Notes under the pieces: model-generated
What the model was told of the DNA's origin: nothing
The model's database searches: none
The model's input: only the letters and a program-made list of their open reading frames with translations
Program-made: the position numbers and the translations under genes
Shown here: piece by piece, positions 1 to 64,000 of the stretch
How positions within the stretch are numbered: the first letter of the stretch is position 1
How the letters are laid out: the number at the start of each line of letters is the position of its first letter
Source: an uncultured Methanosarcinales archaeon
Lineage (GTDB): Archaea; Nanobdellota; Nanobdellia; Woesearchaeales; UBA12501
Length of the DNA: 64,000 bases
Assembly (NCBI GenBank): GCA_964397315.1
Contig: CAYNHV010000002.1
Location: 23,167 to 87,166 of the forward strand
Reading direction: 5' to 3'

Positions 1-263
1 GTCAAGGCCTGAGAGGTCTCCTGAGATGCTTGTCTCTGAAAGATCAGCTCCTTTTAGTTCAGGGCCCTCAAACTGCACCTTCCTGATGCTCTCCTCAACT
101 TCACTTTCGCTCCCCTCACTTCTCCTTCCTGATGAGCCCTGCCTGGGCATGAGAACAATCCTGTTGATCTTGCCTTCGCTCCCCATTTCAATCTCTATGC
201 TGCCCTCTAATCTGCCCTTTCTCAAGCTTTCAACAAGTTCTCTTAATGAATCCTTACCTGCCA
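1..263 (-). CDS. Partial CDS, 5' end only (runs off the window); repeat-rich protein, possibly pentapeptide-repeat-like
   Basis: Manual reverse-strand translation from ATG at 263..261 gives MAGKDSLRELVESLRKGRLEGSIEIEMGSEGKINRIVLMPRQGSS...GADLSETSISGDLSGLD with no stop before position 1. A GGAG sits ~12 nt upstream. The overlapping plus-strand ORF 26..319 is low complexity. Confidence 0.3.
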
Positions 264-430
264 TGTTCTTCCTTTTACTCCTGTATCCTCCTCATTTAAA
301 AATATTTTTAAAAGCTTAAACCTCCTTCAGCAAGCCCGTATATGGAGCAAACAAAAAATTATTATAAGCCAGGCTCATACAGCCGCAAAATTGCGGGCAG
401 GACAATATCCGTTGTCCTGCAGGGGGTGAT

Positions 431-991
431 ATGGTGAGGATGTTGATTCTTGCTGCAGTGACCGCTTTTGTGGTTGCGCTTGCAGGGTGCGCAGGCGAAA
501 GCGCATCTCCTGACATTCCCGCGCCAGAAGGAGATTATGGAGGTGGAAGCATGGAGATATCAAGCAGCTCTTTTCAGGACAGCGGAGACATACCTGCTGA
601 GCACACCTGCGACGGGGAGGATGTTTCTCCTGAGCTGAGCATAAGCGGAGTGCCTGAAGGCTCAAAGAGCCTGGCTCTGGTGATGGAGGATCCTGACGCT
701 CCAACAGGGAATTTCGTGCATTGGCTTGCATGGAACATCCCTCCTGAAACAAAGACAATAAACAGGGGAGAAGAGCCTGAAGGCTCTCAGGGAACCAATG
801 ACTTCGGCAATGCAGGCTATGGCGGGCCCCGCCCTCCCTCAGGAACCCACAGGTATTATTTCAGGCTTTACGCCCTAGACACAACACTTGATGTTGAGCA
901 GGGAGCTTCAAAGGACGAGCTTGAGAGCGCAATAGAAGGCCATGTGATAGACAAGGCAGAGCTGATGGGCAGGTACAGCAGGCAGGCATGA
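431..991 (+). CDS. PEBP/YbhB-YbcL family (Raf-kinase-inhibitor-like) lipoprotein
   Basis: Signal peptide with lipobox (LAGCAG). PEBP motifs DPDAP...HW and GYGGPRPPSGTHRYYFRLYALD are present. Confidence 0.8.
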   Translation: MVRMLILAAVTAFVVALAGCAGESASPDIPAPEGDYGGGSMEISSSSFQDSGDIPAEHTCDGEDVSPELSISGVPEGSKSLALVMEDPDAPTGNFVHWLAWNIPPETKTINRGEEPEGSQGTNDFGNAGYGGPRPPSGTHRYYFRLYALDTTLDVEQGASKDELESAIEGHVIDKAELMGRYSRQA

Positions 992-1024
992 GAACATAAA
1001 TGCTTTAAGCCTGGTCAATGCAGT

Positions 1025-2017
1025 TCATTCTGCAAGAGAGGAGTATATCCTTTTTATCTCATCTGCGCTCTCCGCCCTCATGAGCTTCTGCCTCATCTGC
1101 CTCGCTCCCTTAAGCCCTTTTGTGAACCACATTGCGTGCTGCCTTATTTCAGTGAATGCCCTGCCTTTCTCATGCATCTCATAATAATCAAGCATCCTCA
1201 GGAAAGCCCTTATCCTCTCACCTGCCTCTGGCTCAGGAATGTTCCTGCCTTTCTCAAGAAGATGTTTTGCTCTTCTGAAGATAAATGGGTTGCCTATGGC
1301 TCCCCTCCCTATCATCACAGCATCACATCCCGTGCTCTCAAGCATTGATTTCGCGTTTCCAGGAGCGAAAATGTCGCCGTTGCCGATTACAGGCACAGAA
1401 GCATTTTCTTTTGCCTTCCTTATCTCGCTCCAGTCCGCCTTTCCTGAGTACTTCTGCTTTTTTGTTCTCGCGTGTATTGCTATTGCGCTGACACCCAGGT
1501 CCTCCAGGATTCTCACAATCTCAAGGGTTTTTACAGAGCCCTCATCCCATCCGGTCCTTATCTTTGCTGTCACGGGCCTGTTGGTTGCCGAGAGGACAGG
1601 GGACACAGCCTTTTCTATCTGCTCAGGGTGCTTAACAAAAAAAGCCCCTGCCTTCAGCGCAAGCGCGTCCTTCTCAGGGCATCCCAGGTTTATGTCTATT
1701 ACATCAGCGCGCTCCTCAATCAGGCCTGCAGCCTCTGCCATGAGCCTCTTGTCAGAGCCGAGCAGCTGGACGCTTATGGGCCTTTCCTTGTCAAGAAAGC
1801 ATGTCCTCTCTATTATCTTCTCAGGATTAGCTGTAAGCTGGTTTGCCACAAGCATGGGTGTTGAGACCATTCCCGCACCCTCATCTCTGCACAAAAGCCT
1901 GAATGCAGCGCAGTTCACTCCTGCCATTGGAGCCAGGATAAGAGGGGATTCCAGCTTTACACTGCCTACGCTGAAGCTTTTCATGCCTTTCATCAGGACA
2001 AAATAAGACGCTGCCAA
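1025..2017 (-). CDS. dus: tRNA-dihydrouridine synthase (Dus family, TIM-barrel flavoenzyme)
   Basis: LILAPMAGV near the N-terminus, catalytic-cysteine region INLGCP, and Dus-like length (330 aa). Confidence 0.8.
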   Translation of the reverse strand: MAASYFVLMKGMKSFSVGSVKLESPLILAPMAGVNCAAFRLLCRDEGAGMVSTPMLVANQLTANPEKIIERTCFLDKERPISVQLLGSDKRLMAEAAGLIEERADVIDINLGCPEKDALALKAGAFFVKHPEQIEKAVSPVLSATNRPVTAKIRTGWDEGSVKTLEIVRILEDLGVSAIAIHARTKKQKYSGKADWSEIRKAKENASVPVIGNGDIFAPGNAKSMLESTGCDAVMIGRGAIGNPFIFRRAKHLLEKGRNIPEPEAGERIRAFLRMLDYYEMHEKGRAFTEIRQHAMWFTKGLKGARQMRQKLMRAESADEIKRIYSSLAE

Positions 2018-2039
2018 TATAAAATTTGCGGATTGAGTA

Positions 2040-2750
2040 GTGTATTATTGTTGATTTGAGGTGGTGATTTTTATTATAATATTTTCAGGTGATTCCCGGC
2101 CTCTGGAGGATGATGTTTTTATGCTTATAACTCATGGTACTTCCTTTTGGAAGAATGTGTTCCTGCTGGCTTTTCATGGTAATTCCCACCCTTGGGTAGA
2201 CGATATTTTTATGATTATGATTCCTGGTACTTCCCTCCCTTTAGGTGAGGGGGTGTTTGATTCAATTTTTCCTGATACTTCCCTCCCTTACTGCAAAACC
2301 ACCCAGCAGGTTATCTGATTCTGTCTCCGCACAACTACACTCTCCTGCCTCTAATAAGCCCACCCAATCATATGCTTAAAGCGCTCTGTGGAGTTGGTGC
2401 GCTAAGCATATGTGAGGGGGGAGGCGGGAGGGCTTTATCCAGATGTAACTGCGATTGAGGCGGTGGTTAAGCCTGGAGGAACAGAGATTGCAGAAAAAGC
2501 ATTTACAAAAATCCCTGAACAGGGAGGCGGTAAACTCTGGAAAAATTACCAGCTTTACATTAAACTTATGGCATATTGACCAAACACTATCTGAAGGGGC
2601 AAACTCTGGGGGAACACCTCTTACAAGATGGTTATCTTCAAGATTTTTTAAACAGGGCAGCGGCAAACCCCTGAAGAATGCCATTTATGGAACAATAAGT
2701 CCAACAGAGTCTCATTCTGCGGCTTTGTTCTCAGAAAAATTTTTATAGGA
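2040..2750 (+). repeat. Modular intergenic repeat element, copy A
   Basis: About four degenerate units of the tandem ~30–45 bp repeat (tttttatgattatgattcctggtacttccc-like). These are followed by the conserved core aataagcccacccaatcatatgcttaaagcgctctgtggagttggtgcgctaagcatatgtgaggggg (hairpin arms 2369..2412), then the tgtaactgcg...ggcggtgg...agcctggagg module and an aaacagggcagcggcaaacc module. Same family as copies at 11.7, 17.6, 37.7, 43.2, 46.6 and 51.4 kb. Confidence 0.8.
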
Positions 2751-2795
2751 TGCTTATTAAGGACATTTAAAAAATCATTAAGGGCATTAAAAAAG

Positions 2796-3977
2796 GTGTA
2801 TGCGATGAATCTTATACTGTTCCTGGCCGTAGTGTTCCTCATAACATTCATAGTGGGCCGCCTTCTTGAGAGGATAAGAATCCCCTGGATATTCTCTGCC
2901 CTTCTGATAGGGTTAGTGATGGCTGTCTACAATCCTGTAAAGGACGTGACATCCTCATCATCATTTCTCCTGCTTGCGGAGCTGGGCATGTATTTTCTCC
3001 TGTTCATAATAGGCTTTGAGATAGACTTCAAGGAGATAAGAAAGAGAAAGAGTTTCATCGTAAGGACAACCCTGGGAGTCATATTCGCTGAGGCTTTGCT
3101 GGGAACATTGTTCGTGCACTACGTGTTCGGCATGTCATGGATAATATCAGTCCTTGTGGCCCTCTCCTTCGCTACAGTGGGCGAGGCTGTGCTCCTTCCC
3201 ATCCTTGACGAGTTCAGGCTCACCAAGACAAGCCTGGGCCAGACAATAATAGGCATAGGTGTTCTTGACGACATTATTGAGGTCATAACAGTGATAGCGC
3301 TCAGCGTCATAGTGGGGACATCAATAGGCCACAGCAAGACACAGATATCCTTAACTCTAGGTGTGCTGGTTTTGCTTTTCGGGCTTGCATACCTCCTGAC
3401 CCTGGGCAAGGACAAGGCAGCTAAGATTCACTTCAAGGGAATAGCGTCATTCTTCCTCTTTGTGATATTCTTCATCTTCCTTTTCATAGGAATAGGCCTG
3501 CTTGCAGAGGCAGCTGCCCTGGGCGCTCTCCTGGCGGGAATAGCGCTAAAGAACTTCATACCTGAGAAGAGGCTTAAGATTGTTGATTCAGAGATAAGGA
3601 CCATGGCTTACGGCTTTTTCGCGCCCATATTCTTCCTGTGGGTGGGGCTGGACACTGACGTGATATACCTGCTGAAATATCCCCTTCTTGTTGTGGCTGT
3701 CATTGCAATAGCCAATAGCACAAAGATAATAACAAGCTATGTCATGGGAAGGAATGTCCTTGGCCCAAAAAAATCCCTCCTTCTAGGCATAAGCCTCACA
3801 GTCAAGTTCAGCACCAGTATAGTGATAATAAAGCTTCTTTTTGAGAGGGGCCTCATACCTCTCACCCTTTACTCTGTTCTTGTGGGCACCACCATACTCT
3901 TCAAGTTCATAGTGCCTTTCCTCCTCTCAACCCTCATCAAGAGGTGGAACATAACCCCCACAGGCAGGAAGCAATAG
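2796..3977 (+). CDS. Cation:proton antiporter (CPA family, Na+/H+ or K+/H+ exchanger)
   Basis: Polytopic membrane protein of about 12 TM segments with a composition typical of the Na_H_Exchanger family. Confidence 0.75.
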   Translation: MYAMNLILFLAVVFLITFIVGRLLERIRIPWIFSALLIGLVMAVYNPVKDVTSSSSFLLLAELGMYFLLFIIGFEIDFKEIRKRKSFIVRTTLGVIFAEALLGTLFVHYVFGMSWIISVLVALSFATVGEAVLLPILDEFRLTKTSLGQTIIGIGVLDDIIEVITVIALSVIVGTSIGHSKTQISLTLGVLVLLFGLAYLLTLGKDKAAKIHFKGIASFFLFVIFFIFLFIGIGLLAEAAALGALLAGIALKNFIPEKRLKIVDSEIRTMAYGFFAPIFFLWVGLDTDVIYLLKYPLLVVAVIAIANSTKIITSYVMGRNVLGPKKSLLLGISLTVKFSTSIVIIKLLFERGLIPLTLYSVLVGTTILFKFIVPFLLSTLIKRWNITPTGRKQ

Positions 3978-4041
3978 CATTCATACATCCCTGAGATGAT
4001 ATTCCAGAGAAAATATCCTAAGATAGAAACACACTAAAGGA

Positions 4042-4329
4042 TTATTCTTCCTTTATTTTTATGGCATTCTCAGGGCACTGGCTGTCGCAGGCATTGCATC
4101 CTATGCAGGCATTGGGCTTCTTGACAATAGCCTTGCCGCCCTCTATTGAGAACACGTCCATCGGGCATACGCTCGCGCATGCGCCGCAGCCGTTGCACTT
4201 CTCATTCACCACAGGATAGGGTTTTTTGCTCTCTTTTTCCTCAGCCACTTGGGTCACTTCCCTCTGACTTTTCTCTGCTTTTGCTTTTCTGGCTGCTGCC
4301 TTCTTCTGCTTTACTGCCCTGCTTTTCAT
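4042..4329 (-). CDS. 2[4Fe-4S] ferredoxin-domain protein; start uncertain
   Basis: Two CxxCxxCxxxCP motifs (CNGCGACASVCP and CIGCNACDSQCP). The Lys-rich N-terminus overlaps the 3' tail of the S3Ae gene in another frame, so the true start is probably downstream (GTG/TTG near VVNEK). Confidence 0.6.
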   Translation of the reverse strand: MKSRAVKQKKAAARKAKAEKSQREVTQVAEEKESKKPYPVVNEKCNGCGACASVCPMDVFSIEGGKAIVKKPNACIGCNACDSQCPENAIKIKEE

Positions 4330-5083
4330 GGCCTGTCTTTTTTCCAGAATCAGAATTATCCTTTTTAATCTCCTTTCCCTTCCCTGCTTCAGCCTTTGGC
4401 TCTTCCTTTTTTGTCTCTTTGCTCTCTTCCGGCTCTTCTTTTTTCTCCTGAGCCTTTCCTTCCTCTGCGGGGATTTCTTCTTTTTCCGCAGGCTTCACCC
4501 CGCCCCCTTCAAAAGACAGGATTCTTATCTCGCATATTTTTATTGGATAAATCTTCTTGAGCGCGTCCTTGAGGCTCTTCTGCAGCCTGTTATGCATCAC
4601 TTCCTGCACAAGAATGTCTCTTTTTGTGTTTTTTATCCTGTTTTTGAGGAATTCCATTGTTTTCTTTCTCAGCGCTGTTGCTGCAGAACCCTTCACATGG
4701 CCGGATGTTATGAGAAGCGGCTTTATTCTTGCCTTTTTGCTGTCAGCTGTCGTGCAGATGAAGGAGCAGTCAATCCTCTCCTTGCCTCTCCTGACAAATC
4801 TCTTTATTGAGGATGGGTTTATCTCAAAGCTTTTTACGCTGGTGTAGGCTGTCTCCCCCATAACCCGGTCTATCTCAAACACCACGTTCATGTTCTGCTT
4901 TTTCATGTCCCTGGTGAGGTGCATGAGGTTTGAGGAGATTGTCCTTCCTGCGACTATGGCAGGGTCCAGGGATGGTGTTTCTCCCACCACCTGCTCATTG
5001 AATATCTTGGGAGCCAGCACCCTGTACCATCTCTTCCTCTTCCAGGTATCCACAACCTGCCCTTTTGGCTTTGCTTTTGCCAT
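4241..5083 (-). CDS. rps3ae: 30S ribosomal protein S3Ae (eS1) with a long Lys/Glu-rich C-terminal tail
   Basis: N-terminus MAKAKPKGQVVDTWKRKRWYRVLAPKIFNE is the S3Ae signature. The core is ~205 aa, followed by ~75 aa of K/E-rich low-complexity sequence. Confidence 0.85.
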   Translation of the reverse strand: MAKAKPKGQVVDTWKRKRWYRVLAPKIFNEQVVGETPSLDPAIVAGRTISSNLMHLTRDMKKQNMNVVFEIDRVMGETAYTSVKSFEINPSSIKRFVRRGKERIDCSFICTTADSKKARIKPLLITSGHVKGSAATALRKKTMEFLKNRIKNTKRDILVQEVMHNRLQKSLKDALKKIYPIKICEIRILSFEGGGVKPAEKEEIPAEEGKAQEKKEEPEESKETKKEEPKAEAGKGKEIKKDNSDSGKKTGHEKQGSKAEEGSSQKSKSREKSEGSDPSG

Positions 5084-5155
5084 TAGAGATATACGGGAAA
5101 AGCAGCCATTTATAAATATTTCGGGATTTCGCCTCTTCAGGAGACAACAGCCCTT

Positions 5156-7940
<2,785 letters not shown>

Positions 7941-8368
7941 TTATCCTGCTTCTTGTTGAAACCCTGTATTGCTTAAATATCGCCTCTAGAAGCTCTCTAG
8001 GAGGTGTCTTGCTGGAAAGAAAGAAGACTGTTTTGTTTATAAATTTTTTGCTTGTGGAGTGGTTCCAGAGAGGCTGAGGAGCTAGAATTTGATGGTCTCA
8101 GGGTTTTTTGAATTCTGGACCAGATGTTTTTACTTGAGTCAGAATATTCAACTTTATCGTAATACTTCCGAAAAAAAATCATTTTCTTGTCCTTCTTTCA
8201 ATCTTTCAGAAAATTCTCTGTTTTAGTTGAAAGATTTTCAGATATGCCGAAAAAACTCATTTAAAAGTCAAACACCTATTAAGCACAGATACAAAGAACC
8301 TGAGAGAGGTTCTATCTGACTATACATGCCGTGATTAAGGTTAGCGGCAGCTACATAAAGGTGGAAAA

Positions 8369-9715
8369 ATGAAAGACCTCATACTCGTAAACAGCCCAAA
8401 CCAGTTTTTTACAACAGACTCAATGGGAAACGAGCTTAATACTGACAAGACTTATTCTGTCGGGCTTGGTTATGTTTCCGCATCCCTCAAGAAGGAAGGG
8501 TTTGATGTAGGGTTTGTGGATGGTAACTTTCAAAGGACTCCTGTTGAGAGTATTGCAGGGGAGATTTCCGCTCAGAAGCCAGCTGCAGTTGGCATGAATG
8601 TCACTCTGCCAAATTTGAGTGTCGTGCTTGACACCGCCAGAAAAATCAAAGAATCCTACAATCCTCTTATAATTGTTGGAGGTCCTGGCGCCACACTAAT
8701 ACACGACAAGATAATAAAAGACGACAGTATAGACATTGTAGCCAGAAATGAGGGGGAGGAGACAACACCAAAACTGCTTTCAGGAGCTGACCTTCAGGAT
8801 ATTCCGGGAATAACATACAAAAGAAACGGCTCAGTCATAGCAAATCCTAAGTCTGAACCCATTAAGGACCTTGATTCGCTTTCATTTCCTGATACTGATG
8901 TAATCCCTCAGGAGATAAAGGAACTGGGCATAGTGTCCATGTTTACCACCAGAGGCTGTTCAAACCGCTGCACTTACTGCTCCACTCCAGAAATATGGGA
9001 TAGAAAGATAAGGTTCAGAAGCGCTGAAGGCATAGTTGACGAGATCAATAATTATAGAGAGCATTTTAATCTCAAAGAGGTGCATTTTCTTGATGACACT
9101 TTCACAGTAAGCAGAAAGAGGCTTTATTCCTTCCTGGATGCTTATGTTCAAGCAGGGCTTAATAAGGAAATAGGGTGGAGATGCCTTTCAAGGGTTAACA
9201 CTGTGGATGAGGATACCCTAGATTATATGAAAGAAGCAGGATGCAACCATATAAGTTATGGCATAGAATCTGCAAACGAAGAGGTACTGAAAGACATTAA
9301 GAAAAACATATCTCCTGAGCAGGCAAAACAAGTCTGCGAGATGACCAGCAGACTGGGCATAAAAACGAAAGCTTTTTTTATGATAGGGTTTCCGGGAGAG
9401 ACAGAAAAAGAGATAAACCAGACTCTTGATTTCGCCGCTAATCTTGATGTTGACAGGATAGCTATCAACGTCGTGAAGGCTTACCCTGGCACAGCCCTCT
9501 ACAATGAAGTGAACCAGGCCTTTCCTGAGGGCTACTCATCAGATTTTAGATGCAACAGCAGCGCATGGGAGGCAGGGGACAAGGTAGGTGAATGCATGAA
9601 GAAGTACGCCTCAATACCAGAAATATCATGCAATCCTCATTTCACACCTCAGGAGCTTATGGGGTTCGCTGAGGAGGGTTACAGGAGGTTTTTAGAAAAC
9701 AGGGGTGAGATATAA
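8369..9715 (+). CDS. B12-binding-domain radical SAM protein (class B rSAM)
   Basis: N-terminal cobalamin-binding Rossmann domain followed by the radical SAM motif CSNRCTYCS (CxxxCxxC); 448 aa. Confidence 0.8.
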   Translation: MKDLILVNSPNQFFTTDSMGNELNTDKTYSVGLGYVSASLKKEGFDVGFVDGNFQRTPVESIAGEISAQKPAAVGMNVTLPNLSVVLDTARKIKESYNPLIIVGGPGATLIHDKIIKDDSIDIVARNEGEETTPKLLSGADLQDIPGITYKRNGSVIANPKSEPIKDLDSLSFPDTDVIPQEIKELGIVSMFTTRGCSNRCTYCSTPEIWDRKIRFRSAEGIVDEINNYREHFNLKEVHFLDDTFTVSRKRLYSFLDAYVQAGLNKEIGWRCLSRVNTVDEDTLDYMKEAGCNHISYGIESANEEVLKDIKKNISPEQAKQVCEMTSRLGIKTKAFFMIGFPGETEKEINQTLDFAANLDVDRIAINVVKAYPGTALYNEVNQAFPEGYSSDFRCNSSAWEAGDKVGECMKKYASIPEISCNPHFTPQELMGFAEEGYRRFLENRGEI

Positions 9716-10089
9716 TGAAAGTGTTTGTAGCAGTGAAATTTGACAAAGAAGGGGGAGAGGACAGGATAAGCACAATCAAGAGCTGCTTGAAAGAGAGAGG
9801 GCAAGAGCCTTCTTTTTTTGTTGAGAAAGGGGAATACACAAACAAGAAAGAGATGATGAAAGATGTTGTTGAGGAGATTAAAAACAGCGAAGCCCTTCTG
9901 GCGGACATATCTGAAGGGGCGGTTGGGGTGAGTATTGAAGCAGGGATAGCTTACGCGCTGGGAAAGCCGGTTTATGTGGTGCACAAGGAGGGCTCCAGAA
10001 TATCTTCAACAATGAGGGGCATCAGCAGAAATATTCTTGAATACAAAGATGCAAGAGATATACCTCTTGTGCTTGAAACAGGGGTTTAG
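9715..10089 (+). CDS. Nucleoside 2-deoxyribosyltransferase-like small Rossmann protein
   Basis: 124 aa. GxxxEAGxAxALGKPV pattern typical of the NDT-like superfamily. ATG overlaps the rSAM stop (ATAATGA), so the two are translationally coupled. Confidence 0.45.
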   Translation: MKVFVAVKFDKEGGEDRISTIKSCLKERGQEPSFFVEKGEYTNKKEMMKDVVEEIKNSEALLADISEGAVGVSIEAGIAYALGKPVYVVHKEGSRISSTMRGISRNILEYKDARDIPLVLETGV

Positions 10090-10146
10090 CAAGGATCTTG
10101 CCTGGAGAAGCGAAGAAAACAAGAGCATAAGAAAATGAGAGCATAA

Positions 10147-11250
10147 TCAACTCTTGCCCTGGCCGAACCTGCTTATGACTATCTGCCCATTCTTCACTTT
10201 AAGGGAAACCTCATGCCTCTCGCTCAGGCCTGACACGTCTGTAACAACCTCGGGCAGGAGTATCCTGTTACCCCTGAAGTCCAGGTTTGTGAGAATCTCC
10301 CTCACCTGCTTGTCATTCCCCTCTATGCCAAGCTCTTTCATCACGCTTGAAGTGCCGTATACCTTCTCCACTTTCTTTCTTGCGCTCGCGCTCTCATAAA
10401 GCCATTTTGCAATCTTGCCAGCCACGTCCACCTTTGTGGCCTTTGTTATCCCCTGAAGCCCTGGGCTGAGGTTCAGCTCAATGACAAGAGGCCCCCTCGC
10501 GCTCTCCAGCATGTCAACACCGCAGACGCCCGCGCCGAGCGCTTCTGCAGCCCTCACCGCTATCTTCTTTGAGTGGTTGTCCATCTCATAGACCTCTCCT
10601 GCCCCTCCCGCGTGTATGTTGGACCTTTTCTCTCCTTCAACCGCCTTTCTCTTCATTGCAGCCACGACCTTGTTGCCCACTACAAGGGCTCTAGTGTCAA
10701 CCCCTCCTGTCTCCACATACTCCTGGATTATGAAGGGCTGTTTGAGTGTTGAAAGCGCGTCAAGAAGGGAGGACGCTGAAGAGTATGAGTCCGCGAACAT
10801 CACCCCCTTTCCCTGGGTGCCCTTGGGAAATTTTATGACAATAGGATAGTTGACTTTCTCAAATATTGCTTTTGCAGCCTCAACAGTCGGCGCAAGATAA
10901 GTTGTGGGTGTGGGAACATTGTGCTGCTGGAGCCTTAGCTGCGTGAGCAGCTTGTCCTGTCCTATGGAGAATGCAGAAGGGCTTATGGGCATGAATGCCT
11001 TTTTTGAGAGCGAAGAGCTTATTGACCTGAGTATTTCAGTGTACCTATGGGAGCCCTTGGCGTACACGCAGTCGTAATCGTCAATGGGCTTGTCCCTGCA
11101 GAGCACGCTTATTCCCTCCTTGCCCAGATCAACCTCAACCTCCTTGAGCTGTATCTCGTCAACCTTGCTGAAGTATTTTCTCATGGCTTCAGCTATCCAC
11201 TTTGAAGATACGCTTCCCAGGCTTATTACTGCCCCCCTCATAATATTCAC
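10147..11250 (-). CDS. RimK-family ATP-grasp ligase (alpha-L-glutamate ligase-like) with an ~80-aa C-terminal extension
   Basis: ATP-grasp core similar to RimK/LysX/CofF. Paired with a retropepsin-like protease gene located immediately upstream in the transcription direction. Confidence 0.7.
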   Translation of the reverse strand: MNIMRGAVISLGSVSSKWIAEAMRKYFSKVDEIQLKEVEVDLGKEGISVLCRDKPIDDYDCVYAKGSHRYTEILRSISSSLSKKAFMPISPSAFSIGQDKLLTQLRLQQHNVPTPTTYLAPTVEAAKAIFEKVNYPIVIKFPKGTQGKGVMFADSYSSASSLLDALSTLKQPFIIQEYVETGGVDTRALVVGNKVVAAMKRKAVEGEKRSNIHAGGAGEVYEMDNHSKKIAVRAAEALGAGVCGVDMLESARGPLVIELNLSPGLQGITKATKVDVAGKIAKWLYESASARKKVEKVYGTSSVMKELGIEGNDKQVREILTNLDFRGNRILLPEVVTDVSGLSERHEVSLKVKNGQIVISRFGQGKS

Positions 11251-11253
11251 AAT

Positions 11254-11634
11254 CTAATCTTCCTTTGTAGGGTCCACAAGGAACTTGTTCTCCTTGAGAA
11301 TGTTCTGCCCTATCAGAATACTGTATTTCATGTGGCTCCTGTCAGCAAGGGTGAACTCAGAACTTATCTTCTTGTTTGATATCTCAATCTCTGTCCTCAC
11401 CATGGGCCTCAGAGCATTGCCTGACGCTGATTTTATCATCGCGGCCTTCAGCACAGGCCCCAGCCTGAGGTCTGCCGCAAGCTTTACATCAATAGAGCTT
11501 TTTGTAGCTCCAGTGTCTATCCTCGCAGTCACTTCCCTCTTTCCCTTTGGGCCGTGCACTATTATCCTCTCATTCAGCCCAACAACTGTCCTGTTCTTGT
11601 ACTGCACTACTATATCCCTTTTTGCAAGAGCCAT
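11254..11634 (-). CDS. RimK-associated retropepsin-like aspartic protease (Zn_protease/DUF785-like)
   Basis: IDTGAT (D-T/S-G-A) active-site motif; 126 aa; 4-nt spacing to the ATP-grasp gene. Confidence 0.65.
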   Translation of the reverse strand: MALAKRDIVVQYKNRTVVGLNERIIVHGPKGKREVTARIDTGATKSSIDVKLAADLRLGPVLKAAMIKSASGNALRPMVRTEIEISNKKISSEFTLADRSHMKYSILIGQNILKENKFLVDPTKED

Positions 11635-11699
11635 GAGAGCGCTTAAATCGCTGTTGGTTTATAAAATTAACTGTATGGAAAAGCTTATGGAGAGTATAA

Positions 11700-12110
11700 A
11701 GACAATCTCATGAGTGAGGATTATGAAAGGATAATGCTGCCCAGAGCATTATTTAAAGCTTATAATACCTCCTAAGATTGTCACTGCCCTGTTTATGAGC
11801 TTTAAGAATGATGCTAATTGTAAGAATGGAAATTCATCCAGATGTTGCCATCCACCCCCTTCAACAGCTTGAGCGCACCAACCACAGAAAGCACTTTAAG
11901 CATATCATCGGGCGGGCTTATCTATGGCAGGGGAGTGGAGTTGTGCGGAGACAGAAGGTGTGAACCTGCTCTCTGGTTGTGCAGAAGGGGCGGGATGTAC
12001 CAGGAATCATAACCATAAACAAACCACTCCAAGGGCGGGAGGACTCCGGAGTTAATAAGAATAGAATATCGTCTCCTCATCTTATATTATCTCCCCGCCT
12101 TTAATCCGCA
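11700..12110 (-). repeat. Modular intergenic repeat element, copy G (minus orientation)
   Basis: Reverse complement of 11882..11920 reads ataagcccgcccgatgatatgcttaaagtgctttctgtggttggtgcgctcaagctgttgaagggg. The reverse strand also carries ttatgattcctggtacatcccgcccc, ccgcacaactcc and aaacagggcagtgacaatc modules. Lies upstream of the minus-strand protease/RimK operon. Confidence 0.75.
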
Positions 12111-12143
12111 ACATTTATTAAATAATTTATCACCCTGTTTCCC

Positions 12144-12485
12144 ATGAGATGGGTACTCAGGTCCAAGATACACAAAGCCACAGTAACAAGGGCTGAGGTT
12201 GATTATGTGGGCAGCATAACAATAGACAGCAGCCTGATGGAAAAGGCAGGGATTATTGAAGGGGAGAAGGTTCTTGTTGTTGACAACACAAACGGAGCAA
12301 GGCTGGAGACATACGCAATGTCAGGCGAGAGGGGGAGCGGAGAGGTTGGGATAAACGGCGCTGCAGCACATCTTGTCAGGAAAGGCGATGAGATCATAAT
12401 AATGGGGTTTGAGCTTGCGGAAGGCCCTGTTGAGCAGAAGAAGATTCTTGTTGACAGCAGCAACAATTTTGTCAGGTTTCTTTAG
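12144..12485 (+). CDS. panD: Aspartate 1-decarboxylase (pyruvoyl-dependent)
   Basis: [22 protein letters not shown] (Gly-Ser self-cleavage site), [12 protein letters not shown] and GAAAHL match the PanD family. Length 113 aa. Confidence 0.8.
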
Positions 12486-12518
12486 GCATTATTCTTTGGT
12501 CACTCACGCAACATACAT

Positions 12519-14156
12519 TCACACCTGATCAAACAGTTTTAAAGCCCTTTCCCCCAGGGTAAGCAGGAATGACGCGAGTTTGGGCCCTCTCTCCCTCTTC
12601 AGCAGAACAAGGTATGCTGCCCTGAAAAAGTCTTTTACAGGCAGGCCAAGCTCCTCGCATATCTTGTAGAATTCACTGTGCAGCTCCTCTTCTGTGTGCC
12701 TGCTGCTTCTCACCTTTTCCGCAGCAGCCTTGAGGGCCTTTTTCTGCTTGTCACTGAGTTGGCTTTTTGTCTTATCATCCACTTCAGTCTGGAGCTCAAA
12801 CCTTGCTTCAGGAGGGGCGTGTTTCTTCAGCCAATTGTTGGCTTTCTCCAGCCTTTCAATTATCCTGTCCTTCTTGCCCTCCTCCCAATGGCCTGTCTTC
12901 TTCAGGGCATTGATCATGTCCTCCTGCCTCTCAAACAGCTGCGATACCAGGACAGCGTGGCTGAACCTCATCTTCAGTGGATCTTTAACCTCCCTGCCGT
13001 GGCTTATGTCAAAGAGCCTTCTGGTGTGCTCCTCTCTCCTGACATTATCCTCTTTTTTCTTTCCTGCAAAAAGCTCAGCAAGATGGTCGTACTCATCGTA
13101 AAGCTTCGGAAGGTCTGTCCATGAGAAGCTTCTTGTCTTCATCAGCCTCTTGTTGTAGAACAGCTTCAGGAGCTCTGGTGTCGCGACCTCAAGCCACTCT
13201 CTGGGGTAGATGACATTCCCTTCAGAGGCTGACATCTTCTTTCCCTCAACCATGAGGTGCTCGTAGAATATTGGCACTGGAAAGGGAAAGCCAAGGACCT
13301 TCTCGCATATCTCCGCATTCACCCAGAACGCGGAGTTGGGAACCTGGTATTCCTTTCCGGCTCCCTCTGAAACAACCTTCCACAGGTCCCACTGGGCAGC
13401 CCACTCTGACTTCCACATGAGCTTGCCCGCGTCCTTCAGAGGATCTGCTATGCCCTCATGGCCGCATCCCTTTGCTGTTGTCTTCTCAAACTTGTAATCC
13501 CCGCAGGTGTAATGCACCCTGCCGTCCTCAAGCTTTGATATTTTTGGAGTGGCTATCTTTCCGCAGTTCCCGCATATTGGGGTGAAGGGGCTCCATCCCT
13601 CAGGCAGTTCAGAGTCGCGGTACTTCCTCAGTATTGACTTGACCTCCTCTGCTTTCTGCATTATCTTTCTTATCTGCTCCCTGAAGCTGCCCTTCCTGTA
13701 TTCCTCCCTCATTGAGAACTTGTCCATCTTAACGTCAACAAACTCGTCTATAACCTTAAGGTACTCCTCGCGGTGGTGCTCTGCATAGCTTTTGTGGCAT
13801 CCCTCAGGGTCGGGTATGTCAGTCACGGGCATTCCGATGTAACTCTCGTACTCTTTAGGCATGCCCTCTGGAACCTTCCTTAAAGGATCCATGTCCTCTG
13901 ACACCCATATCAGCCTTGACTTAACTCCTGCATCCAGGAGGGCCTTATGCACAGAAGCTGAGCGTATAGTGTCAGAAAGCCTTCCTATGTGGAGCACCCC
14001 TGACAGTGAGGCAGATGTCTTTACAGTGAAGAGCGCTTTCCCTGGCAGAGCGCTGCTGAACCTGTCAATCGCCTCCTTGGCGATCTGGTCTGCCCAGAAG
14101 AGGGCTGAATCTCCTTTTTGGTCTTTCCTCTGGTCTTTTGCCTTGCTTTTGGCCAT
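12519..14156 (-). CDS. lysK: Lysyl-tRNA synthetase, class I (archaeal type)
   Basis: HIGH-like motif (GVLHIGRLSD), KMSAS (KMSKS variant) and a Cys-rich Zn-binding insertion (CGNCGK...YTCGDYKF...CGHEG). 545 aa. Confidence 0.8.
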   Translation of the reverse strand: MAKSKAKDQRKDQKGDSALFWADQIAKEAIDRFSSALPGKALFTVKTSASLSGVLHIGRLSDTIRSASVHKALLDAGVKSRLIWVSEDMDPLRKVPEGMPKEYESYIGMPVTDIPDPEGCHKSYAEHHREEYLKVIDEFVDVKMDKFSMREEYRKGSFREQIRKIMQKAEEVKSILRKYRDSELPEGWSPFTPICGNCGKIATPKISKLEDGRVHYTCGDYKFEKTTAKGCGHEGIADPLKDAGKLMWKSEWAAQWDLWKVVSEGAGKEYQVPNSAFWVNAEICEKVLGFPFPVPIFYEHLMVEGKKMSASEGNVIYPREWLEVATPELLKLFYNKRLMKTRSFSWTDLPKLYDEYDHLAELFAGKKKEDNVRREEHTRRLFDISHGREVKDPLKMRFSHAVLVSQLFERQEDMINALKKTGHWEEGKKDRIIERLEKANNWLKKHAPPEARFELQTEVDDKTKSQLSDKQKKALKAAAEKVRSSRHTEEELHSEFYKICEELGLPVKDFFRAAYLVLLKRERGPKLASFLLTLGERALKLFDQV

Positions 14157-14200
14157 TAAATCAAAAAAGAAACGGGTGTTTTTAAAGGTTTTTGTGGGGT

Positions 14201-15388
14201 TCAGAACTTCATCCCTTTTATCCTCTCTGCTGCTTTCCTACAGTCATCAAGAGATGCCACAAGAGAGAGCCTTACATAATTTCTGCCTGGATTCACACCA
14301 TCTGCCTCTTTTGATATCCATTCTCCCGGCGTAACCACAACTGCAATTTCAGGCTCAAGAAGCTTTTTTGCGAACTCTACTGAGGTCATTCCCTCAGGAG
14401 TCTTCTGCCAGATGTAGATCGTGCCTTCAGGCTCGCACCTCTCCAGCCCGGCCTTCTCAAACGCGTCAACAAGGATGTCCCTCTTCTTCCTGTAATCCTC
14501 GCGGAATGATTCAACATGGCTCTCGTCAGAGAGGGCTGCTATTGCGGCATCCTGTATGAATGTGGGTGTTCCTGAATCAATGTTTGTCTTCAGCTTCTTG
14601 AACACAGAAACAAGCTTCTCATCACCGCAAACCCAGCCCACGCGGTAGCAGGTCATGTTGCTCCTCTTTGAAAGGCTCTGGAAAACCGCAACGCCTTTCT
14701 TCGCAACCTCAAGTATTGACATCGGCTTTTTGCCATAATAGTTCTCTGTGTAGGGCTCGTCAGAGCAGATGAGTATGTTGTTCCTGTCAGCCCACTCAAC
14801 AAGCTTCTCATAGAACTCTTTTGTGGCGAGCTTTGCTGTGGGATTGTTCGGGTAATTAACCCATATTATCCTGGCCTTCTCCGCAATCTCAGGAGGTATT
14901 GAGTCAATGTCTGGCAGGAAGTTGTTCTCAGGAAGGAGATTCATGTAATATGTTTTCCCTCCTGCAAACATGGTGCCTCTTGAGTAAGGCGGATAGCCCG
15001 GATTGGGAACAAGGACATAATCGCCTGGCTCAAGGAATGCATTGGGAAAGTTGAACACAGCCTCTTTTGAGCCTATTGTTGAGCATATCTCCTTGTCAGG
15101 GTCAAGCTCTACACTGAATCTTTTCTTCATCCACTCTGCTATTTTTTCCCTGTACTCCGCCTCCCCCTCATAGCTGGGGTATCCTGCTGATTTTCTCTTA
15201 TCAACTGCTTTTTTGCAGGCATCCCTTATCACCTCTGGAGTGGGATCCTGAGGGTCTCCAACTCCCAGGTCTATAGGCTCTATGCCCTTTTCCTTCAGAT
15301 CCTTAACTTTCTTGTCCACTTCTGCAAAAGCATAGCCTCCAAGAGCTCTTATCTTCTCATTAGGTGCTGCTTCCTTAATTCCAGCCAT
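14201..15388 (-). CDS. dapL: PLP-dependent class I aminotransferase, probable LL-diaminopimelate aminotransferase
   Basis: Aminotransferase class I/II fold (395 aa), co-oriented and adjacent to dapF/lysA in the DAP cluster. Assignment to DapL is by context. Confidence 0.6.
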   Translation of the reverse strand: MAGIKEAAPNEKIRALGGYAFAEVDKKVKDLKEKGIEPIDLGVGDPQDPTPEVIRDACKKAVDKRKSAGYPSYEGEAEYREKIAEWMKKRFSVELDPDKEICSTIGSKEAVFNFPNAFLEPGDYVLVPNPGYPPYSRGTMFAGGKTYYMNLLPENNFLPDIDSIPPEIAEKARIIWVNYPNNPTAKLATKEFYEKLVEWADRNNILICSDEPYTENYYGKKPMSILEVAKKGVAVFQSLSKRSNMTCYRVGWVCGDEKLVSVFKKLKTNIDSGTPTFIQDAAIAALSDESHVESFREDYRKKRDILVDAFEKAGLERCEPEGTIYIWQKTPEGMTSVEFAKKLLEPEIAVVVTPGEWISKEADGVNPGRNYVRLSLVASLDDCRKAAERIKGMKF

Positions 15389-15429
15389 GTTATCATAACC
15401 TCCTAAAATTCATTTTATCATTCTATCAT

Positions 15430-16200
15430 TCATTTGATGTACTCTGCATTGCCTGTCATCATTATATGCCCTGACGAGCTGTCCCAGTTTATGACAAGAT
15501 CTCCCCCCCTGAGATGGACTGTGATGTCAGTGTTCCTGCCTGCCTCTCCTGCTGTGACTGCGGCTGCTACAGCAGCGCATGCCCCTGTACCGCAGGCCAT
15601 TGTCTCTCCTGCCCCGCGCTCCCAGACTCTTATGTTAAGCTCTTTATCATTAACAACCTCCACGAACTCAACATTGGTCCTGTCAGGAAACATCTCATGC
15701 TTTTCTATCTCAGGGCCTATGCCAAGCACAAGCTGGTCTGTTATGCTGTCAGTGAATATCACACAGTGGGGGTTTCCCATGGACACCTCTGTGATCTCAA
15801 GGCTATAACCTCCTGCGCTTATGGTCTCTCCTGTCCTGCCTAAGACCGGCTTTCCCATGTCCACCTTAACCATGTTCTCTGACACCATTTCAGGCACTAT
15901 TATTCCCGCCTTTGTCTCCACATTGAAGCTTTTCTTTTTTGTCATGCTCCTGTCATGGACATATCTTGCAAAGCATCTTATGCCATTGCCGCACATCTCA
16001 GCCTCTGAGCCGTCAGGGTTGAATATTCTCATCCTGAAGTCAGCTTCAGCTTTCTCAGAGAACATCACAAGAATCATGCCGTCAACATTCTCTTCCCTGC
16101 AGAGCTCAACAGCGGTTATGGCGGGATTTCTGAGCTCCTCTTCTGTCGCGTCTATTATGATGAACCTGTTCTGAGTGCCGTGCATCCTTGTGTATTCCAT
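15430..16200 (-). CDS. dapF: Diaminopimelate epimerase
   Basis: Catalytic-cysteine motifs GNGIRCFARYV and ACGTGACA. 256 aa. Confidence 0.85.
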   Translation of the reverse strand: MEYTRMHGTQNRFIIIDATEEELRNPAITAVELCREENVDGMILVMFSEKAEADFRMRIFNPDGSEAEMCGNGIRCFARYVHDRSMTKKKSFNVETKAGIIVPEMVSENMVKVDMGKPVLGRTGETISAGGYSLEITEVSMGNPHCVIFTDSITDQLVLGIGPEIEKHEMFPDRTNVEFVEVVNDKELNIRVWERGAGETMACGTGACAAVAAAVTAGEAGRNTDITVHLRGGDLVINWDSSSGHIMMTGNAEYIK

Positions 16201-16204
16201 GCTA

Positions 16205-17485
16205 TCAGTCCTGCACTGCAGTGGCCATCATGTCATCAAATGTCTCTCTTCTTCTTATCATCCTGGCCTTCCCGCTGCTCACCATGACCTCCGCCGGCCT
16301 TGGCCTGGTGTTGTAGTTTGATGACATTGAGTAGCCGTACGCCCCTGCATTAAGTATGGCCAGTATGTCACCTTCTTCCACTCTTGTTATCTCCCTGTCC
16401 TCAATGCCCTCCTCTGACTGGGTGAATACGTCGCCTGACTCGCAGATGTTGCCTGCAACAACAATCTTCTCCTTCTCTCCCTCAACCCTTGATGCGTTGA
16501 TTATGGAGTGGTAGCTGCCGTACATTGCCGGCCTTATGAGGTGGTTGAATCCTGAGTCAGTGCCCACAAAGACATGATTGGGTGTCTCTTTCCTGTTGCT
16601 GGCTGTGGCAAGAAGATATCCTGCTTCTGCGACAATGTACCTGCCGGGCTCTATTGCCATGTCAGGCTCGCTCCCATAGCTGTCGCAGAACTCCCTGAAA
16701 AGCCCTGATATCTCCTTCCCGAATTTCTGGATGTCAATCTGCTTCTCCTCAGGCCTGTAGGGAACCCCTATCCCCCCTCCAAAGTCAATGAATTCAAGGC
16801 CCTCAAACTGGCCTGCGGTTTTCAGGAGCATTCTCATTGCTTTCTTGAATGTCTCAGTGTCAAGTATTCCTGATCCTATGTGGGTGTGTATTCCCCTTAT
16901 CCTGAGGCCGCGCTTTTCTGCTGCTGACTTTATCTCATTTACCATGTCATGGTAGATTCCGAACTTTGAGTCAGGCCCGCCTGTTATGCAGTGGGAGTGA
17001 TGGCCTGCTCCCACGTCAGGGTTTATTCTTACTGAGATGTCCGCGCCGCTGTTGAGCCTGCCGTACCTCTCCATTTGCGAGAGCGAGCCTATGTTCACCA
17101 TGATGCTGTTGTCAATGCAGTGCTTCATGTCCTCGTCTGTAGCATTGTTTCCTGTGTAGAGTATCCTTTCAGGAGGGAAGCCGCACCTGAGCGCCACGTC
17201 AACCTCTCCTGGAGAGACTGCATCAACGTAAGCTCCCCTGTCAAGAAGCAGCTTCATTACCGCAGGGTTGGTGTTCGCCTTGCACGCGTAGTATATCCTT
17301 TTCCTGGGCCATGTTATTGCCCTGTCAAGATCGTCATATCTCTGCTTTATTATCCTCTCATCATAAGCGTAGATGGGGCTTCCGAACTCCCTTACAAGAT
17401 CCTCTGCGCTCGCTCCGCCTATGAGCAGCTTGTTGTTTTTTGTTTCCATGATGTCACCCTCATTAAGGCTGTTCCTTGCCTGCAT
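16205..17485 (-). CDS. lysA: Diaminopimelate decarboxylase (start may be an internal Met)
   Basis: Orn/DAP/Arg decarboxylase family II; PLP-lysine region YYACKAN; EPGRY and CESGD motifs. Confidence 0.9.
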   Translation of the reverse strand: MQARNSLNEGDIMETKNNKLLIGGASAEDLVREFGSPIYAYDERIIKQRYDDLDRAITWPRKRIYYACKANTNPAVMKLLLDRGAYVDAVSPGEVDVALRCGFPPERILYTGNNATDEDMKHCIDNSIMVNIGSLSQMERYGRLNSGADISVRINPDVGAGHHSHCITGGPDSKFGIYHDMVNEIKSAAEKRGLRIRGIHTHIGSGILDTETFKKAMRMLLKTAGQFEGLEFIDFGGGIGVPYRPEEKQIDIQKFGKEISGLFREFCDSYGSEPDMAIEPGRYIVAEAGYLLATASNRKETPNHVFVGTDSGFNHLIRPAMYGSYHSIINASRVEGEKEKIVVAGNICESGDVFTQSEEGIEDREITRVEEGDILAILNAGAYGYSMSSNYNTRPRPAEVMVSSGKARMIRRRETFDDMMATAVQD

Positions 17486-17569
17486 TTAAATAATTTTCCG
17501 GCTATAAGGGGATAATGCTCTGGCAGTTTTTCTCCAGCCGCTCCAACCATTAAAGAGATGTATTTTTGT

Positions 17570-17925
17570 TGAATCCTCATGGTAATCCATGTCCTTTTAG
17601 TGAGGAAATGTTTAAGTTAGTAATTCCTGGTGCTCCCCTGAGGGATAATAGATTTATGATAATAACTCCTGGTACTTCCCACCCTTACTGCAGAACCAGA
17701 CAGCGGGCTTACTGCTTCTGAAACAGCACAACTTCGCTCTTCTCTTTCCAATAAGCCCGCCCCTTAATTTGCTTGGGTGCGCTCTGGCTGGGGTTTGTGC
17801 TCTCAGGCTGTGTATGGGGGCGGGGAGGCGAGCGAAGCAGTTGTAACTCTGAACATGGCGGCGGCAATGTCAGGAAGATCTGTTATCCCTGGCTTAACCT
17901 GTCTCTTGTGAGCCCTGGCAAACTC
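17570..17925 (+). repeat. Modular intergenic repeat element, copy B (more diverged)
   Basis: Modules present: ataataactcctggtacttcccacccttactgcagaacc...cacaacttcgctcttctctttccaataagcccgcc...gggggcgggg...tgtaactctgaacatggcggcggcaatgtcaggaag. The catatgctta stem is degraded. Lies between the lysA start and the asd stop. Confidence 0.7.
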
Positions 17926-18950
17926 TATTTATCCTTGTTCTTTCTTATTATAAATTCTGCTATCTGCACTGCATTCAGCGCAGCTCCCTTTAGCAGCTGG
18001 TCTCCTGAGACAAAGAACTCAACGCTGTTCTTTCCCAGCACTATGTTGTTCCTTATCCTTCCAACCTCAACATCGCTTTTTTTAGTGGATGTGAGAGGCA
18101 TTGGATATATGCTGCCGGAGGGATCATCCCTTACTTCAACTCCTTCTGTATCCTCAAGCAGCTCCCTGAGCTTTCCTGTGTCAACAGGCTTCTCTGTTTC
18201 CGCAATTATGCTCTCTGAGTGGGCCCTCATGGTGGGTATCCTCACTGCAGTGCATGATATGGGAAGTGAGGGGGTGTTGAATATCTTTCTTGTCTCCCAC
18301 ACCACCTTCATCTCCTCTTTTGTGTAATCATTGTCCTGGAAAGAGTCTATGTGGGGTATGACATTGAATGCTATTGGGTGCTGGAATACCTCATGGCCCG
18401 GCTCTTTTCCCTCAAGCCAGTTCCTTGTCTCTTTCTCAAGCTCTTCCATCCCCCCGTTGCCAGCTCCGCTTGCTGCCTGGTAGGTGGATACAAAAACTTT
18501 CTTCAGGCTGAAATTCCTGTGTACGACCCATAGGGGTATTGCAGCTATTGCTGTGGTGCAGTTGGGGTTTGCTATCAGCTTTGAATCGCCTATTGCCTCA
18601 GGGTTTATCTCAGGCACCACAAGAGGGACGTTCTTCTCATATCTGAAAGCTGATGAGTTGTCTATCACAATGCACCCCTGCTCTGCTACCCTGCCTGCGT
18701 TCTCTTTTGACCATGAGCTGCTTATTGCAAAGAACGCTATGTCCAGGTCTGAGTAATCTGCATTTGAGGAGTCCTCCACAACAAGCTCTCCCTGAGGAGT
18801 CTCAATCTTTTTTCCTGCTGACCTTGAGGATGCGAACAGCCTCAGTGAAGAGAAGGGAACCTTCCTCTCAAGAATCACCTTGATGAGCTCCTTTCCCACT
18901 GCCCCTGTTGCTCCGAATATACCTATCCTTGGCCTGCCCATGTCCCTCAT
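17925..18950 (-). CDS. asd: Aspartate-semialdehyde dehydrogenase
   Basis: NAD(P)-binding IGIFGATGAVG; active-site region NPNCTT; 341 aa. Confidence 0.9.
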   Translation of the reverse strand: MRDMGRPRIGIFGATGAVGKELIKVILERKVPFSSLRLFASSRSAGKKIETPQGELVVEDSSNADYSDLDIAFFAISSSWSKENAGRVAEQGCIVIDNSSAFRYEKNVPLVVPEINPEAIGDSKLIANPNCTTAIAAIPLWVVHRNFSLKKVFVSTYQAASGAGNGGMEELEKETRNWLEGKEPGHEVFQHPIAFNVIPHIDSFQDNDYTKEEMKVVWETRKIFNTPSLPISCTAVRIPTMRAHSESIIAETEKPVDTGKLRELLEDTEGVEVRDDPSGSIYPMPLTSTKKSDVEVGRIRNNIVLGKNSVEFFVSGDQLLKGAALNAVQIAEFIIRKNKDK

Positions 18951-18967
18951 TTTCTAGCACCCCTCAA

Positions 18968-19858
18968 TCATGCAAGCTTCATGCCCCTCATGACTTCCTT
19001 CAGCTTCTCAATGTTCTCATCCCTCATTCTGCACAAGGGCAGCCTGTATCCTCCTGCAGGCAGGCCCTTGATGTTCATTGCCTCCTTTATGGGGATTGGA
19101 TTTGTCTCAAGGAAGCACGCCTTGAAGAAGGGCAGCAGCCTGAAGTGCTCCTTTCTTCCCCCCTCCATGTCTCCATTCAGCATTGCGTCACAAAGGCCCG
19201 CCATCTCTGCAGGCATTATGTTTGAGGTCACTGATATAACACCATGGCCTCCGAGGGCCATGAGGGGGAATGTCATTGCATCGTCTCCTGCAAGCACCCT
19301 GAAGCCAGGTATCTGGTGGATAACATCTGTTATCTGGCTTATGCTGCCTGAAGCCTCCTTCACTGCCTTGATGTTGTCAAGGTCCGCAAGCCTTTTCATC
19401 ACTGGAGTCTCTATGTTCTTCCCTGTCCTTCCTGCTATGTTGTATACTATGATGGGTATGCTGACATTGTCATTCACTTCCTTGAAGTGCCTGTATATGC
19501 CCTCTTCAGTGGGCTTGTTGTAGTACGGCGTCACCACAAGGAGCGCGTCTGCTCCGAGCTCTTCTGCCTTTTTTGATTCCTCAACTGTCTTCTCAGTGCT
19601 GTTCGTCCCTGTCCCTGCTATTACAGGCACTTTTCCTTTTGCCTCCTCCACTGATGCCTTTACAAGCTGCTCCTTTTCCTCAGGCTTTAGAGTGGGTGTC
19701 TCTCCTGTTGTTCCAAGCACCACAAGCCCTTTTATGCCGTTCTTCATCTGGTATTTCAGGTTCTCCCTGAAACCCTCATAATCAACTTCCCCGTCTTCTG
19801 TGAAGGGTGTTACCAGGGCTGTCATCACCCCTTCAAGCTTCAGTTCTGCCATAAACAA
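18968..19858 (-). CDS. dapA: 4-hydroxy-tetrahydrodipicolinate synthase
   Basis: DHDPS family: GTTGE, Schiff-base lysine region (IKAVKEASG); 296 aa. Confidence 0.9.
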   Translation of the reverse strand: MFMAELKLEGVMTALVTPFTEDGEVDYEGFRENLKYQMKNGIKGLVVLGTTGETPTLKPEEKEQLVKASVEEAKGKVPVIAGTGTNSTEKTVEESKKAEELGADALLVVTPYYNKPTEEGIYRHFKEVNDNVSIPIIVYNIAGRTGKNIETPVMKRLADLDNIKAVKEASGSISQITDVIHQIPGFRVLAGDDAMTFPLMALGGHGVISVTSNIMPAEMAGLCDAMLNGDMEGGRKEHFRLLPFFKACFLETNPIPIKEAMNIKGLPAGGYRLPLCRMRDENIEKLKEVMRGMKLA

Positions 19859-19905
19859 GCACCTCCGTATGCTTTTTGCTGTGTTTTTTCAGCCTTATTG
19901 CAGGC

Positions 19906-20655
19906 TCATTTTATGATGTCCTTCATCATGTCATTTATGTCAAAAAAGCCCTTCCTGCCTTTTATCCATTCAGCAGCGAGCACTGCTCCGAGAGCGAACC
20001 CTGACCTGTTCCTTGCAGTGTGCTTCAGCTCTATTGTGTCAGCCTGGCTGTCAAATCCCACAATGTGGGTTCCGGGAATGCTTCCGGCTCTTGTGCTGCT
20101 GACGTGCAGCTGCTCCCTGCCTATCCTCTCATGGCACGCTTCTGTGAGCATACTCTTCTTTCTTTTTATGTTCTCAAGCAGGATATTCCCTATTGACTGC
20201 GCTGTGCCGCTGGGGCTGTCCGCCTTCTGGTTGTGGTGGAGCTCGTGGCAGAAAACGTCATAGTCCTCCATACTGTCCATTATCCTTGAGGCGTTCTCCA
20301 CTATCCTGAAGAATATGTTGACTCCGAGGGAGAAGTTTGACGCCCATATCAGCCCCGCGTTGTTTTCCTCAATTATTTTCCTGACCTCATCCTTCCGGTC
20401 ATACCATCCTGTGGTGCCCACGACAATGCTCTTTCCCATTCCTGCCAGCCTTTTGATGTTGTCAATTATCACGTCAGGATGGGTGAACTCAATAGCCACG
20501 TCCACGCCGTCCATTGACTTCTCGTCAATGTCTTTTGCTGTTGCTCCCTCTGCTTTTGGGTCCACTGTTGACTTCACCTCCAGCCCCTTTTCATTGGCTA
20601 TCTTCTCTATCTCCTTCCCCATCTTTCCGTAGCCTATGATTGCTATGTTTGCCAT
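19906..20655 (-). CDS. dapB: 4-hydroxy-tetrahydrodipicolinate reductase
   Basis: N-terminal Rossmann IAIIGYGKMG and DapB C-terminal domain; 249 aa. Confidence 0.9.
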   Translation of the reverse strand: MANIAIIGYGKMGKEIEKIANEKGLEVKSTVDPKAEGATAKDIDEKSMDGVDVAIEFTHPDVIIDNIKRLAGMGKSIVVGTTGWYDRKDEVRKIIEENNAGLIWASNFSLGVNIFFRIVENASRIMDSMEDYDVFCHELHHNQKADSPSGTAQSIGNILLENIKRKKSMLTEACHERIGREQLHVSSTRAGSIPGTHIVGFDSQADTIELKHTARNRSGFALGAVLAAEWIKGRKGFFDINDMMKDIIK

Positions 20656-20664
20656 TATTCCACC

Positions 20665-21069
20665 TCACTGGATTTCCTTCATGACAGGCATTGTCTCTGT
20701 TGATGCAACGCCCCTTATTGACCTTATGCTGTCAACAAGCCTGTTGGTCTCTTCAAGGCTTCTTGTTTTTATGAAGCATATAATGTCTGATTTTCCCGCC
20801 ACCTCAAGCACGCCGGACGCGCCGAGCTTCTTTATCTCCTCAGCTGTCTTCCTTGTGCTGACACTTGTGCTTGTGCTCACCATTATTACTGAAGATGCCT
20901 GGCCCGCAGTGTCAATGGTGAATCTCTTTATGACTCCCTTTTTTACAAGGCTTCTCACCCTGTTTCTTATGGTGCCCTCTGACACGCCGGCCTCTTCTGC
21001 TATCCTCAGAAAGGGAGTTCTGGAGTTCTCCCTGAGCATTCTGATTATCATCTCATCAGTTGATTTCAT
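20665..21069 (-). CDS. Lrp/AsnC-family transcriptional regulator (start taken at the internal Met; ORF extends to 21180)
   Basis: HTH MIIRMLRENSRTPFLRIAEEAGVSEGTIRNRV plus a C-terminal RAM domain. Located between dapB and lysC. Confidence 0.65.
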   Translation of the reverse strand: MKSTDEMIIRMLRENSRTPFLRIAEEAGVSEGTIRNRVRSLVKKGVIKRFTIDTAGQASSVIMVSTSTSVSTRKTAEEIKKLGASGVLEVAGKSDIICFIKTRSLEETNRLVDSIRSIRGVASTETMPVMKEIQ

Positions 21070-21142
21070 GATTATCTCTCCTGCAACACCCACCCCATAC
21101 ATCTTCCAGCTTAAGTGCTGGATTAGGTTATAAGTTTTTCGC

Positions 21143-22504
21143 TCAGCACTCCCTGCATCCGCATCCTTTTCCGGCAGCACAGGGATTTTCCTCTATAAGC
21201 GCCTTGTGAAGGGCCAGGACAGTGTTGTCAGCATCCTCATCCCCGACAATGAAGCTGAGATTTACCTGGGATGCTCCCTGTGATATCATCTCCACCCTGA
21301 TGTCCTCCATGCCGCAAACAGTAAATATTTTTCCCGCCACTCCGGGCAGGTGTTTCATGCCTTTTCCTATGACGCAGATTATCGCCATGTCCTCCTTCAC
21401 CTCAACCTTGCCTATTCTTTCAATCTCCTCAACAGCATGGCTGAGATTTTCCGTATTGTCCACAGTGACTGAGACTGAGACCTCTGAGGTTGATATCATG
21501 TCAATGATAATCCTGTGCCTGTTGAATATCTCAAACACCCTTGCCAGGAAGCCGTGGGCTCCAAGCATTCTTGAGGACACTATTCTCATTATTGTCACAT
21601 TCTTTTTTGAGGAGACTGCCTTGAACACCTCCTGCTTCTCCGGCTTTTTTCTTATGACTGTTCCCTGATGGCCGTGGTTGTGGGTGTTCATCACAACAAC
21701 AGGGATATCCTTCTCCATCGCAGGAAGGAGTGTTTTCGGATGCACAACCTTGGCTCCGAAGTAGGCCAGCTCTGATGCCTCTGCGAATGATATCTCCCTT
21801 ATTGATCTCGCGTTTTCAACAATCTTAGGGTCTGCGCTCATTATTCCGTCAACATCAGTCCATATCTGTATCTCCTCTGCCCCTATCGCAGCTCCCAGCA
21901 CTGAGGCAGTGAGGTCTGACCCTCCCCTTCCAAGGGTGGTGATGTCTCCCCTGCGGTCTTTTGCAATGAATCCTGTCACCACATTGACTATTCCCTTTTC
22001 AGCAAGCAGGGAGTTCTTCTTCAGGCTTTCGTAAGTGCAGCTCTCAATCCCTGCATCAGTGGATCCGGAGTCTGTCCTGAATCCTATGTCATAGGCGGCA
22101 AGGGCCCTTGAGGTTATGCCCTCTTTTGAGAGGAAAGCGGCAACTATCCTGGAGGACATTCTCTCCCCGAATGACTGCACAAGGTCAAGCATCCTCTTGT
22201 TCAGCCCGCTCTCTGAGATCTCTGCAAGCGCTTCCCTGAGTTCCCTGAGCTCGCTGTCCACCAGCCCCTGCTCAAGGCCAAGCTCCCTTATTATTCTGCT
22301 GTGTTTCTCCTCAATTTCTGAGCAGTCCGCCTTTCCCTTTTCAGCCTGCCTGGCCTCGCTTATGAGCATGTCAGTGGTGCCTCCTGTTGCTGACACCACC
22401 ACTATTGGATTCCTGTCAAGCCTGGAGCTTATGATGTCCCTGACATTCTTTATTGATTCTGCGCTGCCTACAGAAGTCCCCCCAAACTTCATGACTATTG
22501 CCAT
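21143..22504 (-). CDS. lysC: Aspartate kinase
   Basis: N-terminal MKFGGTSV; amino-acid kinase fold; two C-terminal ACT domains; 453 aa. Confidence 0.9.
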   Translation of the reverse strand: MAIVMKFGGTSVGSAESIKNVRDIISSRLDRNPIVVVSATGGTTDMLISEARQAEKGKADCSEIEEKHSRIIRELGLEQGLVDSELRELREALAEISESGLNKRMLDLVQSFGERMSSRIVAAFLSKEGITSRALAAYDIGFRTDSGSTDAGIESCTYESLKKNSLLAEKGIVNVVTGFIAKDRRGDITTLGRGGSDLTASVLGAAIGAEEIQIWTDVDGIMSADPKIVENARSIREISFAEASELAYFGAKVVHPKTLLPAMEKDIPVVVMNTHNHGHQGTVIRKKPEKQEVFKAVSSKKNVTIMRIVSSRMLGAHGFLARVFEIFNRHRIIIDMISTSEVSVSVTVDNTENLSHAVEEIERIGKVEVKEDMAIICVIGKGMKHLPGVAGKIFTVCGMEDIRVEMISQGASQVNLSFIVGDEDADNTVLALHKALIEENPCAAGKGCGCREC

Positions 22505-22643
22505 TCAGCCTGAGGAAAGTTGTGATTTTTATAAAGTTAACTGCGTATTTCGCAAGAAAGCAGTCTTTAGTATAGGCTATGGCATATGGCTGTTCTGCCC
22601 TGGTTCCGCAAGATTTTTAATAAGCAACCCATTATTGAGTAAC

Positions 22644-23318
22644 ATGAGGGGGAAAAAACAGCCTGACAATCCCAGGCACGTGGATGTCCTTATTGAGATA
22701 GCGAAGCACGGCCTTGATGAGGAGACACGGCTTTCCACATCCAGAATTGCAGAAGCGACAGGCATGAGCCAGCAGTCCGCCTCAAGGATAATGCAGGAGA
22801 TGGAAAAGAAAGGCTTTCTGAGCAGGAAAGTTTTCATAGACGGACAGCTGATAACAATAACAAGGAAAGGAAAGGAAACATTAAAACAAAGGCATGAGGA
22901 ATTAAGCTCAATATTCTCAGCAAAAAAGATTGAATTGACAGGAAAACTAGTGACAGGCATCGGCCAAGGCGGTTATTTTGTGGGCCTGAAAGGCTACAAG
23001 AAACAGTTCAGCAACAAACTCAATTTCATACCTTACGCAGGAACACTCAACCTTAAAGTGGATAAACAAACTGGCAGAGCAGTAAGGCAGATCTCAAACT
23101 TCCTGCTGATTGAGGGATTCTCCACAAAGAAAAAGACATTTGGCGGTTTAAAATGCTCAAAGGCAAAGCTTGAGATAAAGGGGAAAAATGTTTTAGGGGC
23201 TGTTATACTTCCTTTCAGGACAGTGCATGGTGATGATATTGTTGAGGTAATCGCGCCGGATTTTCTAAGGGAAAAATATAACATGAAGGATGGGGAGGTG
23301 ATGAGGGTTCTGGTTTAG
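22644..23318 (+). CDS. ribK: CTP-dependent riboflavin kinase (archaeal RibK) fused to an N-terminal winged HTH
   Basis: LTGKLVTGIGQGGYFVG...FIPYAGTLNL...GDDIVEVIAP matches the archaeal RibK family. Start set at ATG 22644 (MRGKKQ). The long upstream ORF extension runs antisense to lysC and was discarded. Confidence 0.7.
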   Translation: MRGKKQPDNPRHVDVLIEIAKHGLDEETRLSTSRIAEATGMSQQSASRIMQEMEKKGFLSRKVFIDGQLITITRKGKETLKQRHEELSSIFSAKKIELTGKLVTGIGQGGYFVGLKGYKKQFSNKLNFIPYAGTLNLKVDKQTGRAVRQISNFLLIEGFSTKKKTFGGLKCSKAKLEIKGKNVLGAVILPFRTVHGDDIVEVIAPDFLREKYNMKDGEVMRVLV

Positions 23319-23674
23319 TATCTGACAGGTGCATAATTTATCAGGCTTCTCCAGAATATTCTCATGTCACCTTTTTCAGGAACTTGATTGCGGAATATCT
23401 CATGATTCCTGAAATCCTGCTTCACGTGCTGCTCTAAAGCATCAGCCGGTCCATCACCATACATCTCTCTTATTATGCGGATAAACCATGTATTGTGTAA
23501 TTTTTCAACGTGCCTGTATTTCCTTGCTCCAGTGATATCATCCACATAATTGAATTCTCCGTCAGAATCCCTGCCTTTTATGCCTGCATAACAATCGATG
23601 AGCTCATGGAATGGCCCATACTCCTCTCCAAATGTCCTCATGCTCTGTTCGCAGTGCTCGCCTGTTGTGCTCAT
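23315..23674 (-). CDS. Hypothetical protein (119 aa)
   Basis: ORF only; last gene of a co-oriented cluster. Confidence 0.35.
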   Translation of the reverse strand: MSTTGEHCEQSMRTFGEEYGPFHELIDCYAGIKGRDSDGEFNYVDDITGARKYRHVEKLHNTWFIRIIREMYGDGPADALEQHVKQDFRNHEIFRNQVPEKGDMRIFWRSLINYAPVRY

Positions 23675-23716
23675 TGTATTTGCAGACTGATGTCAATATT
23701 GTGATGCCTCAATAAA

Positions 23717-24475
23717 CTAACGCCATCCAGCATACTCCTCTCCTAATTTTTCGCCTCTGAACACTCTTGTTTCTTTCACAATCTTTTTCTTCCTCTCTCC
23801 CAATCCTGATATTGCCTGGCTTATCTCAAGTGTCTTTGATAAGCTGGAGATTTGTTCCATTATATCCTCAAGCCTTTCCTTCGCCAGCTCTGCAAAAGGA
23901 AAACTTACATAAAAGTACTGTTCCTGCTCAATCTTCTCATACTCCATAACATATATATCATGCCATTCAGACTCATAGCCTTTGCAACCATACTCTGACC
24001 TTTCAGTTGTCTCTGTTCCTACTCTCACCTCTGGTCCAAGCTCAAAAGGCTCTTTGTCTATCACCTCATATTTTGACTCAAGCACCTGAAGCAGATAAGG
24101 TATGCTCGCTTCAGTCTCTGCAATCGATATAAGGCCCTTGTAGACATCACTCTTTAAACCAACCTCACTTTTGATTGCTGAATCGATGTATGGAATCAAA
24201 TCTTCATCAGCATTCCCGCTATTTATCTTTCCGCCCAGCCTGTCAACAACTGTTTCTGGGGTGTCAATACCATATCTCTTATCCTTCCGCAGTATTGTTT
24301 TATGCTTCCTGAAAAGATATTTTACAACATCAACATCACTGCAGTGAGGATCGTCAAGCCTGTCCTCTATGCTTCCCGTCTGTATTCCGAAGAATCTTCC
24401 ATTTCCAAAGAGTTTCTTTTTTGGTTTGATTATGTTTATTGTTGGCATTATTATCCCCCCTAATGTTTCCATCAT
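23717..24475 (-). CDS. Hypothetical protein (252 aa)
   Basis: ORF whose start overlaps the stop of the upstream 289-aa gene by 4 nt. No recognisable motifs. Confidence 0.45.
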   Translation of the reverse strand: MMETLGGIIMPTINIIKPKKKLFGNGRFFGIQTGSIEDRLDDPHCSDVDVVKYLFRKHKTILRKDKRYGIDTPETVVDRLGGKINSGNADEDLIPYIDSAIKSEVGLKSDVYKGLISIAETEASIPYLLQVLESKYEVIDKEPFELGPEVRVGTETTERSEYGCKGYESEWHDIYVMEYEKIEQEQYFYVSFPFAELAKERLEDIMEQISSLSKTLEISQAISGLGERKKKIVKETRVFRGEKLGEEYAGWR

Positions 24476-25341
24476 TTTGCGAAATATTCAGCAATCGCAT
24501 AGACTGCTCCAGATGCTGCTCCTGCAATCGCAAGCCCTGTAAGAGTTGCTTTGATTGGATGCAGTCTTGCCCAAATCTTTATATTAGGATAACCCAGTTC
24601 ATAGCCTGCTCTTTTGATAGCTTCATCAAGAGAGGTTATATCTCGTAAGTTTCCACCATATATCTTTTTCAGATGCTCTTCATCAAGCTTTGTCCCTCGC
24701 ATGAGCTCGTCAACAAGGAACTGGTCGCCTTTCTTCAGATAAATGCTCAAGATCTCTCTTGTCAGATTATCCTCAACTGTCCTGTAAAGCATTTCCATGT
24801 CCTTTGTTGCTTTTTCAACTCTGGGTATGTTCTCTTCTATTGGCTCGTCCTTGAAATCATCGATTGTTACCAATTCGCCTGTGACTCTGTGGTAAGGCTT
24901 CATATTGAAGTCATGGGTCCATACAGGCCCAACATACTCCTCATGCTCTCCGACCTTGACTTTTTTAGTTATAGGCGGCCTCATTTCTGAAGATAATTTT
25001 TCAACCCATGTTTTTAGGTCAGAATAAAGTTCTTCCTTAGGCATTTTCAGGGCTTTTCCTGCAGCATATCTTGCGCTGTACCAATCAGATGAATTATACA
25101 TCTGCTTCAGTTCAGCTTTTGCTTTTTCTCTTGTTTCTATGTCTGGTTTTGTAACATCTGGTGTGCCTTCAATATAAACATCTATTATTGTATCACAAGA
25201 GCCTCCTCTTGTACCTACATGATCTTCTTTCCAGTAACCTTCTGTTCCTTTTTCAACTGAAATAATTGCAGACAAATCTCTTCTCAGAGCTTCAACTGCC
25301 TTCAAATTATTTTCCAAAGTATTCTGGTCTTCTTTCCCCAT
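24472..25341 (-). CDS. Hypothetical protein with a C-terminal TM anchor (289 aa)
   Basis: C-terminal hydrophobic helix LTGLAIAGAASGAVYAIAEYF; overlaps both neighbouring genes. Confidence 0.45.
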   Translation of the reverse strand: MGKEDQNTLENNLKAVEALRRDLSAIISVEKGTEGYWKEDHVGTRGGSCDTIIDVYIEGTPDVTKPDIETREKAKAELKQMYNSSDWYSARYAAGKALKMPKEELYSDLKTWVEKLSSEMRPPITKKVKVGEHEEYVGPVWTHDFNMKPYHRVTGELVTIDDFKDEPIEENIPRVEKATKDMEMLYRTVEDNLTREILSIYLKKGDQFLVDELMRGTKLDEEHLKKIYGGNLRDITSLDEAIKRAGYELGYPNIKIWARLHPIKATLTGLAIAGAASGAVYAIAEYFAK

Positions 25342-25765
25342 CTCTATCCTCTCCGCATCTTTTCAAATGATTCAAAACATAAAGCTCTGGATTCACATGA
25401 TATCTTGCCACTTCCTGCTGTATTATTTCTGTGTCTCTAAAACGCCTGTAAAAGCTTGCCGCAATCTTCTTTGCTCTATGCCCTGAGAAAATCTCATTAA
25501 CAATTGTGCTTGAAGTCCCTTCTTTCAGATCGATCTCATACACTATGACCTGTGAATCTCCATCAATCCCTTCCTTAAAATCTCCGAATTCAACAAGATA
25601 AGACAGCTCTGAATTCCCCCTCAGTGCGTGCGCCATAAGAAACTCCTTTGTCTGGTACACCTGCTCTTTTCCCGTATGCCTCACTGGAACAAACTTGTCC
25701 TCTCTCCCATTATTCTTTTTATCCAGTATTACATCTATTATTTTTTTCAGGTTTTCATCTGTCAT
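25307..25765 (-). CDS. Hypothetical protein (152 aa)
   Basis: First structural gene of the cluster, 12 nt downstream of the Lrp-family gene. Confidence 0.45.
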   Translation of the reverse strand: MTDENLKKIIDVILDKKNNGREDKFVPVRHTGKEQVYQTKEFLMAHALRGNSELSYLVEFGDFKEGIDGDSQVIVYEIDLKEGTSSTIVNEIFSGHRAKKIAASFYRRFRDTEIIQQEVARYHVNPELYVLNHLKRCGEDRDGERRPEYFGK

Positions 25766-25777
25766 TTTAAGACCTCC

Positions 25778-26212
25778 TTAAGGCACAAACATTTCCTTCC
25801 CCTCTGTCTTGAGTATCTGGAATGATGTTATCTCAAGAGGAAACTTCATCTTCAGCTCATCAAGCCATGTGATAAACTCAAAATGATTCCTGCAAACAAC
25901 CTCAACTAAAAAACTGTAATCTGAGTTTGTTGAATATATTGAATTCACTTGCTTCTGTTGCTTCAAAAAATCCAAAAGCATCTTTTTCTTCTCTCTTGCA
26001 ACCTTTAATGCAATCATCTGGTTTGAGTTATAGCCAAGCTTTGCATAATCAAGCAATGAAGATCTTTTCATAACATACTTCTGCTCTATCTTCCTTATCC
26101 TGTCAGCAACAGTTGATATGGGAACTCCAAGCTCTCTTGCAATCGCTGATATGTTCACCCTTTTCCCTTCTCTTAGATGTTTGATTATCTCTTTCTCATT
26201 GATCTTAATCAC
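25778..26212 (-). CDS. Lrp/AsnC-family transcriptional regulator
   Basis: HTH ISAIARELGVPISTVADRIRKIEQ plus a C-terminal RAM-like domain; 144 aa. Confidence 0.6.
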   Translation of the reverse strand: MIKINEKEIIKHLREGKRVNISAIARELGVPISTVADRIRKIEQKYVMKRSSLLDYAKLGYNSNQMIALKVAREKKKMLLDFLKQQKQVNSIYSTNSDYSFLVEVVCRNHFEFITWLDELKMKFPLEITSFQILKTEGKEMFVP

Positions 26213-26217
26213 CTTTT

Positions 26218-27324
26218 TCAGTCCATCTTGTGATAAAAGTCATTGACTTCCTGTTCTGCAGTCTTTCCTATAAAGCCAAAGCCGTCAAGGTCTCTCATGT
26301 CCCAATGAGTGTCCCAGAAGTATATTCCGGCACACCAATCCTGGTTGAAGAACGCTTCCAGCATTGCATTATAGCAGTCTGCCTGCTCCTGCTCATCAAC
26401 ATCTCTTGTAGAAGCCTCCCAAGGCGTTATGTTTGAGCCGTCATAACTCTGATAGCCCACTTCAGTTATCATTATCTGTTTTCCATTCAATTCAGAAAAA
26501 TCCTTGAGCTCCTGAGCCACTCCCTGCACAGCTGTCTCCAACTGCTCAGGTGTTGGATCAAAACTGGATGTCAGTGGAAAATATGCATCAACACCAATAT
26601 AATCCACTTTTTCCCAGAAAGGCACATCCTGATAACTGTCCCAATTTGCTCCATAAACAATCTCTCCTGAATAGACATCTCTTACATTGTCAATTATATC
26701 ATTCCATTCCGGCCTTTGCTCTGTTCCTGAAAGCTCTGTTCCAATAACAAGAACATCAACACCATTTGCCTCTGCAATCTCTGCATAATGCATTATGAAA
26801 TTGTTGTAGTTTTCAAACCATGCTGCCCAGTCTGCCTCATTGTCAAAGCTTATCTGGCCTCTCCATCCTGACAATGGATCCACATGAGGCTTTAGAACAG
26901 TCCTTAATCCTCTTGATTTGACATCCGCAATGACATCCTCAAGGCCTGAATCAAGAGGGGTCTTTGTTGCATCAGAGTATATCTCTGTGGAGGTAGGTGT
27001 TTCCTGGTACCATGTTGTCAATAAGGATATTGATTCAACTCCCAATGAGCATAGCTTATCAAGCGTATTTCCTATATTGCTGTTGAGATAGTCATTGTAC
27101 CACCATGATGTCAGGTTGATGCCTTCATGCATGTTAAGATTCTTTATAGGATCCTCTGGTGGTGGAGGCAGCTCAAGAGGGTCATAATCTTCCTGAGTCT
27201 GGCTTTTGCCTGAATCTGAACCTGCGCTTCCTCCTCCGCAGGCCGGCGCAAATGCAAGATTAAGAGCAAGCGCTCCTGCACAAACATATTTTGATAAATT
27301 CTTTACTTTTTTTGACGAACTCAT
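26218..27324 (-). CDS. Secreted clan GH-A glycoside hydrolase lipoprotein (GH5/GH113-like beta-mannanase fold)
   Basis: Lipobox ...LAFAPACGG. Catalytic acid/base region VIGTELSG (NEP-like) and nucleophile ITEVGYQS. 368 aa. Confidence 0.65.
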   Translation of the reverse strand: MSSSKKVKNLSKYVCAGALALNLAFAPACGGGSAGSDSGKSQTQEDYDPLELPPPPEDPIKNLNMHEGINLTSWWYNDYLNSNIGNTLDKLCSLGVESISLLTTWYQETPTSTEIYSDATKTPLDSGLEDVIADVKSRGLRTVLKPHVDPLSGWRGQISFDNEADWAAWFENYNNFIMHYAEIAEANGVDVLVIGTELSGTEQRPEWNDIIDNVRDVYSGEIVYGANWDSYQDVPFWEKVDYIGVDAYFPLTSSFDPTPEQLETAVQGVAQELKDFSELNGKQIMITEVGYQSYDGSNITPWEASTRDVDEQEQADCYNAMLEAFFNQDWCAGIYFWDTHWDMRDLDGFGFIGKTAEQEVNDFYHKMD

Positions 27325-27339
27325 TTTTTTGCCCCATAT

Positions 27340-28104
27340 TTATTTCTCAAAAACATATCTTATGCCCAAAGATCCAACCCATGTGTTGATTGTTGCATCA
27401 TTGCCGTCAAAATCCAGTTTGTTCATCTCTTTTGCCAGGTTAAAATAGGCAGAAGTATTGTCAGTGAACCTCAGGCCGAGCGAACTGCCAAAGCTTATTC
27501 CTGTGCCGCTTGCATGTGTCTCTCTGCCAGCCTCAAAATGCCCATATCTGTCCCATCCTGTGACGATTGTATATCCGCTGTGAGGAAATCCCACTTCGCC
27601 TCTCAAGGTGATAAAATCAAAGACCTCTCCTTCAATTCCCACAAAAGGCGTGTAGGTGAATGGATCAGGAATCAGTTTTGTATAAGAATAGGATTCGTAA
27701 GGCGAAGGCAATGGCTGAAGCCTAACCTCATAAATTCCTGACCTGTATCCTTCAGGATCTGATGCTGATACAGGGTTGTATCTTGCCTTTACTCCTGCAA
27801 CAAGCTTCAGCATCTCCAGACCAACACTGCCCTCTAATCCCAAAGTCAATGCTGGGCTTCCTACACCATCGATGTCTGCTGTTGCCTCTCCTCTTGATGA
27901 TCCTCCATCCTGGCTGTGTATTGGTGTTGTCTGCGCTTCATCACCCTCAACCGTATAGCTTGCATAGTCAAGCTGCGCTGTGAATCCCACGCCTGCATGC
28001 AGATCAGTCTTTTTCTTGCCTGCTGCAAAAGCAGGTGTCGCTGCAATAATCCCTGCAGCGATTAATGCTGCAATCTTTGATTTCAAGCTCATTTTTACCT
28101 CCAT
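27340..28104 (-). CDS. Secreted protein with beta-barrel-like features
   Basis: N-terminal signal peptide (AALIAAGIIAATPAFAAG). Alternating amphipathic strands and a C-terminus ending ...GIRYVFEK (aromatic near the end). Confidence 0.45.
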   Translation of the reverse strand: MEVKMSLKSKIAALIAAGIIAATPAFAAGKKKTDLHAGVGFTAQLDYASYTVEGDEAQTTPIHSQDGGSSRGEATADIDGVGSPALTLGLEGSVGLEMLKLVAGVKARYNPVSASDPEGYRSGIYEVRLQPLPSPYESYSYTKLIPDPFTYTPFVGIEGEVFDFITLRGEVGFPHSGYTIVTGWDRYGHFEAGRETHASGTGISFGSSLGLRFTDNTSAYFNLAKEMNKLDFDGNDATINTWVGSLGIRYVFEK

Positions 28105-28147
28105 AACTCATGCTATCTCAATCAAGTATTAAGCCATATTTTACAGA

Positions 28148-28681
28148 CTAAAACTCATGCTTTACATAACTGCACAGTTCATAACCCATCTCACTGAGTT
28201 TTCCCCTGACATTGAACAATGTTGATTCCACTGGAACAACAATGCCTCTAACAGAGTTTCCTGCCCCCACAAGAGAGTCTACGCAGTTCATTATTGTCCC
28301 TCCTGTCCTAATCTCGTCATCCGTAAGCAGAACCCTGCTGTTTTTTGGAAGATTGTAGATGTAGATGTCTGGATTTGCACTGTGCTCTTCAACAAAATGT
28401 ATCTTGTTCTCAATGTCAAGATTTGCTTTATATGCAACACGCAGCGGCAAACCAGTAATTATTGAAACAGAAAGCCCAGGTATTATTCCTCCGGAATCAA
28501 GGCCGATAACATAATCAACATCAGAACAGTCAATATTCCCTATCAGCCTGTTCATCATCTCAAACAACTCTGTTGGATAAATAGGCTCCAATAATCCGTC
28601 AACAGGAGAGGTTATCATAAACTTCCTCTGCCCGTTATAATTGAAGCGCCTTACTTTTTGGATGGTTGCATCAAGCGTCAT
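28148..28681 (-). CDS. Type I phosphoribosyltransferase (adenine/orotate PRTase-like)
   Basis: PRPP-binding motif VLLTDDEIRTGGTIM; 177 aa. Confidence 0.7.
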   Translation of the reverse strand: MTLDATIQKVRRFNYNGQRKFMITSPVDGLLEPIYPTELFEMMNRLIGNIDCSDVDYVIGLDSGGIIPGLSVSIITGLPLRVAYKANLDIENKIHFVEEHSANPDIYIYNLPKNSRVLLTDDEIRTGGTIMNCVDSLVGAGNSVRGIVVPVESTLFNVRGKLSEMGYELCSYVKHEF

Positions 28682-28747
28682 TTTGTTCTCCGCTAATCTT
28701 ACAACTCATTACGTCAAATTAACATATATATCTATCTGATATAATTG

Positions 28748-28763
28748 ATATATCGATATATCA
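28748..28763. promoter_or_regulatory. Perfect 16-bp palindrome GATATATCGATATATC in a divergent intergenic region
   Basis: The sequence is its own reverse complement. It lies between the divergently transcribed PRTase gene and the TrmB-like regulator gene. Candidate operator. Confidence 0.35.
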
Positions 28764-29000
28764 TTTTTTTAAACTAAAGGGCAGAGCTGAAGCTACAGCT
28801 ATCAAGCATTGGATCTATGAAATCTACCCCAAATATCGCAACTTTTTTCGTGAATTTCACGGATAAAAACCTGTAAAACTCACTTATATACAACTCTCAG
28901 CAGGTAGGGAGTATAAATACATTTCCTACAAAAAAACGTTTAAATGTGTTAAAAAGAAACATTTAAATAGTCCAAAAACAATAGCAATCATAGTGTTGAT

Positions 29001-29924
29001 ATGGTGAGAGGTATGGGGCTTGGCAAGAAGTTTTTCAGCGAACTGAAGACAAGATGCAATCTTGGAGAGAAACAGATAATGATACTCAAATCGCTGGGCA
29101 ATGGTGATATGAGTGCAAAGAGAATATCCTCAAAGACAGGCATCCCATTAGGAAGGTTGTATGAATATCTCAACGAACTTCTTTACGATGGACTTATAGA
29201 AAAAAAAGGTAAGAAGCCATGCGTTTACAGCATAGATTGTATGGAAGAGAAAGTGAGAAATTTCATGAAAAAGAGATTCGACAAGGTTGTCATGGATGAG
29301 AAAAACATACTATCAGCACTGAGCAGGAAAGAGGAGAATGATCACACTGAGATAACTAACTCAAAGGAGGAATTTGTCTACACTCAGCTCAAGATGCTGA
29401 GCGCATGCAAGAAATTATACACCCTCACAAGGCATGAATCCATACCTTTCCTTATATATCCTTCAAACCATCAGAACTTCATGAAGTTCAGGAAGATGAT
29501 AATAAAAGCCAGGCCAACTCTTGCAAGCTCTTCAGAAGGCACGTCAATGATGATAAACAAGGCATATATCGACGCATACAAGAGCGGAAAATCGCTTACA
29601 GCCATAATATCAAAAAAAAGCTTTGATTTCCATTTTGAGCTCGCAAGGGATGAACTAGGCGATAAGTTCATCAATGATCTCCTGGATGATATAAAAAAGA
29701 AGATGAAAGAATATGGCATAAGGATATACCTGCTGGACGAATTTTTTCCCATGCAGATATTCATAAATGATGATACTGTGTATATATCAATAGTGCATAA
29801 AGGCGCCACTTACGGCAACATAATCTACAGCAAAGAAGCGAGCCAGCTGTACACAAATATATATGAAGGCATGCTTGAGAGATGCATGCCTCTTGAGAAA
29901 TACATAAAAAAGATTTCAATGTGA
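29001..29924 (+). CDS. TrmB-like winged-helix transcriptional regulator
   Basis: N-terminal wHTH (IMILKSLGNGDMSAKRISSKTGIPLGRLYEYLNELLYDGLIEKK) plus a C-terminal domain; 307 aa. Confidence 0.5.
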   Translation: MVRGMGLGKKFFSELKTRCNLGEKQIMILKSLGNGDMSAKRISSKTGIPLGRLYEYLNELLYDGLIEKKGKKPCVYSIDCMEEKVRNFMKKRFDKVVMDEKNILSALSRKEENDHTEITNSKEEFVYTQLKMLSACKKLYTLTRHESIPFLIYPSNHQNFMKFRKMIIKARPTLASSSEGTSMMINKAYIDAYKSGKSLTAIISKKSFDFHFELARDELGDKFINDLLDDIKKKMKEYGIRIYLLDEFFPMQIFINDDTVYISIVHKGATYGNIIYSKEASQLYTNIYEGMLERCMPLEKYIKKISM

Positions 29925-29938
29925 CAGAGCATGATTAG

Positions 29939-30403
29939 GTGGGGTGTAGAGAGAGGACAAATATGATAAGATGCATTGCAATGGATATTTATGGAACAGT
30001 TCTCGCTACTGAGGATCCTGAGGATGACTGCCCTCCAAGAAAAGGCTTCTTTGATTTCATGGAGAGATGTAACAGCCTGGATGTAAAGGTAATCTCAGCT
30101 TCTGATGGAGACCTTGACAACCTGAGGCTTGACCTTGGTGAAGTAGGTGTCGATATAAAGATATTTGATGATGTGATTAGGTTAATAGAGAACCCAAAGG
30201 ATTTCAGCAGGATATTGGTAAAGTATGGCATACTGCCTTCTGAGCTTCTTGTGATAGGCGACAACCCTATAAAGGACATGGGGGGTGCGAAAAAGATAGG
30301 CTGCGCATATTTCCAGGTTCCGCAGTATGAATCATACAATGTTGGCTGTGAATTTGATATGGGCAATATAGAGCTCAGATTCCAGCAGGTTGATAGGCAG
30401 TGA
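29939..30403 (+). CDS. Small HAD-like hydrolase (tentative)
   Basis: IAMDIYGTVL N-terminal motif and a C-terminal IGDNPIKDMGGAKKIG (HAD motif IV-like). Confidence 0.35.
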   Translation: MGCRERTNMIRCIAMDIYGTVLATEDPEDDCPPRKGFFDFMERCNSLDVKVISASDGDLDNLRLDLGEVGVDIKIFDDVIRLIENPKDFSRILVKYGILPSELLVIGDNPIKDMGGAKKIGCAYFQVPQYESYNVGCEFDMGNIELRFQQVDRQ

Positions 30404-30474
30404 TATACCAGTATATCTTTTTAGAAATATTTATATATTTCTGATGACTGATTTGCTGATGGGAGTGGAAATAT

Positions 30475-31410
30475 ATGAAACGCAAAGTTATCAAGCAGGG
30501 AAACGGCACTCTGACAATTACTCTTCCTAAAGCGTGGACTGAGAAGGTTGGGTTGACTGGAGAGAGTGAGGTTGAGATACAAGAAAGAAAGAACGGTCTG
30601 ATTGTTGGATTTTCTGACCATAAGAAAAGAACAAAGGAATTTAGAATCAACCTTACAAAAGAAGAGCTCGCTGATGAAAGATACATTGAGGCTCATCTTA
30701 ACAGTCTTTATATCTCAGGGCATGACAAGATAATAATCAATCTTCCAGACAAAAAAGGCATCAATAAGATCCAGCCTATTGTTAAAAGTAATTTTCTTGG
30801 ATATGACATTTCCAGTTCTGATAGCAACAAGTGCATAATTGATAACATATCCAATCCCAGTGGGGAGAAATTTGACACAATCCTTAGAAGGATATTTCTT
30901 ATGACCAAGAGGCTGTTTGAAGACTTTTTTTCTGATGTTGAATCTAGGAAATTCAACAATCTGGAGTTCCACAAGGACCAGGCAAACACCATGAAAGCCT
31001 ATTCAAACTACTGCTTGAGAATAATTTCAAACAGGACTCCGAGCTATAGCTCTGATTTCGCCTTATGGTCTATTGTATTAAGGGCTACCCACATATACCA
31101 AATGTTGATATACTGTTATGTTAGACTCCCACACTACAAGTTTGATATCTCAAAAGAGACACAGAAATTCTTTAATGACATAATAAATTTATTCGACCTT
31201 GTCTATGCGCTCTTTTATGAATATGACATCTCAAAAACAAAGGAGATCCATGATAGGTATTACAACGCAGTATACCCTGCTTTCTATAAGAAGCTTCTGT
31301 CAAAAAAAGGAGGTGAGGCTTTCCTTGTTTTTCATCTTGGTAAAGCAATAAGGCAGATATTATATATAACTCAATTCACAATAGCTTACAACACTAGCCA
31401 AAGTGATTAA
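30475..31410 (+). CDS. AbrB/SpoVT (swapped-hairpin) N-domain fused to a PhoU-like domain
   Basis: MKRKVIKQGNGTLTITLPKAWTEKVGL is the AbrB/MazE-type motif. The helical C-terminal domain resembles archaeal PhoU homologues. Confidence 0.5.
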   Translation: MKRKVIKQGNGTLTITLPKAWTEKVGLTGESEVEIQERKNGLIVGFSDHKKRTKEFRINLTKEELADERYIEAHLNSLYISGHDKIIINLPDKKGINKIQPIVKSNFLGYDISSSDSNKCIIDNISNPSGEKFDTILRRIFLMTKRLFEDFFSDVESRKFNNLEFHKDQANTMKAYSNYCLRIISNRTPSYSSDFALWSIVLRATHIYQMLIYCYVRLPHYKFDISKETQKFFNDIINLFDLVYALFYEYDISKTKEIHDRYYNAVYPAFYKKLLSKKGGEAFLVFHLGKAIRQILYITQFTIAYNTSQSD

Positions 31411-33361
31411 GGAATTCTTCTTCAAGCTCCATTGCACTCTGATATCTTTCTTCTGGCTTAGCCCAACAATTCTGGACAATACCAATTAATTTCTCAGGCA
31501 TTACATTTTCAAGATTCCAACAAAGAAGCTCCCTATGCAGCTTATTAATTTTAAGATTGTACATCTTGAGTTCATACTCATCTCTTTCAGGACCAGGGGT
31601 CATAGGTCTTCTGGTTTTCTCAAGAACAAAAGGATACTTCTCTTTCCACATCCAATAGATTAAACAGCCTAAAGAAAATACATCACAATAAAACCCCCTA
31701 TCTGACCCTTGCTCATGTAATTCTGGGGCACGGATATAAACATGACCTATACTCATAAAAGAATCTTTTAATCCCTCATTGAGCTGTTCCACTGTTTGAC
31801 CTAGACCAAAGTCTCCTAATTTAACAATCAAACCACCCTCTACTTCCTGGTAGAATATGTTGTCTGGCTTTATATCAGAATGTATAACTCCATTTTTATG
31901 AGAGTAAGAGACTGCACTTAAAACCATTCCCAATAAAGCCAATCTATGCTCATCCTGAAAATTAGCGCCATACAAGTTATACATTTGTGTAAGATCCCCA
32001 TCACAATACTCAGACACACCATACTCTTCCCCTGTATTTTGGTCTATGTTTAAGTCAAATAAGCATATGTGAGGGTGCCTCAGATTGAATGGGGACGCAA
32101 GATTATCACGTTCCATTATTGACCGTAAAGTCAATCCTTTATCATCCATAAATGCTTTGATTCTCGTGTTTACACTATACCTGTACACAACAACTTTATT
32201 GCCAAACTTTGTTGCTTCATAAGCCATCTTTGCCCCACCAACACCTAATCTCCTTTTAAATTCAAATGGAGGTATGTTTTGTGAGGCAACATCCCATATC
32301 TCTCCCTCATCACCAATACTGCCTTCATCCAGAAGTCTTGCAATGTTTCTCAGGAATAAATAACCTTCATTCTCAATATAATAATTCCCAACATACCTCC
32401 AAATCAGATAATCTTTATTGAAAGATGAGGAGTTTTCCATTATTTTCTCAGCATAAGGAATATTTTCCTTTACATACTCTTTAAACTCATCAAAATTTAA
32501 ACCAGAGAGGGATTCTCTCTGAATAATGAAATAATCTTTATCCATAATATCCTTCAAGAAACCTGGAAGCTCCTGTATATACCTGAAAGTGTCACCCCAC
32601 TCTTCATTAAAAGCCAAACCAATTTTATCCAATACTTTTCTTCTTTCTAGAGGGTCTTTCTCATTGAATGATGACAATATATCAATATCTCTCATCTTAA
32701 TCATTCCGTTTATTTTATGCATAATCAAGTGATAATACCTCTCAAAGATAACCATATCAAACTCAGGGGCGTGGTCTATTTTGCTATTATAACATTCGCC
32801 TTTTACATTCCTTCGGTCATATGCCCTACCTTTTCCAGGAAAGTCACCTTCTCTTTTAAGGAAATCAAAGTTGAGTGCAGAATGATATTTGATAAACTCC
32901 AATAAAGGATCAGATTCACCATATGCATTACAACTGTAAAGCTTGTTTAAGTCATAATCCAGTAGGAGATCCCACTCTCTCACTTCAAACCTCTCAATTC
33001 TTCTCTCACCCTGAGATGCTTCACTTATCAATTGCTTAAAATCAATTGAATCGGGCCTTTTTCCATCAGGCCTGAACCAGTAATTGTAGAACTCACACAT
33101 ATGATGGATATCCTTGTTGTGCCTTAAAGCAAGATTTAATTCTTGATATATAGGATTTATATTAGAGCTTAAGTCAAAAATTTCTTGAAGTCTTTTCTCA
33201 ATATTCAAAAGTAGTCTGTTAGGATCTTCCTCAAGAAGTTCGTCTAGGGCTATGTCTCTTTCTTTCAAAGCAAGATTATCTTTGGCAGACATATCCCTAT
33301 CTTTAGAGCATTCTGCTCCAATATCATCGTTTTGTGCGGTCTTATCTGTAATTTTTACCAC
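31394..33361 (-). CDS. Ser/Thr protein kinase with a ~380-aa uncharacterised N-terminal region
   Basis: Gly-rich loop LGVGGAKMAYEA, catalytic loop HSDIKPDN, KLGDFGLG (DFG) and RAPE motifs. Start overlaps the NACHT gene stop by 7 nt. Confidence 0.8.
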   Translation of the reverse strand: MVKITDKTAQNDDIGAECSKDRDMSAKDNLALKERDIALDELLEEDPNRLLLNIEKRLQEIFDLSSNINPIYQELNLALRHNKDIHHMCEFYNYWFRPDGKRPDSIDFKQLISEASQGERRIERFEVREWDLLLDYDLNKLYSCNAYGESDPLLEFIKYHSALNFDFLKREGDFPGKGRAYDRRNVKGECYNSKIDHAPEFDMVIFERYYHLIMHKINGMIKMRDIDILSSFNEKDPLERRKVLDKIGLAFNEEWGDTFRYIQELPGFLKDIMDKDYFIIQRESLSGLNFDEFKEYVKENIPYAEKIMENSSSFNKDYLIWRYVGNYYIENEGYLFLRNIARLLDEGSIGDEGEIWDVASQNIPPFEFKRRLGVGGAKMAYEATKFGNKVVVYRYSVNTRIKAFMDDKGLTLRSIMERDNLASPFNLRHPHICLFDLNIDQNTGEEYGVSEYCDGDLTQMYNLYGANFQDEHRLALLGMVLSAVSYSHKNGVIHSDIKPDNIFYQEVEGGLIVKLGDFGLGQTVEQLNEGLKDSFMSIGHVYIRAPELHEQGSDRGFYCDVFSLGCLIYWMWKEKYPFVLEKTRRPMTPGPERDEYELKMYNLKINKLHRELLCWNLENVMPEKLIGIVQNCWAKPEERYQSAMELEEEFLNHFG

Positions 33362-36081
33362 ACCCGATCAGGATCTATTCCATGGTATGTCTTAAAAGCA
33401 ACATGTGCATGAGAGTCGCTTCTGTCTATCATGCATCTAAGCAAGATATCTGAATATGGATTAAATTTAGCTTCCCTAATAAGAAGCTCCCTATGCCTAA
33501 AATCTTTGTCTTTTATTAGATCAATTATCAACTCAACAATCTCTGGTCTATTGCTTTCTCCATGAACACTTTCCATAACCAGTTCCTTTAGTATCTTGGG
33601 CTCATCAATATTTGAATCAATCTGCAAAGACCTAAAATAATGCACTCTATTTGAATTATGAGCTCTTAATATCTCTCTGTCCTCTTCAGAAACAAATTTA
33701 GGGGGCCTCATAATCAGGTTTCTAACACCCATATCAACTCTATATGGGCTATTGCCTCGCATAATATATTCACCTGCAAAATCTAATGCTTCTTTATGCC
33801 CACTCATCATCAATATTGTCTGAAAAGCAATATCTCTATGAGGATCTTTGTCATCCTCAACAATCTCTTTTAATAGTGGAAAATAATTGATAACACCCAA
33901 ATATTCAATCAATATGTCTCTTGCTCTGCTTTTATAGTCCTTCAGATACCCTGCAATGAAATCAAAAGCCTTCTTCTGGCAAGTTCTTCTCTTTTCTACT
34001 GAAAGAAGCAGAATAGATGTAGTTTCATGTGTATCTTTAACCATGGAATCAAAATAATGGGGGTTGTTTTCATCAGTAAATAAATTGATTTTATCATCCA
34101 ACTGTCCATTTAATGCAGCCTCTGCATCTTTATTGCCATAACTGGCCAAAAGCTCAAAAGCCTTCTCTGATACGTAATCACAATAGGGGGACTCTTTATT
34201 AGGCATGATCTTATCCAAAAAAGCAAGAGCTTTATCAGTTCCAAGATTCCATAACATTAAAACAAATTCATCATCAAGTTTAAACTTATTAAAATTTACA
34301 TCATTCATTGAGTGAACTTTATGTTTTTTATGTTTTAAATCAAGATCATCAAGTGACATAATAGGAATAATAGGAGTTAGTTTATCATAGAAAATCTCAG
34401 ATCCATCAGGAAATTTTTGATAATAACCCCACCCTCCTTTATATTCATATAACCTATGGTATTCTTCATTCTCAATAAGAATGCCCACCATTCTCTCAAT
34501 AAGATCTCCTGCATTATCATCTTTAGAAGCTATATTAAGCGCAGCCTGAACCAACCCAGGATGTACATCCCCCTTATCTAATATGGATTCAATAGCTCTT
34601 ATAAATTTCTTTGTATTAACTTCACTCTTTGAATGTCTGACCAATTCTGAAGCAAATGAGAAGTCTATATCATCTTTGTATTCTCCTGCGACAAAATCAC
34701 AAAGATCATTCAATTCTTTTGTATCCAACATTTCTGATAGGAACAATAAAACTTCTTTATGCCTATAAAACTTGAAGTCTTCATCATCATCTAAGTATTT
34801 CTCAAATACTTCCTGAGCAGAAAGGCCATCTTTTTTAAGTCTTCTTGCAAACCATCCTGCACAAAAGTATTCCTGCAAAGTCTTATGCATAAAATTAACT
34901 TCAACATACTCAGAGGCAGTGCTCTTTTTTATAGTTGGATGATGAAAATTCCTTGTCTTTTCCCCTAAGACCCTACATAAACCGCTCTCATCTATTGAAT
35001 TCAAGATTTCATCTAAAGGCCAATCAGAGAACTTTTTCTGCAGTAAAGGCCTTATTGAATGCCCTGTGACCTCTGCAAAAAATTTATCATACACTTTACC
35101 ATGCCAATCCTTTTTAATAACCATTTCCTTCGGCTTTTCCAGAATATAGGCTATCTCTTCCATAACTTCTAATTCATCAGAAAAATCTTTTGGAGAATCA
35201 TCACCATTTCTTTCAGCAATCTTCAAGGCTTCTCTGGCAAGGAATCTTTTATTCACAACAACCTTATATAATAATGCCCTGTTCCCAAAGTCAAATTTCT
35301 TGTAGTCTTTTTTGTCAATATCCATTACAAAACTCAATAGCAATGGATATCTGCAGAAGTCCAGAAGATTCTCGTCCTCCTTTATAAGTTCAAAAAGTTC
35401 TGATCTTCCTTTTGCAACAAGATAGTTTTTTAAATCATCTAATTGAACTGGCTGAACATCATATACCTCAAAATCTGTGAGTTTTGGGGTGTCAATTTCT
35501 GGCCTGCTTGATACAATGAACCTATTATTCTCCAAACCCTTAAGATTGTCCAGTTGCTTAACAAGCCTTAACCTTAATGAACCATCAGTGACCTCATCAA
35601 AACCATCCAAATATATATTAAACTTTCCTGCTCTCAACAAATCTTTTATAGCCCACTTAAAATCACTAAAACCAATTGTTTCTAAAATAAACTTTTCCAG
35701 ACTCTGCCCAGCGTATGACTTTAAATCAATATATATAGAATCTTTATGTCCAAAATAGCTTCTCTTTAGAAAGGTGGTCTTTCCTGTTCCAGCATCCCCT
35801 GACAACCAGATTTTGGACTCAGACTCTGCTATCTCTTCAAGAAGCCTGATTTCCCATTCATATTTTTTCTGCACCTGAATTGGAAGCAGGTGATCATCAA
35901 ATAAAACAGATTCTTCTGCCTGCTTTTTTAAGTCTCTATGTTTTGCATCTGAAAGTAATGAGATAAATTCATTTGCTGGATCAGCAAGCTTATGAAGGAT
36001 TTCATTACAAGGAATCCTAGAATCAAGATTTTCTTCTGTGATATTAAAATCAGCCACCATAATTGCCCCCTCAAACCTCAA
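33355..36081 (-). CDS. STAND-class NTPase (NACHT domain) with a C-terminal helical-repeat region
   Basis: Walker A LSGDAGTGKTTFL, Walker B IYLDGFDEV (hhhhDGxDE) and a C-terminal ~450-aa alpha-repeat region. 908 aa, in an AT-rich region. Confidence 0.8.
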   Translation of the reverse strand: MRFEGAIMVADFNITEENLDSRIPCNEILHKLADPANEFISLLSDAKHRDLKKQAEESVLFDDHLLPIQVQKKYEWEIRLLEEIAESESKIWLSGDAGTGKTTFLKRSYFGHKDSIYIDLKSYAGQSLEKFILETIGFSDFKWAIKDLLRAGKFNIYLDGFDEVTDGSLRLRLVKQLDNLKGLENNRFIVSSRPEIDTPKLTDFEVYDVQPVQLDDLKNYLVAKGRSELFELIKEDENLLDFCRYPLLLSFVMDIDKKDYKKFDFGNRALLYKVVVNKRFLAREALKIAERNGDDSPKDFSDELEVMEEIAYILEKPKEMVIKKDWHGKVYDKFFAEVTGHSIRPLLQKKFSDWPLDEILNSIDESGLCRVLGEKTRNFHHPTIKKSTASEYVEVNFMHKTLQEYFCAGWFARRLKKDGLSAQEVFEKYLDDDEDFKFYRHKEVLLFLSEMLDTKELNDLCDFVAGEYKDDIDFSFASELVRHSKSEVNTKKFIRAIESILDKGDVHPGLVQAALNIASKDDNAGDLIERMVGILIENEEYHRLYEYKGGWGYYQKFPDGSEIFYDKLTPIIPIMSLDDLDLKHKKHKVHSMNDVNFNKFKLDDEFVLMLWNLGTDKALAFLDKIMPNKESPYCDYVSEKAFELLASYGNKDAEAALNGQLDDKINLFTDENNPHYFDSMVKDTHETTSILLLSVEKRRTCQKKAFDFIAGYLKDYKSRARDILIEYLGVINYFPLLKEIVEDDKDPHRDIAFQTILMMSGHKEALDFAGEYIMRGNSPYRVDMGVRNLIMRPPKFVSEEDREILRAHNSNRVHYFRSLQIDSNIDEPKILKELVMESVHGESNRPEIVELIIDLIKDKDFRHRELLIREAKFNPYSDILLRCMIDRSDSHAHVAFKTYHGIDPDRVW

Positions 36082-36211
36082 AATAAAGTAAGGATATCTG
36101 ATTATATAAATCTTTCTATTAATTCACCCTCAAAAAGTAGCAAATAACCCGTCAATCAGAACCAAAAATATCGATAAGAACAGACAAGAACATAGGAAAA
36201 ATCACAATGAC

Positions 36212-36622
36212 TCAATAAGCCTCTAATTCCCCAGTCACCTTGTCTATCCTCCTCTCGCTCTCCGGCCCTATTCCAACGCATGTAACAGTTCCCGATTTCA
36301 CAACAGTCTTTCCAGCATCAGCAATCTCAACAGCAACAAGGTCATTCTCATGCGCAAGTTTCTTGTATCTATTTAACTCATCCAAATCCTTAACCCTGAG
36401 AACAACCTTCATCATGCCAGTGTCTTTCCATTTATTGACGAGCTCCTTCCTGCCTGTTGACTGAGACTCCAGGACTGCAGAGACAGAAGCGTGAGCAGCC
36501 TGAGCAGCCATCTTGCCCTTGGGCAGCTTAAGGTCCTCCCTGACTATTATAGCCTGCTTGTACCTGCTCCTGTCCGCAGCTCCGGCAATGGCTTTCTTTA
36601 TCCTGTTAACAACAGATTTCAT
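36212..36622 (-). CDS. pth2: Peptidyl-tRNA hydrolase, archaeal/eukaryal type
   Basis: KQAIIVREDLKLPKGKMAAQAAHAS...VVLRVKD...VEIADAGKT is the Pth2 signature; 136 aa. Confidence 0.85.
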   Translation of the reverse strand: MKSVVNRIKKAIAGAADRSRYKQAIIVREDLKLPKGKMAAQAAHASVSAVLESQSTGRKELVNKWKDTGMMKVVLRVKDLDELNRYKKLAHENDLVAVEIADAGKTVVKSGTVTCVGIGPESERRIDKVTGELEAY

Positions 36623-37686
36623 CTTTGCTTGTCTCTCCTTGGAAGGTATCTGGGCTCAACAAGGTCAGGTATCCTGTCAATGAACCTCGCGTAATACACG
36701 CTGACCTTGCCGTAATAAAGCCTGTCAATGCTGTATTTCTTTAAATAGTTTTTGACCTTGAAATAACCATTGAGGTACTTGTAATCCTTTGTCAGCCCCC
36801 CATGCTGAGACGTATCTGACAATCCCCTTTTTGCCCTGACTGTTATCCTCCACGCCTTGTCCCTGCTGAAGTGGGTCTTCATCCTGTTGTATACCTCTCT
36901 GAATGAATGGTCCTGGGCAAGGTGGACTGCCACAACCCTTCCTGCGTAAACCCTTAAAGTGCCCTTGCTGAGAACCCCTGCTTTCTCCTCATTCACTGCA
37001 GCAAGGCCCTCCTCTGTCTCAAGATAGCCTGGCAGGCCGGATGCAAACACCCTGTATGGCTGCAGCATGCCGTTCTCATACCTCAAAACATGGGTGCCTA
37101 TCTCATGGGCTATGAGGCGCCTTATGAAATCGTTGGAGAACATCTTGCCCTTCTTGAGCAGCACCCTTCTCTTTGACTGCTGCACAGCAGCATTGGCAGT
37201 CATCAGCTTCTGCCTTACCTCCCAGTTGAAGCCGTAAACCTTCAGGGCCTCCCTGAGCATATCAGCCACTTCCTTGGGGGACAGTTTCGCGGACTTCTTC
37301 TGCCCCTCTCTGTAGCGCAGTATCCTTCTTGCTTTTTTCACCAGAGTCCTGCCGGGCCTGCCGTAAACCTTCAGGGAGCTGGCCTTGAAATCCTCAGAGC
37401 CTACTGAGCCGAGCATGTTAAGGGTTCTCACGTAGCTGTCCCTCTTGTGCCTTAGAATCTGGCCCACATAGCTCCTCTTCATCTTCAGCGAATCAAGCCT
37501 GCTTATTGCAGCATCAATGTTGATCCTGGGAGGGGAATACCTGAATATCGGCTCGTAAGACCTGCTTGAAAAGAATTTCTTTCTCTCCTTCCACTCATTG
37601 ACAGGGTTTACTGCGAGAAAGGATATCCTTCTTCCTATCCTGTACAGCTCCCTGTCAACCTCTTTAAGTATAACCTTCTTTGCCAT
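36619..37686 (-). CDS. DUF1704-family (QEGLA-motif) putative metallopeptidase
   Basis: IAHEIGTHV (HExxH-like) and TEEGLAAV (QEGLA-like) motifs. Start set at the internal Met (MAKKVILKE); the ORF extends to 37758. Overlaps pth2 by 4 nt. Confidence 0.55.
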   Translation of the reverse strand: MAKKVILKEVDRELYRIGRRISFLAVNPVNEWKERKKFFSSRSYEPIFRYSPPRINIDAAISRLDSLKMKRSYVGQILRHKRDSYVRTLNMLGSVGSEDFKASSLKVYGRPGRTLVKKARRILRYREGQKKSAKLSPKEVADMLREALKVYGFNWEVRQKLMTANAAVQQSKRRVLLKKGKMFSNDFIRRLIAHEIGTHVLRYENGMLQPYRVFASGLPGYLETEEGLAAVNEEKAGVLSKGTLRVYAGRVVAVHLAQDHSFREVYNRMKTHFSRDKAWRITVRAKRGLSDTSQHGGLTKDYKYLNGYFKVKNYLKKYSIDRLYYGKVSVYYARFIDRIPDLVEPRYLPRRDKQR

Positions 37687-37739
37687 GCTGATTTTAGTGT
37701 GATAATATGTATTTAAATGTTGCTTTAGGAAGAGGGTTT

Positions 37740-38400
37740 GTTTATGATTATGATTCATGGTGCTTCCCTGGAAATGGAAAAATTATGATTATTATCCCAG
37801 GTGCTTTCCGCTATTTAGAGAATTTGCTTGTGTTTATGATTCCAGATTCCACCCTCCCTTAGGTTTGTTTATTATTATGATTCCTGGTGCTTCCCTGGGA
37901 ATATTGAGTTTATGATTGTTACTCCAGGTGCTTCCCAGAGGGGTAATGGGTTTGCGATTATTATTCCTGGTAATTCCCACCCTCTGGAAGATAATGTTTT
38001 TATGGTTATAATTCATAGTACTTCCCTCCCTTTCTCCAGAACCATCAGGCAGGTTTTTTCCTTCTGGAACAGCACAACTCTCTGCTTCCGCCTCCAATAA
38101 GCCCACCCAATCATATGCTTAAAGCGCTCTGTGTGGGTTGGTGCGCTCAAGCTGTTGAAGGGGGCGGTGGGTGGGTCAAAGCGGCTGTAACTGCGAGTGG
38201 GGGTGGAGGATAAGTCTGGATTAATCACAATATTTAGAGGAGACTCAATTTTGTAGTACTCATACGCTTAAAGCGCGCTTTTTGTGGAATTTCACTGCGC
38301 TCACTCCCACCTGCGCGTGAACTGCGCAATGCCGTTCTGGTGGAGAAATAAGAAGGATTTATTATATTCATAAAACTAAATTCAGAGGGAGTTAACAATA
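37740..38400 (+). repeat. Modular intergenic repeat element, copy C
   Basis: About seven tandem degenerate units (gtttatgattatgattcatggtgcttccctgg...). Core ccaataagcccacccaatcatatgcttaaagcgctctgtgtgggttggtgcgctcaagctgttgaagggggcgg at 38094..38165, then ggctgtaactgcg...ctggattaatc...cgcgtgaactgcgcaatgccgttctggtggagaa. Immediately upstream of corA. Confidence 0.8.
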
Positions 38401-38496
38401 TTATAATTCTCTGTGCGCTGGGAACATGTTATGCCTGTCATGATGTCATGTTCTTACACAACAAGCTTTATAAATAAAGGATAATTTGCCTTCCTC

Positions 38497-39453
38497 ATGA
38501 TAAGGGTCTTTGAAAAAAGGGGTGATAGCGGGCAGCTCAGGGAGATTGAGGTTGACAAGATCTCAATCTCAGGCACAGCATGGATTGACGCTCACAGCCC
38601 CTCAAAGGAGGAGCTTGAGCTCATATCAAAGAAGACCCGCATTCCGCTTTTTGAGCTTTCTGAGTATTCTGACCCTGATGAGAGGCCTCACCTGCATGAC
38701 AAGGAGACCCACTCAAGGATTGTGTTCAGCTTTCCAAGGGAGAAGGGAAACTCTGCAGCCGTGGCTCCTGTGTTCATATTCCTCTTTGGCAGGCAGGGAA
38801 TACTCACGCTTCACAAGAAAGAGATAAGGTGCATGGACAGGATAGTGGATTATGTAAGAGAGCATCATGACATACTCAAGTCATCAAGCTCTTTCCTCCA
38901 TTATTTTCTTGACACGCTCGTGTCAGAATACTTCAAGTTCTTTGACATGATAGAGGAGAGCGTGGACAGGTTAGAGGAGAACATAACCAAGAACTCAGCC
39001 AACAGCTCAGGAACCTCCACCCAGCAGATATTCAGCATAAAGAGGACGCTCATCCTGTTCCACAAGGGGCTGATAGCAAACAGGGATGTCATAGCCACCA
39101 TTGAGAAAGGCTACATAAAGAAAATGACCAAGAGGGAGACAGAGGCATTCAGGGACATATACAATGACCTTGTCCAGCTGATCGATGTCGGAGACACGAA
39201 CAGGGAGATACTCTCAGGAGTCCTGGAGACATACCTTACAACACTGTCAAACAACATGAACAGCATAATGAAGAAGCTGACCGCCTACGCATCCCTCATA
39301 CTTGTTCCAACCCTCATATCAGGCATCTATGGCATGAATTTCAGGTATATGCCTGAGCTTGCATGGAAAACAGGCTATCCGTTTGCACTGGGCCTCATGG
39401 CGCTCTCTATAATAATCATCTACGTTTTTTTCAAAAGAAAGAAGTGGATATAG
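38497..39453 (+). CDS. corA: Magnesium/cobalt transporter CorA
   Basis: GMN signature in YGMNFRYMPEL followed by two C-terminal TM helices; 318 aa. Confidence 0.85.
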   Translation: MIRVFEKRGDSGQLREIEVDKISISGTAWIDAHSPSKEELELISKKTRIPLFELSEYSDPDERPHLHDKETHSRIVFSFPREKGNSAAVAPVFIFLFGRQGILTLHKKEIRCMDRIVDYVREHHDILKSSSSFLHYFLDTLVSEYFKFFDMIEESVDRLEENITKNSANSSGTSTQQIFSIKRTLILFHKGLIANRDVIATIEKGYIKKMTKRETEAFRDIYNDLVQLIDVGDTNREILSGVLETYLTTLSNNMNSIMKKLTAYASLILVPTLISGIYGMNFRYMPELAWKTGYPFALGLMALSIIIIYVFFKRKKWI

Positions 39454-39541
39454 CCTCTGCAGCGGCAAAAATATTTTAAATAGAGGGCGTTTACACAACT
39501 CAAGGACAGTAAAGAAGCAAACAAAAAGGCAGGCGCATAAA

Positions 39542-40588
39542 ATGGCGGATATCTACAGCATAATGCTGGCTCTTGGAATAATCGCTGTTTTTTACATTCT
39601 TGCTGAGCTGGTCAATTACATCATAAAAGGGATAGAGAAGCTGACATCAAAGACTCCTGAGGAGTTCAATGAGTATGTGGTGAGCGAGGTCAAGAGCCCC
39701 ATAAGGCTTGTTTTCATAGTCTTCGGCATATACCTTGCAGTGAGGTACATCAGCATAGAAGGTGCGCTGTGGGGTGTCAGCATAATCCAGGTATTCATCA
39801 TTGCGGGAATACTCATAGGGGCTCATGTCATATCAAGAGGGGCTGCATCATTCATAAGGTGGTACAGGGCAGAGGTTTACGCTAAAAAGCTCAAGAGCAG
39901 GCTGGACGAGACGCTTGTCCCTTTTGTGAAGAGGGCCGTGGCAATAATAGTTTATGCCATAGCGCTCCTCATAATATTCAACAGGCTGGGCATTGAGATA
40001 GGACCTTTCCTCGCAGGGCTCGGAATTGCGGGAATTGCAATAGCGCTTGCCCTGCAGGACACGCTCTCAAACCTTTTTGCAGGAGTGTACATTGCGACTG
40101 ACAGGCCCATAAGCATAGGGGATTATATTGAGCTTGACCTTGGGGAGGGTTACAGGGGTTATGTCAATGAGATAAGCTGGAGAACAACAAGAATCAGGAC
40201 ACTGCCGGGCAATTATATTGTCATACCAAACTCAAGGCTTGTGCAGTCAGTGCTTACGAATTATGACAAGCCGAAGAAGGACATGAGCCTCATATTCACT
40301 GTGGGAGTCTCATACGGCAGTAATCTTGAAAAAGTGGAAAAGGTGACCATTAACACTGCAAAGAAGATAATGAAGAAGATTGAGGGAGGAGTGCCTGACC
40401 ATGAGCCTTTCATAAGATACAAGGAATTCAGCGATTCCTCAATAAACTTCTCTGTGATTATGAGGGTTAAATCCTTTGTTGACCAGTACCTGATAAAGCA
40501 CGAGTTTGTAAAGGAGCTGCACAAGGCATACAGGAAGAATGGCATATCCATACCCTTCCCCCAGAGGGATGTGTGGATGAAGAAGTAA
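39542..40588 (+). CDS. mscS: Small-conductance mechanosensitive channel (MscS family)
   Basis: Three N-terminal TM helices and the MscS beta-domain (GDYIELDLGEGYRGYVNEISWRTTRIRT); 348 aa. Confidence 0.85.
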   Translation: MADIYSIMLALGIIAVFYILAELVNYIIKGIEKLTSKTPEEFNEYVVSEVKSPIRLVFIVFGIYLAVRYISIEGALWGVSIIQVFIIAGILIGAHVISRGAASFIRWYRAEVYAKKLKSRLDETLVPFVKRAVAIIVYAIALLIIFNRLGIEIGPFLAGLGIAGIAIALALQDTLSNLFAGVYIATDRPISIGDYIELDLGEGYRGYVNEISWRTTRIRTLPGNYIVIPNSRLVQSVLTNYDKPKKDMSLIFTVGVSYGSNLEKVEKVTINTAKKIMKKIEGGVPDHEPFIRYKEFSDSSINFSVIMRVKSFVDQYLIKHEFVKELHKAYRKNGISIPFPQRDVWMKK

Positions 40589-40667
40589 AGGATTGCGTCT
40601 CCTGACACTGCTGTCTGCAGCCACTATCCATAAAATCTTTAAATGCTAATCTTCCAAAGGAGGTAAT

Positions 40668-41762
40668 ATGGCATCTTATGAGGAAAAGATAAGGGAGCTT
40701 GAAGAAAGGATAAAAAACACACCCTATAACAAGGCCACCCAGCACGCCATAGGCCTGTACAAGGCCCAGCTCGCAAAGCTCAGGGCTGCCAGGGAGAAGA
40801 GGGCCTCAGGAGGAAAAAAGGGAGAGGGTTATGCTGTTAAGAAGTCAGGGGACGCGACTGTAATAATGGTGGGCTTCCCTTCTGTGGGAAAGTCAACCCT
40901 GCTGAACGCGCTTACGAATGCAGAGTCAAAGGTGGGGCAGTATGAGTTCACAACCCTTGATGTTGTGCCGGGCCTGCTTGAGTACGAGCACGCAAAGATA
41001 CAGCTGCTTGACGTGCCAGGGGTTGTCCACGGCGCGGCCTCAGGAAAGGGCAGGGGGAAGGAGGTGCTTGCAGTGCTGAGAACAGCTGACCTTGCAATGA
41101 TAATTCTTGACATAACCCATCCCGGGCATCTTAAGGTGCTGAAAAAGGAGATAAGGGATGCGGGGCTCAGGATAGGCGAGAAAAAGCCTGATGTCAAGAT
41201 AACAAAGAAGTCAAGAGGGGGCTATGATATTGCATCAACTGTAAAGCTCACAAAGACAGACTTTGAAACAATAAAGGACGTGCTTAAGGAGTTCAGGATA
41301 CACAATGCTGATGTTGTGATAAGAGAGGACATAACAATAGACCAGCTCATTGATGTTATAGAGGGAAACAAGATATACATCCATTCCATAGTTGTGCTGA
41401 ACAAGTGCGACCTTGCAAACAGGAAGAAGCTTGAGGAGCTGAAGAGAACACTGGAGCCTGACATCTGCATCTCTGCGGAGAAAGGCGAAGGTGTTGAGGA
41501 GCTGAAGAGGCTGATCTTCAGGAAGCTTGACTTCATCAGGGTGTACTGCAAGGAAAAGGGAAAGAAGGCTGACCTTGAAGTGCCGCTCATACTGACAAGA
41601 GGCTCCACAATAAGGGAGATGTGCAGGAAGCTGCACAAGGACTTCATACAGAAGTTCAGGTTCGCCAGGGTGTGGGGCAGTTCTGCAAAATTCCCCTGCC
41701 AGAAGTTCAAGCTCAACCACAGGCTTGAGGATAATGACATAGTGGAGCTGCACATCAGCTGA
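40668..41762 (+). CDS. Developmentally-regulated GTP-binding protein homologue (Obg-class GTPase with a TGS domain)
   Basis: G1 GFPSVGKST, G3 DVPG, G4 NKCD, plus a C-terminal TGS domain; 364 aa. Confidence 0.85.
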   Translation: MASYEEKIRELEERIKNTPYNKATQHAIGLYKAQLAKLRAAREKRASGGKKGEGYAVKKSGDATVIMVGFPSVGKSTLLNALTNAESKVGQYEFTTLDVVPGLLEYEHAKIQLLDVPGVVHGAASGKGRGKEVLAVLRTADLAMIILDITHPGHLKVLKKEIRDAGLRIGEKKPDVKITKKSRGGYDIASTVKLTKTDFETIKDVLKEFRIHNADVVIREDITIDQLIDVIEGNKIYIHSIVVLNKCDLANRKKLEELKRTLEPDICISAEKGEGVEELKRLIFRKLDFIRVYCKEKGKKADLEVPLILTRGSTIREMCRKLHKDFIQKFRFARVWGSSAKFPCQKFKLNHRLEDNDIVELHIS

Positions 41763-41915
41763 AAAGAGCGCAAAACTTAAAAAAGGAATGCTTTAGAAGA
41801 CTGTTTTACGGCTCTAGAGGGGCTCATGAGCATTATTAATTAATGCTTCACTACCCCTAAATTAAGCGAAAGGTATATAAATAAGCTCGCTTTCTGGTGG
41901 ATTAAGGGGGTTAAT

Positions 41916-42107
41916 ATGGGACAGCAGGACATTTACGACTTTTTGAAGAAGCATCCTCAGAAGTGGTTCACTTCAAAAGAGCTGAGCCAGAAGCTCGGGA
42001 TTTCTATCGGCTCAGTGACAATGAGCCTTAAAAAGCTCAGGGAGAGCAAGTCTGTAAAGTACAAGACAACAAAGAGAAACATGTTCAAGTACATGTTCAA
42101 GAAGTGA
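41916..42107 (+). CDS. Small winged-helix DNA-binding protein (63 aa)
   Basis: FTSKELSQKLGISIGSVTMSLKKLRESK resembles an HTH. An SD-like GGGGG sits upstream. Confidence 0.4.
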   Translation: MGQQDIYDFLKKHPQKWFTSKELSQKLGISIGSVTMSLKKLRESKSVKYKTTKRNMFKYMFKK

Positions 42108-42157
42108 TTAAGTGATTTTTTCTTGACGCTCCAAAAGTTTTATATGTCAGAAATATA

Positions 42158-42180
42158 CCACTGGTTTATTTAACCAGTGG
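42158..42180. promoter_or_regulatory. Inverted repeat CCACTGGTT-N5-AACCAGTGG
   Basis: Perfect 9-bp arms. A related palindrome lies ~120 bp downstream. Sits between the small wHTH gene and the lipoprotein gene. Confidence 0.35.
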
Positions 42181-42277
42181 ACAAAGTCCACAAAGGCATA
42201 TCCGCAGAGGGTATATTTCTGAGCATGCTCAAAAACCACAGGTCAATAAAGAATGAGAATGAAGCTTTCGCTTCATG

Positions 42278-42306
42278 CCACCGGTCTCTGACCGGTGGTT
42301 TTTGAC
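42278..42306 (+). terminator. Hairpin CCACCGGTC-TCT-GACCGGTGG followed by TTTTT
   Basis: Perfect 9-bp stem and a T5 tract. Could be a terminator for the upstream wHTH gene or an operator related to the 42158 palindrome. Confidence 0.35.
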
Positions 42307-42374
42307 ATAATCGGTTTTCATCTGCTCTCATTCACAGCGCTTCTAAAGCGCCGAAAACAAAGAGGTGAGGCAGC

Positions 42375-43163
42375 ATGAAAAGACTTGTATTGTTCAGTTT
42401 TGTGATGATACTTGTTCTGGCATTCTCTGCAGGATGCGCATCTCCAGAGGATACAGGAGCAGACACCGGAACTGCAGGAGAGGGCGCGGATCAGGGAGCT
42501 TTGGATACAGGAGAGAGCCAGCAGGCTCCGGGCTTTGCCGAGCTTTCCCAGAAAAGCCTTTCAGGGCTCAGGATAACATATGACATTGAATATGATGCAG
42601 GCTTAGGAGATGGCCAGGCAACCTTCACCCAGTACTTTGGCGAAGGAAAGAATATGAGGACAGACTACACAATTGAGCAGGGAGGAGAAGAGACAAAAGC
42701 CAGGGTCTACGAGACAGAGGACGGAACAACAACCTGCATGATGATGTCAGGAGAGTGGAAGTGCTTCACAGCAGATATATCCGAGTACACAGGCAGCACT
42801 CCAGCGCAGGAAAAGGCAGCATCACAGCAGGAGCAGGTGGAAAAGAATCCTCAGGAGTATGACATAAGCTTTGACGGCACAAGGACAATCGTCGGAGAGA
42901 CAGCCTACTGCTTCAGGACAGACCTTGAGGAGCAGGGCAGGACAATGAAGCACTGCTTCCTGAAGAGCGGAGTTCCGGCCTATTTTGAGAGCCAGGGCCC
43001 TGACGAGTCCTATGTTATGGAGGCTGTGAGCATGAGCTCTGACGTGAGCAGCTCTGACTTTGAGTTTCCTGCAGAGCCTGTTGACCTCTCAAGCACGATA
43101 AGCTCTGCAGTCTCAGGAGACGACCTGTCTGACATGCAGGAAAGCCTGCCTGACATGGGCTGA
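42375..43163 (+). CDS. Acidic secreted lipoprotein of unknown function
   Basis: Signal peptide and lipobox LAFSAGCAS; 262 aa; Asp/Glu/Ser/Thr-rich. Confidence 0.5.
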   Translation: MKRLVLFSFVMILVLAFSAGCASPEDTGADTGTAGEGADQGALDTGESQQAPGFAELSQKSLSGLRITYDIEYDAGLGDGQATFTQYFGEGKNMRTDYTIEQGGEETKARVYETEDGTTTCMMMSGEWKCFTADISEYTGSTPAQEKAASQQEQVEKNPQEYDISFDGTRTIVGETAYCFRTDLEEQGRTMKHCFLKSGVPAYFESQGPDESYVMEAVSMSSDVSSSDFEFPAEPVDLSSTISSAVSGDDLSDMQESLPDMG

Positions 43164-43189
43164 ATTGATTTTTTGTTTTTTGCTTTTTT

Positions 43190-43700
43190 CTGTATTTAAG
43201 AGGGTATGCTTATTATTCCTGATACTTCCCTGGGAATCTTGAGTTTATGATTGTTATTTCTGGTACTTCCAGCTATTTAGAGAATTTGCTTGTGCTTATG
43301 ATTCCAGATTCCTCCCACCCTTACTGCAGAACCGCCTCGCAGGTTTTTTCCTTCCAAAACCGCACAACTTTCCTCTTCTGCTTCCAATAAGCCCGCCCAA
43401 TCATATGCTTAAAGCGCTCTGTGGGTTGGTGCTCTGAGCATATGTGAGGGGGATGGAGGGTGGGATTTGTCCATCTGTAACTGTGATAAGGGAGGTGGAG
43501 AACTCTGGATTAATCAAAACACTTAGAAGATGCTCAATTTCGTGGAATTTCGCTGCGCTTAATCCCACCTACGCGTGAACAGAGTAACGCCGTTCCGGTG
43601 GAGAACTCAGGAGGGATCCCCTTTTTACAAGGAGCTAGGTTTGGATTAACCAGAATAATCAATGCAGTCCTGCCAGAATAAGCCCTCACAAATCCAAAAT
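43190..43700 (+). repeat. Modular intergenic repeat element, copy D
   Basis: Tandem units (attattcctgatacttccctggg..., gtttatgattgttatttctggtacttcc...). Core ccaataagcccgcccaatcatatgcttaaagcgctctgtgggttggtgctctgagcatatgtgagggggatgg at 43385..43455, then ctgtaactgtg...ctctggattaatc...cgcgtgaacagagtaacgccgttccggtggagaa (shared with copy C). Upstream of the MoxR gene. Confidence 0.8.
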
Positions 43701-43749
43701 TTTATAAATGATGATTATAGTATCATAGCCAGCCAGAAGAGGGTTTATC

Positions 43750-44700
43750 ATGATTCACGAAAAGATCAAGAAAACAATCCTTGAGAAAGAAGACCCTTTC
43801 ACAGACATAATAGGCCAGGGGGATGTCAAGAACGGCCTGAGGTCAGCACTGCTCACAGGCAGGAATGTGATAATAGTCGGGCCTGCGGGAGTGGGAAAGA
43901 CAACCCTTGCAAAGAACATAGCAAAGCTTCTTCCCTCCAAGAAGGGAGGGATTAATTTTGTGAGGATACAGGGCTCGCCTGACCTTACAGTGGAGGACCT
44001 CATGGGGGATATTGATCCCATAAAAGCTCTAAAGTTCGGGCCCACAAGCAGGGAGGCTTTCACCCCTGGAAAGATATTCAGGGCTGACAAGGGAGTTCTC
44101 TTTTTTGACGAGCTTAACAGGTGCCCTGAGAAGCTGCAGAACGCAATGCTCCAGGCCCTTGAGGAAAGGAATGTCACTCTTGGGGGTTATGATGTTGATT
44201 TTGAGGCTGACTTCATATTTATAGGCACAATGAACCCTGAGGACACCAGCACTGAGAAGATGAGTGACGTCCTGCTTGACAGGTTTGACGTTCTCTACAT
44301 GAGACACCCTGAAAGCCCTGAGACAGAGAGGGAGATAGTTGAGCAGAAGGCAAAAAAGCTTGATGTTAGAGTGCCGGACAGCATAACAGATTTTATAGTG
44401 CTTTTTGTGAGGACAGTGAGGGACAGCAATGATCTTGAGAAGAAGCCGGGAGTGAGGGCCAGCATGGGCCTTTATGAGAGGGCCCAGTCAAACGCAGTGC
44501 TCAAAGGCAAAAAGGAAGCTGATCATGAGGATGTTGAGGAGGCCATAATATCAGTGCTGAGCCACAGGATAAAGCTGAAGCCTTCCATACAATACCTCAA
44601 GTCCCCTGAAGACTTTGTAAAGGAGGAGCTGAAGAGGTTCAGGAAGGAGAAGGCAAAAGGCGGGCGGGAATCCAAAAGCAAACCGGGTGGTGGCCCGTAA
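43750..44700 (+). CDS. MoxR-family AAA+ ATPase
   Basis: Walker A GPAGVGKTT, Walker B LFFDELNR and sensor regions; 316 aa. Confidence 0.85.
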   Translation: MIHEKIKKTILEKEDPFTDIIGQGDVKNGLRSALLTGRNVIIVGPAGVGKTTLAKNIAKLLPSKKGGINFVRIQGSPDLTVEDLMGDIDPIKALKFGPTSREAFTPGKIFRADKGVLFFDELNRCPEKLQNAMLQALEERNVTLGGYDVDFEADFIFIGTMNPEDTSTEKMSDVLLDRFDVLYMRHPESPETEREIVEQKAKKLDVRVPDSITDFIVLFVRTVRDSNDLEKKPGVRASMGLYERAQSNAVLKGKKEADHEDVEEAIISVLSHRIKLKPSIQYLKSPEDFVKEELKRFRKEKAKGGRESKSKPGGGP

Positions 44701-45874
44701 CACACAGCAAAAGACTTCTGAACTTGAGAGCGCTGAGGAGCTCAGGGGAAAGCTCGGCATGCAGAACATGGATGATAAGCTCATGCGCTCTGTGATGGAG
44801 GCTGACAAGAGCGCGATTGACAAGGGAAAGCTTGTTGAGGCGGGCCTTGACATGGGAATAAGCGCTTTCACCCCTGAGCTGATATTTGACCAGATGGCTA
44901 AGGATTACAGGCTTGCTGAGCATCTGTACGGCCAGACGATCATAAGGGAGCTTTTCGGAGAGGAGCCTGACTATATCAGCAAGAACATCCAGATACCAGA
45001 ATACAGGAAGCTGCTGAAGGACAAGCTGAAGACACGGCTCAAGCAGCTCTCTGATGAGGGCATAATTGACAGGGGGTTCAGCATAACAGAGAAGGGCATT
45101 GAGCTGGCGTCTCTTGTGATGTACACTGAGGAGCTGGACAATCTCGTGCCAAAAGGCATTGCAGGGGAGAGGCTGCACAAGAAGAAGTCCCAGTACGGCG
45201 GAAGGGATGAGATAAGGGACTTCACCATGGGTGACAGGTACAGGGATATCGCCCTGAAGAGAAGCCTGAAGACATCCATAAGGAGAGGGCATGAGAAGTT
45301 AAGGCCGGAGGACCTGCGGATATTTGAGAGGCAGAGCAAGGGCAAGTGCTTCATTGTCTATGCTCTTGACGCGTCAGGCTCAATGAGAGGGGAAAAGATC
45401 ACATCATGCAAGAAAGCAGGCATAGCCCTGGCTTACAAGGCTGTGTCAAACAAGGACAGGGTGGGCCTCATAGTTTTTGGCGAGAAGATAAAGGCAAGGG
45501 TTGATCCCACAGGGGATTTCAGCAGGCTGCTGAAGGAGATGGTGAGGATTAGGGCATCAAAAAGGACGGACATTGTGAGGACAATAAGGGAGAGCGTGGA
45601 GATGTTTCCCTCATCTGATGCCACAAAACACCTCATACTATTAAGTGACGCCCTGCCGACCACTGGAAGCAGGCCTGAGAATGAGACTGTGGAGGCTGCG
45701 GGAGTTGCGGCAAACGCGGGCATAACAATATCTGTCGTAGGAATAAACCTGAACAGGAAGGGCGAGGAGCTCGCAAGGAAAATAGCTGATGTGGGAAAGG
45801 GAAAGCTTTATTCTGTGAGGAATCTTGAGAGCATTGACAAGATCATACTTGAGGATTACCATAGTGTGGCATGA
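44687..45874 (+). CDS. VWA-domain protein partnered with MoxR
   Basis: The C-terminal VWA domain begins CFIVYALDASGSMRGEK (MIDAS DxSxS). Start overlaps the MoxR stop. Confidence 0.75.
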   Translation: MVARNTQQKTSELESAEELRGKLGMQNMDDKLMRSVMEADKSAIDKGKLVEAGLDMGISAFTPELIFDQMAKDYRLAEHLYGQTIIRELFGEEPDYISKNIQIPEYRKLLKDKLKTRLKQLSDEGIIDRGFSITEKGIELASLVMYTEELDNLVPKGIAGERLHKKKSQYGGRDEIRDFTMGDRYRDIALKRSLKTSIRRGHEKLRPEDLRIFERQSKGKCFIVYALDASGSMRGEKITSCKKAGIALAYKAVSNKDRVGLIVFGEKIKARVDPTGDFSRLLKEMVRIRASKRTDIVRTIRESVEMFPSSDATKHLILLSDALPTTGSRPENETVEAAGVAANAGITISVVGINLNRKGEELARKIADVGKGKLYSVRNLESIDKIILEDYHSVA

Positions 45875-46403
45875 CCCTGCTGTAGAGCTCTTCAGATATT
45901 ATGTCGATTGACGGCTTGTTTGCTGTGATATAGACCATATCATTCCCATGGCCGATGAATATCCTGCTCCATGGGTCAATCCTTGAACTGTGTATTGAAC
46001 CCATCACAGCCCTTGACTGATCATCTCTTGTGAATCTTGTTTCTGTATTGAGCAGCTCCTCTGCAAAGGGCCTGAAAAGCGAGACAGGGACTATGCTCAG
46101 GCTTTCCTTATGGTATGCCAGGTCAGTTCCATTGCTTCCTGTTATCTTGTTTACTGTTTCCCTGAACAAAAGGCTTGCAGGGTATTCCATTATTATCGCA
46201 TCATCAGGCTGGCAGCCGCAGCTTGTGTTGACATCCTTTATCATCCTTGTGTAAGCTGGAGGAAGCCAGAGCCTTCCTGAACGTACTTTGTGCTTTCCTG
46301 GCTGCATCTCAGGCAGCCTCTCAGCTGCGTAAAGAACAATGTCCCTGAGGCTTTTGCTGCTCATGAGAGAGGTTTTGTTGTCATGATATATAAAATTAAC
46401 CAC
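45843..46403 (-). CDS. Hypothetical protein (186 aa)
   Basis: ORF convergent with the VWA gene and overlapping it by ~30 nt. No recognisable motifs. Confidence 0.35.
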   Translation of the reverse strand: MVNFIYHDNKTSLMSSKSLRDIVLYAAERLPEMQPGKHKVRSGRLWLPPAYTRMIKDVNTSCGCQPDDAIIMEYPASLLFRETVNKITGSNGTDLAYHKESLSIVPVSLFRPFAEELLNTETRFTRDDQSRAVMGSIHSSRIDPWSRIFIGHGNDMVYITANKPSIDIISEELYSRVMPHYGNPQV

Positions 46404-46488
46404 TAAAAGATAGATAACTTTTAGGCAAAAGATTTATATACTTCAAAGACTATAATATATAACATAAAACTTCCAAAGGGGGTGAGTT

Positions 46489-46602
46489 ATGGAAGTCAGA
46501 TGCCTTGAATGCGGGGAAATCGCAAGGCAGATAGGCCATGAGGTCTACTACTGCGACGAGTGCGACAAGATAATACCAGCAGAGAAGGAGATACTTGCAT
46601 GA
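46489..46602 (+). CDS. Small zinc-ribbon protein (37 aa)
   Basis: MEVRCLECGEIARQIGHEVYYCDECDKIIPAEKEILA carries two CxxC pairs. A GGGGGTGAG SD-like sequence lies 6 nt upstream. Not in the supplied ORF track (below its length cutoff). Confidence 0.4.
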   Translation: MEVRCLECGEIARQIGHEVYYCDECDKIIPAEKEILA

Positions 46603-46639
46603 AGTGTTTCCCGCAGCAGGAAAAAGCTTATGTTCTTGC

Positions 46640-47290
46640 AGGCTGTGCTTTAGGTGGTATGATGAGGAGTTTATTATTGTGATTCTAGATTTTCCATCTG
46701 GGTAATAATCTTGTGAATCTTATTCCTGATAATTCCCCAGCTATTTAAAGAATTTGCTTGTGCTTATGATTCCAGATTCCTCCCACCCTTACTGCACAAC
46801 CGCCTCGCAGGTTCACACCTTCTGTTTCTGCACAACTTTCCTCTTCTGCTTCTAATAAGCCCGCCCAATGATATGCTTAAAGTGCTCTGAGTGGGTTGGT
46901 GTGATTAGCATATGCATGGGGGAGGAGATTGCCAAACGAAGTTTGGCAATTCTAATACTGCAAAACAAAGTTTTGCAGGCCTGAAAATACTTTGTATTTT
47001 CAGTAATCCCAGACGCTTGACTAAGCGAAGCTTAGGCAAGTCTTATAATTTCGACTTCAGTCGGAATTATATTTAAGCTTGCGAGTCGGGATTATTTTTA
47101 GGCGGGACAAAGCGGTTGTAACTCTAAAGAGGGCGGTGGTAATGCCTGGAAAAGAATACCTCTTTCGCATTAAGCTTATTGCAGAGCTGAACATAACCTG
47201 AACAGGGTGGAGGTAAACTCTGGAGGAATACCTTTTACAAAAAGTCCATCTCCAAGATTTTCTAAACAGGGCAGAGAACTCCCTTGTGAT
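46640..47290 (+). repeat. Modular intergenic repeat element, copy E
   Basis: Tandem units, then core ctaataagcccgcccaatgatatgcttaaagtgctctgagtgggttggtgtgattagcatatgcatggggg at 46853..46925. Followed by an extra insert holding the hairpin aagcttgcgagtcgggattat (also in copy F), then gttgtaactctaaagagggcggtggtaatgcctggaaaag and aaacagggcagagaactcc. Upstream of the phosphoesterase gene. Confidence 0.8.
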
Positions 47291-47339
47291 TGCTTTTCCC
47301 ATCAAAAGCTTTAAAAACAGCTGTTTTCTCTTGCCCTCC

Positions 47340-47936
47340 ATGAGAGTACTCGCGTTTGTTGACACTCACGGAAGCACAAAGGCCCTGAAGGCAGTGGCTG
47401 ACAAGGCAAAGAAAAAGGATGTTGACATTCTCATATGCGCGGGAGACGTGACAATCTTTGAGCAGGAGCTTGAGAAGATAATAAAGAAGCTGGACAAGCT
47501 CGGCAAGCCCGTGCTGATAATACCCGGCAACCACGAGTCTGAGGAGAGCCTGAGAAAGGCCACGAAAAAGACAAAGAACATGATCTACATCCACAGGGGC
47601 ATGCTGAAGCTCAAGGGATACACTTTCATAGGCTTTGCAGGCGACGGATTCGCGCTTGACGACCCTGAATTTGAGAAGTGGGGCAAGAAAGTGAAGAAGG
47701 AGCTGAAGAAGAAGGAGAAGGTCGTTCTCATAACCCACGCTCCCCCGCACAAGACAAGGCTTGACCTTGTGATGGAAAGCCACTGCGGGAACAAGGCAGT
47801 GAGGAAGTTCATAGAAAAGGTTGACATTGTCCTCGCAATCTCAGGCCACATCCACGAGACAGCAGGAGTAGAGGACAAGGTGAAGAACACCAAGGTGGTC
47901 AACCCCGGCCCTTACGGCAAGGTGTTTGAGATATGA
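47340..47936 (+). CDS. Calcineurin-like metallophosphoesterase
   Basis: MRVLAFVDTHGS, ILICAGDV, IPGNHE, THAPP and ISGHIHE phosphoesterase motifs. The ORF starts at 47286; the likely Met start is 47340. Confidence 0.8.
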   Translation: MRVLAFVDTHGSTKALKAVADKAKKKDVDILICAGDVTIFEQELEKIIKKLDKLGKPVLIIPGNHESEESLRKATKKTKNMIYIHRGMLKLKGYTFIGFAGDGFALDDPEFEKWGKKVKKELKKKEKVVLITHAPPHKTRLDLVMESHCGNKAVRKFIEKVDIVLAISGHIHETAGVEDKVKNTKVVNPGPYGKVFEI

Positions 47937-47945
47937 GTTTATGCC

Positions 47946-48764
47946 TCACAATGTCTGCTCAATCTTTCCGGCATATTCTATTCTCCTGAGCATATGATTC
48001 AAAAACTGTCCCCTGAATTCCTTTGTTCCGGGGCTGAGTGTTGCCTCAAGCAGGTTCACGTAATTTGAGTATTCCTCAGGAAGCTTCGCATCCAGGGCAT
48101 TCATGCACAGGGTGTCAAGATGTAACGCCTTCTTTATCCTTGCTGTTTCCGCGGCGTAATCCCCAAGCGCCTGGTGCCACAATGCCCAGGCGTTCCTGAA
48201 AAAGCTCTCTCTTCCGCTGTCAGTTTCCTCAAACAGGGAGCAGTAGAAATCATTCTCTGCAGCAATGAGATGGGAGGAGACGTAAAGCCTGTTGAGCGCT
48301 TCAAACATATGCACTCCAAACCCCATGACCAGCTCGTCAAATTTTCTTTCCGGAAGCTGGACTTGCTCGTCATAAAGGTATGACCTTGTTATCTCCTGAG
48401 CGAATATGCTGAACATCAGCCTGACGGACTCGGGAGATAAATCCTCATGATCAGCTTCTTCCTCAAAACACCAGAACGCATACTCTCCTATTATCTCTTG
48501 AGACCTCCTTATGCCAGGAGGTATGTCAGCAGCAGATGAAAGCTTGTCCCTGAAGATGCTGAACCTGCTGCTGTTTATCTCAGCAGGCCCGGTCTCCAGG
48601 GCGTAAATGAGCTCCCCTGATAATCTTGAGGGATACCTCTCCTTCTGCTCTTTCTGCGCTTTCCCCAGCTTTTCCCTGAGCAGCTTATGCCTCACCTTAT
48701 GCTCTGCTAGCTTCCTGTTTGTGTCCTCAAGATAGCCGTCAATAACGTCAAAAGCCATTTTCAC
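47946..48764 (-). CDS. Hypothetical protein (272 aa) coupled to taw1
   Basis: Start overlaps the taw1 stop by 4 nt. No recognisable motifs. Confidence 0.4.
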   Translation of the reverse strand: MKMAFDVIDGYLEDTNRKLAEHKVRHKLLREKLGKAQKEQKERYPSRLSGELIYALETGPAEINSSRFSIFRDKLSSAADIPPGIRRSQEIIGEYAFWCFEEEADHEDLSPESVRLMFSIFAQEITRSYLYDEQVQLPERKFDELVMGFGVHMFEALNRLYVSSHLIAAENDFYCSLFEETDSGRESFFRNAWALWHQALGDYAAETARIKKALHLDTLCMNALDAKLPEEYSNYVNLLEATLSPGTKEFRGQFLNHMLRRIEYAGKIEQTL

Positions 48765-49702
48765 TGCGCTCCTCCTTTCAAAAACCTCTCCCTTTTAGAG
48801 CCTTTCTTCATCATCAGCACCACCCTTGACTCAGGCTGCTCGTCAGCAATCCTGTAAGAGCAGCGCTTCTCTATCTCCCTTGCGAACTCAACAACCTCAT
48901 GATGCCTGGGCATGTTCCTTATTGAAAGCTTCAGCCTTGAGTGGCCCACGAACATATAGGCCTTGACCTCAAGAAAGTCAGGCTCTGCTTTTTCTATCAA
49001 TCCTGCGTAATTCTCAGGCTCAGCCATGTTCTTTTCCTTGACAAGGGTTATCCTTATGGCAGTTCTTGTTTTCTTCTTCAGCTTTTTCAGGGCTTCAAGG
49101 GACTTGTTCAGCCTCTCCCAGCCGTCCCTGTTCAGGGGCCTGCACACTTCCCTGTATATTTTTTTATTCGGAGCATCAAGGGAAAGATAAAGCTGAGTTG
49201 GAGGCTCCAGCTTTTCCATCACATCAGGCAGCTGGCCGTTTGTGACAACAAAGCTTGTGCAGCCCCTCCTCTTGAGCTCTCTTATCAGGCTGTTCAGTCT
49301 CGGGTAGTAGAGTGTCTCTCCTGTGAGGGATATGGCGAACTGGTTGGGGTTCATGGCCTCCTCCAGCTTCTTCTTGCTGATCTTTTCATGGCCTCCCATG
49401 CCTGAGAGAAGGAGCCTGTGCTGGGCTATGGAGTTCTCAATAATCTCCTCAGGAGCATCAACAGACTTGAAGGGCTCCTGGTATCTCTTTCTCCAGCAGA
49501 AGATGCAGTCCTGGTCGCAGTAGTTCACTGTAACAGATATCTGGCAGCACCTGTGGGATTCAATGCCGTAAAACCTCTGCTTGTAGCAGTGGCCCCGGCC
49601 TGTAAGGGACTTCTTTGTCCAGGAGCATATCTTGACAGCAGAGTGCTCTCCTGTGAAGCGGTACTGCTGCTTCTCAAGCTCCTTTTTATAGTCAGGGTCC
49701 AT
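48761..49702 (-). CDS. taw1: tRNA 4-demethylwyosine synthase (radical SAM, TYW1/Taw1)
   Basis: Radical SAM CDQDCIFCWR plus the N-terminal second Fe-S cluster cysteines (KICSW...GHCY). 313 aa, archaeal Taw1 length. Confidence 0.8.
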   Translation of the reverse strand: MDPDYKKELEKQQYRFTGEHSAVKICSWTKKSLTGRGHCYKQRFYGIESHRCCQISVTVNYCDQDCIFCWRKRYQEPFKSVDAPEEIIENSIAQHRLLLSGMGGHEKISKKKLEEAMNPNQFAISLTGETLYYPRLNSLIRELKRRGCTSFVVTNGQLPDVMEKLEPPTQLYLSLDAPNKKIYREVCRPLNRDGWERLNKSLEALKKLKKKTRTAIRITLVKEKNMAEPENYAGLIEKAEPDFLEVKAYMFVGHSRLKLSIRNMPRHHEVVEFAREIEKRCSYRIADEQPESRVVLMMKKGSKRERFLKGGAQ

Positions 49703-49779
49703 ATGACACTCCCTTGCAGGGTGATATAAATAACTTACCGCAAACTATATAAATCCATCCTTGGAAAAAGCTTTATAAA

Positions 49780-49932
49780 GCGCCAGTAGTCTAATGGTTA
49801 GGATATGGCCTTGCCACGCGTTAGATTTGCAAGCAAATCCACTGGGTTTGCGCTTAACGCGCAAACAGGCTGTGGTCCGGGTTCAAAAGGGTTTGGGAGA
49901 GATCCCCCTCAATGAAAGTCCCGGCTGGCGCA
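49780..49932 (+). tRNA. tRNA-Gly (anticodon GCC) with two introns
   Basis: Acceptor stem GCGCCAG/CTGGCGC with discriminator A. D-arm GTCT-AATGGTTA-GGAT. Anticodon stem TGGCC/GGCTG with loop TTGCCA. A ~50-nt intron containing two hairpins (gatttgc/gcaaatc and gtttgcgc/gcgcaaac) interrupts the anticodon loop. T-arm CCGGG-TTCAAA...CCCGG carries a second ~30-nt insert. Coordinates are approximate (±2). Confidence 0.55.
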
Positions 49933-49974
49933 TGTTTACTCATCAGATTCCTGAAACAATCACCACTACTCCGC

Positions 49975-50910
49975 TTATTGAAGATGCTTAACCTGCATCT
50001 CCTCGAGTTCAGACTGCAACTTCTTCTCTTTTTCTGCCAGCTCATCAATCCTTGCCATTGCTTCATCATAAGCTTCCCTGTCTCCCTCTCTGGATGATTT
50101 CTCAGCTTTCTGGTTTGCCTCCAGCAGGTTCAGGTATAACCTTATCAGCTCAGCTTTTTTTGATGCTGCCATTCTTAGCTCAGAGAAATTTGTTGATGAG
50201 GGAAAGAATTCAGGATTAGGTATTTTCTGTTCTGCAAGCCTTCCGCATATGCCTACAGTCTCATTTAAGCTGTTCAAGCTGATATTAAGTTGTTCCTCTG
50301 CTTTCTCGTTATACTCCTCAAAGGTTATGTTCTTGCGGGAGGTGTAATCCTGATTCAATCTCTGGAATCTGGAGAATGCCCTGCTGCTTCTTTCGGTCAG
50401 CTCTGTGATGTTCTGCATTGAAGGGATAAAAACCTCATCATAATCCCTGAAAGCAGAGTAATACTCAGAAGAACTATGGTCCACTATGCCTATTGTGTGA
50501 GGTATATTTGTGAAGAACAACAGACCTAAGAGTATTATGACAACAGCATAAGAGGCAGCCCTGATAACAAACAGCTTCTTGTTGTAGGTTGAGAGCCTCC
50601 TGTAGCTCTGAAGGATGATTATTGAGCTGATTATGAGAACGATGATTATTAAAGCGAAACCGCCTACTAAAGCGTAGAGGATGGGAGTGATCTTCATCAT
50701 GCTGAAGTTTCCTGTCTTTGAGCTGATATAGAATCTCAGAAAGAAAAGCACTGCGAGAATCACCACAATTATTGCAACAGAGACTCCGGCGAATATTCTG
50801 GTGTTCCTTATCCTCTTTTTCAGGGTCTCGTCATTGTAGGGCTGGTCCTTAATCTTCTGGTCAAGGTTTGAGAGGTCCGGCGCCCCACCGCCCTGCTCCT
50901 CATCTTCCAT
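49975..50910 (-). CDS. Membrane protein with a C-terminal coiled coil (311 aa)
   Basis: Several TM helices followed by a long coiled-coil region; unknown function. Confidence 0.4.
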   Translation of the reverse strand: MEDEEQGGGAPDLSNLDQKIKDQPYNDETLKKRIRNTRIFAGVSVAIIVVILAVLFFLRFYISSKTGNFSMMKITPILYALVGGFALIIIVLIISSIIILQSYRRLSTYNKKLFVIRAASYAVVIILLGLLFFTNIPHTIGIVDHSSSEYYSAFRDYDEVFIPSMQNITELTERSSRAFSRFQRLNQDYTSRKNITFEEYNEKAEEQLNISLNSLNETVGICGRLAEQKIPNPEFFPSSTNFSELRMAASKKAELIRLYLNLLEANQKAEKSSREGDREAYDEAMARIDELAEKEKKLQSELEEMQVKHLQ

Positions 50911-50988
50911 TGGTCATGAGAAAGCCTGTTTATTATATAAATATTTCTGAGAAAATTTTATAAATAGGGTCTTTTTAAGCGGGAATAA

Positions 50989-51198
50989 GGGCCATTAGCT
51001 TAGTCTGGCAACTGGTTACGCTCAGTTGACACGCAAACGCAAGAGGGGCGTAAAACTGCGTTTTAGCCCCTCGACGAACGTGAGATTTGAGCGTCAGTTG
51101 GGCAATTGGAGCACTGCTCTTATATGACTGTGTTCCGCGCAATGCTGGACACTGCTTGAGCAAAGCAGCGGTCGGGGGTTCAAATCCCCTATGGCCCA
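50989..51198 (+). tRNA. tRNA gene with two large introns (D-loop ~95 nt and anticodon loop ~38 nt); anticodon appears to be UAU (Ile) but is uncertain
   Basis: Acceptor GGGCCAT/ATGGCCC with discriminator A. T-arm GGGGG-TTCAAAT-CCCCT. Anticodon stem CTGCT/AGCAG with loop CTTATA|intron|A. D-stem GCTT/GAGC flanks a ~95-nt insertion. 210 nt minus ~133 nt of introns gives ~77 nt mature. Confidence 0.5.
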
Positions 51199-51290
51199 TT
51201 TTTTATTCGTACCACCGAGCAAAGCGAGTGTGGTACCTGATGGCCGGGTCAAGGAAGAAGACCCTTGGTTCTGAATCCCCTATGGCCCAT
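51183..51290 (+). repeat. att-like direct repeat: the tRNA 3'-end 17-mer AATCCCCTATGGCCCAT occurs twice (51183..51199 and 51274..51290)
   Basis: Exact 17-nt duplication. The second copy is preceded by a degenerate copy of the tRNA 3' half (gagcaaagc...ggttctgaatcccctatggccca). Confidence 0.6.
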
Positions 51291-51399
51291 GGAATAAAGG
51301 CAAAACGCCGATGAAGTCGGCTTTTTGCCTTTTTATATGCCTGATAATCCCGATGAGCTTGCGAGTCGGGATTATCTATGCATTTTATTTCCCATGATA

Positions 51400-51700
51400 T
51401 ATTCCACCTTATATGCATTTGTTTTGGGTGATTCCTCATAGTAATTCCCGCCCTCACTTTACAACCAACAGGCAGGTTCATACCTTCTCCAACTGCACAA
51501 CTCCCTGCTTCTCGCCCCAATAAGCCCGCCCAATGATATGCTTAAAGTGCTCTGAGTGGGTTTGTGCGCTAAGCATATGTGAGGGGGTTGGGTGGCGGGC
51601 GAAGAGGTTTGTATAGCTAAACATGGCGGCGGCAATGCCAGGAGGAATCAGATTTTTATTAGACTAAACTCAGGAGGCATCCCCTTACATTAAATGAGCA
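51400..51700 (+). repeat. Modular intergenic repeat element, copy F
   Basis: Short tandem-unit remnant (tgattcctcatagtaattcccgccc). Core ccccaataagcccgcccaatgatatgcttaaagtgctctgagtgggtttgtgcgctaagcatatgtgagggggttggg at 51519..51590, then gctaaacatggcggcggcaatgccaggagg. Preceded by the hairpin taatcccgatgagcttgcgagtcgggatta. Upstream of the tRNA at 51842. Confidence 0.8.
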
Positions 51701-51841
51701 GTATTTTTAACTCATAAAGAGAGCAGGGCAAAGTAAGAACCCCAGACATTCTAAGAATATTGTAATAAGGCCTCCAATCCTGCCATACGGGCTTTCAAAA
51801 GCAAAATATTTTAAAAGGGGTGTTTAATCCCTACCCCCACT

Positions 51842-51976
51842 GCCCCGGTAGTGTAGAGGTTCCAGAAGGAGGAACCGCACAACCCGGCCAATCATTTCGG
51901 ATTTTCGAGGTCGGAAATCTCCACATGGTTTGGCTGAAAACATCCGAAGACCTGGGTTCGAATCCCGGCCGGGGCG
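51842..51976 (+). tRNA. tRNA, probably Arg (anticodon UCG), with multiple insertions
   Basis: Acceptor GCCCCGG/CCGGGGC with discriminator G. T-arm CTGGG-TTCGAAT-CCCGG. D-stem GTGT/GCAC encloses the hairpin insert ggttccagaaggaggaacc. Anticodon stem CGGAT/ATCCG with loop TTTCGA plus a ~33-nt intron. An extra ~16 nt lies between the D and anticodon arms. Coordinates are approximate. Confidence 0.45.
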
Positions 51977-52040
51977 TATTCCTTCTGGTTATATGCCCTT
52001 ACCTTTATTAAGGAGCTTGAAAACTGAAGAGGTGAGGAGA

Positions 52041-53255
52041 ATGGCTGAGAAGCTTGATATCCACGACTATGATTTACAACTGAAGGGTTGTAAAAAGAGA
52101 ATTGAGGGCGCGGAGCTTTCCGATGCCAACAAGAAGCTTATTCTGGCTTATGAGAGGGCGAGGCAGCTTGATGGGACTGCCATCAGCACGAGGGTGAGGA
52201 CAATGTACTGCCTGCTTGATTTTGCGCTCTTTTTGGGCCGGGATTTGGAAGGGGCTGGCAAGGATGATGTTAAGGAGTTCGTTTATCGTATTGAGAGCAA
52301 GCCCGATTACAGTGTGTGGACTAAATCCAAGTACAGGGGAGTGGTTAAGAAGTTCTTTAAATGGCTCAGGTATGGGGACGAGTATCTGTCCAGGGATGAG
52401 TATCCTGACGAGGTAAGGTGGATTAGGGTTCACGTCAAGAAGAAGGATGAGCCGAAGATTTCCAGGACTGACCTGCTGACAGAGGATGAGATTGAGAAGC
52501 TGATTGAGGCTGCTGACACTCCAAGGGATAAGGCTTTTATAAGCCTGCTCTCTGACTGCGGGGCGAGGATTGGCGAGATAGGCAATCTCAGGATTAAGGA
52601 CGTGTACAGGGATGAGTTCTCATTCCTGGTTCACATTAGGGGCAAGACAGGGGAGAGGGAGGATGCTGTGGTTTACTCAAACCCTTACATTGCCGGCTGG
52701 CTCAACTGCCACCCGATGAAGGATGACAGGGAAGCTCCGTTGTGGGTGAACATGAGAAAGGGCAGGTACCAGTACAGGCAGATGAAGTACAACACCCTGA
52801 GGAGCCTCTGCAGGGAGCTTTTTCAGAAGGCTGGCATAAGGAAGAAGTTTAACCCTCACATTTTCAGGCACAGCAGGGTTACGATAAACATGTCCAGGGG
52901 GATTATGAACGAGGCCCAGGCCAAGGCTTATTTTGGCTGGACTCCTGACAGCAAGATGTTCGCCAGCTACGCGCACCTTGTGAGCAAGGACGCGAATGAC
53001 GCCGTACTTGAGGCTGCGGGCATGAAAACCAAGAGCAAAGAGGGATTGAAGCTGAGGCCAAACACGTGCAAGACGTGCCATTATTCCAACTCTCCCGGGG
53101 CGAACTTCTGCGAGAGATGCGGCAGGCCGCTGAATGCTAAGACCTCGCTCATGTACAGCCAGATGAAGCAGGATGCTTATGAGATTCTGAACAGGCTTAA
53201 GGAAGATCCTGAGTTTATGGAGCTGGCAAAGAGAAAAGTTGAATGTTTAAATTAA
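52041..53255 (+). CDS. int: Tyrosine recombinase/integrase with a C-terminal zinc ribbon
   Basis: Catalytic region HIFRHSRVT...YAHL (R...HxxR...Y). N-terminal SAM-like core-binding domain. C-terminal CKTCHY...CERCGR ribbon. ORF from 51930; Met start ~52041. Confidence 0.85.
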   Translation: MAEKLDIHDYDLQLKGCKKRIEGAELSDANKKLILAYERARQLDGTAISTRVRTMYCLLDFALFLGRDLEGAGKDDVKEFVYRIESKPDYSVWTKSKYRGVVKKFFKWLRYGDEYLSRDEYPDEVRWIRVHVKKKDEPKISRTDLLTEDEIEKLIEAADTPRDKAFISLLSDCGARIGEIGNLRIKDVYRDEFSFLVHIRGKTGEREDAVVYSNPYIAGWLNCHPMKDDREAPLWVNMRKGRYQYRQMKYNTLRSLCRELFQKAGIRKKFNPHIFRHSRVTINMSRGIMNEAQAKAYFGWTPDSKMFASYAHLVSKDANDAVLEAAGMKTKSKEGLKLRPNTCKTCHYSNSPGANFCERCGRPLNAKTSLMYSQMKQDAYEILNRLKEDPEFMELAKRKVECLN

Positions 53256-53257
53256 AT

Positions 53258-53914
53258 TTAAATCTCTTGCCTTATTTCATTTTTGCTTATTTGTGAGATT
53301 CGTTGGATATTCATCAGCATGAAACCTGCATTTCTCATTTTCTTTTCCGTAGGAATGTCTGGTGTTTCATATATTTTCTTGCGTATCTCATTAAATCCTT
53401 TTTTTGTTTCGTTTTTCGCGGTTTCGGCTGATATTCCATCTTCTATAATCCTTCTTATGCCCCTATTGAATTCTTTCGCTTGCGATTTGTAGCTTATATA
53501 CTTTTCAGGTAGAAAATAACATTTATCATTATATCCTAAGCAATATTTAGCGCATTTCTCTACCGCATTTTTACCCAATAGTGTTATTGTCTTACATGCA
53601 ACTAAAATGAGCTTTTTATTCAGAAGTAAATTGATATCTTTTAGGTCGATGATGCTTCTTTTGATTCTTTTTTCCTTGTTCTGCCAGAAAAACATTTGCT
53701 CTTTTGTGCCATGACTGAAGATCATTAAGTAACCATCATTGTTCTTATCTCGCTTAAGAATTTCTTTTAATTTCTTTATTTCATCTACCGATTTTATTTC
53801 GTAAAAGCTGATGCTGTTATTTTCTAGGACGGACTTTATGTGTTTTGCACAAATAGATGCAAATTGTTCACCTAAATCGGCTTCCGAGTTTTGTCTGTGT
53901 ACTAATATATTCAT
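53258..53914 (-). CDS. Hypothetical protein (218 aa), AT-rich
   Basis: ORF only; low GC relative to host genes. Confidence 0.35.
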   Translation of the reverse strand: MNILVHRQNSEADLGEQFASICAKHIKSVLENNSISFYEIKSVDEIKKLKEILKRDKNNDGYLMIFSHGTKEQMFFWQNKEKRIKRSIIDLKDINLLLNKKLILVACKTITLLGKNAVEKCAKYCLGYNDKCYFLPEKYISYKSQAKEFNRGIRRIIEDGISAETAKNETKKGFNEIRKKIYETPDIPTEKKMRNAGFMLMNIQRISQISKNEIRQEI

Positions 53915-55231
53915 TTATTTTGATGATTCTCGCTGTAGAGAGTATAGGTGGTAATCTATAATGCCATACAGATAGGATTGTGCGAATTCTTTTCCTTCTT
54001 CTGTATTATTTTTAACAAGTTCATATATTTTTCTGGGAGTATAGGCTTCGCCTTCGGAGGTGTATACAATTGGCTCATCTGCTTCTGAAGAGTCAATCCA
54101 ATTTTCAACAACCCTCAAAAACATCTGTTTGATGAATTCATTTATAACAGCATTATCTATACTATTATCACTCTCACCGTCTCCTTGTTCGTTTTCCATA
54201 TCGCTTTCTTCTTTAGTAGCATTAATATAAAAATGTTGCGTTTCCTTCGTTTTTCTTTTTAGTTTTTCTTCGGGAACATTTTCAAAAATTGCCTTAGTCT
54301 TCTTCTTTACTTCAATGTCATATTCCGGCTCAGGATACTGATAAAGCACGACATTCTTAATTACCTGGCCACAATATCCCTTGTAAAGGTCATCTTCACA
54401 ATTTCGCAATCCTTTTCCCGTGTCAAACAGATCATAGCAGATATTTGCTTTTATCGGCTGATTTTCTTGCTCATCAATGCCTTCAAATGGTGACCCGTTA
54501 AAACTTTTCTGGTTGTAGCGGATTATCTTTTTATCAGGGAACTTTTCTTTAAAAATGTCTTCAAGACCACGCGGGCCTCTGGGGCCCAGTTCTTTGTTTA
54601 CCAAGCATATGTGAGTGAAGGAATTTCTGTTGTTTCCATTCATTAGATTGGCATAGTACTCAACCAGGCATTCGGCGTCTTCATTTTTATCAGTCCAAAA
54701 ATCAAACCATATAAGGTAATCTTTTAGGTTCCCCTTGGATACTACAAAGGTTTCGTCATGTCTTGGCACCGCCATGTAGAAGGGCATTTTATAGCCTAAG
54801 TCAAACTTTTCCTTTCTTTCTCTTGCGTGAATAAAATAATCTCCGATATATTGGTATAGATTCATGAATTTATTCATCTCGATGGTATACATGGGGTCAT
54901 GTGTGTCGAGGAAAGCATATATATTGGAGGCAAGCTTAGAGAATAAATCCTTGAAGGCTTCAAGCTTGATTGCATATGTCTCCGTTAGCAAACTGCGCAT
55001 TTTGAACAAACATAGGCAAAATGACTCATAATAGTTAAAAATTTCAGATCTTGAAGACAGATATAACATTTTTGCACTGTCCGTGTTCAGTGAGCGGCTG
55101 TGGCCATTCTCAGAACAAAACTCCCAAGTGTCTTTTATGAAATCGTCAAAGGTGTTATTCTCGTAATTGTTGACAAACCACCCAAGAGTTTCGTTTACTT
55201 TAGTTTCAGCACGTTGTTGGTCAAGTATCAT
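53915..55231 (-). CDS. Hypothetical protein (438 aa), AT-rich
   Basis: Stop abuts the start of the downstream gene (53914/53915). No recognisable motifs. Confidence 0.4.
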   Translation of the reverse strand: MILDQQRAETKVNETLGWFVNNYENNTFDDFIKDTWEFCSENGHSRSLNTDSAKMLYLSSRSEIFNYYESFCLCLFKMRSLLTETYAIKLEAFKDLFSKLASNIYAFLDTHDPMYTIEMNKFMNLYQYIGDYFIHARERKEKFDLGYKMPFYMAVPRHDETFVVSKGNLKDYLIWFDFWTDKNEDAECLVEYYANLMNGNNRNSFTHICLVNKELGPRGPRGLEDIFKEKFPDKKIIRYNQKSFNGSPFEGIDEQENQPIKANICYDLFDTGKGLRNCEDDLYKGYCGQVIKNVVLYQYPEPEYDIEVKKKTKAIFENVPEEKLKRKTKETQHFYINATKEESDMENEQGDGESDNSIDNAVINEFIKQMFLRVVENWIDSSEADEPIVYTSEGEAYTPRKIYELVKNNTEEGKEFAQSYLYGIIDYHLYSLQRESSK

Positions 55232-55259
55232 TATGACACCTCCATTCCATAAAATTTAT

Positions 55260-55586
55260 TTATGGAATATCAACCCCATGCTTTCGTAAAAATTTATCGA
55301 GTTGCTCCGGGGTAGAATTGGAAACTTTCTTTTCTAAAAGGTCAAGAGGGACCGAATCGAGTATAGTTCCAATGGAACTAAGGTAGTAGCCGAATCTCTT
55401 GAGTTTATCAATAAGCTTAAGCCTTAATACATCTTCTTCGCTATAAAGATATCTTTGATTGTTATGATGCTTTTTTGGCTTTAAAAGATTCAAATCTTTA
55501 TAACGTTGAATTGTAGGGTCGGAAACACTAGTATCAGCCTTTTCCTTTAGTTGACTTAGGCTTAAATTGTACTCTAACTCTTTCAT
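55260..55586 (-). CDS. MerR-like HTH transcriptional regulator (108 aa)
   Basis: RYLYSEEDVLRLKLIDKLKRFGYYLSSIGTIL resembles the MerR wing/dimerisation helix. Confidence 0.45.
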   Translation of the reverse strand: MKELEYNLSLSQLKEKADTSVSDPTIQRYKDLNLLKPKKHHNNQRYLYSEEDVLRLKLIDKLKRFGYYLSSIGTILDSVPLDLLEKKVSNSTPEQLDKFLRKHGVDIP

Positions 55587-55901
55587 GTTGTTCCTTACCT
55601 ATAAGCTATTAGACCTCATATCTAATCTATTAGATAGCACATTTTGTAGCTAAAGTCAACAACTGAGCCGAGATTTTCTCGTTGGCCCCGACACTACAAA
55701 CAGAAATGTATGTTGTGAATGCCGGTAGTGCCACTCGCAACCGGCTCATTGGATTTCGTACTATATAGCATTGAAATCTCAGGGTTTCAAGTAGAAGCAG
55801 TAGGCACCAGCTTTTGACGTGTCGTGCCTCTTGGCATGTCCCAGCCCATATCCTGTTTTGCCCTTACTTTTATTTAGCTGCTTTTCCATCGTGGAATAAC
55901 T

Positions 55902-56303
55902 ATGGGAGAGGATGATGGCGGTGTTTTTCAGGACATGATCTCCGGGAGGATTAAGGACATCCGGGAGGCCATTGACGAGATTGAGGGGGAGATAAAGCAG
56001 AGGCGGGACATTGATGAGCGGGTTCTGGAGGAGATTAGGGCTGAGATTCTGAAGGTTCGCAATCGCATTCTGGAGGTTGAGCAGTTCACAGGCTCTTCCC
56101 AGTCCGGTGAGCTTCCGGGCGTGGATACTCTGGAGCGGGAGGTTGTGAGCCTGGAGGGTGAGAAGCGCATGGAGTCTGTCTCCTGCTGGAGGGATTTGAC
56201 GAGCCTTCGGAAGGAGCTGAGGCTTTACATGAGGGAGCTGAATGACCTGTTGAGAAAAGCGAAGATGGTGAGGCCGGATGCAGGAAGTGGAGAAGCTGCT
56301 TAA
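55902..56303 (+). CDS. Coiled-coil protein (133 aa) upstream of the ATPase
   Basis: Heptad-rich, Glu/Arg-rich sequence. Overlaps the ATPase gene start by 26 nt. Confidence 0.4.
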   Translation: MGEDDGGVFQDMISGRIKDIREAIDEIEGEIKQRRDIDERVLEEIRAEILKVRNRILEVEQFTGSSQSGELPGVDTLEREVVSLEGEKRMESVSCWRDLTSLRKELRLYMRELNDLLRKAKMVRPDAGSGEAA

Positions 56304-58320
56304 GAAGCTTGAGCCTCAGCTCGGCGGGAGGGCGGATGAGATTTACAGGGTTTACCTGCTGGAGGATTCCAGGGGGCGGAATGAGATTCATCAGTATCTT
56401 ATGACGCTTTACAATCAGAGCCTTTCCACTCCGTTGGATGACAAAGTTGTGCTGGTTCCTCCGCCGGGGGATTTGGCAGGGGGTGAGATGCCCATAGCCA
56501 CGGTGAGGTATGCTGACCGCGACCTGTATGAGTTCTCCCTGAGGAGGGGTGAGCTGCCCATGCATTGCCTTGTGGTGGGTGATACGGGCAGCGGGAAGAC
56601 GAATTCAATCTACGCTCTGATTTCCAATCTTATGCTGCAGAGGATTCCTTTTTTGATTTTTGATTGGAAGCGTGAGTTCAGGAGGATACTCAATTCCGAG
56701 AGCTGCTCTGATGTTCTTGTTTTTACTGCCGGGGGTGAGGCAAGTCCTTTTTACTTCAATCCCAGGATTGCGCCGAAGGGTGTTGATCCTGAGGTTTATC
56801 TCAAGAAGGAAGTGGATAATATCGCCTATGCCTACTTTTTGGGAGAGGGTGTTGGGGAGCTTTTGAGGGAGGTTCTTCATGAGACAAATGAGGATTACGG
56901 CGTTTACTCCGGTGATTTAAAGGAATACCCGAATTACTTTGATGTTCTGCAGAAGCTTGAGGGAAGGAAGCCAAAGGGCAGGGAGCTTTTATGGTATCAG
57001 TCCACTCAGAGGGCGTTGCGCGCCCTTACCTTCGGCAAGTTCGGGAAGGCCATTAACATAAGGCAGGATGTGGATGTTGAGTCCCTGCTGGAGAGGAATG
57101 TGATTATTGAGCTGGACGGGCTTAACAAGGCTGACGGCAAGTATATCATGACCTCATTGCTTTCCAGGATTTACTTTTACAGGCTGGCTCATGCTCACGA
57201 GAATAAGGGCTTGCACGCGATTATTATTGATGAGGCGCATCATTTGTTTTTGAGAAAGCCTTCTTATGCGCAGGGTGAGGAGCACATCACGGATATTCTG
57301 CTGAGGGAAGCCAGAAGCCTGGGGGAGTGTCTTGTCCTGTCTGACCAGTACCCTCACATGCTCACATACACTGCCTTTGGTGTTTATACCAAGATTGTGA
57401 TGAGCCTGGGTAATCGCACTGATATTAACCTTGCAGCGGATATTCTGCTGCTGGGTAAGGATGAGAGGGAGTGGCTTGCCAAGCTGCCAATAGGCTCGGC
57501 AATAGTGAAATTAAAAGCAAGGTATCCTTCTCCTTTTCTGGTTCATTTCCCGCTCATGAAGCTTCCAGAGGAGCCTGTTACTGACGATATTGTGAGGGAG
57601 AGGATGAAGGGGTATTGGGAAGAACAGAAGGTTATTCCGGTTATTCCAGGCCAGCAAGAGGGTTATTCCGGCCCTGTTAAGCCAGAGGGGGTTGTTCCGA
57701 AAGGTGATAAGGGTGGTGCGGAAAGAGCGGAATATCTCCTGCTCCTTGATGTTTTGAGGTTTCCTCTCTCCTCTACTGTTAAGAGGTATGAGAGGCTGGG
57801 CTTTAGCAAGAGGGCGGGCAATGACGCAAGGGGCACTCTTGAGGAGCAGGGGCTTGTGAGGGCTGTTGATGTTCCAACAAAAAAGGCAAGGGTGAGGCTT
57901 CTGGAGCTTACTGACAGGGGCAGGGAGCTTCTAAAGTCCCGGGGTGAGGACATAAGCAATTCCATGAGGTTTGGGAGCGTGGAGCACCTTTACTGGGTTG
58001 CCATACTCGCAAAGGAATCCAGGATAACGATATTTTGCGAGGGCAGGGGTTTTGAGCTTGAGGTTGAGCACGCTATTGGCGGTGGGAAAACTGTTGACCT
58101 TGCGGCAGTAAAGGGGGAGAGGAGGATTGCCTTTGAGGTTGAGACAGGAGCTTCTGATGCTGTATCCAATGTCCGTAAGTGTTTGGAGGCCGGTTTTGAG
58201 AGGGTTTACTGCCTTCCCACATCGCACACTGCAATGAAGAAGATATCGCGGGAGCTGGAAAAGGCCGGGCTTGCAGGGGATAAGAGGGTTAAGCTGAAGC
58301 ACGTGAAAAAAATGTTTTGA
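56278..58320 (+). CDS. HerA/FtsK/VirB4-like P-loop ATPase (AAA_10/DUF87-type), probable DNA translocation or conjugation ATPase
   Basis: Walker A VVGDTGSGKTNS and Walker B IIIDEAHHLF (DEAH). C-terminal wHTH-like region plus a possible PD-(D/E)xK-like region. 680 aa. Confidence 0.6.
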   Translation: MQEVEKLLKKLEPQLGGRADEIYRVYLLEDSRGRNEIHQYLMTLYNQSLSTPLDDKVVLVPPPGDLAGGEMPIATVRYADRDLYEFSLRRGELPMHCLVVGDTGSGKTNSIYALISNLMLQRIPFLIFDWKREFRRILNSESCSDVLVFTAGGEASPFYFNPRIAPKGVDPEVYLKKEVDNIAYAYFLGEGVGELLREVLHETNEDYGVYSGDLKEYPNYFDVLQKLEGRKPKGRELLWYQSTQRALRALTFGKFGKAINIRQDVDVESLLERNVIIELDGLNKADGKYIMTSLLSRIYFYRLAHAHENKGLHAIIIDEAHHLFLRKPSYAQGEEHITDILLREARSLGECLVLSDQYPHMLTYTAFGVYTKIVMSLGNRTDINLAADILLLGKDEREWLAKLPIGSAIVKLKARYPSPFLVHFPLMKLPEEPVTDDIVRERMKGYWEEQKVIPVIPGQQEGYSGPVKPEGVVPKGDKGGAERAEYLLLLDVLRFPLSSTVKRYERLGFSKRAGNDARGTLEEQGLVRAVDVPTKKARVRLLELTDRGRELLKSRGEDISNSMRFGSVEHLYWVAILAKESRITIFCEGRGFELEVEHAIGGGKTVDLAAVKGERRIAFEVETGASDAVSNVRKCLEAGFERVYCLPTSHTAMKKISRELEKAGLAGDKRVKLKHVKKMF

Positions 58321-58444
58321 TGGTGAGAGCATAGCAGCAGGCAATATTTTCAGGGCGCTGGAGCCGCTTCAATACCTGAACATAGGCGGCATATATTCGC
58401 AATACTCGGCAATCCTTGACTTTTTCGTTTTCCTGATACTTTTC

Positions 58445-59503
58445 ATGGGTCTTTCCAGGGCTGCATTCGGGAAGAGGTTTGAGGGCAGTGGCGGGAAGGC
58501 TGTCACCATTGGCGTGGGAGTTTCCCTTGCTCTGGGCTTGTCTGCAGCTGAGGCAAAGTTCGGCTTTAATCTTGGCTCTTTTGGTGTCTTTGCTCTTGGA
58601 ATTATAGTTGTTGCTTTCGGGCTTTTATTTTTCTATTTGCTCTCTGCCCTGGGAGCGCACAAGAGCACGGCTGCTGCTCTGTCATTTCTTATAGCCTATT
58701 CCTTCCTTAATTCCATTTCGGGAAAGCTCACTCTAATGATTCAGAAGAAGTTTCCAATACTGAATCTCCTGTTTTTGGCCTCGCTTGTTTTTGTGATTAT
58801 CAGGGGTGTTTCGTTTCTGGGTGTTGGTTCAAAGCTTAAAACATCTGGGAAGAATATGCTGAGGAAAGGCTCTGAGTATGCCCGCCATATTCCGTTGAGG
58901 GAGGAGAAGCTTGAGAGGAAAACACAGCGCAGGGAAGCAAAGGGTATAAGCAGGGAGAGGAAAACAAGCTCCAGGATGTTGAAACAGCTTCAGGAGATAA
59001 GGGAGCTAATCAAAGAGCATGGCGGAAGCGAGAAGGGCAGAAAGGCCATTGTGGAGCAGATTGAGAGCCTCTCCACAGGCGAGAACAAGCTGGTTCAGAA
59101 GCTCGCGCATTTAAAAGAGCTGGACAAGCAGCTTGAGGAGCTTGATATTCTGGCGGTGCGGAAGCTGAAAGAGGAGCAAAGCGAAGTGCCCGATGAGTTA
59201 AGGGCTGAGATAGAGAAGGAAATCAGGGCTGAGAAGGACAAGCACGGGCTGAGCAGGAAGATGGAGGGGTATGAGAGCCGGATAAAGGCCTCAGTTGACG
59301 GCTTCAACCGGGCAATGCTCTCCTGCATTGAACGCCTCGGAGAGAACCGCATTGCAGAAGCATTGCAGGCCGTGGACGAGGCCATAAGCTGCCAGAAGCG
59401 GATAGAGGGCCTGCTTGCTGAGATGGAAAGGACAGGCCGGATAATGAAGGGCCTGACAAAACGAGAGTACAAGAGCATGAAACGCACTAAAAAAGCTGCG
59501 TGA
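58445..59503 (+). CDS. Membrane protein with a C-terminal coiled coil (352 aa)
   Basis: 4–5 N-terminal TM helices and a Lys/Glu-rich coiled coil. Confidence 0.4.
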   Translation: MGLSRAAFGKRFEGSGGKAVTIGVGVSLALGLSAAEAKFGFNLGSFGVFALGIIVVAFGLLFFYLLSALGAHKSTAAALSFLIAYSFLNSISGKLTLMIQKKFPILNLLFLASLVFVIIRGVSFLGVGSKLKTSGKNMLRKGSEYARHIPLREEKLERKTQRREAKGISRERKTSSRMLKQLQEIRELIKEHGGSEKGRKAIVEQIESLSTGENKLVQKLAHLKELDKQLEELDILAVRKLKEEQSEVPDELRAEIEKEIRAEKDKHGLSRKMEGYESRIKASVDGFNRAMLSCIERLGENRIAEALQAVDEAISCQKRIEGLLAEMERTGRIMKGLTKREYKSMKRTKKAA

Positions 59504-59512
59504 GGTGAAAAA

Positions 59513-59692
59513 ATGGCAGAAGAAGAAAAGAAGTTTGAGGACAAGCCGATACTGGAGAGCCAGTATCGTAAGAGCAAGGACGGAAAATACCTGATACACA
59601 GGGTGACCATCACCACCATAAAGCCGGTGAAGTATCTTGAGAAGGTGCTTGAAGGCTCTACAGGTGATGAAGCCGATGACTTGGAAATCTAA
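59513..59692 (+). CDS. Small hypothetical protein (59 aa)
   Basis: MAEEEKKFEDKPILESQYRKSKDGKYLIHRVTITTIKPVKYLEKVLEGSTGDEADDLEI. GAGGTGA SD 7 nt upstream. Confidence 0.3.
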   Translation: MAEEEKKFEDKPILESQYRKSKDGKYLIHRVTITTIKPVKYLEKVLEGSTGDEADDLEI

Positions 59693-59895
59693 TAAATGGG
59701 CCTGATGTAAAACAATGGTCTTATGCTGTTTTTTTATTTTTTACTTTTTCTTCATATGTATTTACAAACCTCCGATTTTCTAATTTCGTATACGGCACGG
59801 CAACCCCATACATTTTGTTTTCGGCTGAAGCCTGAAAACAAATGAGGGGTTTGCCTCAAAGGCCGTAATTAAAAAATTAACGGAGGTTGAAAAAA

Positions 59896-60069
59896 TGAAT
59901 GAAGTAAAAAACCAAAAACAGAAAAACTTTAGGATAAAAGTTATAACATCAGGCAGGACAGGCCATAAGCTTGTCATAATCGAAGATGAAAGAGACAGAA
60001 ACAGGGTTGACATCTATTCTCTAAGATACTTCGAAGCGATTGTGAAAAGAATTAACAGTTGCTGCTAAT
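59896..60069 (+). CDS. Small hypothetical protein (57 aa)
   Basis: MNEVKNQKQKNFRIKVITSGRTGHKLVIIEDERDRNRVDIYSLRYFEAIVKRINSCC. GGAGG SD upstream. Confidence 0.3.
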
Positions 60070-60135
60070 TTTTTCTTCTTATTCTTTATATTTTTTTTAG
60101 ACGCTATTTCTTCATTATACGAAGGCTTAAAAAAA

Positions 60136-60170
60136 GGGCTGGAGTCTCCCCCAGCCCTTTGCTGTTTTGG
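60136..60170. terminator. GC-rich hairpin GGGCTGG-AGTCTCCC-CCAGCCC flanked by A- and T-tracts, between convergent genes
   Basis: 7-bp perfect stem flanked by AAAAAAA on the 5' side and TTTGCTGTTTT on the 3' side. A bidirectional terminator-like structure. Confidence 0.4.
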
Positions 60171-60185
60171 TTGTTCGGTTGCGGG

Positions 60186-60503
60186 TTAGCTTTCGGCTTG
60201 TTTGCCTTTGCCGTTCAGGTGGATTTTCTGGGCGATGATTTTCAGCCTGCTTCTGTTCCGGCCTTCGTTGTCCTGGAATCTTTCCTGTTTGAGCCTGCCT
60301 TCAACCTGCATGGCCTTTCCCTTGCTGATGTACTGTCCGGCTATGTCCGCCAGTCCGTTGAAGCACGTTATTGGCAGGTAGCTGACGTTGTCGTCGTAGT
60401 TGCAGGCCAGCGTGAAGGTGGCGATTTTCAGGCCTTCCGCTTCCTTGTACTCCGCGTCTTTTGTGGCCCTTCCGCTTACGATTGTTTTGTTGAGGTCTCT
60501 CAT
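60186..60503 (-). CDS. ssb: Single-stranded DNA-binding protein, bacterial OB-fold type
   Basis: LNKTIVSGRATKDAEYKEAEGLKIATFTLACN...GQYISKGKAMQVEGRL...SRLKIIAQKIHL follows the bacterial SSB pattern; 105 aa. Confidence 0.7.
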   Translation of the reverse strand: MRDLNKTIVSGRATKDAEYKEAEGLKIATFTLACNYDDNVSYLPITCFNGLADIAGQYISKGKAMQVEGRLKQERFQDNEGRNRSRLKIIAQKIHLNGKGKQAES

Positions 60504-60671
60504 CTTCTTCTCTCCTTTCCGAGGGTTAGGGGTTTAGTTTGGTATGTTGTAAATATTTTGTGTGGCGAGGGGTTTCTTCCCCCCTCGCCGTTTCGCAGCT
60601 GCTCCACCCGCAGAAGGGGCAGTGGAAGCATCCTCCGGCTGGTATGAGCCTTGCTCCGCAGTCCGGGCATC

Positions 60672-61487
60672 TCATTTCTGGCTCCTTTCCTCCCATCTGC
60701 TCAGGATTTTCCTGCTGGTCTGGTGTATGGCCTCAAGGGATTCCTCAAGGCTGCAGGACTTCTGATAAAGGGCTAAGTATTTCTCCGAGTTCGTCTCCGG
60801 GATTCCGAGAGCCTGGGCGACGACGTAGGCGGTGGCTTCTGCCTCAAGCTCCTTCTGCTCCCTGGTAAGCTTTGGCCTTGTCTCCGGGTTCCAGTGCAGC
60901 AGCTCGTGGGCAAGCTCGTGAATGAGAATTAAAGCTTTCTCAGTGGGGTTCTTGCTGCTCTGGATTTTGATTTTTCCGTTGGTTGAGACTCCCTCGCAGT
61001 TGGCAAGGTCTGCGAATTCAACCTCAATATTCCTCTCCCCGGCCAGTTTGAGGAGCTTTTCCAGTGCCCCGGCGTGGGTGTCATCTATGGGCTTGAATTC
61101 TATCTCCGGCATCTCCTCGCCTTCTGTCTGGCTGATGTCAAAAACGCAAACCGGGAAAAAGAAGGAAACGTCCTTCTCAACCTCAATCTCCTCTCCTGTC
61201 TCCGGGTCAACCTCTGTCTCCTTCTTCTTATAAGTGGATGGGGCAAGTATGCTTATTCCTTTTTCTCCTTTTCTGACCTGCCTTCCCAGCTTCTGCCATG
61301 TCCTGTATCCCGCCACTCTCGTGGCCTGCGGGTTCTGAAAGTGAATCAACAGCGTGTTCCGCCATGAGTAGGAATGAAAATGCGCCATGCAGTCCAGGAC
61401 AGCCCTGAACTCCTCTGAGGACTGAATCTCCCTGATTCCCTCGCTAAGCTTCTTTAACAACGCCTTTGTCTTCTCTCTGCCTTTCAT
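60672..61487 (-). CDS. ardC: ArdC-like antirestriction protein (ssDNA-binding N-domain plus HExxH metalloprotease C-domain)
   Basis: N-terminal domain FHSYSWRNTLLIHFQNPQATRVAGYRTWQKLGRQVRKGEKGISILAP is the ArdC-N/DUF1738 signature. C-terminal LILIHELAHELLHW. ORF extends to 61541; Met start taken at 61487. Confidence 0.75.
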   Translation of the reverse strand: MKGREKTKALLKKLSEGIREIQSSEEFRAVLDCMAHFHSYSWRNTLLIHFQNPQATRVAGYRTWQKLGRQVRKGEKGISILAPSTYKKKETEVDPETGEEIEVEKDVSFFFPVCVFDISQTEGEEMPEIEFKPIDDTHAGALEKLLKLAGERNIEVEFADLANCEGVSTNGKIKIQSSKNPTEKALILIHELAHELLHWNPETRPKLTREQKELEAEATAYVVAQALGIPETNSEKYLALYQKSCSLEESLEAIHQTSRKILSRWEERSQK

Positions 61488-61488
61488 T

Positions 61489-61716
61489 TTATAAATCCTC
61501 CTCTCCGAAATTGAAATGAAGCTGCTCTGAATTAACCTCAACCTTCGACAGCCTCACCCGGCTGCCCTTGACCTCAACCTTGAAACCTGCCAAAAACTGC
61601 ATCCCTGTTTCCTCAACGAATTCCATCACCTCGCTTTCCAAAGCCGGGATGTCCTCGGCCAGCCTCTGCCTGAAATAAAGGCTTCTCAAAACCCTTGCTG
61701 CCTGCTTAACCGTCAT
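61489..61716 (-). CDS. Small hypothetical protein (75 aa) upstream of the ardC-like gene
   Basis: ORF only; stop immediately adjacent to the ardC start. Confidence 0.3.
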   Translation of the reverse strand: MTVKQAARVLRSLYFRQRLAEDIPALESEVMEFVEETGMQFLAGFKVEVKGSRVRLSKVEVNSEQLHFNFGEEDL

Positions 61717-62197
61717 AACTTCCTAACTCCTAAACCCCCACAAAACCATTTTTTTCTTCCCTCTCTTCACCCCGGGACAGAGAGAGGAAGAAAAAACAGA
61801 TATAGGAAGATTCCGGAGCTTCCCGGAATAAAGCCTTAGAAAATCTTATTTTTTCAGGTTGTCAGAGGGTGAGCGGAGCTACGCTCGGGAAGGGGCTGTC
61901 GGTTCTGAAAAAATTAAGTGCAAGGGAAATTTTGAATCGCGAAGAATTTTTTCAGGCAAACACTCCCAGCAGCTCTAAATAACTGAAAAAAGAGGAAAAT
62001 TTCCTGCAGCACAGAAGATTTTCAAGGAATTTTTGGAGGGAAAACGAAGGAATCACAACCGCAAAAAGAAAAAAAGCCCCCAATGGGGGTTTGGGGGGAT
62101 TAAAAGTTCAAATGGATTGACGAATTAGATATTTTTGTTAACTTATGCTAAAAAAGGTAATTTTGGATAAGCTAATTCTTGAAAAGGAGGTTTTTTA

Positions 62198-62455
62198 ATG
62201 AATTTTTTGCATTATGAGATTGATGCTGGACCCGATAATGTAATTGAAGTAACACTTGATAAACAAGCTAATGTTCGTTTACTAGATGGTGATAATTTCC
62301 GTAAGTATAAACGAGGTGGAAAGCATAACTATTATGGAGGTCTTGCAAAAGTTTCCCCTTTTAGAATTTCTCCACCACGTCAAGGCCATTGGCATTTAGT
62401 TATAGACCTCGGAGGATACCCAGGAACGGTCAAAGCATCCGTAAGCGTTATATAG
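62198..62455 (+). CDS. DUF1883-like small protein (85 aa)
   Basis: MNFLHYEIDAGPDNVIEVTLDKQANVRLLDGDNFRKYKRGGKHNYYGGLAKVSPFRISPPRQGHWHLVIDLGGYPGTVKASVSVI matches my recollection of the DUF1883 pattern (NVxLxDxxNFxxYKxG...YxGGxAK...P..GHWHxxxD). SD AAGGAGG 8 nt upstream. Confidence 0.5.
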   Translation: MNFLHYEIDAGPDNVIEVTLDKQANVRLLDGDNFRKYKRGGKHNYYGGLAKVSPFRISPPRQGHWHLVIDLGGYPGTVKASVSVI

Positions 62456-62464
62456 AGGATAAAG

Positions 62465-62863
62465 TTGGATAATCCAGAGGACGTAAGAAAAGAGAAAGAG
62501 TTTCACCCTGCCATAAGGCGTGCTCGTATATCAACTCTTATCATATATGAGATTTCGGACAGTGAGCTTGATACTATTGCACGTGGCTCACCAGCATCCA
62601 TATATTTAAACTTAGCAATATTTTTATTAACTGTTTTTATTTCATTTCTAATTACTCTACTTACAACTCCTCCTAGCCCAAACAGAATGTTTACAGTCTT
62701 TTTGGTAATCGCTGCTATTTCCTTTGTAGGTGGCTTTACACTTTTGTGTTTATGGGTGCATAGATATAGGTCTACAACTAAGATGATAGATACCATCAAG
62801 AATAGACTTCCACCCGAAGGAGTACCTGAAATTATGACAGAAGAAGATGATAATAAGAAATAA
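62465..62863 (+). CDS. Small membrane protein (132 aa, 2 TM)
   Basis: Two hydrophobic helices; starts 10 nt after the DUF1883-like gene. Confidence 0.4.
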   Translation: MDNPEDVRKEKEFHPAIRRARISTLIIYEISDSELDTIARGSPASIYLNLAIFLLTVFISFLITLLTTPPSPNRMFTVFLVIAAISFVGGFTLLCLWVHRYRSTTKMIDTIKNRLPPEGVPEIMTEEDDNKK

Positions 62864-62898
62864 TTGCAGAGCAGATCTGTAGTGAAAGGACCGAAAGA

Positions 62899-63330
62899 AT
62901 GGAAGATGTCGAAAAAGTAAAAGCCTATGTCGAACTTGGTAAGATACAAATGGATCGTTTTAATAAGCGACGCGATATTGAATGGAAAGTTACGATTTTG
63001 ATATGGACAGGAATTTTTGTCCTTACTGGATTTCTGGCCGGCAAAGCTAAAATGGAGTTGGCAGATCTTTTTCTTTATGCTGCAATATGGATCATTTTTT
63101 CTTTTGGCTGGACTCCCGGTCTTTGGATGGCTAATGAAACTGATAAACAATACGCCGAGGTATATCTTAACAGAGTTGAGCTACTAATTGGGCACACGTG
63201 TATAAAAAAGAAGTTTGAAAAACCACGACGTTTTGGATTCCTCCGTAATTGGTCGAGGCTTTCTCAAATCATTGTAACTGGGATTTTGTTGTTTTTTAGC
63301 TGGTGTTTTCTGACAAGAATTCCAGTATGA
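62899..63330 (+). CDS. Small membrane protein (143 aa, 3 TM)
   Basis: Hydrophobic helices; co-oriented with the two preceding genes. Confidence 0.4.
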   Translation: MEDVEKVKAYVELGKIQMDRFNKRRDIEWKVTILIWTGIFVLTGFLAGKAKMELADLFLYAAIWIIFSFGWTPGLWMANETDKQYAEVYLNRVELLIGHTCIKKKFEKPRRFGFLRNWSRLSQIIVTGILLFFSWCFLTRIPV

Positions 63331-63403
63331 TCAAGGCGGGTTTTAGAATAAATCTTGGCTTACACTACTATTGTTTAACTTCTTATTTGTGAGGATAGGA
63401 TGA

Positions 63404-63880
63404 TTATCGTTTTTTGTCGTTCATTTGTTTTGATAATGAAGGTGTCAAAATAAGGGGGGTAGAAGATTTTAGAATTCGAAATTTGAAAAATATATTTATG
63501 CAGCACATTGTTATACCAAATAGATATATGAAAATAAAAATATCAATAATCTTTACTGATAAGGATGATGGTTGAATCGAAAAGGCTGAACAAAAAAGGA
63601 TGTGGAAGAATGAGAAGAACATTAAAGAAATAATAGAGGTGAGAAGCACTTCAATCGAACCGGGTAAACGGTCGGATATGTTCTTTAATTTTAGCATCTC
63701 TTTTGAGGGGCCAAGTGGCTGACGACAATATTTTTCAAACCTATATTGTTCAAAATAGTATTGACTGCATAGATTTATCAAAATGCTCATCAATGACCAT
63801 GACGCAATAAACGCTCCCAAGCCAGTTGCAAAAATAAGGAATGGTAAATTGCCGGGTAATAGCGAGACTGCTTTATCCAT
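63404..63880 (-). CDS. Membrane protein (158 aa)
   Basis: Four predicted TM helices; AT-rich. Confidence 0.35.
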   Translation of the reverse strand: MDKAVSLLPGNLPFLIFATGLGAFIASWSLMSILINLCSQYYFEQYRFEKYCRQPLGPSKEMLKLKNISDRLPGSIEVLLTSIISLMFFSFFHILFCSAFSIQPSSLSVKIIDIFIFIYLFGITMCCINIFFKFRILKSSTPLILTPSLSKQMNDKKR

Positions 63881-64000
63881 AAATAAATCCTTAGCAAGAC
63901 AAATGAATTTACTGGCTATTTACTCTGCTTTCAATTCCATTCGGATAAGGTCGAGCTGGAATATGAAGCTCTTTCAATATTTTCTCGAAATAGCTACGAT

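Follow-up and report, generated by a model that had tools for sequence, protein, structure and literature searches.

A mosaic, multi-copy intergenic element in an archaeal genome and its resemblance to bacterial composite repeats

Results and Discussion

Seven copies of one element

The 64-kb window, i.e. the whole stretch of DNA that was analysed, contains exactly seven copies of one non-coding element, all confined to intergenic spacers and six of them on the same DNA strand. Self-BLAST of the window recovered seven mutually similar regions (70-85% identity over 140-450 bp), and a covariance model of the 153-nt core returned exactly these seven at 128-159 bits (E 1e-27 or lower) and no eighth copy in the window. 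By chance, 0.00 matches to the 35-nt hairpin pattern and 0.09 to the 18-nt unit pattern would be expected. The count of seven made in an earlier note on this DNA is therefore borne out; the modules listed there all exist, and the flanking genes are as claimed (Na+/H+ exchanger, Zn-protease/RimK, CorA, MoxR-type AAA, metallophosphoesterase and tRNA). No recent copy (>90% identical) was seen. The copies and their neighbours are the following:

Copy A, 2040..2690, plus strand: self-BLAST region 2208-2477, core 2277-2428; five 5' units (anchors 2082, 2130, 2172, 2220, 2268); tail of four GGCGG..CTGGARGAAT 3' units, common to F; between a divergent gene (start ~1993, minus) and the Na+/H+ exchanger gene (2805, plus).
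Copy B, 11780..12085, minus strand: self-BLAST region 11847-12023, core 11847-11998; two units, one found by profile and a degenerate one by eye; short tail with AAACAGGGCAG, without the TGTAAC/GGCGG module; between panD (12144, plus, by reading of the translation) and the Zn-protease/RimK operon (11634, minus).
Copy C, 17560..17924, plus strand: self-BLAST region 17644-17878, core 17674-17828; two to three units, one 3' module; in the spacer of asd (17925-18950) and lysA (16205-17485), two minus-strand genes to which it is antisense.
Copy D, 37722..38375, plus strand: self-BLAST region 37956-38220, core 38020-38172; seven units; ~200-bp tail common to E; between a MATCAP-like gene (true start ~37683, minus) and corA (38497, plus).
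Copy E, 43190..43667, plus strand: self-BLAST region 43244-43509, core 43310-43460; three units; tail common to D; a co-oriented 262-aa gene upstream, a MoxR-type AAA gene (43750, plus) downstream.
Copy F, 46625..47280, plus strand: self-BLAST region 46711-46928, core 46778-46930; two to three units; an insertion, then the TGTAAC/GGCGG module and the tail common to A; a 37-aa zinc-ribbon ORF (46490-46603, plus) upstream, a metallophosphoesterase gene (ATG 47340) downstream.
Insertion in copy F, 46925-47100, ~175 bp: perfect short hairpins within a G-rich tract; the site is identical in copy K5 of a second genome.
Copy G, 51380..51730, plus strand: self-BLAST region 51435-51646, core 51443-51595; one to three degenerate units; one 3' unit and a short tail; between intron-bearing tRNA genes at ~50984-51199 and 51842-51977 (the latter read by eye).
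Most conserved block: A 2354-2420, B 11855-11921 (minus strand), C 17751-17820, D 38097..38164 (plus strand), E 43387-43452, F 46855-46922, G 51520-51587.
Small hairpin module GATAATCCCGAtgagcttgcgagTCGGGATTATC, free-standing copy, 51343..51376, plus strand.

Modular architecture

The element consists of a variable tandem array of 5' units, a core of ~153 nt and variable 3' tails. The 5' units are direct repeats of 41-48 bp, invariably on the strand of their core, and the arrays are too degenerate to be detected by Tandem Repeats Finder. A profile search of the copies yielded 21 units, 1-7 per copy; the earlier figure of 2 to ~7 is reached once degenerate units read by eye are added (2-7). In the core lie two GCACAAC-type boxes, a type found in both orientations, together with the block ATAAGCCCRCCC, a central hairpin and a G-rich tract; the most conserved block runs from ATAAGCCCRCCC through this hairpin (P2, with ATGCTT..AAGC arms and a GGGTTKGT loop) to GGGGG. 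Six copies contain a TGTAAC...GGCGGNGG module, which B lacks.

Several features give the family a mosaic character. Tails are common to A and F, to D and E, and to K3b and K5 (K designating copies of the second genome), and the sharing of tails among subsets described previously holds if the letters A-F are given to the six plus-strand copies in sequence and G to the one on the minus strand. Copy D carries, in mid-array, a 'last unit' of the E/F type, and F and K5 bear the same hairpin insertion at the same core position. The GATAATCCCGAtgagcttgcgagTCGGGATTATC module recurs within the F insertion (~47066-47096) and in K5, 92-100% identical. Across 11 copies from the two genomes, 54 columns are invariant, against a mean column identity of 72%, which points to selection on these blocks; short blocks remain invariant despite an overall likeness of only ~70-85%.

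Distribution and synteny

Among 185,579 species, each represented by one genome, the exact core pattern occurred in one other MAG only, JAWOBY01, labelled Ca. Woesearchaeota, where three short contigs carry the matches and two of these contigs terminate within or beside an element. Scans of the JGI metagenomes and IMG/VR gave chance matches only. The regions examined comprise 64 kb of the source genome and 10 kb of the other.

Seven loci from relatives (~64 kb) contain no copy, and copies C and D are located at synteny breakpoints. The relatives have the order MATCAP, NUDIX, corA with spacers of 50-80 bp and an orthologous corA without an element in front; in the window, copy D occupies the position of NUDIX, of which there is no remnant. 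Likewise, in relatives a lysA-type gene directly follows asd; the asd-lysA spacer, 1 nt in one relative, measures 440 bp in the window and is filled by copy C. Both cases are remodelled loci, and the lysA of the window is only 31% identical to that of the relative, so that the change may be more than a simple insertion; the absence of copies from relatives and the two breakpoints nevertheless show a gain of copies in this lineage.

Mobility hallmarks

The earlier note had considered a MITE/SINE-like mobile element. Dispersal, lineage specificity and gain of copies by insertion agree with this proposal, but the hallmarks of such elements were not found. There are no convincing terminal inverted repeats, the 5'-unit profile gave no inverted copies, local complementarity between 5' and 3' parts reaches only 72-87% over 13-26 nt, and a whole-element palindrome test was significant in just two of 11 copies. 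The suggested check for target-site duplications revealed none around the copies, whose ends are fuzzy, and neither the window nor the related loci contain a candidate transposase. Recent segmental duplication of flanking genes as the source of the likeness is refuted: the similarity ends at the element borders and the flanking genes are unrelated.

Promoters, transcripts and alternative readings

Between the element and the start of every downstream gene lies a strong BRE/TATA box (10-14 bits, 30-49 nt before the start codon, mostly at the leaderless distance of 30-33 nt), and the elements lie outside the 5' UTR that the neighbouring genes' own promoters would produce. The proposed family of 5' leaders, in which the element would be transcribed together with the downstream gene and serve as its leader, riboswitch or attenuator, fails on this point and is very improbable. 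It is true that six of the seven copies are co-oriented with a downstream gene, that alternative pairings are possible (C-rich boxes with the G-tract, GCACAACT with the hairpin loop) and that two downstream genes encode ion transporters. However, the orientation bias is uninformative because the spacers of A, B and D separate divergent genes, so that a copy points the same way as one neighbour whichever strand it is on, and only three of the four informative copies are co-oriented, C being antisense. The genes concerned are a mixed set that includes a tRNA, a protease, an AAA ATPase and a phosphoesterase, with ProRS and a GT2 glycosyltransferase (by reading of N-terminal sequences) in the other genome, and orthologues in relatives lack the element. 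The same context could suggest a cis-acting DNA regulatory cassette, i.e. arrays of protein-binding sites or weak outward promoters around the core that were duplicated to many promoters. The spacer of every copy includes one gene start or more; in A, B, C, D and K7 the leftward gene has its BRE/TATA box immediately next to the left end of the element; and GCACAAC-type boxes, as noted, face both ways. As sense-strand promoters the 5' units score poorly (median 1.7 bits vs 9.5 for real promoters), and their earlier description as TATA-like is not upheld in that sense; their reverse complements have a median of 6.4 and reach 11.3 bits on the genome's own promoter matrix, with 12 of 23 above the 95th percentile of random windows, and some 3' units bear rightward TTTACAAAAA boxes (10.2 and 10.8 bits). 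We nevertheless consider the cassette quite unlikely. Each flanking gene already owns a stronger canonical promoter, left-flank promoters are not significantly alike, the flanking genes are unrelated in function, and neither an insertion of 95-175 bp within the core (F, K5) nor a unit spacing of 41-48 bp, which is not a constant number of helical turns, suits a fixed arrangement of sites. The absence of copies from convergent spacers (0/7) arises by chance ~13% of the time, and the claim that the element targets promoter regions is not borne out.

An independently transcribed family of structured ncRNAs of ~200-350 nt, with the core as functional RNA and the hairpin insertions as peripheral expansion segments, is possible though unlikely. 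The central hairpin is part of the minimum-energy fold in nine of 11 copies (mean z-score vs shuffles -2.0), its partners are paired in 80% of cells compared with 23-43% when slid, and G.U pairs lend its sense-strand form the greater stability in 10 of 11 copies (Wilcoxon p = 0.007). Differing sequences maintain it: K3b has a perfect 13-bp helix, ATGCTGGGAGTAC/GTGCTCTCAGCAT, vs GCTTAAAGCGC/GCGCTAAGC in the window copies. Further points in favour are the invariant blocks kept across two genomes, the complementarity of invariant GCACAACT to the invariant loop GGGTTKGTGC, and the insertions in F and K5, which consist only of self-contained hairpins (UUCG, GAA and UUCA loops) at one fixed site; copies as divergent as 70% that retain invariant blocks, taken with insertions made only of UUCG/GAA-capped hairpins, are no less compatible with a functional RNA than with a selfish repeat. 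Yet of the new RNA family envisaged earlier, the hairpin survives, kept in most copies, while its covariation lacks significance (as many doubly changed pairs as observed occur in 79 of 500 shuffles). No co-evolution is seen between the 5' and 3' halves (p = 0.74) or for long-range pairing, the whole core folds no better than shuffles (z = -0.08), no core has a sense-strand promoter upstream or a consistent terminator, and a trans-acting RNA would not usually occur as densely as ~1 copy per 9 kb. Rfam contains no matching family, permissive thresholds included; the element is not a known RNA, and the lack of a match also weighs against the ncRNA reading. A small protein of 29-35 codons, starting at an ATG of the last unit and stopping at the invariant TAA of AATAAGCCC, is scarcely credible. 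Between a unit ATG or GTG and that TAA the frame stays open in five of the seven window copies, as expected by chance in a pyrimidine-rich region, but A and C have premature stops, copies of the other genome carry frame-changing 1-nt indels and no start codon, and variation has no 3-base periodicity (p = 0.13). The element does not code for protein.

Comparison with known systems

In our comparison the element matches no described RNA or repeat family and most resembles the composite intergenic repeats of bacteria. Streptococcus pneumoniae and S. suis carry BOX elements, composites of the form boxA-boxB(n)-boxC whose end modules have alternative versions and which harbour nested insertions (PMC3049150). 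Both families are non-coding, intergenic and multi-copy, combine fixed end and core modules with a variable number of tandem copies of a ~45-bp module, form subfamilies set by alternative end modules, contain elements nested or inserted in each other, and have predicted stem-loops if transcribed; in both, the mobilising enzyme is uncertain and the copies appear old, 'dormant'. Their sequences are unrelated, however, and the host here is an archaeon; the array occupies one end, on the 5' side of the core, instead of being enclosed by two end modules, terminal inverted repeats are not seen in this element, and it has no copy between convergent genes, where pneumococcal repeats are enriched.

The BIMEs/REP and ERIC (IRU) sequences of enterobacteria are likewise mosaics of short motifs in intergenic DNA, with imperfect palindromes acting at the transcript level, and longer ERIC variants have insertions at fixed internal sites, as here. 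By contrast, REPs are palindromes of 20-40 bp whose head is GTAG or CGTC and which RAYT transposases mobilise, and ERIC is a single 127-bp palindrome, whereas this core is not palindromic overall, there is a single hairpin, at its centre, and the sub-repeats of the element are direct rather than inverted. The small hairpin module at 51343-51376 is more REP-like than the large element.

In IS200/IS605-derived palindrome-associated elements each end has a sub-terminal hairpin, and the target is a fixed tetranucleotide. They are not known to have terminal inverted repeats or target-site duplication, neither of which was found here, and they share with our element a strand-specific imperfect hairpin tolerating G.T pairs and a strand bias (here six of seven copies); our element differs in its central hairpin, fuzzy ends and tandem sub-repeats, and no TnpA or TnpB gene was seen. 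MITEs are similarly small, non-coding, multi-copy, lineage-specific and intergenic. They include the Sulfolobus SM1-SM4 elements (cited in PMC10969869), and a MITE of Porphyromonas gingivalis contains a minisatellite (PMC4596501), i.e. also an internal variable tandem array. Besides the missing terminal hallmarks, no cognate insertion sequence is known for the present element.

Conclusions

We regard the family as a lineage-specific, non-coding and non-autonomous mosaic interspersed repeat of BOX/BIME-like architecture, with conserved blocks under selection, a reading to which we assign a probability of about 0.5. Such a repeat would multiply at the level of DNA, with a recombinase or transposase encoded elsewhere acting in trans, and this enzyme may recognise the copies by their central, strand-asymmetric hairpin and their invariant blocks. 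Slippage or unequal recombination could change the length of the arrays, and ectopic recombination or gene conversion could exchange modules between copies. The copies would be retained where they are harmless, upstream of or between promoters, and upon read-through transcription their hairpin and G-rich tract may influence neighbouring transcripts, an effect described for the BOX, ERIC and BIME elements of bacteria.

Copies and modular organisation

Comparison of the window with itself produced 28 local alignments linking seven regions at 70-85% identity over 140-450 bp, and a covariance model built from the 153-nt core and run over the window returned exactly seven matches of 128-159 bits, with nothing else above noise. 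The seven copies claimed in the earlier note, here called A-G in coordinate order, were thus recovered by both approaches, with cores at the following positions.

Cores of the element in the window, as placed by the covariance model
2277-2428, plus strand, core of copy A
11847-11998, minus strand, core of copy B
17674-17828, plus strand, core of copy C
38020-38172, plus strand, core of copy D
43310-43460, plus strand, core of copy E
46778-46930, plus strand, core of copy F
51443-51595, plus strand, core of copy G

Multiple alignment of the copies with MAFFT, as had been proposed, revealed long invariant blocks, and the motif patterns of the element have a chance expectation of 0.00-0.09 matches. 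The copies measure 300-650 bp, and the family covers ~6% of the window. The 5' array consists of units spaced 41-48 bp apart, all on the strand of their own core; a profile of this sub-repeat detected 21 units, or 1-7 per copy, while the range originally described (two to about seven) is obtained when degenerate units recognised by eye are included (2-7 per copy). The tails said to be common to subsets of copies are shared as described if letters are given first to the plus-strand copies, in order, and finally to the one on the minus strand.

Genomic setting

The window represents an ordinary archaeal chromosome, with gyrB containing an intein, class I LysRS, aspartokinase, a dapB-dapA-asd cluster, corA, mscS and a DRG-type GTPase, and where relatives of its proteins are named, the label is mostly Candidatus Woesearchaeota (64-71% identity). 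The intein of gyrB (5517-7925, minus strand) is an Intein_splicing domain at residues 451-599. The seven spacers that carry an element are 430-810 bp long, as against 30-150 bp in typical spacers. A 37-codon ORF at 46490-46603 (plus strand), with two CxxC pairs (MEVRCLECGEIARQIGHEVYYCDECDKIIPAEKEILA), a promoter match of 16.3 bits and a GGGGTGA box before its ATG, is probably a real small zinc-ribbon protein.

Two tRNA genes, at 50984-51199 and 51842-51977, contain long insertions or introns at non-canonical positions, and neither was found by ARAGORN. An Rfam match of 30.6 bits covers just 51100-51198 of the first and includes a 40-nt insertion; in the second, the acceptor and T arms are perfect, ~60 extra nt are present and a TATA box lies ~30 nt upstream. 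About 70 bp downstream of the first tRNA, at 51268-51290, lies a near-copy of its 3' end (ggttctgaatcccctatggccca vs ggttcaaatcccctatggccca at 51178-51199), which looks like a leftover attachment site of integration or excision. Within the second tRNA, at 51863-51890, GCACAACC followed by GGCCAATCAT resembles the conserved boxes GCACAACY and GCCCAATCAT of the repeat, probably by coincidence. Adjoining this tRNA is a probable integrated element at 52043-64000, which includes the genes listed below and many ORFs without a Pfam match. The Logan contig just past the 3' end of the window (L016) carries genes for SSB, ArdC-N/peptidase M78 and DUF1883, and no copy of the repeat was found in 52043-64000 or on this contig.

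Genes of the probable integrated element
ATG 52043 to 53255, tyrosine integrase with zinc ribbon
56278-58320, HerA/DUF87 ATPase

Distribution and gain

One genome from each of 185,579 species was scanned with an exact pattern that covers two invariant blocks, and real relatives of the element were found only in MAG JAWOBY01 (Ca. Woesearchaeota BLK3-3.bin.38). This second genome holds four full cores and one weak partial core on three short contigs. Two full cores stand in tandem ~253 bp apart (contig L003, 2190-2742, minus strand), and a diverged second-type core of 166 nt, with 73% identity between its two occurrences, follows the copies K3b and K5. Exact-pattern scans of JGI metagenomes and IMG/VR gave chance matches only, devoid of BLAST or covariance-model support. 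Copies within a genome are more alike than copies from different genomes, although the subtype represented by F and K5 is common to both, and copy D carries a 'last unit' of the E/F type in mid-array. The make-up of the arrays suggests unequal recombination or gene conversion.

Seven loci of the closest available relatives (~64 kb) contained no copy of the element. At the corA locus, three relatives possess a MATCAP gene (minus strand), a NUDIX gene (plus) and corA (plus) separated by spacers of 50-80 bp, and in the window copy D occupies the NUDIX position; no NUDIX remnant was found under copy D, and a NUDIX pseudogene at this site was rejected. The neighbouring gene at 36619-37683 (minus strand), which adjoins corA in relatives too, is a homologue, in an archaeon, of the microtubule-associated tyrosine carboxypeptidase (MATCAP) family; homology and a TATA box at 37713-37720 place its start near 37683, and the ORF list extends it to 37758. 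Similarly, in one relative that shares the dapB-dapA-asd-lysA-aminotransferase order, asd and lysA are separated by 1 nt, and the corresponding 440-bp spacer of the window is filled by copy C. Compared with this relative, asd of the window is 69% identical and lysA 31% (window 16205-17485 vs L026 6022-7287), which suggests displacement of lysA, encoding diaminopimelate decarboxylase, at the copy C junction. Given the divergent lysA and the replaced NUDIX gene, copies C and D lie at remodelled junctions rather than at clean insertions. Segmental duplication of flanking genes, which the earlier note had named as a competing source of the similarity, was rejected, since the flanking genes are unrelated and similarity stops at the element borders.

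In public short-read assemblies of the same organism, contigs break off within the elements, and short Logan contigs end at the repeats. Contig L003 of the second genome likewise ends inside an element, which indicates that the repeats limit assembly.

Hairpin insertions and a small module

Copies F and K5 contain insertions (~175 bp and ~95 bp, respectively) at the same point of the G-rich tract, made solely of perfect hairpins, several of them with UUCG, GAA or UUCA loops. These insertions are compatible with an RNA in which expansion segments are tolerated, or with small palindromic elements inserted in nested fashion. In copy F, the stretch 46925-47075 is a run of perfect 9-12 bp palindromes with loops of 3-4 nt.

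Palindromes in the run of copy F (coordinates of the whole run)
46925-47075, TTGCCAAAC-GAA-GTTTGGCAA
46925-47075, CTGCAAAAC-AAA-GTTTTGCAG
46925-47075, CTGAAAATAC-TTT-GTATTTTCAG
46925-47075, CTAAGC-GAA-GCTTAG
46925-47075, TATAATTTCGAC-TTCA-GTCGGAATTATA

A small hairpin module, AATCCC(A)GAyGAGCTTGCGAGTCGGGATTAT, occurs at 51343-51376 (free-standing, upstream of G), at ~47066-47096 as one of the hairpins inserted in copy F, and at ~1351-1398 of contig L005 of the second genome. It is 92-100% identical across these three contexts and two genomes, far more conserved than the large host element, and may be a separate REP-like mini-repeat.

Regulatory and RNA readings of the element

As originally counted, six of the seven copies point the same way as the gene 3' of them. 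This orientation bias supports neither a leader nor promoter targeting: for A, B and D, which separate divergent genes, co-orientation is automatic, and of the other four, all in tandem-gene spacers, E, F and G run with the gene and C does not. Spacers between convergent genes contain no copy, an outcome expected ~13% of the time by chance when about a quarter of spacers should be convergent (15 of 72 on a crude map). A promoter matrix was derived from 44 gene starts (consensus GAAAGA-TTTATAAA), and many genes of the window have a TATA box 30-33 nt before the ATG and are therefore leaderless. The start codon of each gene downstream of an element is separated from it by the gene's own BRE/TATA box (10-14 bits, in most cases 30-33 nt ahead of the ATG), and copy C runs antisense to the genes on either side; the element is thus no obligatory 5' leader or riboswitch, and the 5'-leader reading of the earlier note is disfavoured. 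The 5' units, described there as TATA-like, score a median of only 1.7 bits as sense promoters, where real promoters reach 9.5 and random windows -0.9, and tandem sense promoters were dismissed because these scores are near background. On the antisense strand the median of the units is 6.4 bits and their highest score 11.3 bits. That the left end carries a portable promoter was rejected, as the promoters flanking A, B and D on the left resemble one another no more than unrelated promoters do. It is unlikely that the element is a DNA regulatory cassette whose weak promoters face outward.

The inverted repeat around the GGGTTKGT loop forms part of the minimum-energy fold in nine of the 11 copies pooled from both genomes (mean z against shuffles -2.0), and in ten of them the hairpin is more stable on the sense strand (Wilcoxon p = 0.007), owing to G.U pairs. 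Pairing is kept in both genomes, with arms GCTTAAAGCGC/GCGCTAAGC in the window copies and a perfect 13-bp ATGCTGGGAGTAC/GTGCTCTCAGCAT in K3b, and 80% of the hairpin cells are paired vs 23-43% in slid controls. This fold speaks for the structured ncRNA proposed earlier, but the number of pairs with double changes (four) was reached by 79 of 500 shuffles; the covariation score (0.111 vs 0.086) was reached by 37 of 500, and such fixed-column statistics are weak because the hairpin register slides. RNAalifold pairs the invariant GCACAACT with the invariant loop and the C-rich boxes with the G-tract, a generic kind of pairing in which both sides are invariant. Pairing over long range between the C-rich 5' and the G-rich 3' halves was rejected, as the halves of the same copy do not pair better than those of different copies (p = 0.74) and the nucleotide opposite the variable N/R position, judged by eye, does not covary; the whole-core fold is no better than that of shuffles. 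Taken together, the structured-RNA signal is suggestive only, and a structured-RNA family is rather improbable. Still more doubtful is the specific proposal that the core would be an undescribed large structured RNA, at ~1 copy per 9 kb in a small archaeal genome, in which the invariant GCACAACU box and the invariant loop GGGUUKGUGC would form a pseudoknot and hairpin expansion segments would be tolerated. Such an RNA could, for example, be retro-mobile or, like omega-RNA or bridge RNA, be the RNA part of an RNA-guided or RNA-mediated mobile element, and the repeat seen in the DNA would then mark an RNA-based system of mobility or regulation so far unknown in archaea.

Relation to known repeat families

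The element is small, non-coding, multi-copy and variable in presence (seven copies in the window, 4-5 in the second MAG, none in ~64 kb from relatives), in agreement with the MITE/SINE-like reading of the earlier note, but convincing terminal inverted repeats were not found, and direct reading of the A-G flanks for the suggested target-site duplications revealed no bordering direct repeat, a soft test given the fuzzy ends. The 64-kb window contains no transposase gene. A foldback or long-palindrome model was rejected: the palindrome test gave z > 4 in only two of 11 copies, and the profile that found 21 direct copies of the 5' unit found no inverted one even at E <= 10. Complementarity between 5' and 3' units is local and weak (72-87% over 13-26 nt). 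REP/BIME sequences are defined by a palindrome of 20-40 bp, a GTAG or CGTC head and a RAYT, and were set aside because the hairpin arms CATATGCTTAAAGCGC possess no such head; no RAYT gene was found in the window.

The suggested search against Rfam 15 yielded no known RNA on the elements: at the gathering threshold the whole window returned only a tRNA, and permissive scans (A, D-F and related loci) gave, on the elements, nothing but a chance match far below threshold (TCL6_1, 22 bits vs 60). Archaeal C/D-box sRNAs, whose C box RUGAUGA and D box CUGA are joined through a terminal stem, are unsuitable, as UGAU occurs in four of 11 copies only and the others have AAUCAU or UAAUAU. A CRISPR array, with its near-identical repeats and unique spacers of >= ~25 nt, is incompatible with degenerate units in which the 13-19 nt between conserved parts is itself repeated, the ORB boxes of replication origins do not fit in motif order or conservation (sequences read), and canonical four-run G-quadruplex motifs are absent in most copies. 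Finally, a small ORF or coding remnant was rejected because of 1-nt indels between the genomes and premature stops in two copies of the frame from unit ATG to invariant TAA; variation has no 3-base periodicity (p = 0.13).

Whereas the small interspersed repeats of bacteria are well characterised, those of archaea have received little attention; only a few archaeal MITE families have been reported (PMC10969869), and our literature searches turned up none for DPANN/Woesearchaeota-like lineages. Like BOX-type composite repeats, the element combines fixed modules, a tandem module in variable number and alternative modules, a likeness in architecture only. We assign a probability of roughly 0.5 to the element being a lineage-specific, non-autonomous mosaic interspersed repeat with an architecture parallel to the BOX, BIME and ERIC repeats of bacteria (PMC3049150) and short blocks under purifying selection; the mechanism by which its copies spread we infer. 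The 5'-leader and coding readings are disfavoured, and that of segmental duplication is refuted.

Implications for the lineage

One repeat family occupying ~6% of the window is a heavy load where spacers otherwise span 30-150 bp, and points to a host function or else to an efficient way of spreading that lacks the customary hallmarks of transposons. With two copies at synteny breakpoints and assemblies broken at the repeats, the family probably shapes rearrangement and limits MAG contiguity in this lineage. Should the conserved blocks represent an RNA or the recognition site of a new recombinase, the family would provide a handle on an unknown archaeal mobility system.

Follow-up and report, generated by a model that had tools for sequence, protein, structure and literature searches.

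Short TATA-like sub-repeats stand in tandem at 2085-2290 of the window (the whole 64-kb stretch of DNA analysed here, from a DPANN archaeon), and the question raised by this locus is what kind of sequence they belong to. An initial annotation had reported such sub-repeats here and at 37740-38040, where both arrays are indeed found, and its description of their pyrimidine block, TTTATGATTATGATT ... GGTACTTCCC(TCCC), is correct. Two readings had been offered: the arrays could be multiplied archaeal BRE/TATA promoter modules, or the expandable part of a mobile element. Our analysis indicates that the sub-repeats form the left module, variable in length, of a small dispersed intergenic repeat element that had not been described before.

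Unit arrays and element architecture

Copies were aligned in register on the block ATTCCTGGTACTTCCC to place the unit starts. This 16-nt anchor, with up to 3 mismatches allowed, has 15 matches in the 64-kb window against 0.53 ± 0.73 expected, a number reached by none of 100 dinucleotide shuffles. All 15 lie inside element copies and in the orientation of the element, with none elsewhere in the window. Each unit is made up of the anchor ATTCCTGGTACTTCCC(n)CCC between an AT-rich segment and a short variable tail, and the period from anchor to anchor is 41-48 nt. The anchor carries the most information per column across 23 units (1.40 bits, compared to 0.93 in the AT-rich half and 0.41 in the tail). 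Units share ~62% identity on average and differ by indels, which is why Tandem Repeats Finder, suggested earlier as a check on the copies, called no array at the A or C sites, even at score 30.

Seven copies of the element are present in the window, six on the plus strand (A-F) and one on the minus strand (G). All seven are intergenic, and the element measures ~230-640 bp. Their features are as follows:

About 2070-2660, plus strand: copy A, whole element.
2070..2290, plus strand: 5′ unit array of copy A, the locus of the initial annotation; five units by anchor register, with anchors at 2082, 2130, 2172, 2220 and 2268 (spacing 48, 42, 48 and 48).
2264..2481, plus strand: last unit of copy A, core (hairpin CATATGCTTAAAGCGC...GCGCTAAGCATATG and G tract) and first 3′ motif GGCGGTGGTTAAGCCTGGA; nhmmer 204.6 bits.
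2482..2660, plus strand: 3′ module of copy A with further GGnGGnGG..CTGGA-type motifs (e.g. 2523-2541); 83% identical to the 3′ module of copy E; repeat families D5 and D12.
11825..12075, minus strand: copy G, two units (anchor at 12007, covering 12007-11992, and a degenerate one at ~12055) and core, 160 bits; upstream of and co-oriented with the gene at 11634..11254.
17563..17685, plus strand: 5′ unit array of copy B, two to three units by anchor register (anchors at 17623 and 17665, and a degenerate one at ~17575).
17660..17890, plus strand: last unit of copy B, core and 3′ motif; closed by a 13-nt inverted repeat; folding z -2.76.
37725..38032, plus strand: 5′ unit array of copy C, seven units by anchor register (anchors at 37753, 37794, 37839, 37880, 37921, 37963 and 38011); repeat families D4 and D8.
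38006..38356, plus strand: last unit of copy C, core, 3′ motif (38202-38220) and a 3′ extension common to copy D; 201 bits.
43205..43322, plus strand: 5′ unit array of copy D, three units (anchors at 43215, 43256 and 43301), of which D1-D2 are reproduced in an independent assembly.
43296..43623, plus strand: last unit of copy D, core, 3′ motif (43491-43509) and 3′ extension; 205.6 bits.
46667..46790, plus strand: 5′ unit array of copy E, two to three units (anchors at 46722 and 46769, and a degenerate one at ~46685); E3 is 98% identical to D3.
46764..47274, plus strand: split core of copy E and 3′ motifs at 47132 and 47206; profile match.
51418..51647, plus strand: copy F, a single unit (anchor at 51434), core and 3′ motif (51625-51643), between two tRNA genes; 197.8 bits. 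A possible second, degenerate anchor at 51378 makes one to two units.

This census agrees in large part with the initial annotation, which had given about seven units for array C and two to three each for B, D and E. Array A had been put at about four units, where five anchors are found; copy F had been given one unit, close to the one or two counted here. All six listed copies are present, and the seventh, G, on the minus strand, had been missed.

The profile (nhmmer) recovers the cores of the seven window copies at 160-206 bits. The conserved core of ~200 nt contains, in order, TTCCCnCCCTTACTGCAGAACC..GCAGGTT..GCACAACT..CCAATAAGCCCGCCCAAT, an apical hairpin (CATATGCTTAAAGCGC / GCGCTAAGCATATG) and a G-rich tract; the hairpin is bordered by C-rich and G-rich tracts. 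In copy E the core is in two pieces (46764-46926 and 47102-47153), between which lies a hairpin-rich insertion of ~175 nt (46927-47101). The core is followed by a 3′ module of one to four motifs of the form GGnGGnGG-AA-nYCWGGA, for which there are 13 matches against 1.84 expected, nine of the 13 being in elements. Cores are 64-74% identical to each other, and the copies are old. Central blocks such as AATAAGCCCnCCC and GCACAACT are invariant in all copies, and such invariance in old copies hints at a constraint that a purely selfish repeat would not need.

In a scan of GTDB representatives, the core pattern was found in one other genome only, the 'Candidatus Woesearchaeota' MAG JAWOBY01, which contains four copies of the element, two of them head to tail. 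Homologues of the proteins flanking the window copies are labelled Woesearchaeota or Nanoarchaeota. A metagenome scan with the core pattern returned three matches, each due to chance and in unrelated sequence; two viral scans came up empty or with a chance match in a GC-rich coding region; and blastn against phage and plasmid records gave no match.

A short imperfect inverted repeat links the last unit to the first 3′ motif; its position is homologous in B (13 nt, 17641-17653 / 17878-17890, 92% complementary), D (25 nt, 72%), E (16 nt, 75%), F (20 nt, 75%) and G (14 nt, 86%), and the core can therefore fold back on either strand. In the MAG the two arms have changed in parallel, so that TTTTTCCT... 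pairs with ...AGGAAAAA; as read, the arms are TTTTTCCTGG...CCCGCCC and GGGCGG...AGGAAAAA. Tested as terminal inverted repeats, they are imperfect (13-26 nt, 72-92% complementary), and they are internal where the array has more than one unit. A larger arrangement, in which the 5′ and 3′ arrays would be long composite terminal inverted repeats in the style of foldback transposons, finds no support beyond this short inverted repeat: taken in full, the 5′ array and the 3′ module align only weakly as inverted copies, with z of just 0.6-3.8 and values above 3 in B and F alone.

The units and the promoters of the genome

The promoter motif of this genome was learned by EM from the upstream regions of 45 of its genes, and the scoring matrix was refined from 17 sites. 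The motif, GAAAnATTTAWAWA, is a textbook archaeal BRE/TATA, typically located ~30 nt before the ATG, and the training promoters score 11.2-18.9 bits. In contrast, the best site upstream of each unit scores between -5.9 and 6.3 bits, with a median near 0. Positions of at least 8 bits number 110 in the window on both strands, and none of them is in any 5′ array.

Promoters of canonical quality are found beyond the element. Six of the seven copies are co-oriented with the next gene or tRNA downstream, and directly before that gene or tRNA, 30-160 bp from the end of the element, stands a canonical promoter of 13-16 bits:

2734, plus strand: promoter after copy A, 15.0 bits; downstream gene, Na+/H+ exchanger.
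38461, plus strand: promoter after copy C, 14.0 bits; downstream gene, CorA.
43695, plus strand: promoter after copy D, 14.5 bits; downstream gene, MoxR ATPase.
47304, plus strand: promoter after copy E, 16.1 bits; downstream gene, metallophosphoesterase.
51803, plus strand: promoter after copy F, 13.2 bits; downstream, tRNA.
11671, minus strand: promoter after copy G, 13.3 bits; downstream gene, retropepsin-like protease.

Copy B is located between two minus-strand genes and has no co-oriented gene downstream. A tRNA with introns also occurs in the window.

In the sister genome the AT-rich segment is different. The main unit type in the MAG has TTTGCGGTGGTTTTTCC where the window has TTTATGATTATGATTCC, the AT-rich 'TATA-like' part being missing, and the MAG counterpart of TTTATGATTATGATT is TTTGCGGTGGTTTTT. 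MAG units score -5.0 to 1.2 bits, compared to 13.2-17.4 bits for the promoters downstream of the same MAG elements.

In haloarchaea, rRNA operons are preceded by tandem reiterated promoters, and every repeat there has a good promoter whose transcription start has been mapped. The promoter idea of the initial annotation corresponds to this model, and the resemblance is that direct repeats stand upstream of a non-coding region in an archaeon. Were it to apply here, TBP/TFB would be recruited at every unit, and transcription of the core or of the downstream gene would be tuned by how many units an array contains. Strings resembling TTTAT(G)AT are indeed present in the units, and the highest-scoring of these, A4, B2 and C7, reach 5.1-6.3 bits on the genome's own matrix. 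However, the units as a whole are at background, far below real promoters, and do not contain the A-rich BRE; each co-oriented downstream gene already has its own promoter after the element, and copy B has no such gene to serve. The AT-rich half is also less conserved than the anchor, and it is not kept in the sister genome. We therefore regard tandem promoters as very unlikely, and the earlier proposal of multiplied BRE/TATA modules does not hold up in any of the tests applied. From the unit scores, the MAG units and the stronger conservation of the anchor it follows that 'TATA-like' is a label for composition and not for promoter quality.

History of the arrays and resemblance to known repeats

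MAG contig L002 is collinear with the window at 47.3-51.2 kb, with flanking proteins 74-88% identical, and in both genomes an element is present at E as well as at F. At the E site, the MAG has a head-to-tail series in which at least two to three partial units precede one core and a single unit precedes another, where the window has two to three units and one core, interrupted by the 175-nt insertion. At the F site there is about one unit in both genomes, and the MAG core is degenerate (27 bits). Array and element number at the orthologous E site thus differ between the two species. Woesearchaeota whose CorA or Na+/H+ exchanger is 65-75% identical lack the element at these orthologous loci; a clean pair of filled and empty sites was not found, and relatives have a NUDIX gene at the C site instead.

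That the arrays could be a mis-assembly artefact or a cryptic protein-coding repeat has a negligible probability. Short-read contigs from SRR7048227 and from the MAG do end inside the element, as expected for a genome-wide repeat, and ORF 2061..2318 does run through array A. However, units of ~62% identity are too divergent for an assembler to collapse or expand, and the independent Logan assembly of SRR7048227, the only sample from which exact-protein look-ups returned contigs, matches units D1-D2 over 162/162 positions, which shows that the arrays are not an assembly artefact; its contig ends at the point from which D3 and E3 share 98% identity. The run of ORF 2061..2318 through array A is due to the four spacings there being multiples of 3. 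This ORF and ORF 37912..38100 both exist, and had been taken from the start as spurious products of the periodicity. This is borne out by array C, which spans three frames with three frame changes. No reading frame is conserved or shared among the copies.

The relationships among units point to an old layout. The nearest relative of a unit is usually the unit at the same position in another array, with pair identities of 0.98 (D3-E3), 0.82 (C2-D2), 0.81 (C3-E3, A5-B3 and B2-C4) and 0.80 (D1-C4). Mean unit identity is 0.62 within arrays and 0.63 between them. Same-position kinship together with equal identity within and between arrays shows that the multi-unit layout predates dispersal and was copied along; the arrays are thus old and inherited, and not the outcome of recent local slippage or ongoing local expansion. 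Array C is composite: its units 1-3 match a D/E-type array, the third being cut right after CCCTTA as in the D/E type, and its units 5-7 match units 2-4 of A. C1 and C4 share an identity of 0.85 (repeat families D4 and D8), which marks a block duplication within the array.

Some unit tails resemble other parts of the element. The tail of A4 matches the G tract of the element (z 3.2-4.0), beta-type tails are similar to the left hairpin arm (z 3.7-4.1), and the tail of C1 is similar to the tail of a 3′ motif (z 4.4); the other tails, which are the majority, have no significant match to the element body. Taken with the head-to-tail elements at the E site of the MAG, these matches suggest that units are perhaps internally deleted elements.

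As to class, the element is a modular BOX-like or MITE-like dispersed repeat and not a proven MITE. It is small and non-coding (~230-640 bp, with ORFs inconsistent in frame), multi-copy and intergenic (seven window copies, four in the MAG), and it has the fixed end modules and variable tandem module of BOX-type repeats (1-7 units per copy), differing between genomes as at the E site. Neither target-site duplications nor sharply shared termini were seen at the limits set by similarity between copies, where the exact termini are undefined. No transposase or candidate mobilising gene was found among the annotated window ORFs, and with it no cognate IS, apart from a tRNA-associated integrase. This integrase lies within an apparently unrelated integrated element in the window.

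The resemblance of the element to BOX repeats of Streptococcus pneumoniae and S. suis, which have the layout boxA-(boxB)n-boxC (PMC3049150), is drawn on architecture alone. Both are small, non-coding, intergenic and dispersed, lack a transposase of their own, and combine fixed end modules with a 40-50 nt module in variable tandem number; in both, the length of a locus varies between genomes (between strains, for BOX), foldback is predicted and ORFs arise as a by-product (PMC3049150). The element differs from BOX in its reiterated module, which is found at the 5′ edge and is a repeat of the left arm (the anchor), not a spacer module in the interior as boxB is; in having one to four reiterated motifs on the 3′ side too; in its far more diverged units, which form position-specific subtypes; and in its DPANN archaeal host. 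The BrickBuilt MITE of Porphyromonas gingivalis (leader-[23 nt]n-tail) likewise has a minisatellite inside (PMC4596501). The two have in common that they are intergenic and multi-copy, with a VNTR between unique modules, small inverted-repeat ends, putative in the element, and a narrow host range. BrickBuilt repeats, however, are 23 nt long, near-perfect and without spacers, and their promoter activity was shown experimentally (PMC4596501), whereas the units described here are 41-48 nt long, ~62% identical and do not score as promoters on the genome's own matrix. Prokaryotic and archaeal MITEs, such as SM1-SM4 of Sulfolobus and those of Halobacterium and Haloquadratum, agree with the element in size (~250-700 bp), in being non-coding, multi-copy and intergenic, in inverted-repeat or foldback potential and in lineage restriction (PMC10969869). 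In contrast to MITEs, the terminal inverted repeats of the element are weak, no cognate IS, transposase or target-site duplication was found in the window, and its most conserved part is central.

With moderate confidence, we consider the units to be the left-hand module, in reiterated form, of a dispersed repeat that is modular, non-coding and specific to its lineage. The array would travel with the element when the element is copied, and its length would then shift via duplication or deletion of blocks of units. Head-to-tail multimers of the element may have shrunk by internal deletion to give units. The AT-rich 'TATA-like' segment would then be a junction, where one unit ends and the next begins, and not a promoter. 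For the past, we infer mobilisation in trans by some enzyme, and likewise the deletion route to units. The second proposal of the initial annotation, the expandable part of a mobile element, thus fares better than the promoter reading and is partly supported, in a weak form only. The units are the variable module of a dispersed and lineage-restricted repeat, with array length differing between copies and between species; on the other side, neither transposase nor target-site duplication nor clean empty site was found, and the phylogeny of the units speaks for old arrays.

Other explanations and biological meaning

An alternative is that the units are iterated double-stranded DNA binding sites for a sequence-specific protein. 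The protein could belong to the element, as the subterminal-site binder of its own mobilising enzyme, or to the host, as a regulator or chromatin protein that acts at the adjacent promoter. We rate this as unlikely; it is compatible with the dispersed-repeat explanation and possibly part of it. No part of the unit is better conserved than the 16-nt anchor, which recurs in constant orientation every 41-48 bp, with an inverted version on the 3′ side, and elements end 30-160 bp before canonical promoters, with co-orientation in six of seven copies. However, no candidate protein was identified, the spacings of 41, 42, 45, 47 and 48 are not in constant helical phase, and the neighbouring genes (Na+/H+ exchanger, CorA, MoxR, phosphoesterase, tRNA and protease) have no common function. 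It is rather improbable that the core is instead a multi-copy structured non-coding RNA gene, with the units as its 5′ leader or as reiterated 5′ ends. Conservation is blockwise, as in such a gene, and includes central motifs that do not vary among the copies or in the MAG. Every copy has the apical hairpin, in which some changes are double or compatible with G-U pairing (GCTTGGG/CTCAGGC in B against GCTTAAA/..TAAGC elsewhere), and the variable base of the pyrimidine block pairs with the 3′ motif as U-A, A-U, G-C and G-U. In B, C and G, however, the hairpin has a degraded lower stem, and the RNAalifold consensus from 9-11 sequences shifts with the input set, with an unfavourable covariation term (+1.64 and +0.62). 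The consensus is unstable because the pyrimidine blocks can pair with several different G tracts, and only the apical hairpin is stable across the runs, which used two overlapping sets of copies. Rfam 15 contains nothing relevant at gathering or permissive E-value thresholds, and the elements have neither a canonical promoter upstream of the putative RNA nor a consistent oligo-T terminator downstream.

Folding energies bear on the same alternative. Raw folding of the sense strand is much better than that of the antisense strand in B, L001 and L002b, but the preference is gone once composition is controlled: whole cores fold somewhat more stably than their dinucleotide shuffles, to an equal extent on the sense (mean z -1.55) and antisense (mean z -1.82) strands. 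An RNA hairpin in each unit was rejected as well, since arrays C and A alone fold no better than shuffles on either strand (z -0.08, +1.05 and +0.04). The folding signal is that of a DNA-level inverted repeat, and the data neither require nor contradict an RNA. Further candidates were considered. A CRISPR-like array was rejected, being at odds with the degenerate repeats and with 'spacers' of just 14-21 nt that form conserved subtypes. C/D-box sRNA, K-turn, BHB-intron motif, ORB boxes and G-quadruplex gave no consistent fit in spacing or signature, judged from sequence.

Returning to the dispersed repeat, the invariant central blocks and the co-orientation of six of the seven copies with a downstream gene, which may reflect a host-level role, are the reasons for keeping a functional reading, albeit at low probability. 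In this reading, the anchor units would be iterated recognition sites, and the core a functional module, either a protein-binding platform or a small RNA, placed before many unrelated genes. A lineage-specific regulatory or chromatin-organising system, acting across the genome, would then be stronger or weaker depending on unit number. In a variant of this reading, the arrays would be the traces of an unusual replicative, rolling-circle-like mobilisation in which elements were multimerised head to tail.

Small dispersed repeats are poorly catalogued in archaea. A 2024 review lists archaeal MITEs for Sulfolobus, Halobacterium, Haloquadratum, Desulfurococcus and a few others only (PMC10969869), and no description was found in the literature consulted for DPANN archaea or Woesearchaeota. 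The element family would be a new archaeal example of a BOX/MITE-like repeat. It also has practical consequences, as it breaks short-read assemblies of these genomes and gives rise to spurious ORFs that gene callers may annotate, and its variable arrays could be used as strain markers. More generally, AT-rich periodic sequence before archaeal genes should not be called a promoter until it has been scored on the BRE/TATA model of the genome in question. Should a host function lie behind the central blocks and the co-orientation, the element would provide a handle on gene regulation in an uncultured, genome-reduced lineage.

Transfer RNA genes on either side of copy F

Copy F of the dispersed repeat element lies between two tRNA genes:

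50990-51198 (+) and 51266-51290, tRNA gene with two introns
51841-about 51990 (+), second tRNA gene (GCCCCGGTAGTGTAG...)

The first intron of the upstream gene is located in the D-arm region and the second follows the anticodon loop. ARAGORN reported zero tRNAs across the whole window, and the Rfam alignment to this gene covers 51100-51198 only. The two-intron tRNA is retained in the collinear contig of the 'Candidatus Woesearchaeota' MAG JAWOBY01 (L002, about 745-537, minus strand). Its 3′ end (GGTTCTGAATCCCCTATGGCCCA) is repeated about 70 nt downstream, a duplication that is also present in the MAG and that resembles an att-site remnant. In the second tRNA gene, the D-loop region is about 26 nt longer than in the MAG orthologue (L002 20-1), and these additional nucleotides are probably a lineage-specific intron.

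Hairpin repeats and intergenic sequence

The core of copy E is split by a 175-nt run of small perfect hairpins (46927-47101), the last of which (AGCTTGCGAGTCGGGATTAT) is found again beside the tRNA upstream of copy F (51298-51377), and also at the corresponding place in the MAG (L002 about 500-440). The hairpins at these three sites represent a second small-hairpin repeat family.

Within the tail of unit E2, the second unit of the copy E 5′ array, there is a strong antisense promoter-like site, AAATTCTTTAAATA (46742-46755, minus strand; 12.3 bits against the genome's own BRE/TATA matrix); the homologous unit tails in copies C and D read TCTAAATA and score lower. Copies C and D share an additional 3′ extension (38225-38356 and 43514-43623, respectively), which in copy C includes, at 38260, a partial second copy of the apical hairpin's left arm (TCATACGCTTAAAGCGCGC).

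In another Woesearchaeota MAG (GCA_053532255.1), a 600-bp intergenic region upstream of a Na+/H+ exchanger (L014 542-1138) contains a GC-rich island amid otherwise AT-rich DNA; this island may be an unrelated non-coding RNA. The region has no match to the dispersed element of copies A-G.

Protein-coding features and a putative integrated element

An intein (Intein_splicing domain) is present within gyrB (5517-7925, minus strand), as assigned from the precomputed Pfam list of an identical Logan contig (L007). Downstream of copy F, the following genes were annotated:

from 51993, directly after the second tRNA, tyrosine integrase with zinc ribbon
55260-55586, MerR-type regulator
56278-58320, HerA/FtsK-type ATPase
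60672-61541, ArdC/IrrE-like protein

Several ORFs between 51993 and about 63000 are without a Pfam match. This region looks like a mobile element integrated at a tRNA gene.

Follow-up and report, generated by a model that had tools for sequence, protein, structure and literature searches.

What could a NACHT-type NTPase be doing next to a protein kinase in a DPANN archaeon? The DNA that we analyzed (the window) is 64 kb long. The original prediction, that it contains a STAND NTPase gene and a Ser/Thr kinase gene with an overlap of 7 nt, was confirmed; both reading frames are on the minus strand. The genes are:

33355..36060, minus strand: NACHT-type STAND NTPase gene (901 aa; no N-terminal effector domain; reading frame open back to a TTG at 36081)
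31394..33361, minus strand: partner Ser/Thr kinase gene (655 aa, P0003; GTG start, overlapping the NACHT stop by 7 nt)

On balance, we favor the view that this locus is a lineage-specific, NLR-like signaling cassette of DPANN (Woesearchaeota-type) archaea.

A putative operon of two coupled genes

The reading frame 33355..36081 (minus strand) does encode the 908 aa that were first proposed, if it is read from the TTG. The ATG at 36060 is more likely to be the start, because NCBI's own call begins there (P0001, 901 aa), because an SD-like GAGGGGG lies 6 nt 5' of this ATG, and because of a BRE/TATA box farther upstream. The 7-nt overlap (GTG-TGG-TAA / G-TGG-TAA...) can be read in the sequence and is conditional on the GTG start of the kinase; the next ATG is at 33292. 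The junctions are equally close in three related loci (an 11-nt overlap in L003, a 1-nt gap in L005, and a 4-nt overlap in L006), which supports tight coupling of the two genes.

Two promoter elements lie upstream of the NACHT gene:

36123..36141, minus strand: distal promoter element GCTACTTTTTGAGGGTGAA, found by alignment in four genomes, each time 5' of the NACHT gene
36103..36117, minus strand: BRE/TATA box AGAAAGATTTATATA for the NACHT-kinase operon; the ATG at 36060 follows about 45 nt downstream

The BRE/TATA box fits the general promoter consensus of the window (9 sites versus 0.36 expected, 5' of several genes). There is no perfect-consensus BRE/TATA between the NACHT and kinase genes, and the sole other match in the region has 2 mismatches and lies within the kinase gene (32678-32692). 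We predict that one promoter serves two translationally coupled genes, the NACHT gene and then the kinase gene. A pattern for the distal element, ACYACTWTNNGNNKGTRAA, has 1 site in the whole window, where 0.04 would be expected, and 1 in each related locus, but it was built from the same sequences in which it was counted, so the alignment of the upstream regions is the primary evidence. The site is always 5' of the NACHT gene, even though the upstream neighbor varies. Judging from the alignment, the NACHT gene and a conserved promoter block stay together.

Conservation of the pair

When 1.84 billion representative proteins were searched exhaustively with HMMER, just four close relatives of the NACHT protein were identified, two of them from metagenome-assembled genomes named Woesearchaeota or Nanoarchaeota. 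(For the homologs P0123-P0125, E = 4e-49 to 7e-26.) In three of the four (L003, L005, and L006), a kinase with the same N-terminal domain is encoded directly 3' of the NACHT gene, overlapping or abutting it. In L004, the NACHT nucleotide-binding domain (NBD), the N-terminal domain, and the kinase form a single 917-aa fusion protein (P0143). The pair might have been neighbors in this genome alone, which would have spoken against the original prediction, but we found it adjacent in three relatives and fused in the fourth. More distant matches (P0126, P0128, and P0002) have no kinase in the visible downstream DNA; the L019 contig is 3.5 kb and ends about 150 nt past the gene. None of the other 148 top matches has a kinase domain.

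Across loci, identities among the NACHT proteins follow the same pattern as those among the kinases, and for both proteins the closest pairs are window/L003 and L005/L006. The outer neighbors of the cassette differ among loci; the peptidyl-tRNA hydrolase gene PTH2 is upstream in 2 of 5. These comparisons support a dedicated functional pair, and they suggest a conserved lineage-specific cassette instead of a one-off insertion; the conservation statistics come from five known loci, which is a small sample. The fusion protein lacks the winged-helix domain (WHD) and the repeats, so by its sequence it cannot act as a classical STAND switch. It may be a decayed copy.

The NACHT protein

The NACHT protein has three recognizable parts:

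35881..36060, minus strand: short conserved N-terminal region with the motif L..DP..EF (aa 1-60)
34471..35880, minus strand: NACHT module, NBD-HD1-WHD-HD2 (aa 61-530)
33358..34293, minus strand: C-terminal alpha-helical (HEAT-like) repeats, the presumed sensor (aa 590-901)

The Walker A motif GDAGTGKTT (aa 88-96; 35773-35799) and the Walker B motif IYLDGFDEV (aa 149-157; 35590-35616) are present as originally described. There is also a sensor-1 motif, IVSSRPE (sensor-1 arginine, 35497-35517), and a winged-helix motif, FMHKTLQEYFCAGW (WHD histidine motif, 34852-34893). In an alignment of 68 sequences, G91, G93, K94, D152, E156, R186, and P239 are invariant and H392 is nearly so. The nucleotide switch is complete, with Walker A, Walker B, the sensor-1 arginine, and the winged-helix histidine.

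Pfam's NACHT model is below threshold for the window protein itself (16.9 versus 26.7 bits) and above threshold for the homologs P0123 and P0126-P0128. The assignment is based on the motifs, the homologs, and the fold, and not on a direct Pfam match. Matches between the NTPase and the NACHT protein P0002 are collinear. In the AF2 model, pLDDT is mostly 85-95 across the NACHT module, and the best PDB matches are NOD2 (the top match), NLRC4, and NLRP3, with Avs4 lower in the list; about 520-600 columns align to NOD2/NLRC4.

The repeats of aa 590-901 are modeled as helical hairpins, as had been anticipated. HEAT_2 is below threshold in the window protein; among the homologs it is found in P0125 (E = 4.8e-8, though no single stretch is significant by itself) and P0126 (E = 1e-36). 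The repeats diverge more than any other part of the protein (mean identity 18%, versus 33% for the NBD), and we presume that they are the sensor region. At the other end, aa 1-60 are kept in P0123-P0125 (30% mean identity) and are traceable in the fusion protein (DPNFGF). The model confidence for this region is low. We considered whether it could be an effector domain and rejected this, as there are just about 60 aa ahead of the NBD. It is a candidate docking surface.

The kinase and its missing lysine

The features of the kinase are:

32267..33292, minus strand: family-specific N-terminal domain (aa 24-365; motifs FYNYWFRPDGKRPD and E.W/VDVAS..IP; predicted helical)
31397..32266, minus strand: Hanks-type kinase domain, non-RD (aa 366-655; beta-3 lysine absent)
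32219-32248, minus strand: G-loop GVGGAK (G373-V-G375-G-A-K378)
31859-31882, minus strand: catalytic loop HSDIKPDN
31805-31816, minus strand: DFG motif
31721-31732, minus strand: APE motif

The N-terminus was said to have no recognizable domain, and indeed this region of about 365 aa has no match in Pfam, NCBIfam, or PDB, nor in a word-indexed search of 5.8 billion proteins; its pLDDT is under 50. By alignment, the N-domain is common only to the four partner or fused kinases of the relatives, so it appears to be private to the kinases of this pair. It has no similarity to the NACHT protein, and no shared adaptor domain was detected. It is likely to be a docking or regulatory part of the kinase.

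The kinase domain makes up 44% of the protein, and not the C-terminal third as first described. It matches Pfam's Pkinase (92 bits, aa 367-642), its best fold match is PknB (TM 0.83), and its best PDB sequence matches are Nek1, CDPK, and MELK. Calling it intact was too strong: HSDIKPDN, DFG, and APE are present, but the glycine loop is GxGxxK and not GxGxxG, and the beta-3 "VAIK" lysine is missing (aligners differ in placing N398 or Y395 in its column). All five kinases of the family keep D496, N501, D517, and E547 without change. The window kinase also has the alpha-C glutamate (E417), which is invariant in a kinase alignment. The two members without the beta-3 lysine, the window kinase and the L004 fusion, are those with a lysine in the G-loop. 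The L005 and L006 kinases have a clearly aligned beta-3 lysine and have glycine or serine at that G-loop position; L003 is ambiguous. In the window kinase, K378 seems from the alignment to replace the missing lysine, as in WNK kinases. The L005 and L006 kinases have lost the HRD histidine, and in both of them, as in L003, the DFG motif is degenerate.

The AbrB-type neighbor

A third gene converges on the kinase gene:

30475..31410, plus strand: AbrB/MazE/SpoVT-type DNA-binding protein gene (311 aa; convergent, with a 17-nt overlap between its 3' end and that of the kinase gene)
30423..30437, plus strand: BRE/TATA for the AbrB-type gene, with GTGATATACCAGTATATC ahead of it

Its product has a MazE_antitoxin domain (Pfam, aa 6-44). 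L003, L004, and L005 each have a convergent, overlapping ortholog, and the gene adjoins the pair in all 4 loci (of 4) whose contig reaches that far. Mean identity is 69% over the first 45 aa and 21% over the remainder. About 75 nt of upstream DNA are nearly identical in L003, L004, and L005 and are partly retained in the window; the NACHT promoter element and this upstream region have no common operator. This gene is probably the third member of the cassette, although that link is inferred, and its product is a candidate target or controller of the pair. One member of this family has a weak match to PhoU. The flanking genes are housekeeping or core genes (PTH2, MATCAP, CorA, and the dap operon).

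Proposed role and alternatives

The pair is probably a sensor-to-kinase signaling or immunity module, to judge from its sequence. By analogy, a plausible and, we think, most likely role is in conflict or immune signaling (sensing of viruses, or between host and symbiont); we propose an immune role because other prokaryotic NACHT proteins act this way. A trigger would bind the divergent C-terminal repeats of the NACHT protein and release its ADP-locked state, and the protein would then oligomerize. The oligomers would gather kinase molecules or lift inhibition by the N-domain. The kinase, activated in trans, would be the output of the effector-less NACHT protein, and this non-RD kinase would phosphorylate cellular targets, with K378 seemingly serving as the catalytic lysine. 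We note what speaks against a signaling or immune cassette: the surroundings are housekeeping genes and no defense island, the canonical catalytic lysine is missing, none of PADLOC's models matches the NTPase, the L004 fusion lacks the WHD and the repeats, and no adaptor shared by the NACHT protein and the N-domain was found.

The original prediction also described an AT-rich island at about 28.7-36.1 kb and took it to suggest horizontal acquisition. The NACHT gene (GC 0.345, GC3 0.292) and the kinase gene (0.361, 0.329) do have the two lowest GC3 values among 48 ORFs in the window (median 0.545), but sharply deviant composition is confined to 31.4-36.1 kb; 28.1-31.4 kb is intermediate (GC3 0.41-0.48). 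If the pair were a mobile abortive-infection system recently acquired from a low-GC donor, this would also explain why L006 shows the same contrast (GC3 0.28-0.31 versus 0.54-0.59 in its flanks) and why the GC content of the pair is 0.35-0.40 in 4 of 5 genomes despite host values from 0.36 to 0.50. The varying outer neighbors and a distant relative (L020) that adjoins restriction-modification genes would fit as well. We nevertheless consider such an origin unlikely, and recent acquisition is weakly supported. We found neither integrase or transposase genes nor flanking repeats, and the single tRNA-like match lies about 15 kb from the pair; housekeeping genes lie on both sides, PTH2 and the AbrB-type gene recur beside the pair, the pair has its own conserved promoter block, and its promoter fits the host's consensus. 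Viral contigs yielded no relatives. The window has other ORFan genes that are just as AT-rich, the fusion in L004 is barely under its host's GC content, and a low GC content may be a general mark of fast-evolving, lineage-specific genes.

Core flanking genes and the lack of mobility genes or of a defense-model match for the NTPase would also suit a housekeeping or symbiosis circuit, in which the NACHT protein senses an intracellular metabolite or a host cue and the kinase phosphorylates the AbrB-type protein to alter transcription. Some STAND NTPases, MalT and AfsR among them, regulate transcription, and the constant AbrB-type neighbor, whose DNA-binding domain and upstream region are far better conserved than the rest of the cassette, points the same way. 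This is possible, but we doubt it: NACHT-clade proteins of known role are mostly immune or cell-death switches, the pair evolves quickly (18-33% identity, versus 52% for neighboring PTH2) and has atypical composition, there is no common operator, and convergent genes are not co-transcribed. It is quite improbable that the kinase has lost phosphotransfer and is just a scaffold that the NACHT protein binds as an adaptor or decoy. The absent lysine, the degenerate HRD and DFG motifs of the relatives, and the mostly inactive kinase domains reported for MoxR-vWA conflict systems (PMC7159879) would fit this, but the catalytic aspartate, the Mg-binding asparagine and aspartate, and the APE glutamate are invariant, E417 is kept, the G-loop lysine occurs in precisely those members that lack the other one, and the predicted fold is that of a regular active-type kinase. 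The MazE_antitoxin match, in a gene that is always beside the kinase gene, could even suggest a HipA-style toxin with an AbrB/MazE-fold antitoxin and an accessory NACHT protein. We give this very little credence, as the AbrB-type protein is 311 aa and its gene is convergent and not co-transcribed, the kinase is of Hanks and not HipA type, and the strict coupling, including the fusion, is to the NACHT gene.

Comparison with known systems

The view that a dedicated, separately encoded kinase partner is undescribed as a standard system was too strong. Bacterial NACHT proteins defend against phage and have Pkinase among their fused domains (10.1101/2022.07.19.500537), and S/T/Y kinases are among the effectors of NTPase-centered conflict systems (PMC7159879, PMC8195603), although many kinase domains of conflict systems are catalytically dead (PMC7159879), which speaks against an active kinase here. 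Trans-encoded effectors are also familiar from STAND systems (PMC10907252, PMC8195603). In the literature that we searched, we found no archaeal two-gene NACHT/kinase form with its own N-domain. A STAND NTPase with a separately encoded effector is a known arrangement, and the archaeal two-gene form with a private N-domain appears to be a new variation on it.

The pair resembles bNACHT and Avs proteins in its central NACHT/STAND switch, repeat-type C-terminal sensor, fast evolution, and patchy distribution. Those proteins usually carry an N-terminal effector on the same polypeptide, whereas here an effector-less NACHT protein is coupled to a separate kinase with a private N-domain. Also unlike them, this pair is in a DPANN host and does not reach the threshold of any PADLOC or NCBIfam defense model: no PADLOC model matches the NTPase, and PADLOC's matches to the kinase are generic. 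The arrangement of neighboring NTPase and effector genes, with S/T/Y kinases among the effectors, is shared with the conflict systems of Kaur, Burroughs, Iyer, and Aravind 2020/2021 (PMC7159879, PMC8195603). The phage-defense effectors Stk2, PD-T4-6, and MADS Mad6 also have a Hanks-type kinase domain, but their PADLOC matches (E = 1e-13 to 1e-28) are limited to this generic domain, and none has a NACHT partner or this N-domain. The NCBIfam scores likewise fall far short of the family cut-offs, as with MAD6 at 46 versus 460 bits.

The pair is also like NOD1/NOD2-RIPK2, where a NACHT receptor without enzymatic output acts with a separate Ser/Thr kinase, and NOD2 is the top structural match. Non-RD kinases are typical partners of pattern-recognition receptors, and the window kinase is non-RD. 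Unlike in that axis, no CARD or shared adaptor was detected, there are HEAT-like repeats instead of LRRs, and the kinases are related through the common fold only. By structure and sequence we view this likeness as analogy and not as homology of pathways.

The window kinase has no specific sequence affinity to WNKs, but like them it lacks the beta-3 lysine and has a lysine in the glycine loop (GxGxxK). Because its relatives in L005 and L006 keep the beta-3 lysine, the relocation appears to have arisen within this small family, convergently with WNK; K378 presumably aligns with K233 of WNK1.

A NACHT gene and an overlapping kinase gene

Both of the genes that were predicted from the sequence are present as open reading frames on the minus strand at the predicted positions, and the proposed 7-nt overlap is correct: the GTG start codon of the kinase gene (P0003) overlaps the TGG-TAA end of the NACHT gene (P0001). 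The upstream reading frame is open back to a TTG codon at 36081, but the more likely start is ATG 36060. We prefer ATG 36060 because the public annotation begins the gene there (901 amino acids), because it has a Shine-Dalgarno-like run (GAGGGGG, 6 nt upstream), and because of where the BRE/TATA box lies. The features of the region are:

36103-36117, minus strand: BRE/TATA box (AGAAAGATTTATATA), about 45 nt 5' of ATG 36060
31394-33361, minus strand: kinase gene (655 amino acids), with a GTG start and an alternative start at ATG 33292
30475-31410, plus strand: AbrB-type gene (311 amino acids), convergent with the kinase gene; their 3' ends share 17 nt

The promoter consensus of this organism occurs at 9 sites in the window, versus 0.36 expected. 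Scanning the window with this consensus, we found no perfect match between the NACHT and kinase genes. From the NACHT promoter to the 3' end of the kinase gene, the sole match has two mismatches and lies within the kinase gene. Scans for bacterial-type promoters and terminators gave counts at the chance level, as expected for an archaeon.

The gene pair is conserved in other genomes

In word-indexed searches, both proteins looked like orphans (the NACHT protein found only itself and one weak match), and their relatives surfaced only in an exhaustive HMMER search. Comparing the NACHT protein to 1.84 billion representative proteins gave 339 matches, including four close relatives. Three of these are strong matches: P0123 (E = 4e-49), P0124 (E = 1e-29), and P0125 (E = 7e-26). 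The fourth, P0143, matches at E = 3.6e-9 over the nucleotide-binding domain (NBD) and was recognised by its architecture and gene context. A kinase gene lies directly after the NACHT gene in three of the related loci, and in the other locus the two are fused:

Loci related to the window cassette
L003 (MAG named Nanoarchaeota archaeon): NACHT gene; 651-aa kinase with an 11-nt overlap; convergent AbrB-type gene
L004 (Logan contig): PTH2; 917-aa fusion protein P0143; convergent AbrB-type gene
L005 (ENA metagenome): NACHT gene; 1-nt gap; 576-aa kinase; convergent AbrB-type gene
L006 (Ca. Woesearchaeota MAG): NACHT gene; 580-aa kinase with an ATGA overlap; end of contig

The original prediction of a functional pair would have been in doubt if the two genes were neighbours in this genome only, but the relatives keep them adjacent or fused, so that objection fails. 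The fusion protein contains a NACHT NBD (to about residue 260), the family-specific N-terminal domain of the kinase, or N-domain (275-591), and a kinase domain (586-912). It is Rosetta-stone evidence that the NACHT protein and the kinase are functionally linked. Among the five known loci, on which our statements about conservation are based, the pairwise identities of the two proteins are congruent: the closest pairs are the window with L003 and L005 with L006 for both NACHT and kinase.

None of the 148 other top NACHT matches contains a kinase domain, and we saw no kinase gene in the visible downstream DNA at three loci with more distant NACHT genes (L002, L019, and L020; L019 ends about 150 nt past the gene). 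Metagenome scans with alignments of the N-domain and of the NACHT protein found no further family members, and neither did scans of viral contigs. At L020 (GCA_053531855.1, 5660-9215), a short distant NACHT gene (425 amino acids) has a DUF1858 gene before it, as in L003; the gene after it overlaps it by 4 nt and encodes a 646-aa protein. This region adjoins two methyltransferases and an MvaI/BcnI-type endonuclease. We ruled out that the 646-aa protein is a diverged kinase, as neither the kinase profile nor the N-domain profile matches it.

The NTPase resembles NLRs but has no N-terminal effector

The motifs, conservation, homologues, and fold of the NTPase all agree with its original assignment as a STAND NTPase of the NACHT type. 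It has Walker A (GDAGTGKTT, residues 88-96), Walker B with the acidic pair (IYLDGFDEV, residues 149-157), sensor-1 (IVSSRPE, with R186), the HD1 motif (RYPLLL, with P239), and a winged-helix motif with the conserved histidine H392 (FMHKTLQEYFCA / FMHKTLQEYFCAGW). These motifs are collinear with those of P0002, a more distant protein that Pfam does identify as NACHT. In an alignment of 68 HMMER hits, G91, G93, K94, D152, E156, R186, and P239 are invariant and H392 is nearly so. The set of elements that make up a NACHT switch is complete. The Pfam matches of the NTPase itself are all sub-threshold: NACHT/NPHP3_N at the P-loop (for PF05729, 16.9 bits vs. a gathering score of 26.7) and HEAT_2. Because the homologues P0123 (27.0 bits), P0126, P0127, and P0128 pass the NACHT threshold, we consider this shortfall to be a matter of sensitivity.

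An AlphaFold2 model built from the 68-sequence alignment has pLDDT of about 85-95 over much of residues 60-530. Its best Foldseek matches in PDB are NOD2 (5irm, E = 2e-10, 587 columns), NLRC4 (4kxf), and NLRP3 (7zgu); Avs4 and SAMD9 are further down the list. The model and these matches indicate that the protein folds as NBD-HD1-WHD-HD2, as solved NLRs do. The NBD is preceded by a stretch of only about 60 residues, in which no domain matches, so the NTPase has no N-terminal effector domain.

C-terminal helical repeats had also been proposed. Residues 590-901 form helical hairpins in the model, as in repeat-type sensors, and the homologues P0125 and P0126 match HEAT_2. The repeat region is the most divergent part of the protein (18% mean identity, versus 33% for the NBD). 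The NTPase matched 0 families among the PADLOC 2.0 defence models, and among the NCBIfam antiphage models, EruA scored 15.9 bits against a cut-off of 1000 bits.

The kinase may have a relocated catalytic lysine

The Hanks-type kinase domain (residues 366-655; Pfam PF00069, 92.3 vs. 31.7 bits) was originally described as intact, and its model does match PknB (TM = 0.83). Much of the catalytic machinery is present: E417 of helix alpha-C; D496, K498, and N501 of D-x-K-x-x-N; D517 of DFG; and E547 of APE. Of these, D496, N501, D517, and E547 are invariant across all five kinases of the family. Two elements are not as described. The glycine loop is G373-V-G375-G-A-K378 instead of the canonical GxGxxG, and the beta-3 (VAIK) lysine is missing; its column is occupied by N398 (according to MAFFT and phmmer) or Y395 (according to hmmalign). 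We classify the family as non-RD kinases because all five lack the arginine of HRD. The two unusual segments are at:

32219-32248, minus strand: glycine loop (residues 372-381)
32168-32197, minus strand: beta-3 segment (residues 389-398)

The kinases from L005 and L006 have beta-3 lysines (VKIK and VKLK) and glycine loops without lysine (GEGADG and GEGAGS). The window and L004 kinases have Y or L at the beta-3 position and glycine loops that end in lysine (GVGGAK and GSGAIK). A glycine-loop lysine is therefore found in exactly the two of the five kinases that lack the beta-3 lysine, a pattern that comes purely from alignment and from four informative sequences (the N-lobe of the L003 kinase is too divergent to be aligned at these positions). 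In WNK kinases, it is the glycine loop (beta-2), and not beta-3, that provides the catalytic lysine. K378 aligns with what we take to be the position of K233 in WNK1 (presumably within GRGSFKTVY), and this likeness is one of position in the alignment. The pattern suggests that the catalytic lysine has left beta-3 and now sits in the glycine loop, as in WNK kinases, and it seems to speak against a dead enzyme. The family would then be a small natural experiment in how a protein kinase can relocate its catalytic lysine.

The rest of the kinase, residues 1-365, was thought to contain no recognisable domain, and our searches bear this out: it has no match in Pfam, NCBIfam, PDB sequences, or a word-indexed search of 5.8 billion proteins (this last search returned nothing, not even the query). 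A profile of the N-domain also had no match to PDB sequences. In an AlphaFold2 model of the full kinase, the N-domain is helical with pLDDT below 50. The window kinase and its partner kinases have this domain in common, with the motifs FYNxxFRPDGxRPD, FLxNLxRL, and ExVExASxxIPxY. We ruled out that it is a copy of the helical part of the NACHT protein (hhalign probability of 0.8%), and we found no adaptor that is common to the NACHT protein and the kinase. At about 340 amino acids and private to this family, the N-domain is a candidate for a new protein-protein docking module.

The conserved cassette includes a convergent AbrB-type gene and two upstream blocks

The alignment shows a conserved block of about 45 nt before the NACHT gene in L003 and L004 as well as in the window; L006 retains it less well. 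It has the form AATACYACTWT-N2-G-N2-KGTRAA-N4-7-GAAAGRTTTATAWA. The window contains a single copy of the distal pattern (0.04 expected), and so does each related locus, in all cases before the NACHT gene. As the pattern was derived from these same sequences, the real evidence for the block is the alignment. Protein identity between the genomes that keep the block is only 20-30%, and the neighbours upstream of it differ (PTH2, DUF1858, PTH2, and ArsP).

Another block, of about 75 nt, lies upstream of the AbrB-type gene and is almost identical in the three distant genomes L003, L004, and L005, while its proximal part alone is present in the window. Its conservation exceeds that of synonymous sites in the AbrB coding sequence, and it contains GATATATC palindromes. 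We dropped the idea of an RNA element (the block has no Rfam match, a weak fold, and no covariation). Given that there is neither an Rfam match nor covariation, the block is probably a multi-site DNA operator region, judging from the sequences. A 16-nt inverted repeat that is common to the NACHT and AbrB promoters was rejected as a specific operator, since it is the general BRE/TATA consensus. The conserved promoter blocks make the regulation of the cassette testable.

Conserved upstream blocks
NACHT promoter block: window 36103-36141 (minus strand); L003 1702-1745; L004 4509-4550; L006 3650-3690
AbrB upstream block: window 30395-30437 (plus strand); L003 7618-7700 (minus strand); L004 8224-8310 (minus strand); L005 7856-7940 (minus strand)

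The AbrB-type proteins have a nearly invariant AbrB/MazE/SpoVT N-terminus and a divergent C-terminal part (69% mean identity in the first 45 residues and 21% elsewhere), with a weak match to PhoU in one orthologue. In every locus, the 3' ends of the AbrB-type and kinase genes overlap, by 4-28 nt. We ruled out the genes past the AbrB-type gene as members of the cassette, as they differ between loci. The conserved unit thus spans about 5.7 kb and comprises the NACHT gene and its promoter, the kinase gene, and the AbrB-type gene, which is convergent and has a promoter of its own. It does not look like a MazEF/AbrB toxin-antitoxin system: the AbrB/MazE domain is within a convergent protein of 311 amino acids, and there is no MazF-like gene.

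Origin of the cassette

Of the 48 open reading frames in the window, the NACHT and kinase genes are the two with the lowest GC content at third codon positions (GC3; 0.29 and 0.33; the median is 0.545). L006 shows this contrast with the flanking genes too, but L003 and L005, whose hosts are low in GC, do not, and the GC content of the L004 fusion gene is only slightly under that of its flanks. The original prediction was of a horizontally acquired, AT-rich island. The deviation in composition holds for the pair, but the marks of an island are missing: we found no mobility genes, tRNA/att-type boundary, or flanking direct repeats between 27 and 38.5 kb in the window, and the related loci also have no mobility genes or island boundaries. 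Housekeeping genes surround the pair (PTH2, a MATCAP-family peptidase, CorA, MscS, a DRG-type GTPase, and the dap operon), and the promoter of the pair is of the host type. Between the window and L004, PTH2 is 52% identical, while the proteins of the cassette are 18-33% identical. We interpret the pair as a cassette that is specific to its lineage and evolves fast; it may have passed between related archaea.

The window also contains three AT-rich patches (23717-25765, 53258-55231, and 62503-63880) with GC3 of 0.33-0.41, whose open reading frames have no match in Pfam. In this genome, low GC content seems to be a general mark of lineage-specific genes.

Possible roles

The prokaryotic relatives of NLRs that have been studied mostly carry the effector on the same polypeptide, and they kill or arrest the cell directly. 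bNACHT, Avs, and NLR proteins are typically tripartite, with an N-terminal effector on one polypeptide, whereas the window NACHT protein has the C-terminal repeats and lacks the effector. In animal NOD-RIPK2 signalling, an NLR-like switch acts via a separate kinase, and by analogy the NACHT-kinase operon might follow the same logic. Our literature search found no paper that names NACHT together with Woesearchaeota and no description of this archaeal two-gene form. Pkinase is listed among the domains that are fused to bacterial NACHT proteins (10.1101/2022.07.19.500537); serine/threonine/tyrosine kinases, many of them inactive, serve as effectors in NTPase-centred conflict systems (PMC7159879, PMC8195603); and it is well established that effectors can be encoded in trans and recruited through adaptor domains (PMC10907252, PMC8195603).

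We propose that a trigger would bind the repeat region of the NACHT protein, and that nucleotide exchange and oligomerisation would then recruit or de-repress the kinase via the N-domain. The kinase would phosphorylate its targets, and as a non-RD kinase, it may do so without activation-loop phosphorylation. The AbrB-type regulator is a candidate for a target of the kinase or for its controller.

Our best guess is that the pair has an immune or conflict role, because NACHT-clade proteins of known function are overwhelmingly immune switches. A non-immune regulatory role is still a live alternative, given the housekeeping context and the lack of any match to defence models. If the pair does act in immunity, it might be an archaeal counterpart of the animal NLR-kinase immune axis, in which an effector-less NACHT protein activates a separate non-RD kinase in trans, via a novel docking domain and with a WNK-like lysine, and the output is transcriptional, via the AbrB-type regulator, instead of suicide. 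We think that this full scheme is rather unlikely to be correct. If it were, genome-reduced DPANN archaea would have an innate immune pathway of the signalling type. Small DPANN genomes keep few accessory systems, and to our knowledge, almost nothing is known about DPANN defences or how they sense their hosts. More broadly, a conserved NACHT-kinase operon would show an NLR-like switch that signals through a separate kinase.

Other genes in the window and near the related loci

A GH113/GH5-type glycoside hydrolase gene (26218-27324, minus strand) lies a few kb from the cassette, and there are large GH5_mannosidase/beta-helix proteins 5-8 kb from the cassette in L003 (12437-14757) and L005 (12623-15191). 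These may be residual wider synteny.

The PTH2 gene shares 4 nt with the gene of a strong MATCAP-family (microtubule-associated tyrosine carboxypeptidase) homologue (36619-37758, minus strand; E = 6.5e-56). This family is unexpected in a small archaeal genome. A complete-looking lysine/diaminopimelate cluster (16205-22504, minus strand) encodes aspartokinase, DapB, DapA, Asd, and a LysA-type decarboxylase. If the organism is one of the DPANN archaea, which are usually poor in amino-acid biosynthesis, this cluster stands out.

A 99-nt element at 51100-51198 (plus strand) matches tRNA in Rfam at 30.6 bits, just over the gathering score, and ARAGORN finds no tRNA in the window. This element may be an intron-containing archaeal tRNA. 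Finally, overlapping genes at 43750-45874 (plus strand) encode a MoxR-type AAA ATPase (bpMoxR, 28 bits, just over the threshold) and a vWA-domain protein, a pairing that is also the core of described ternary conflict systems.
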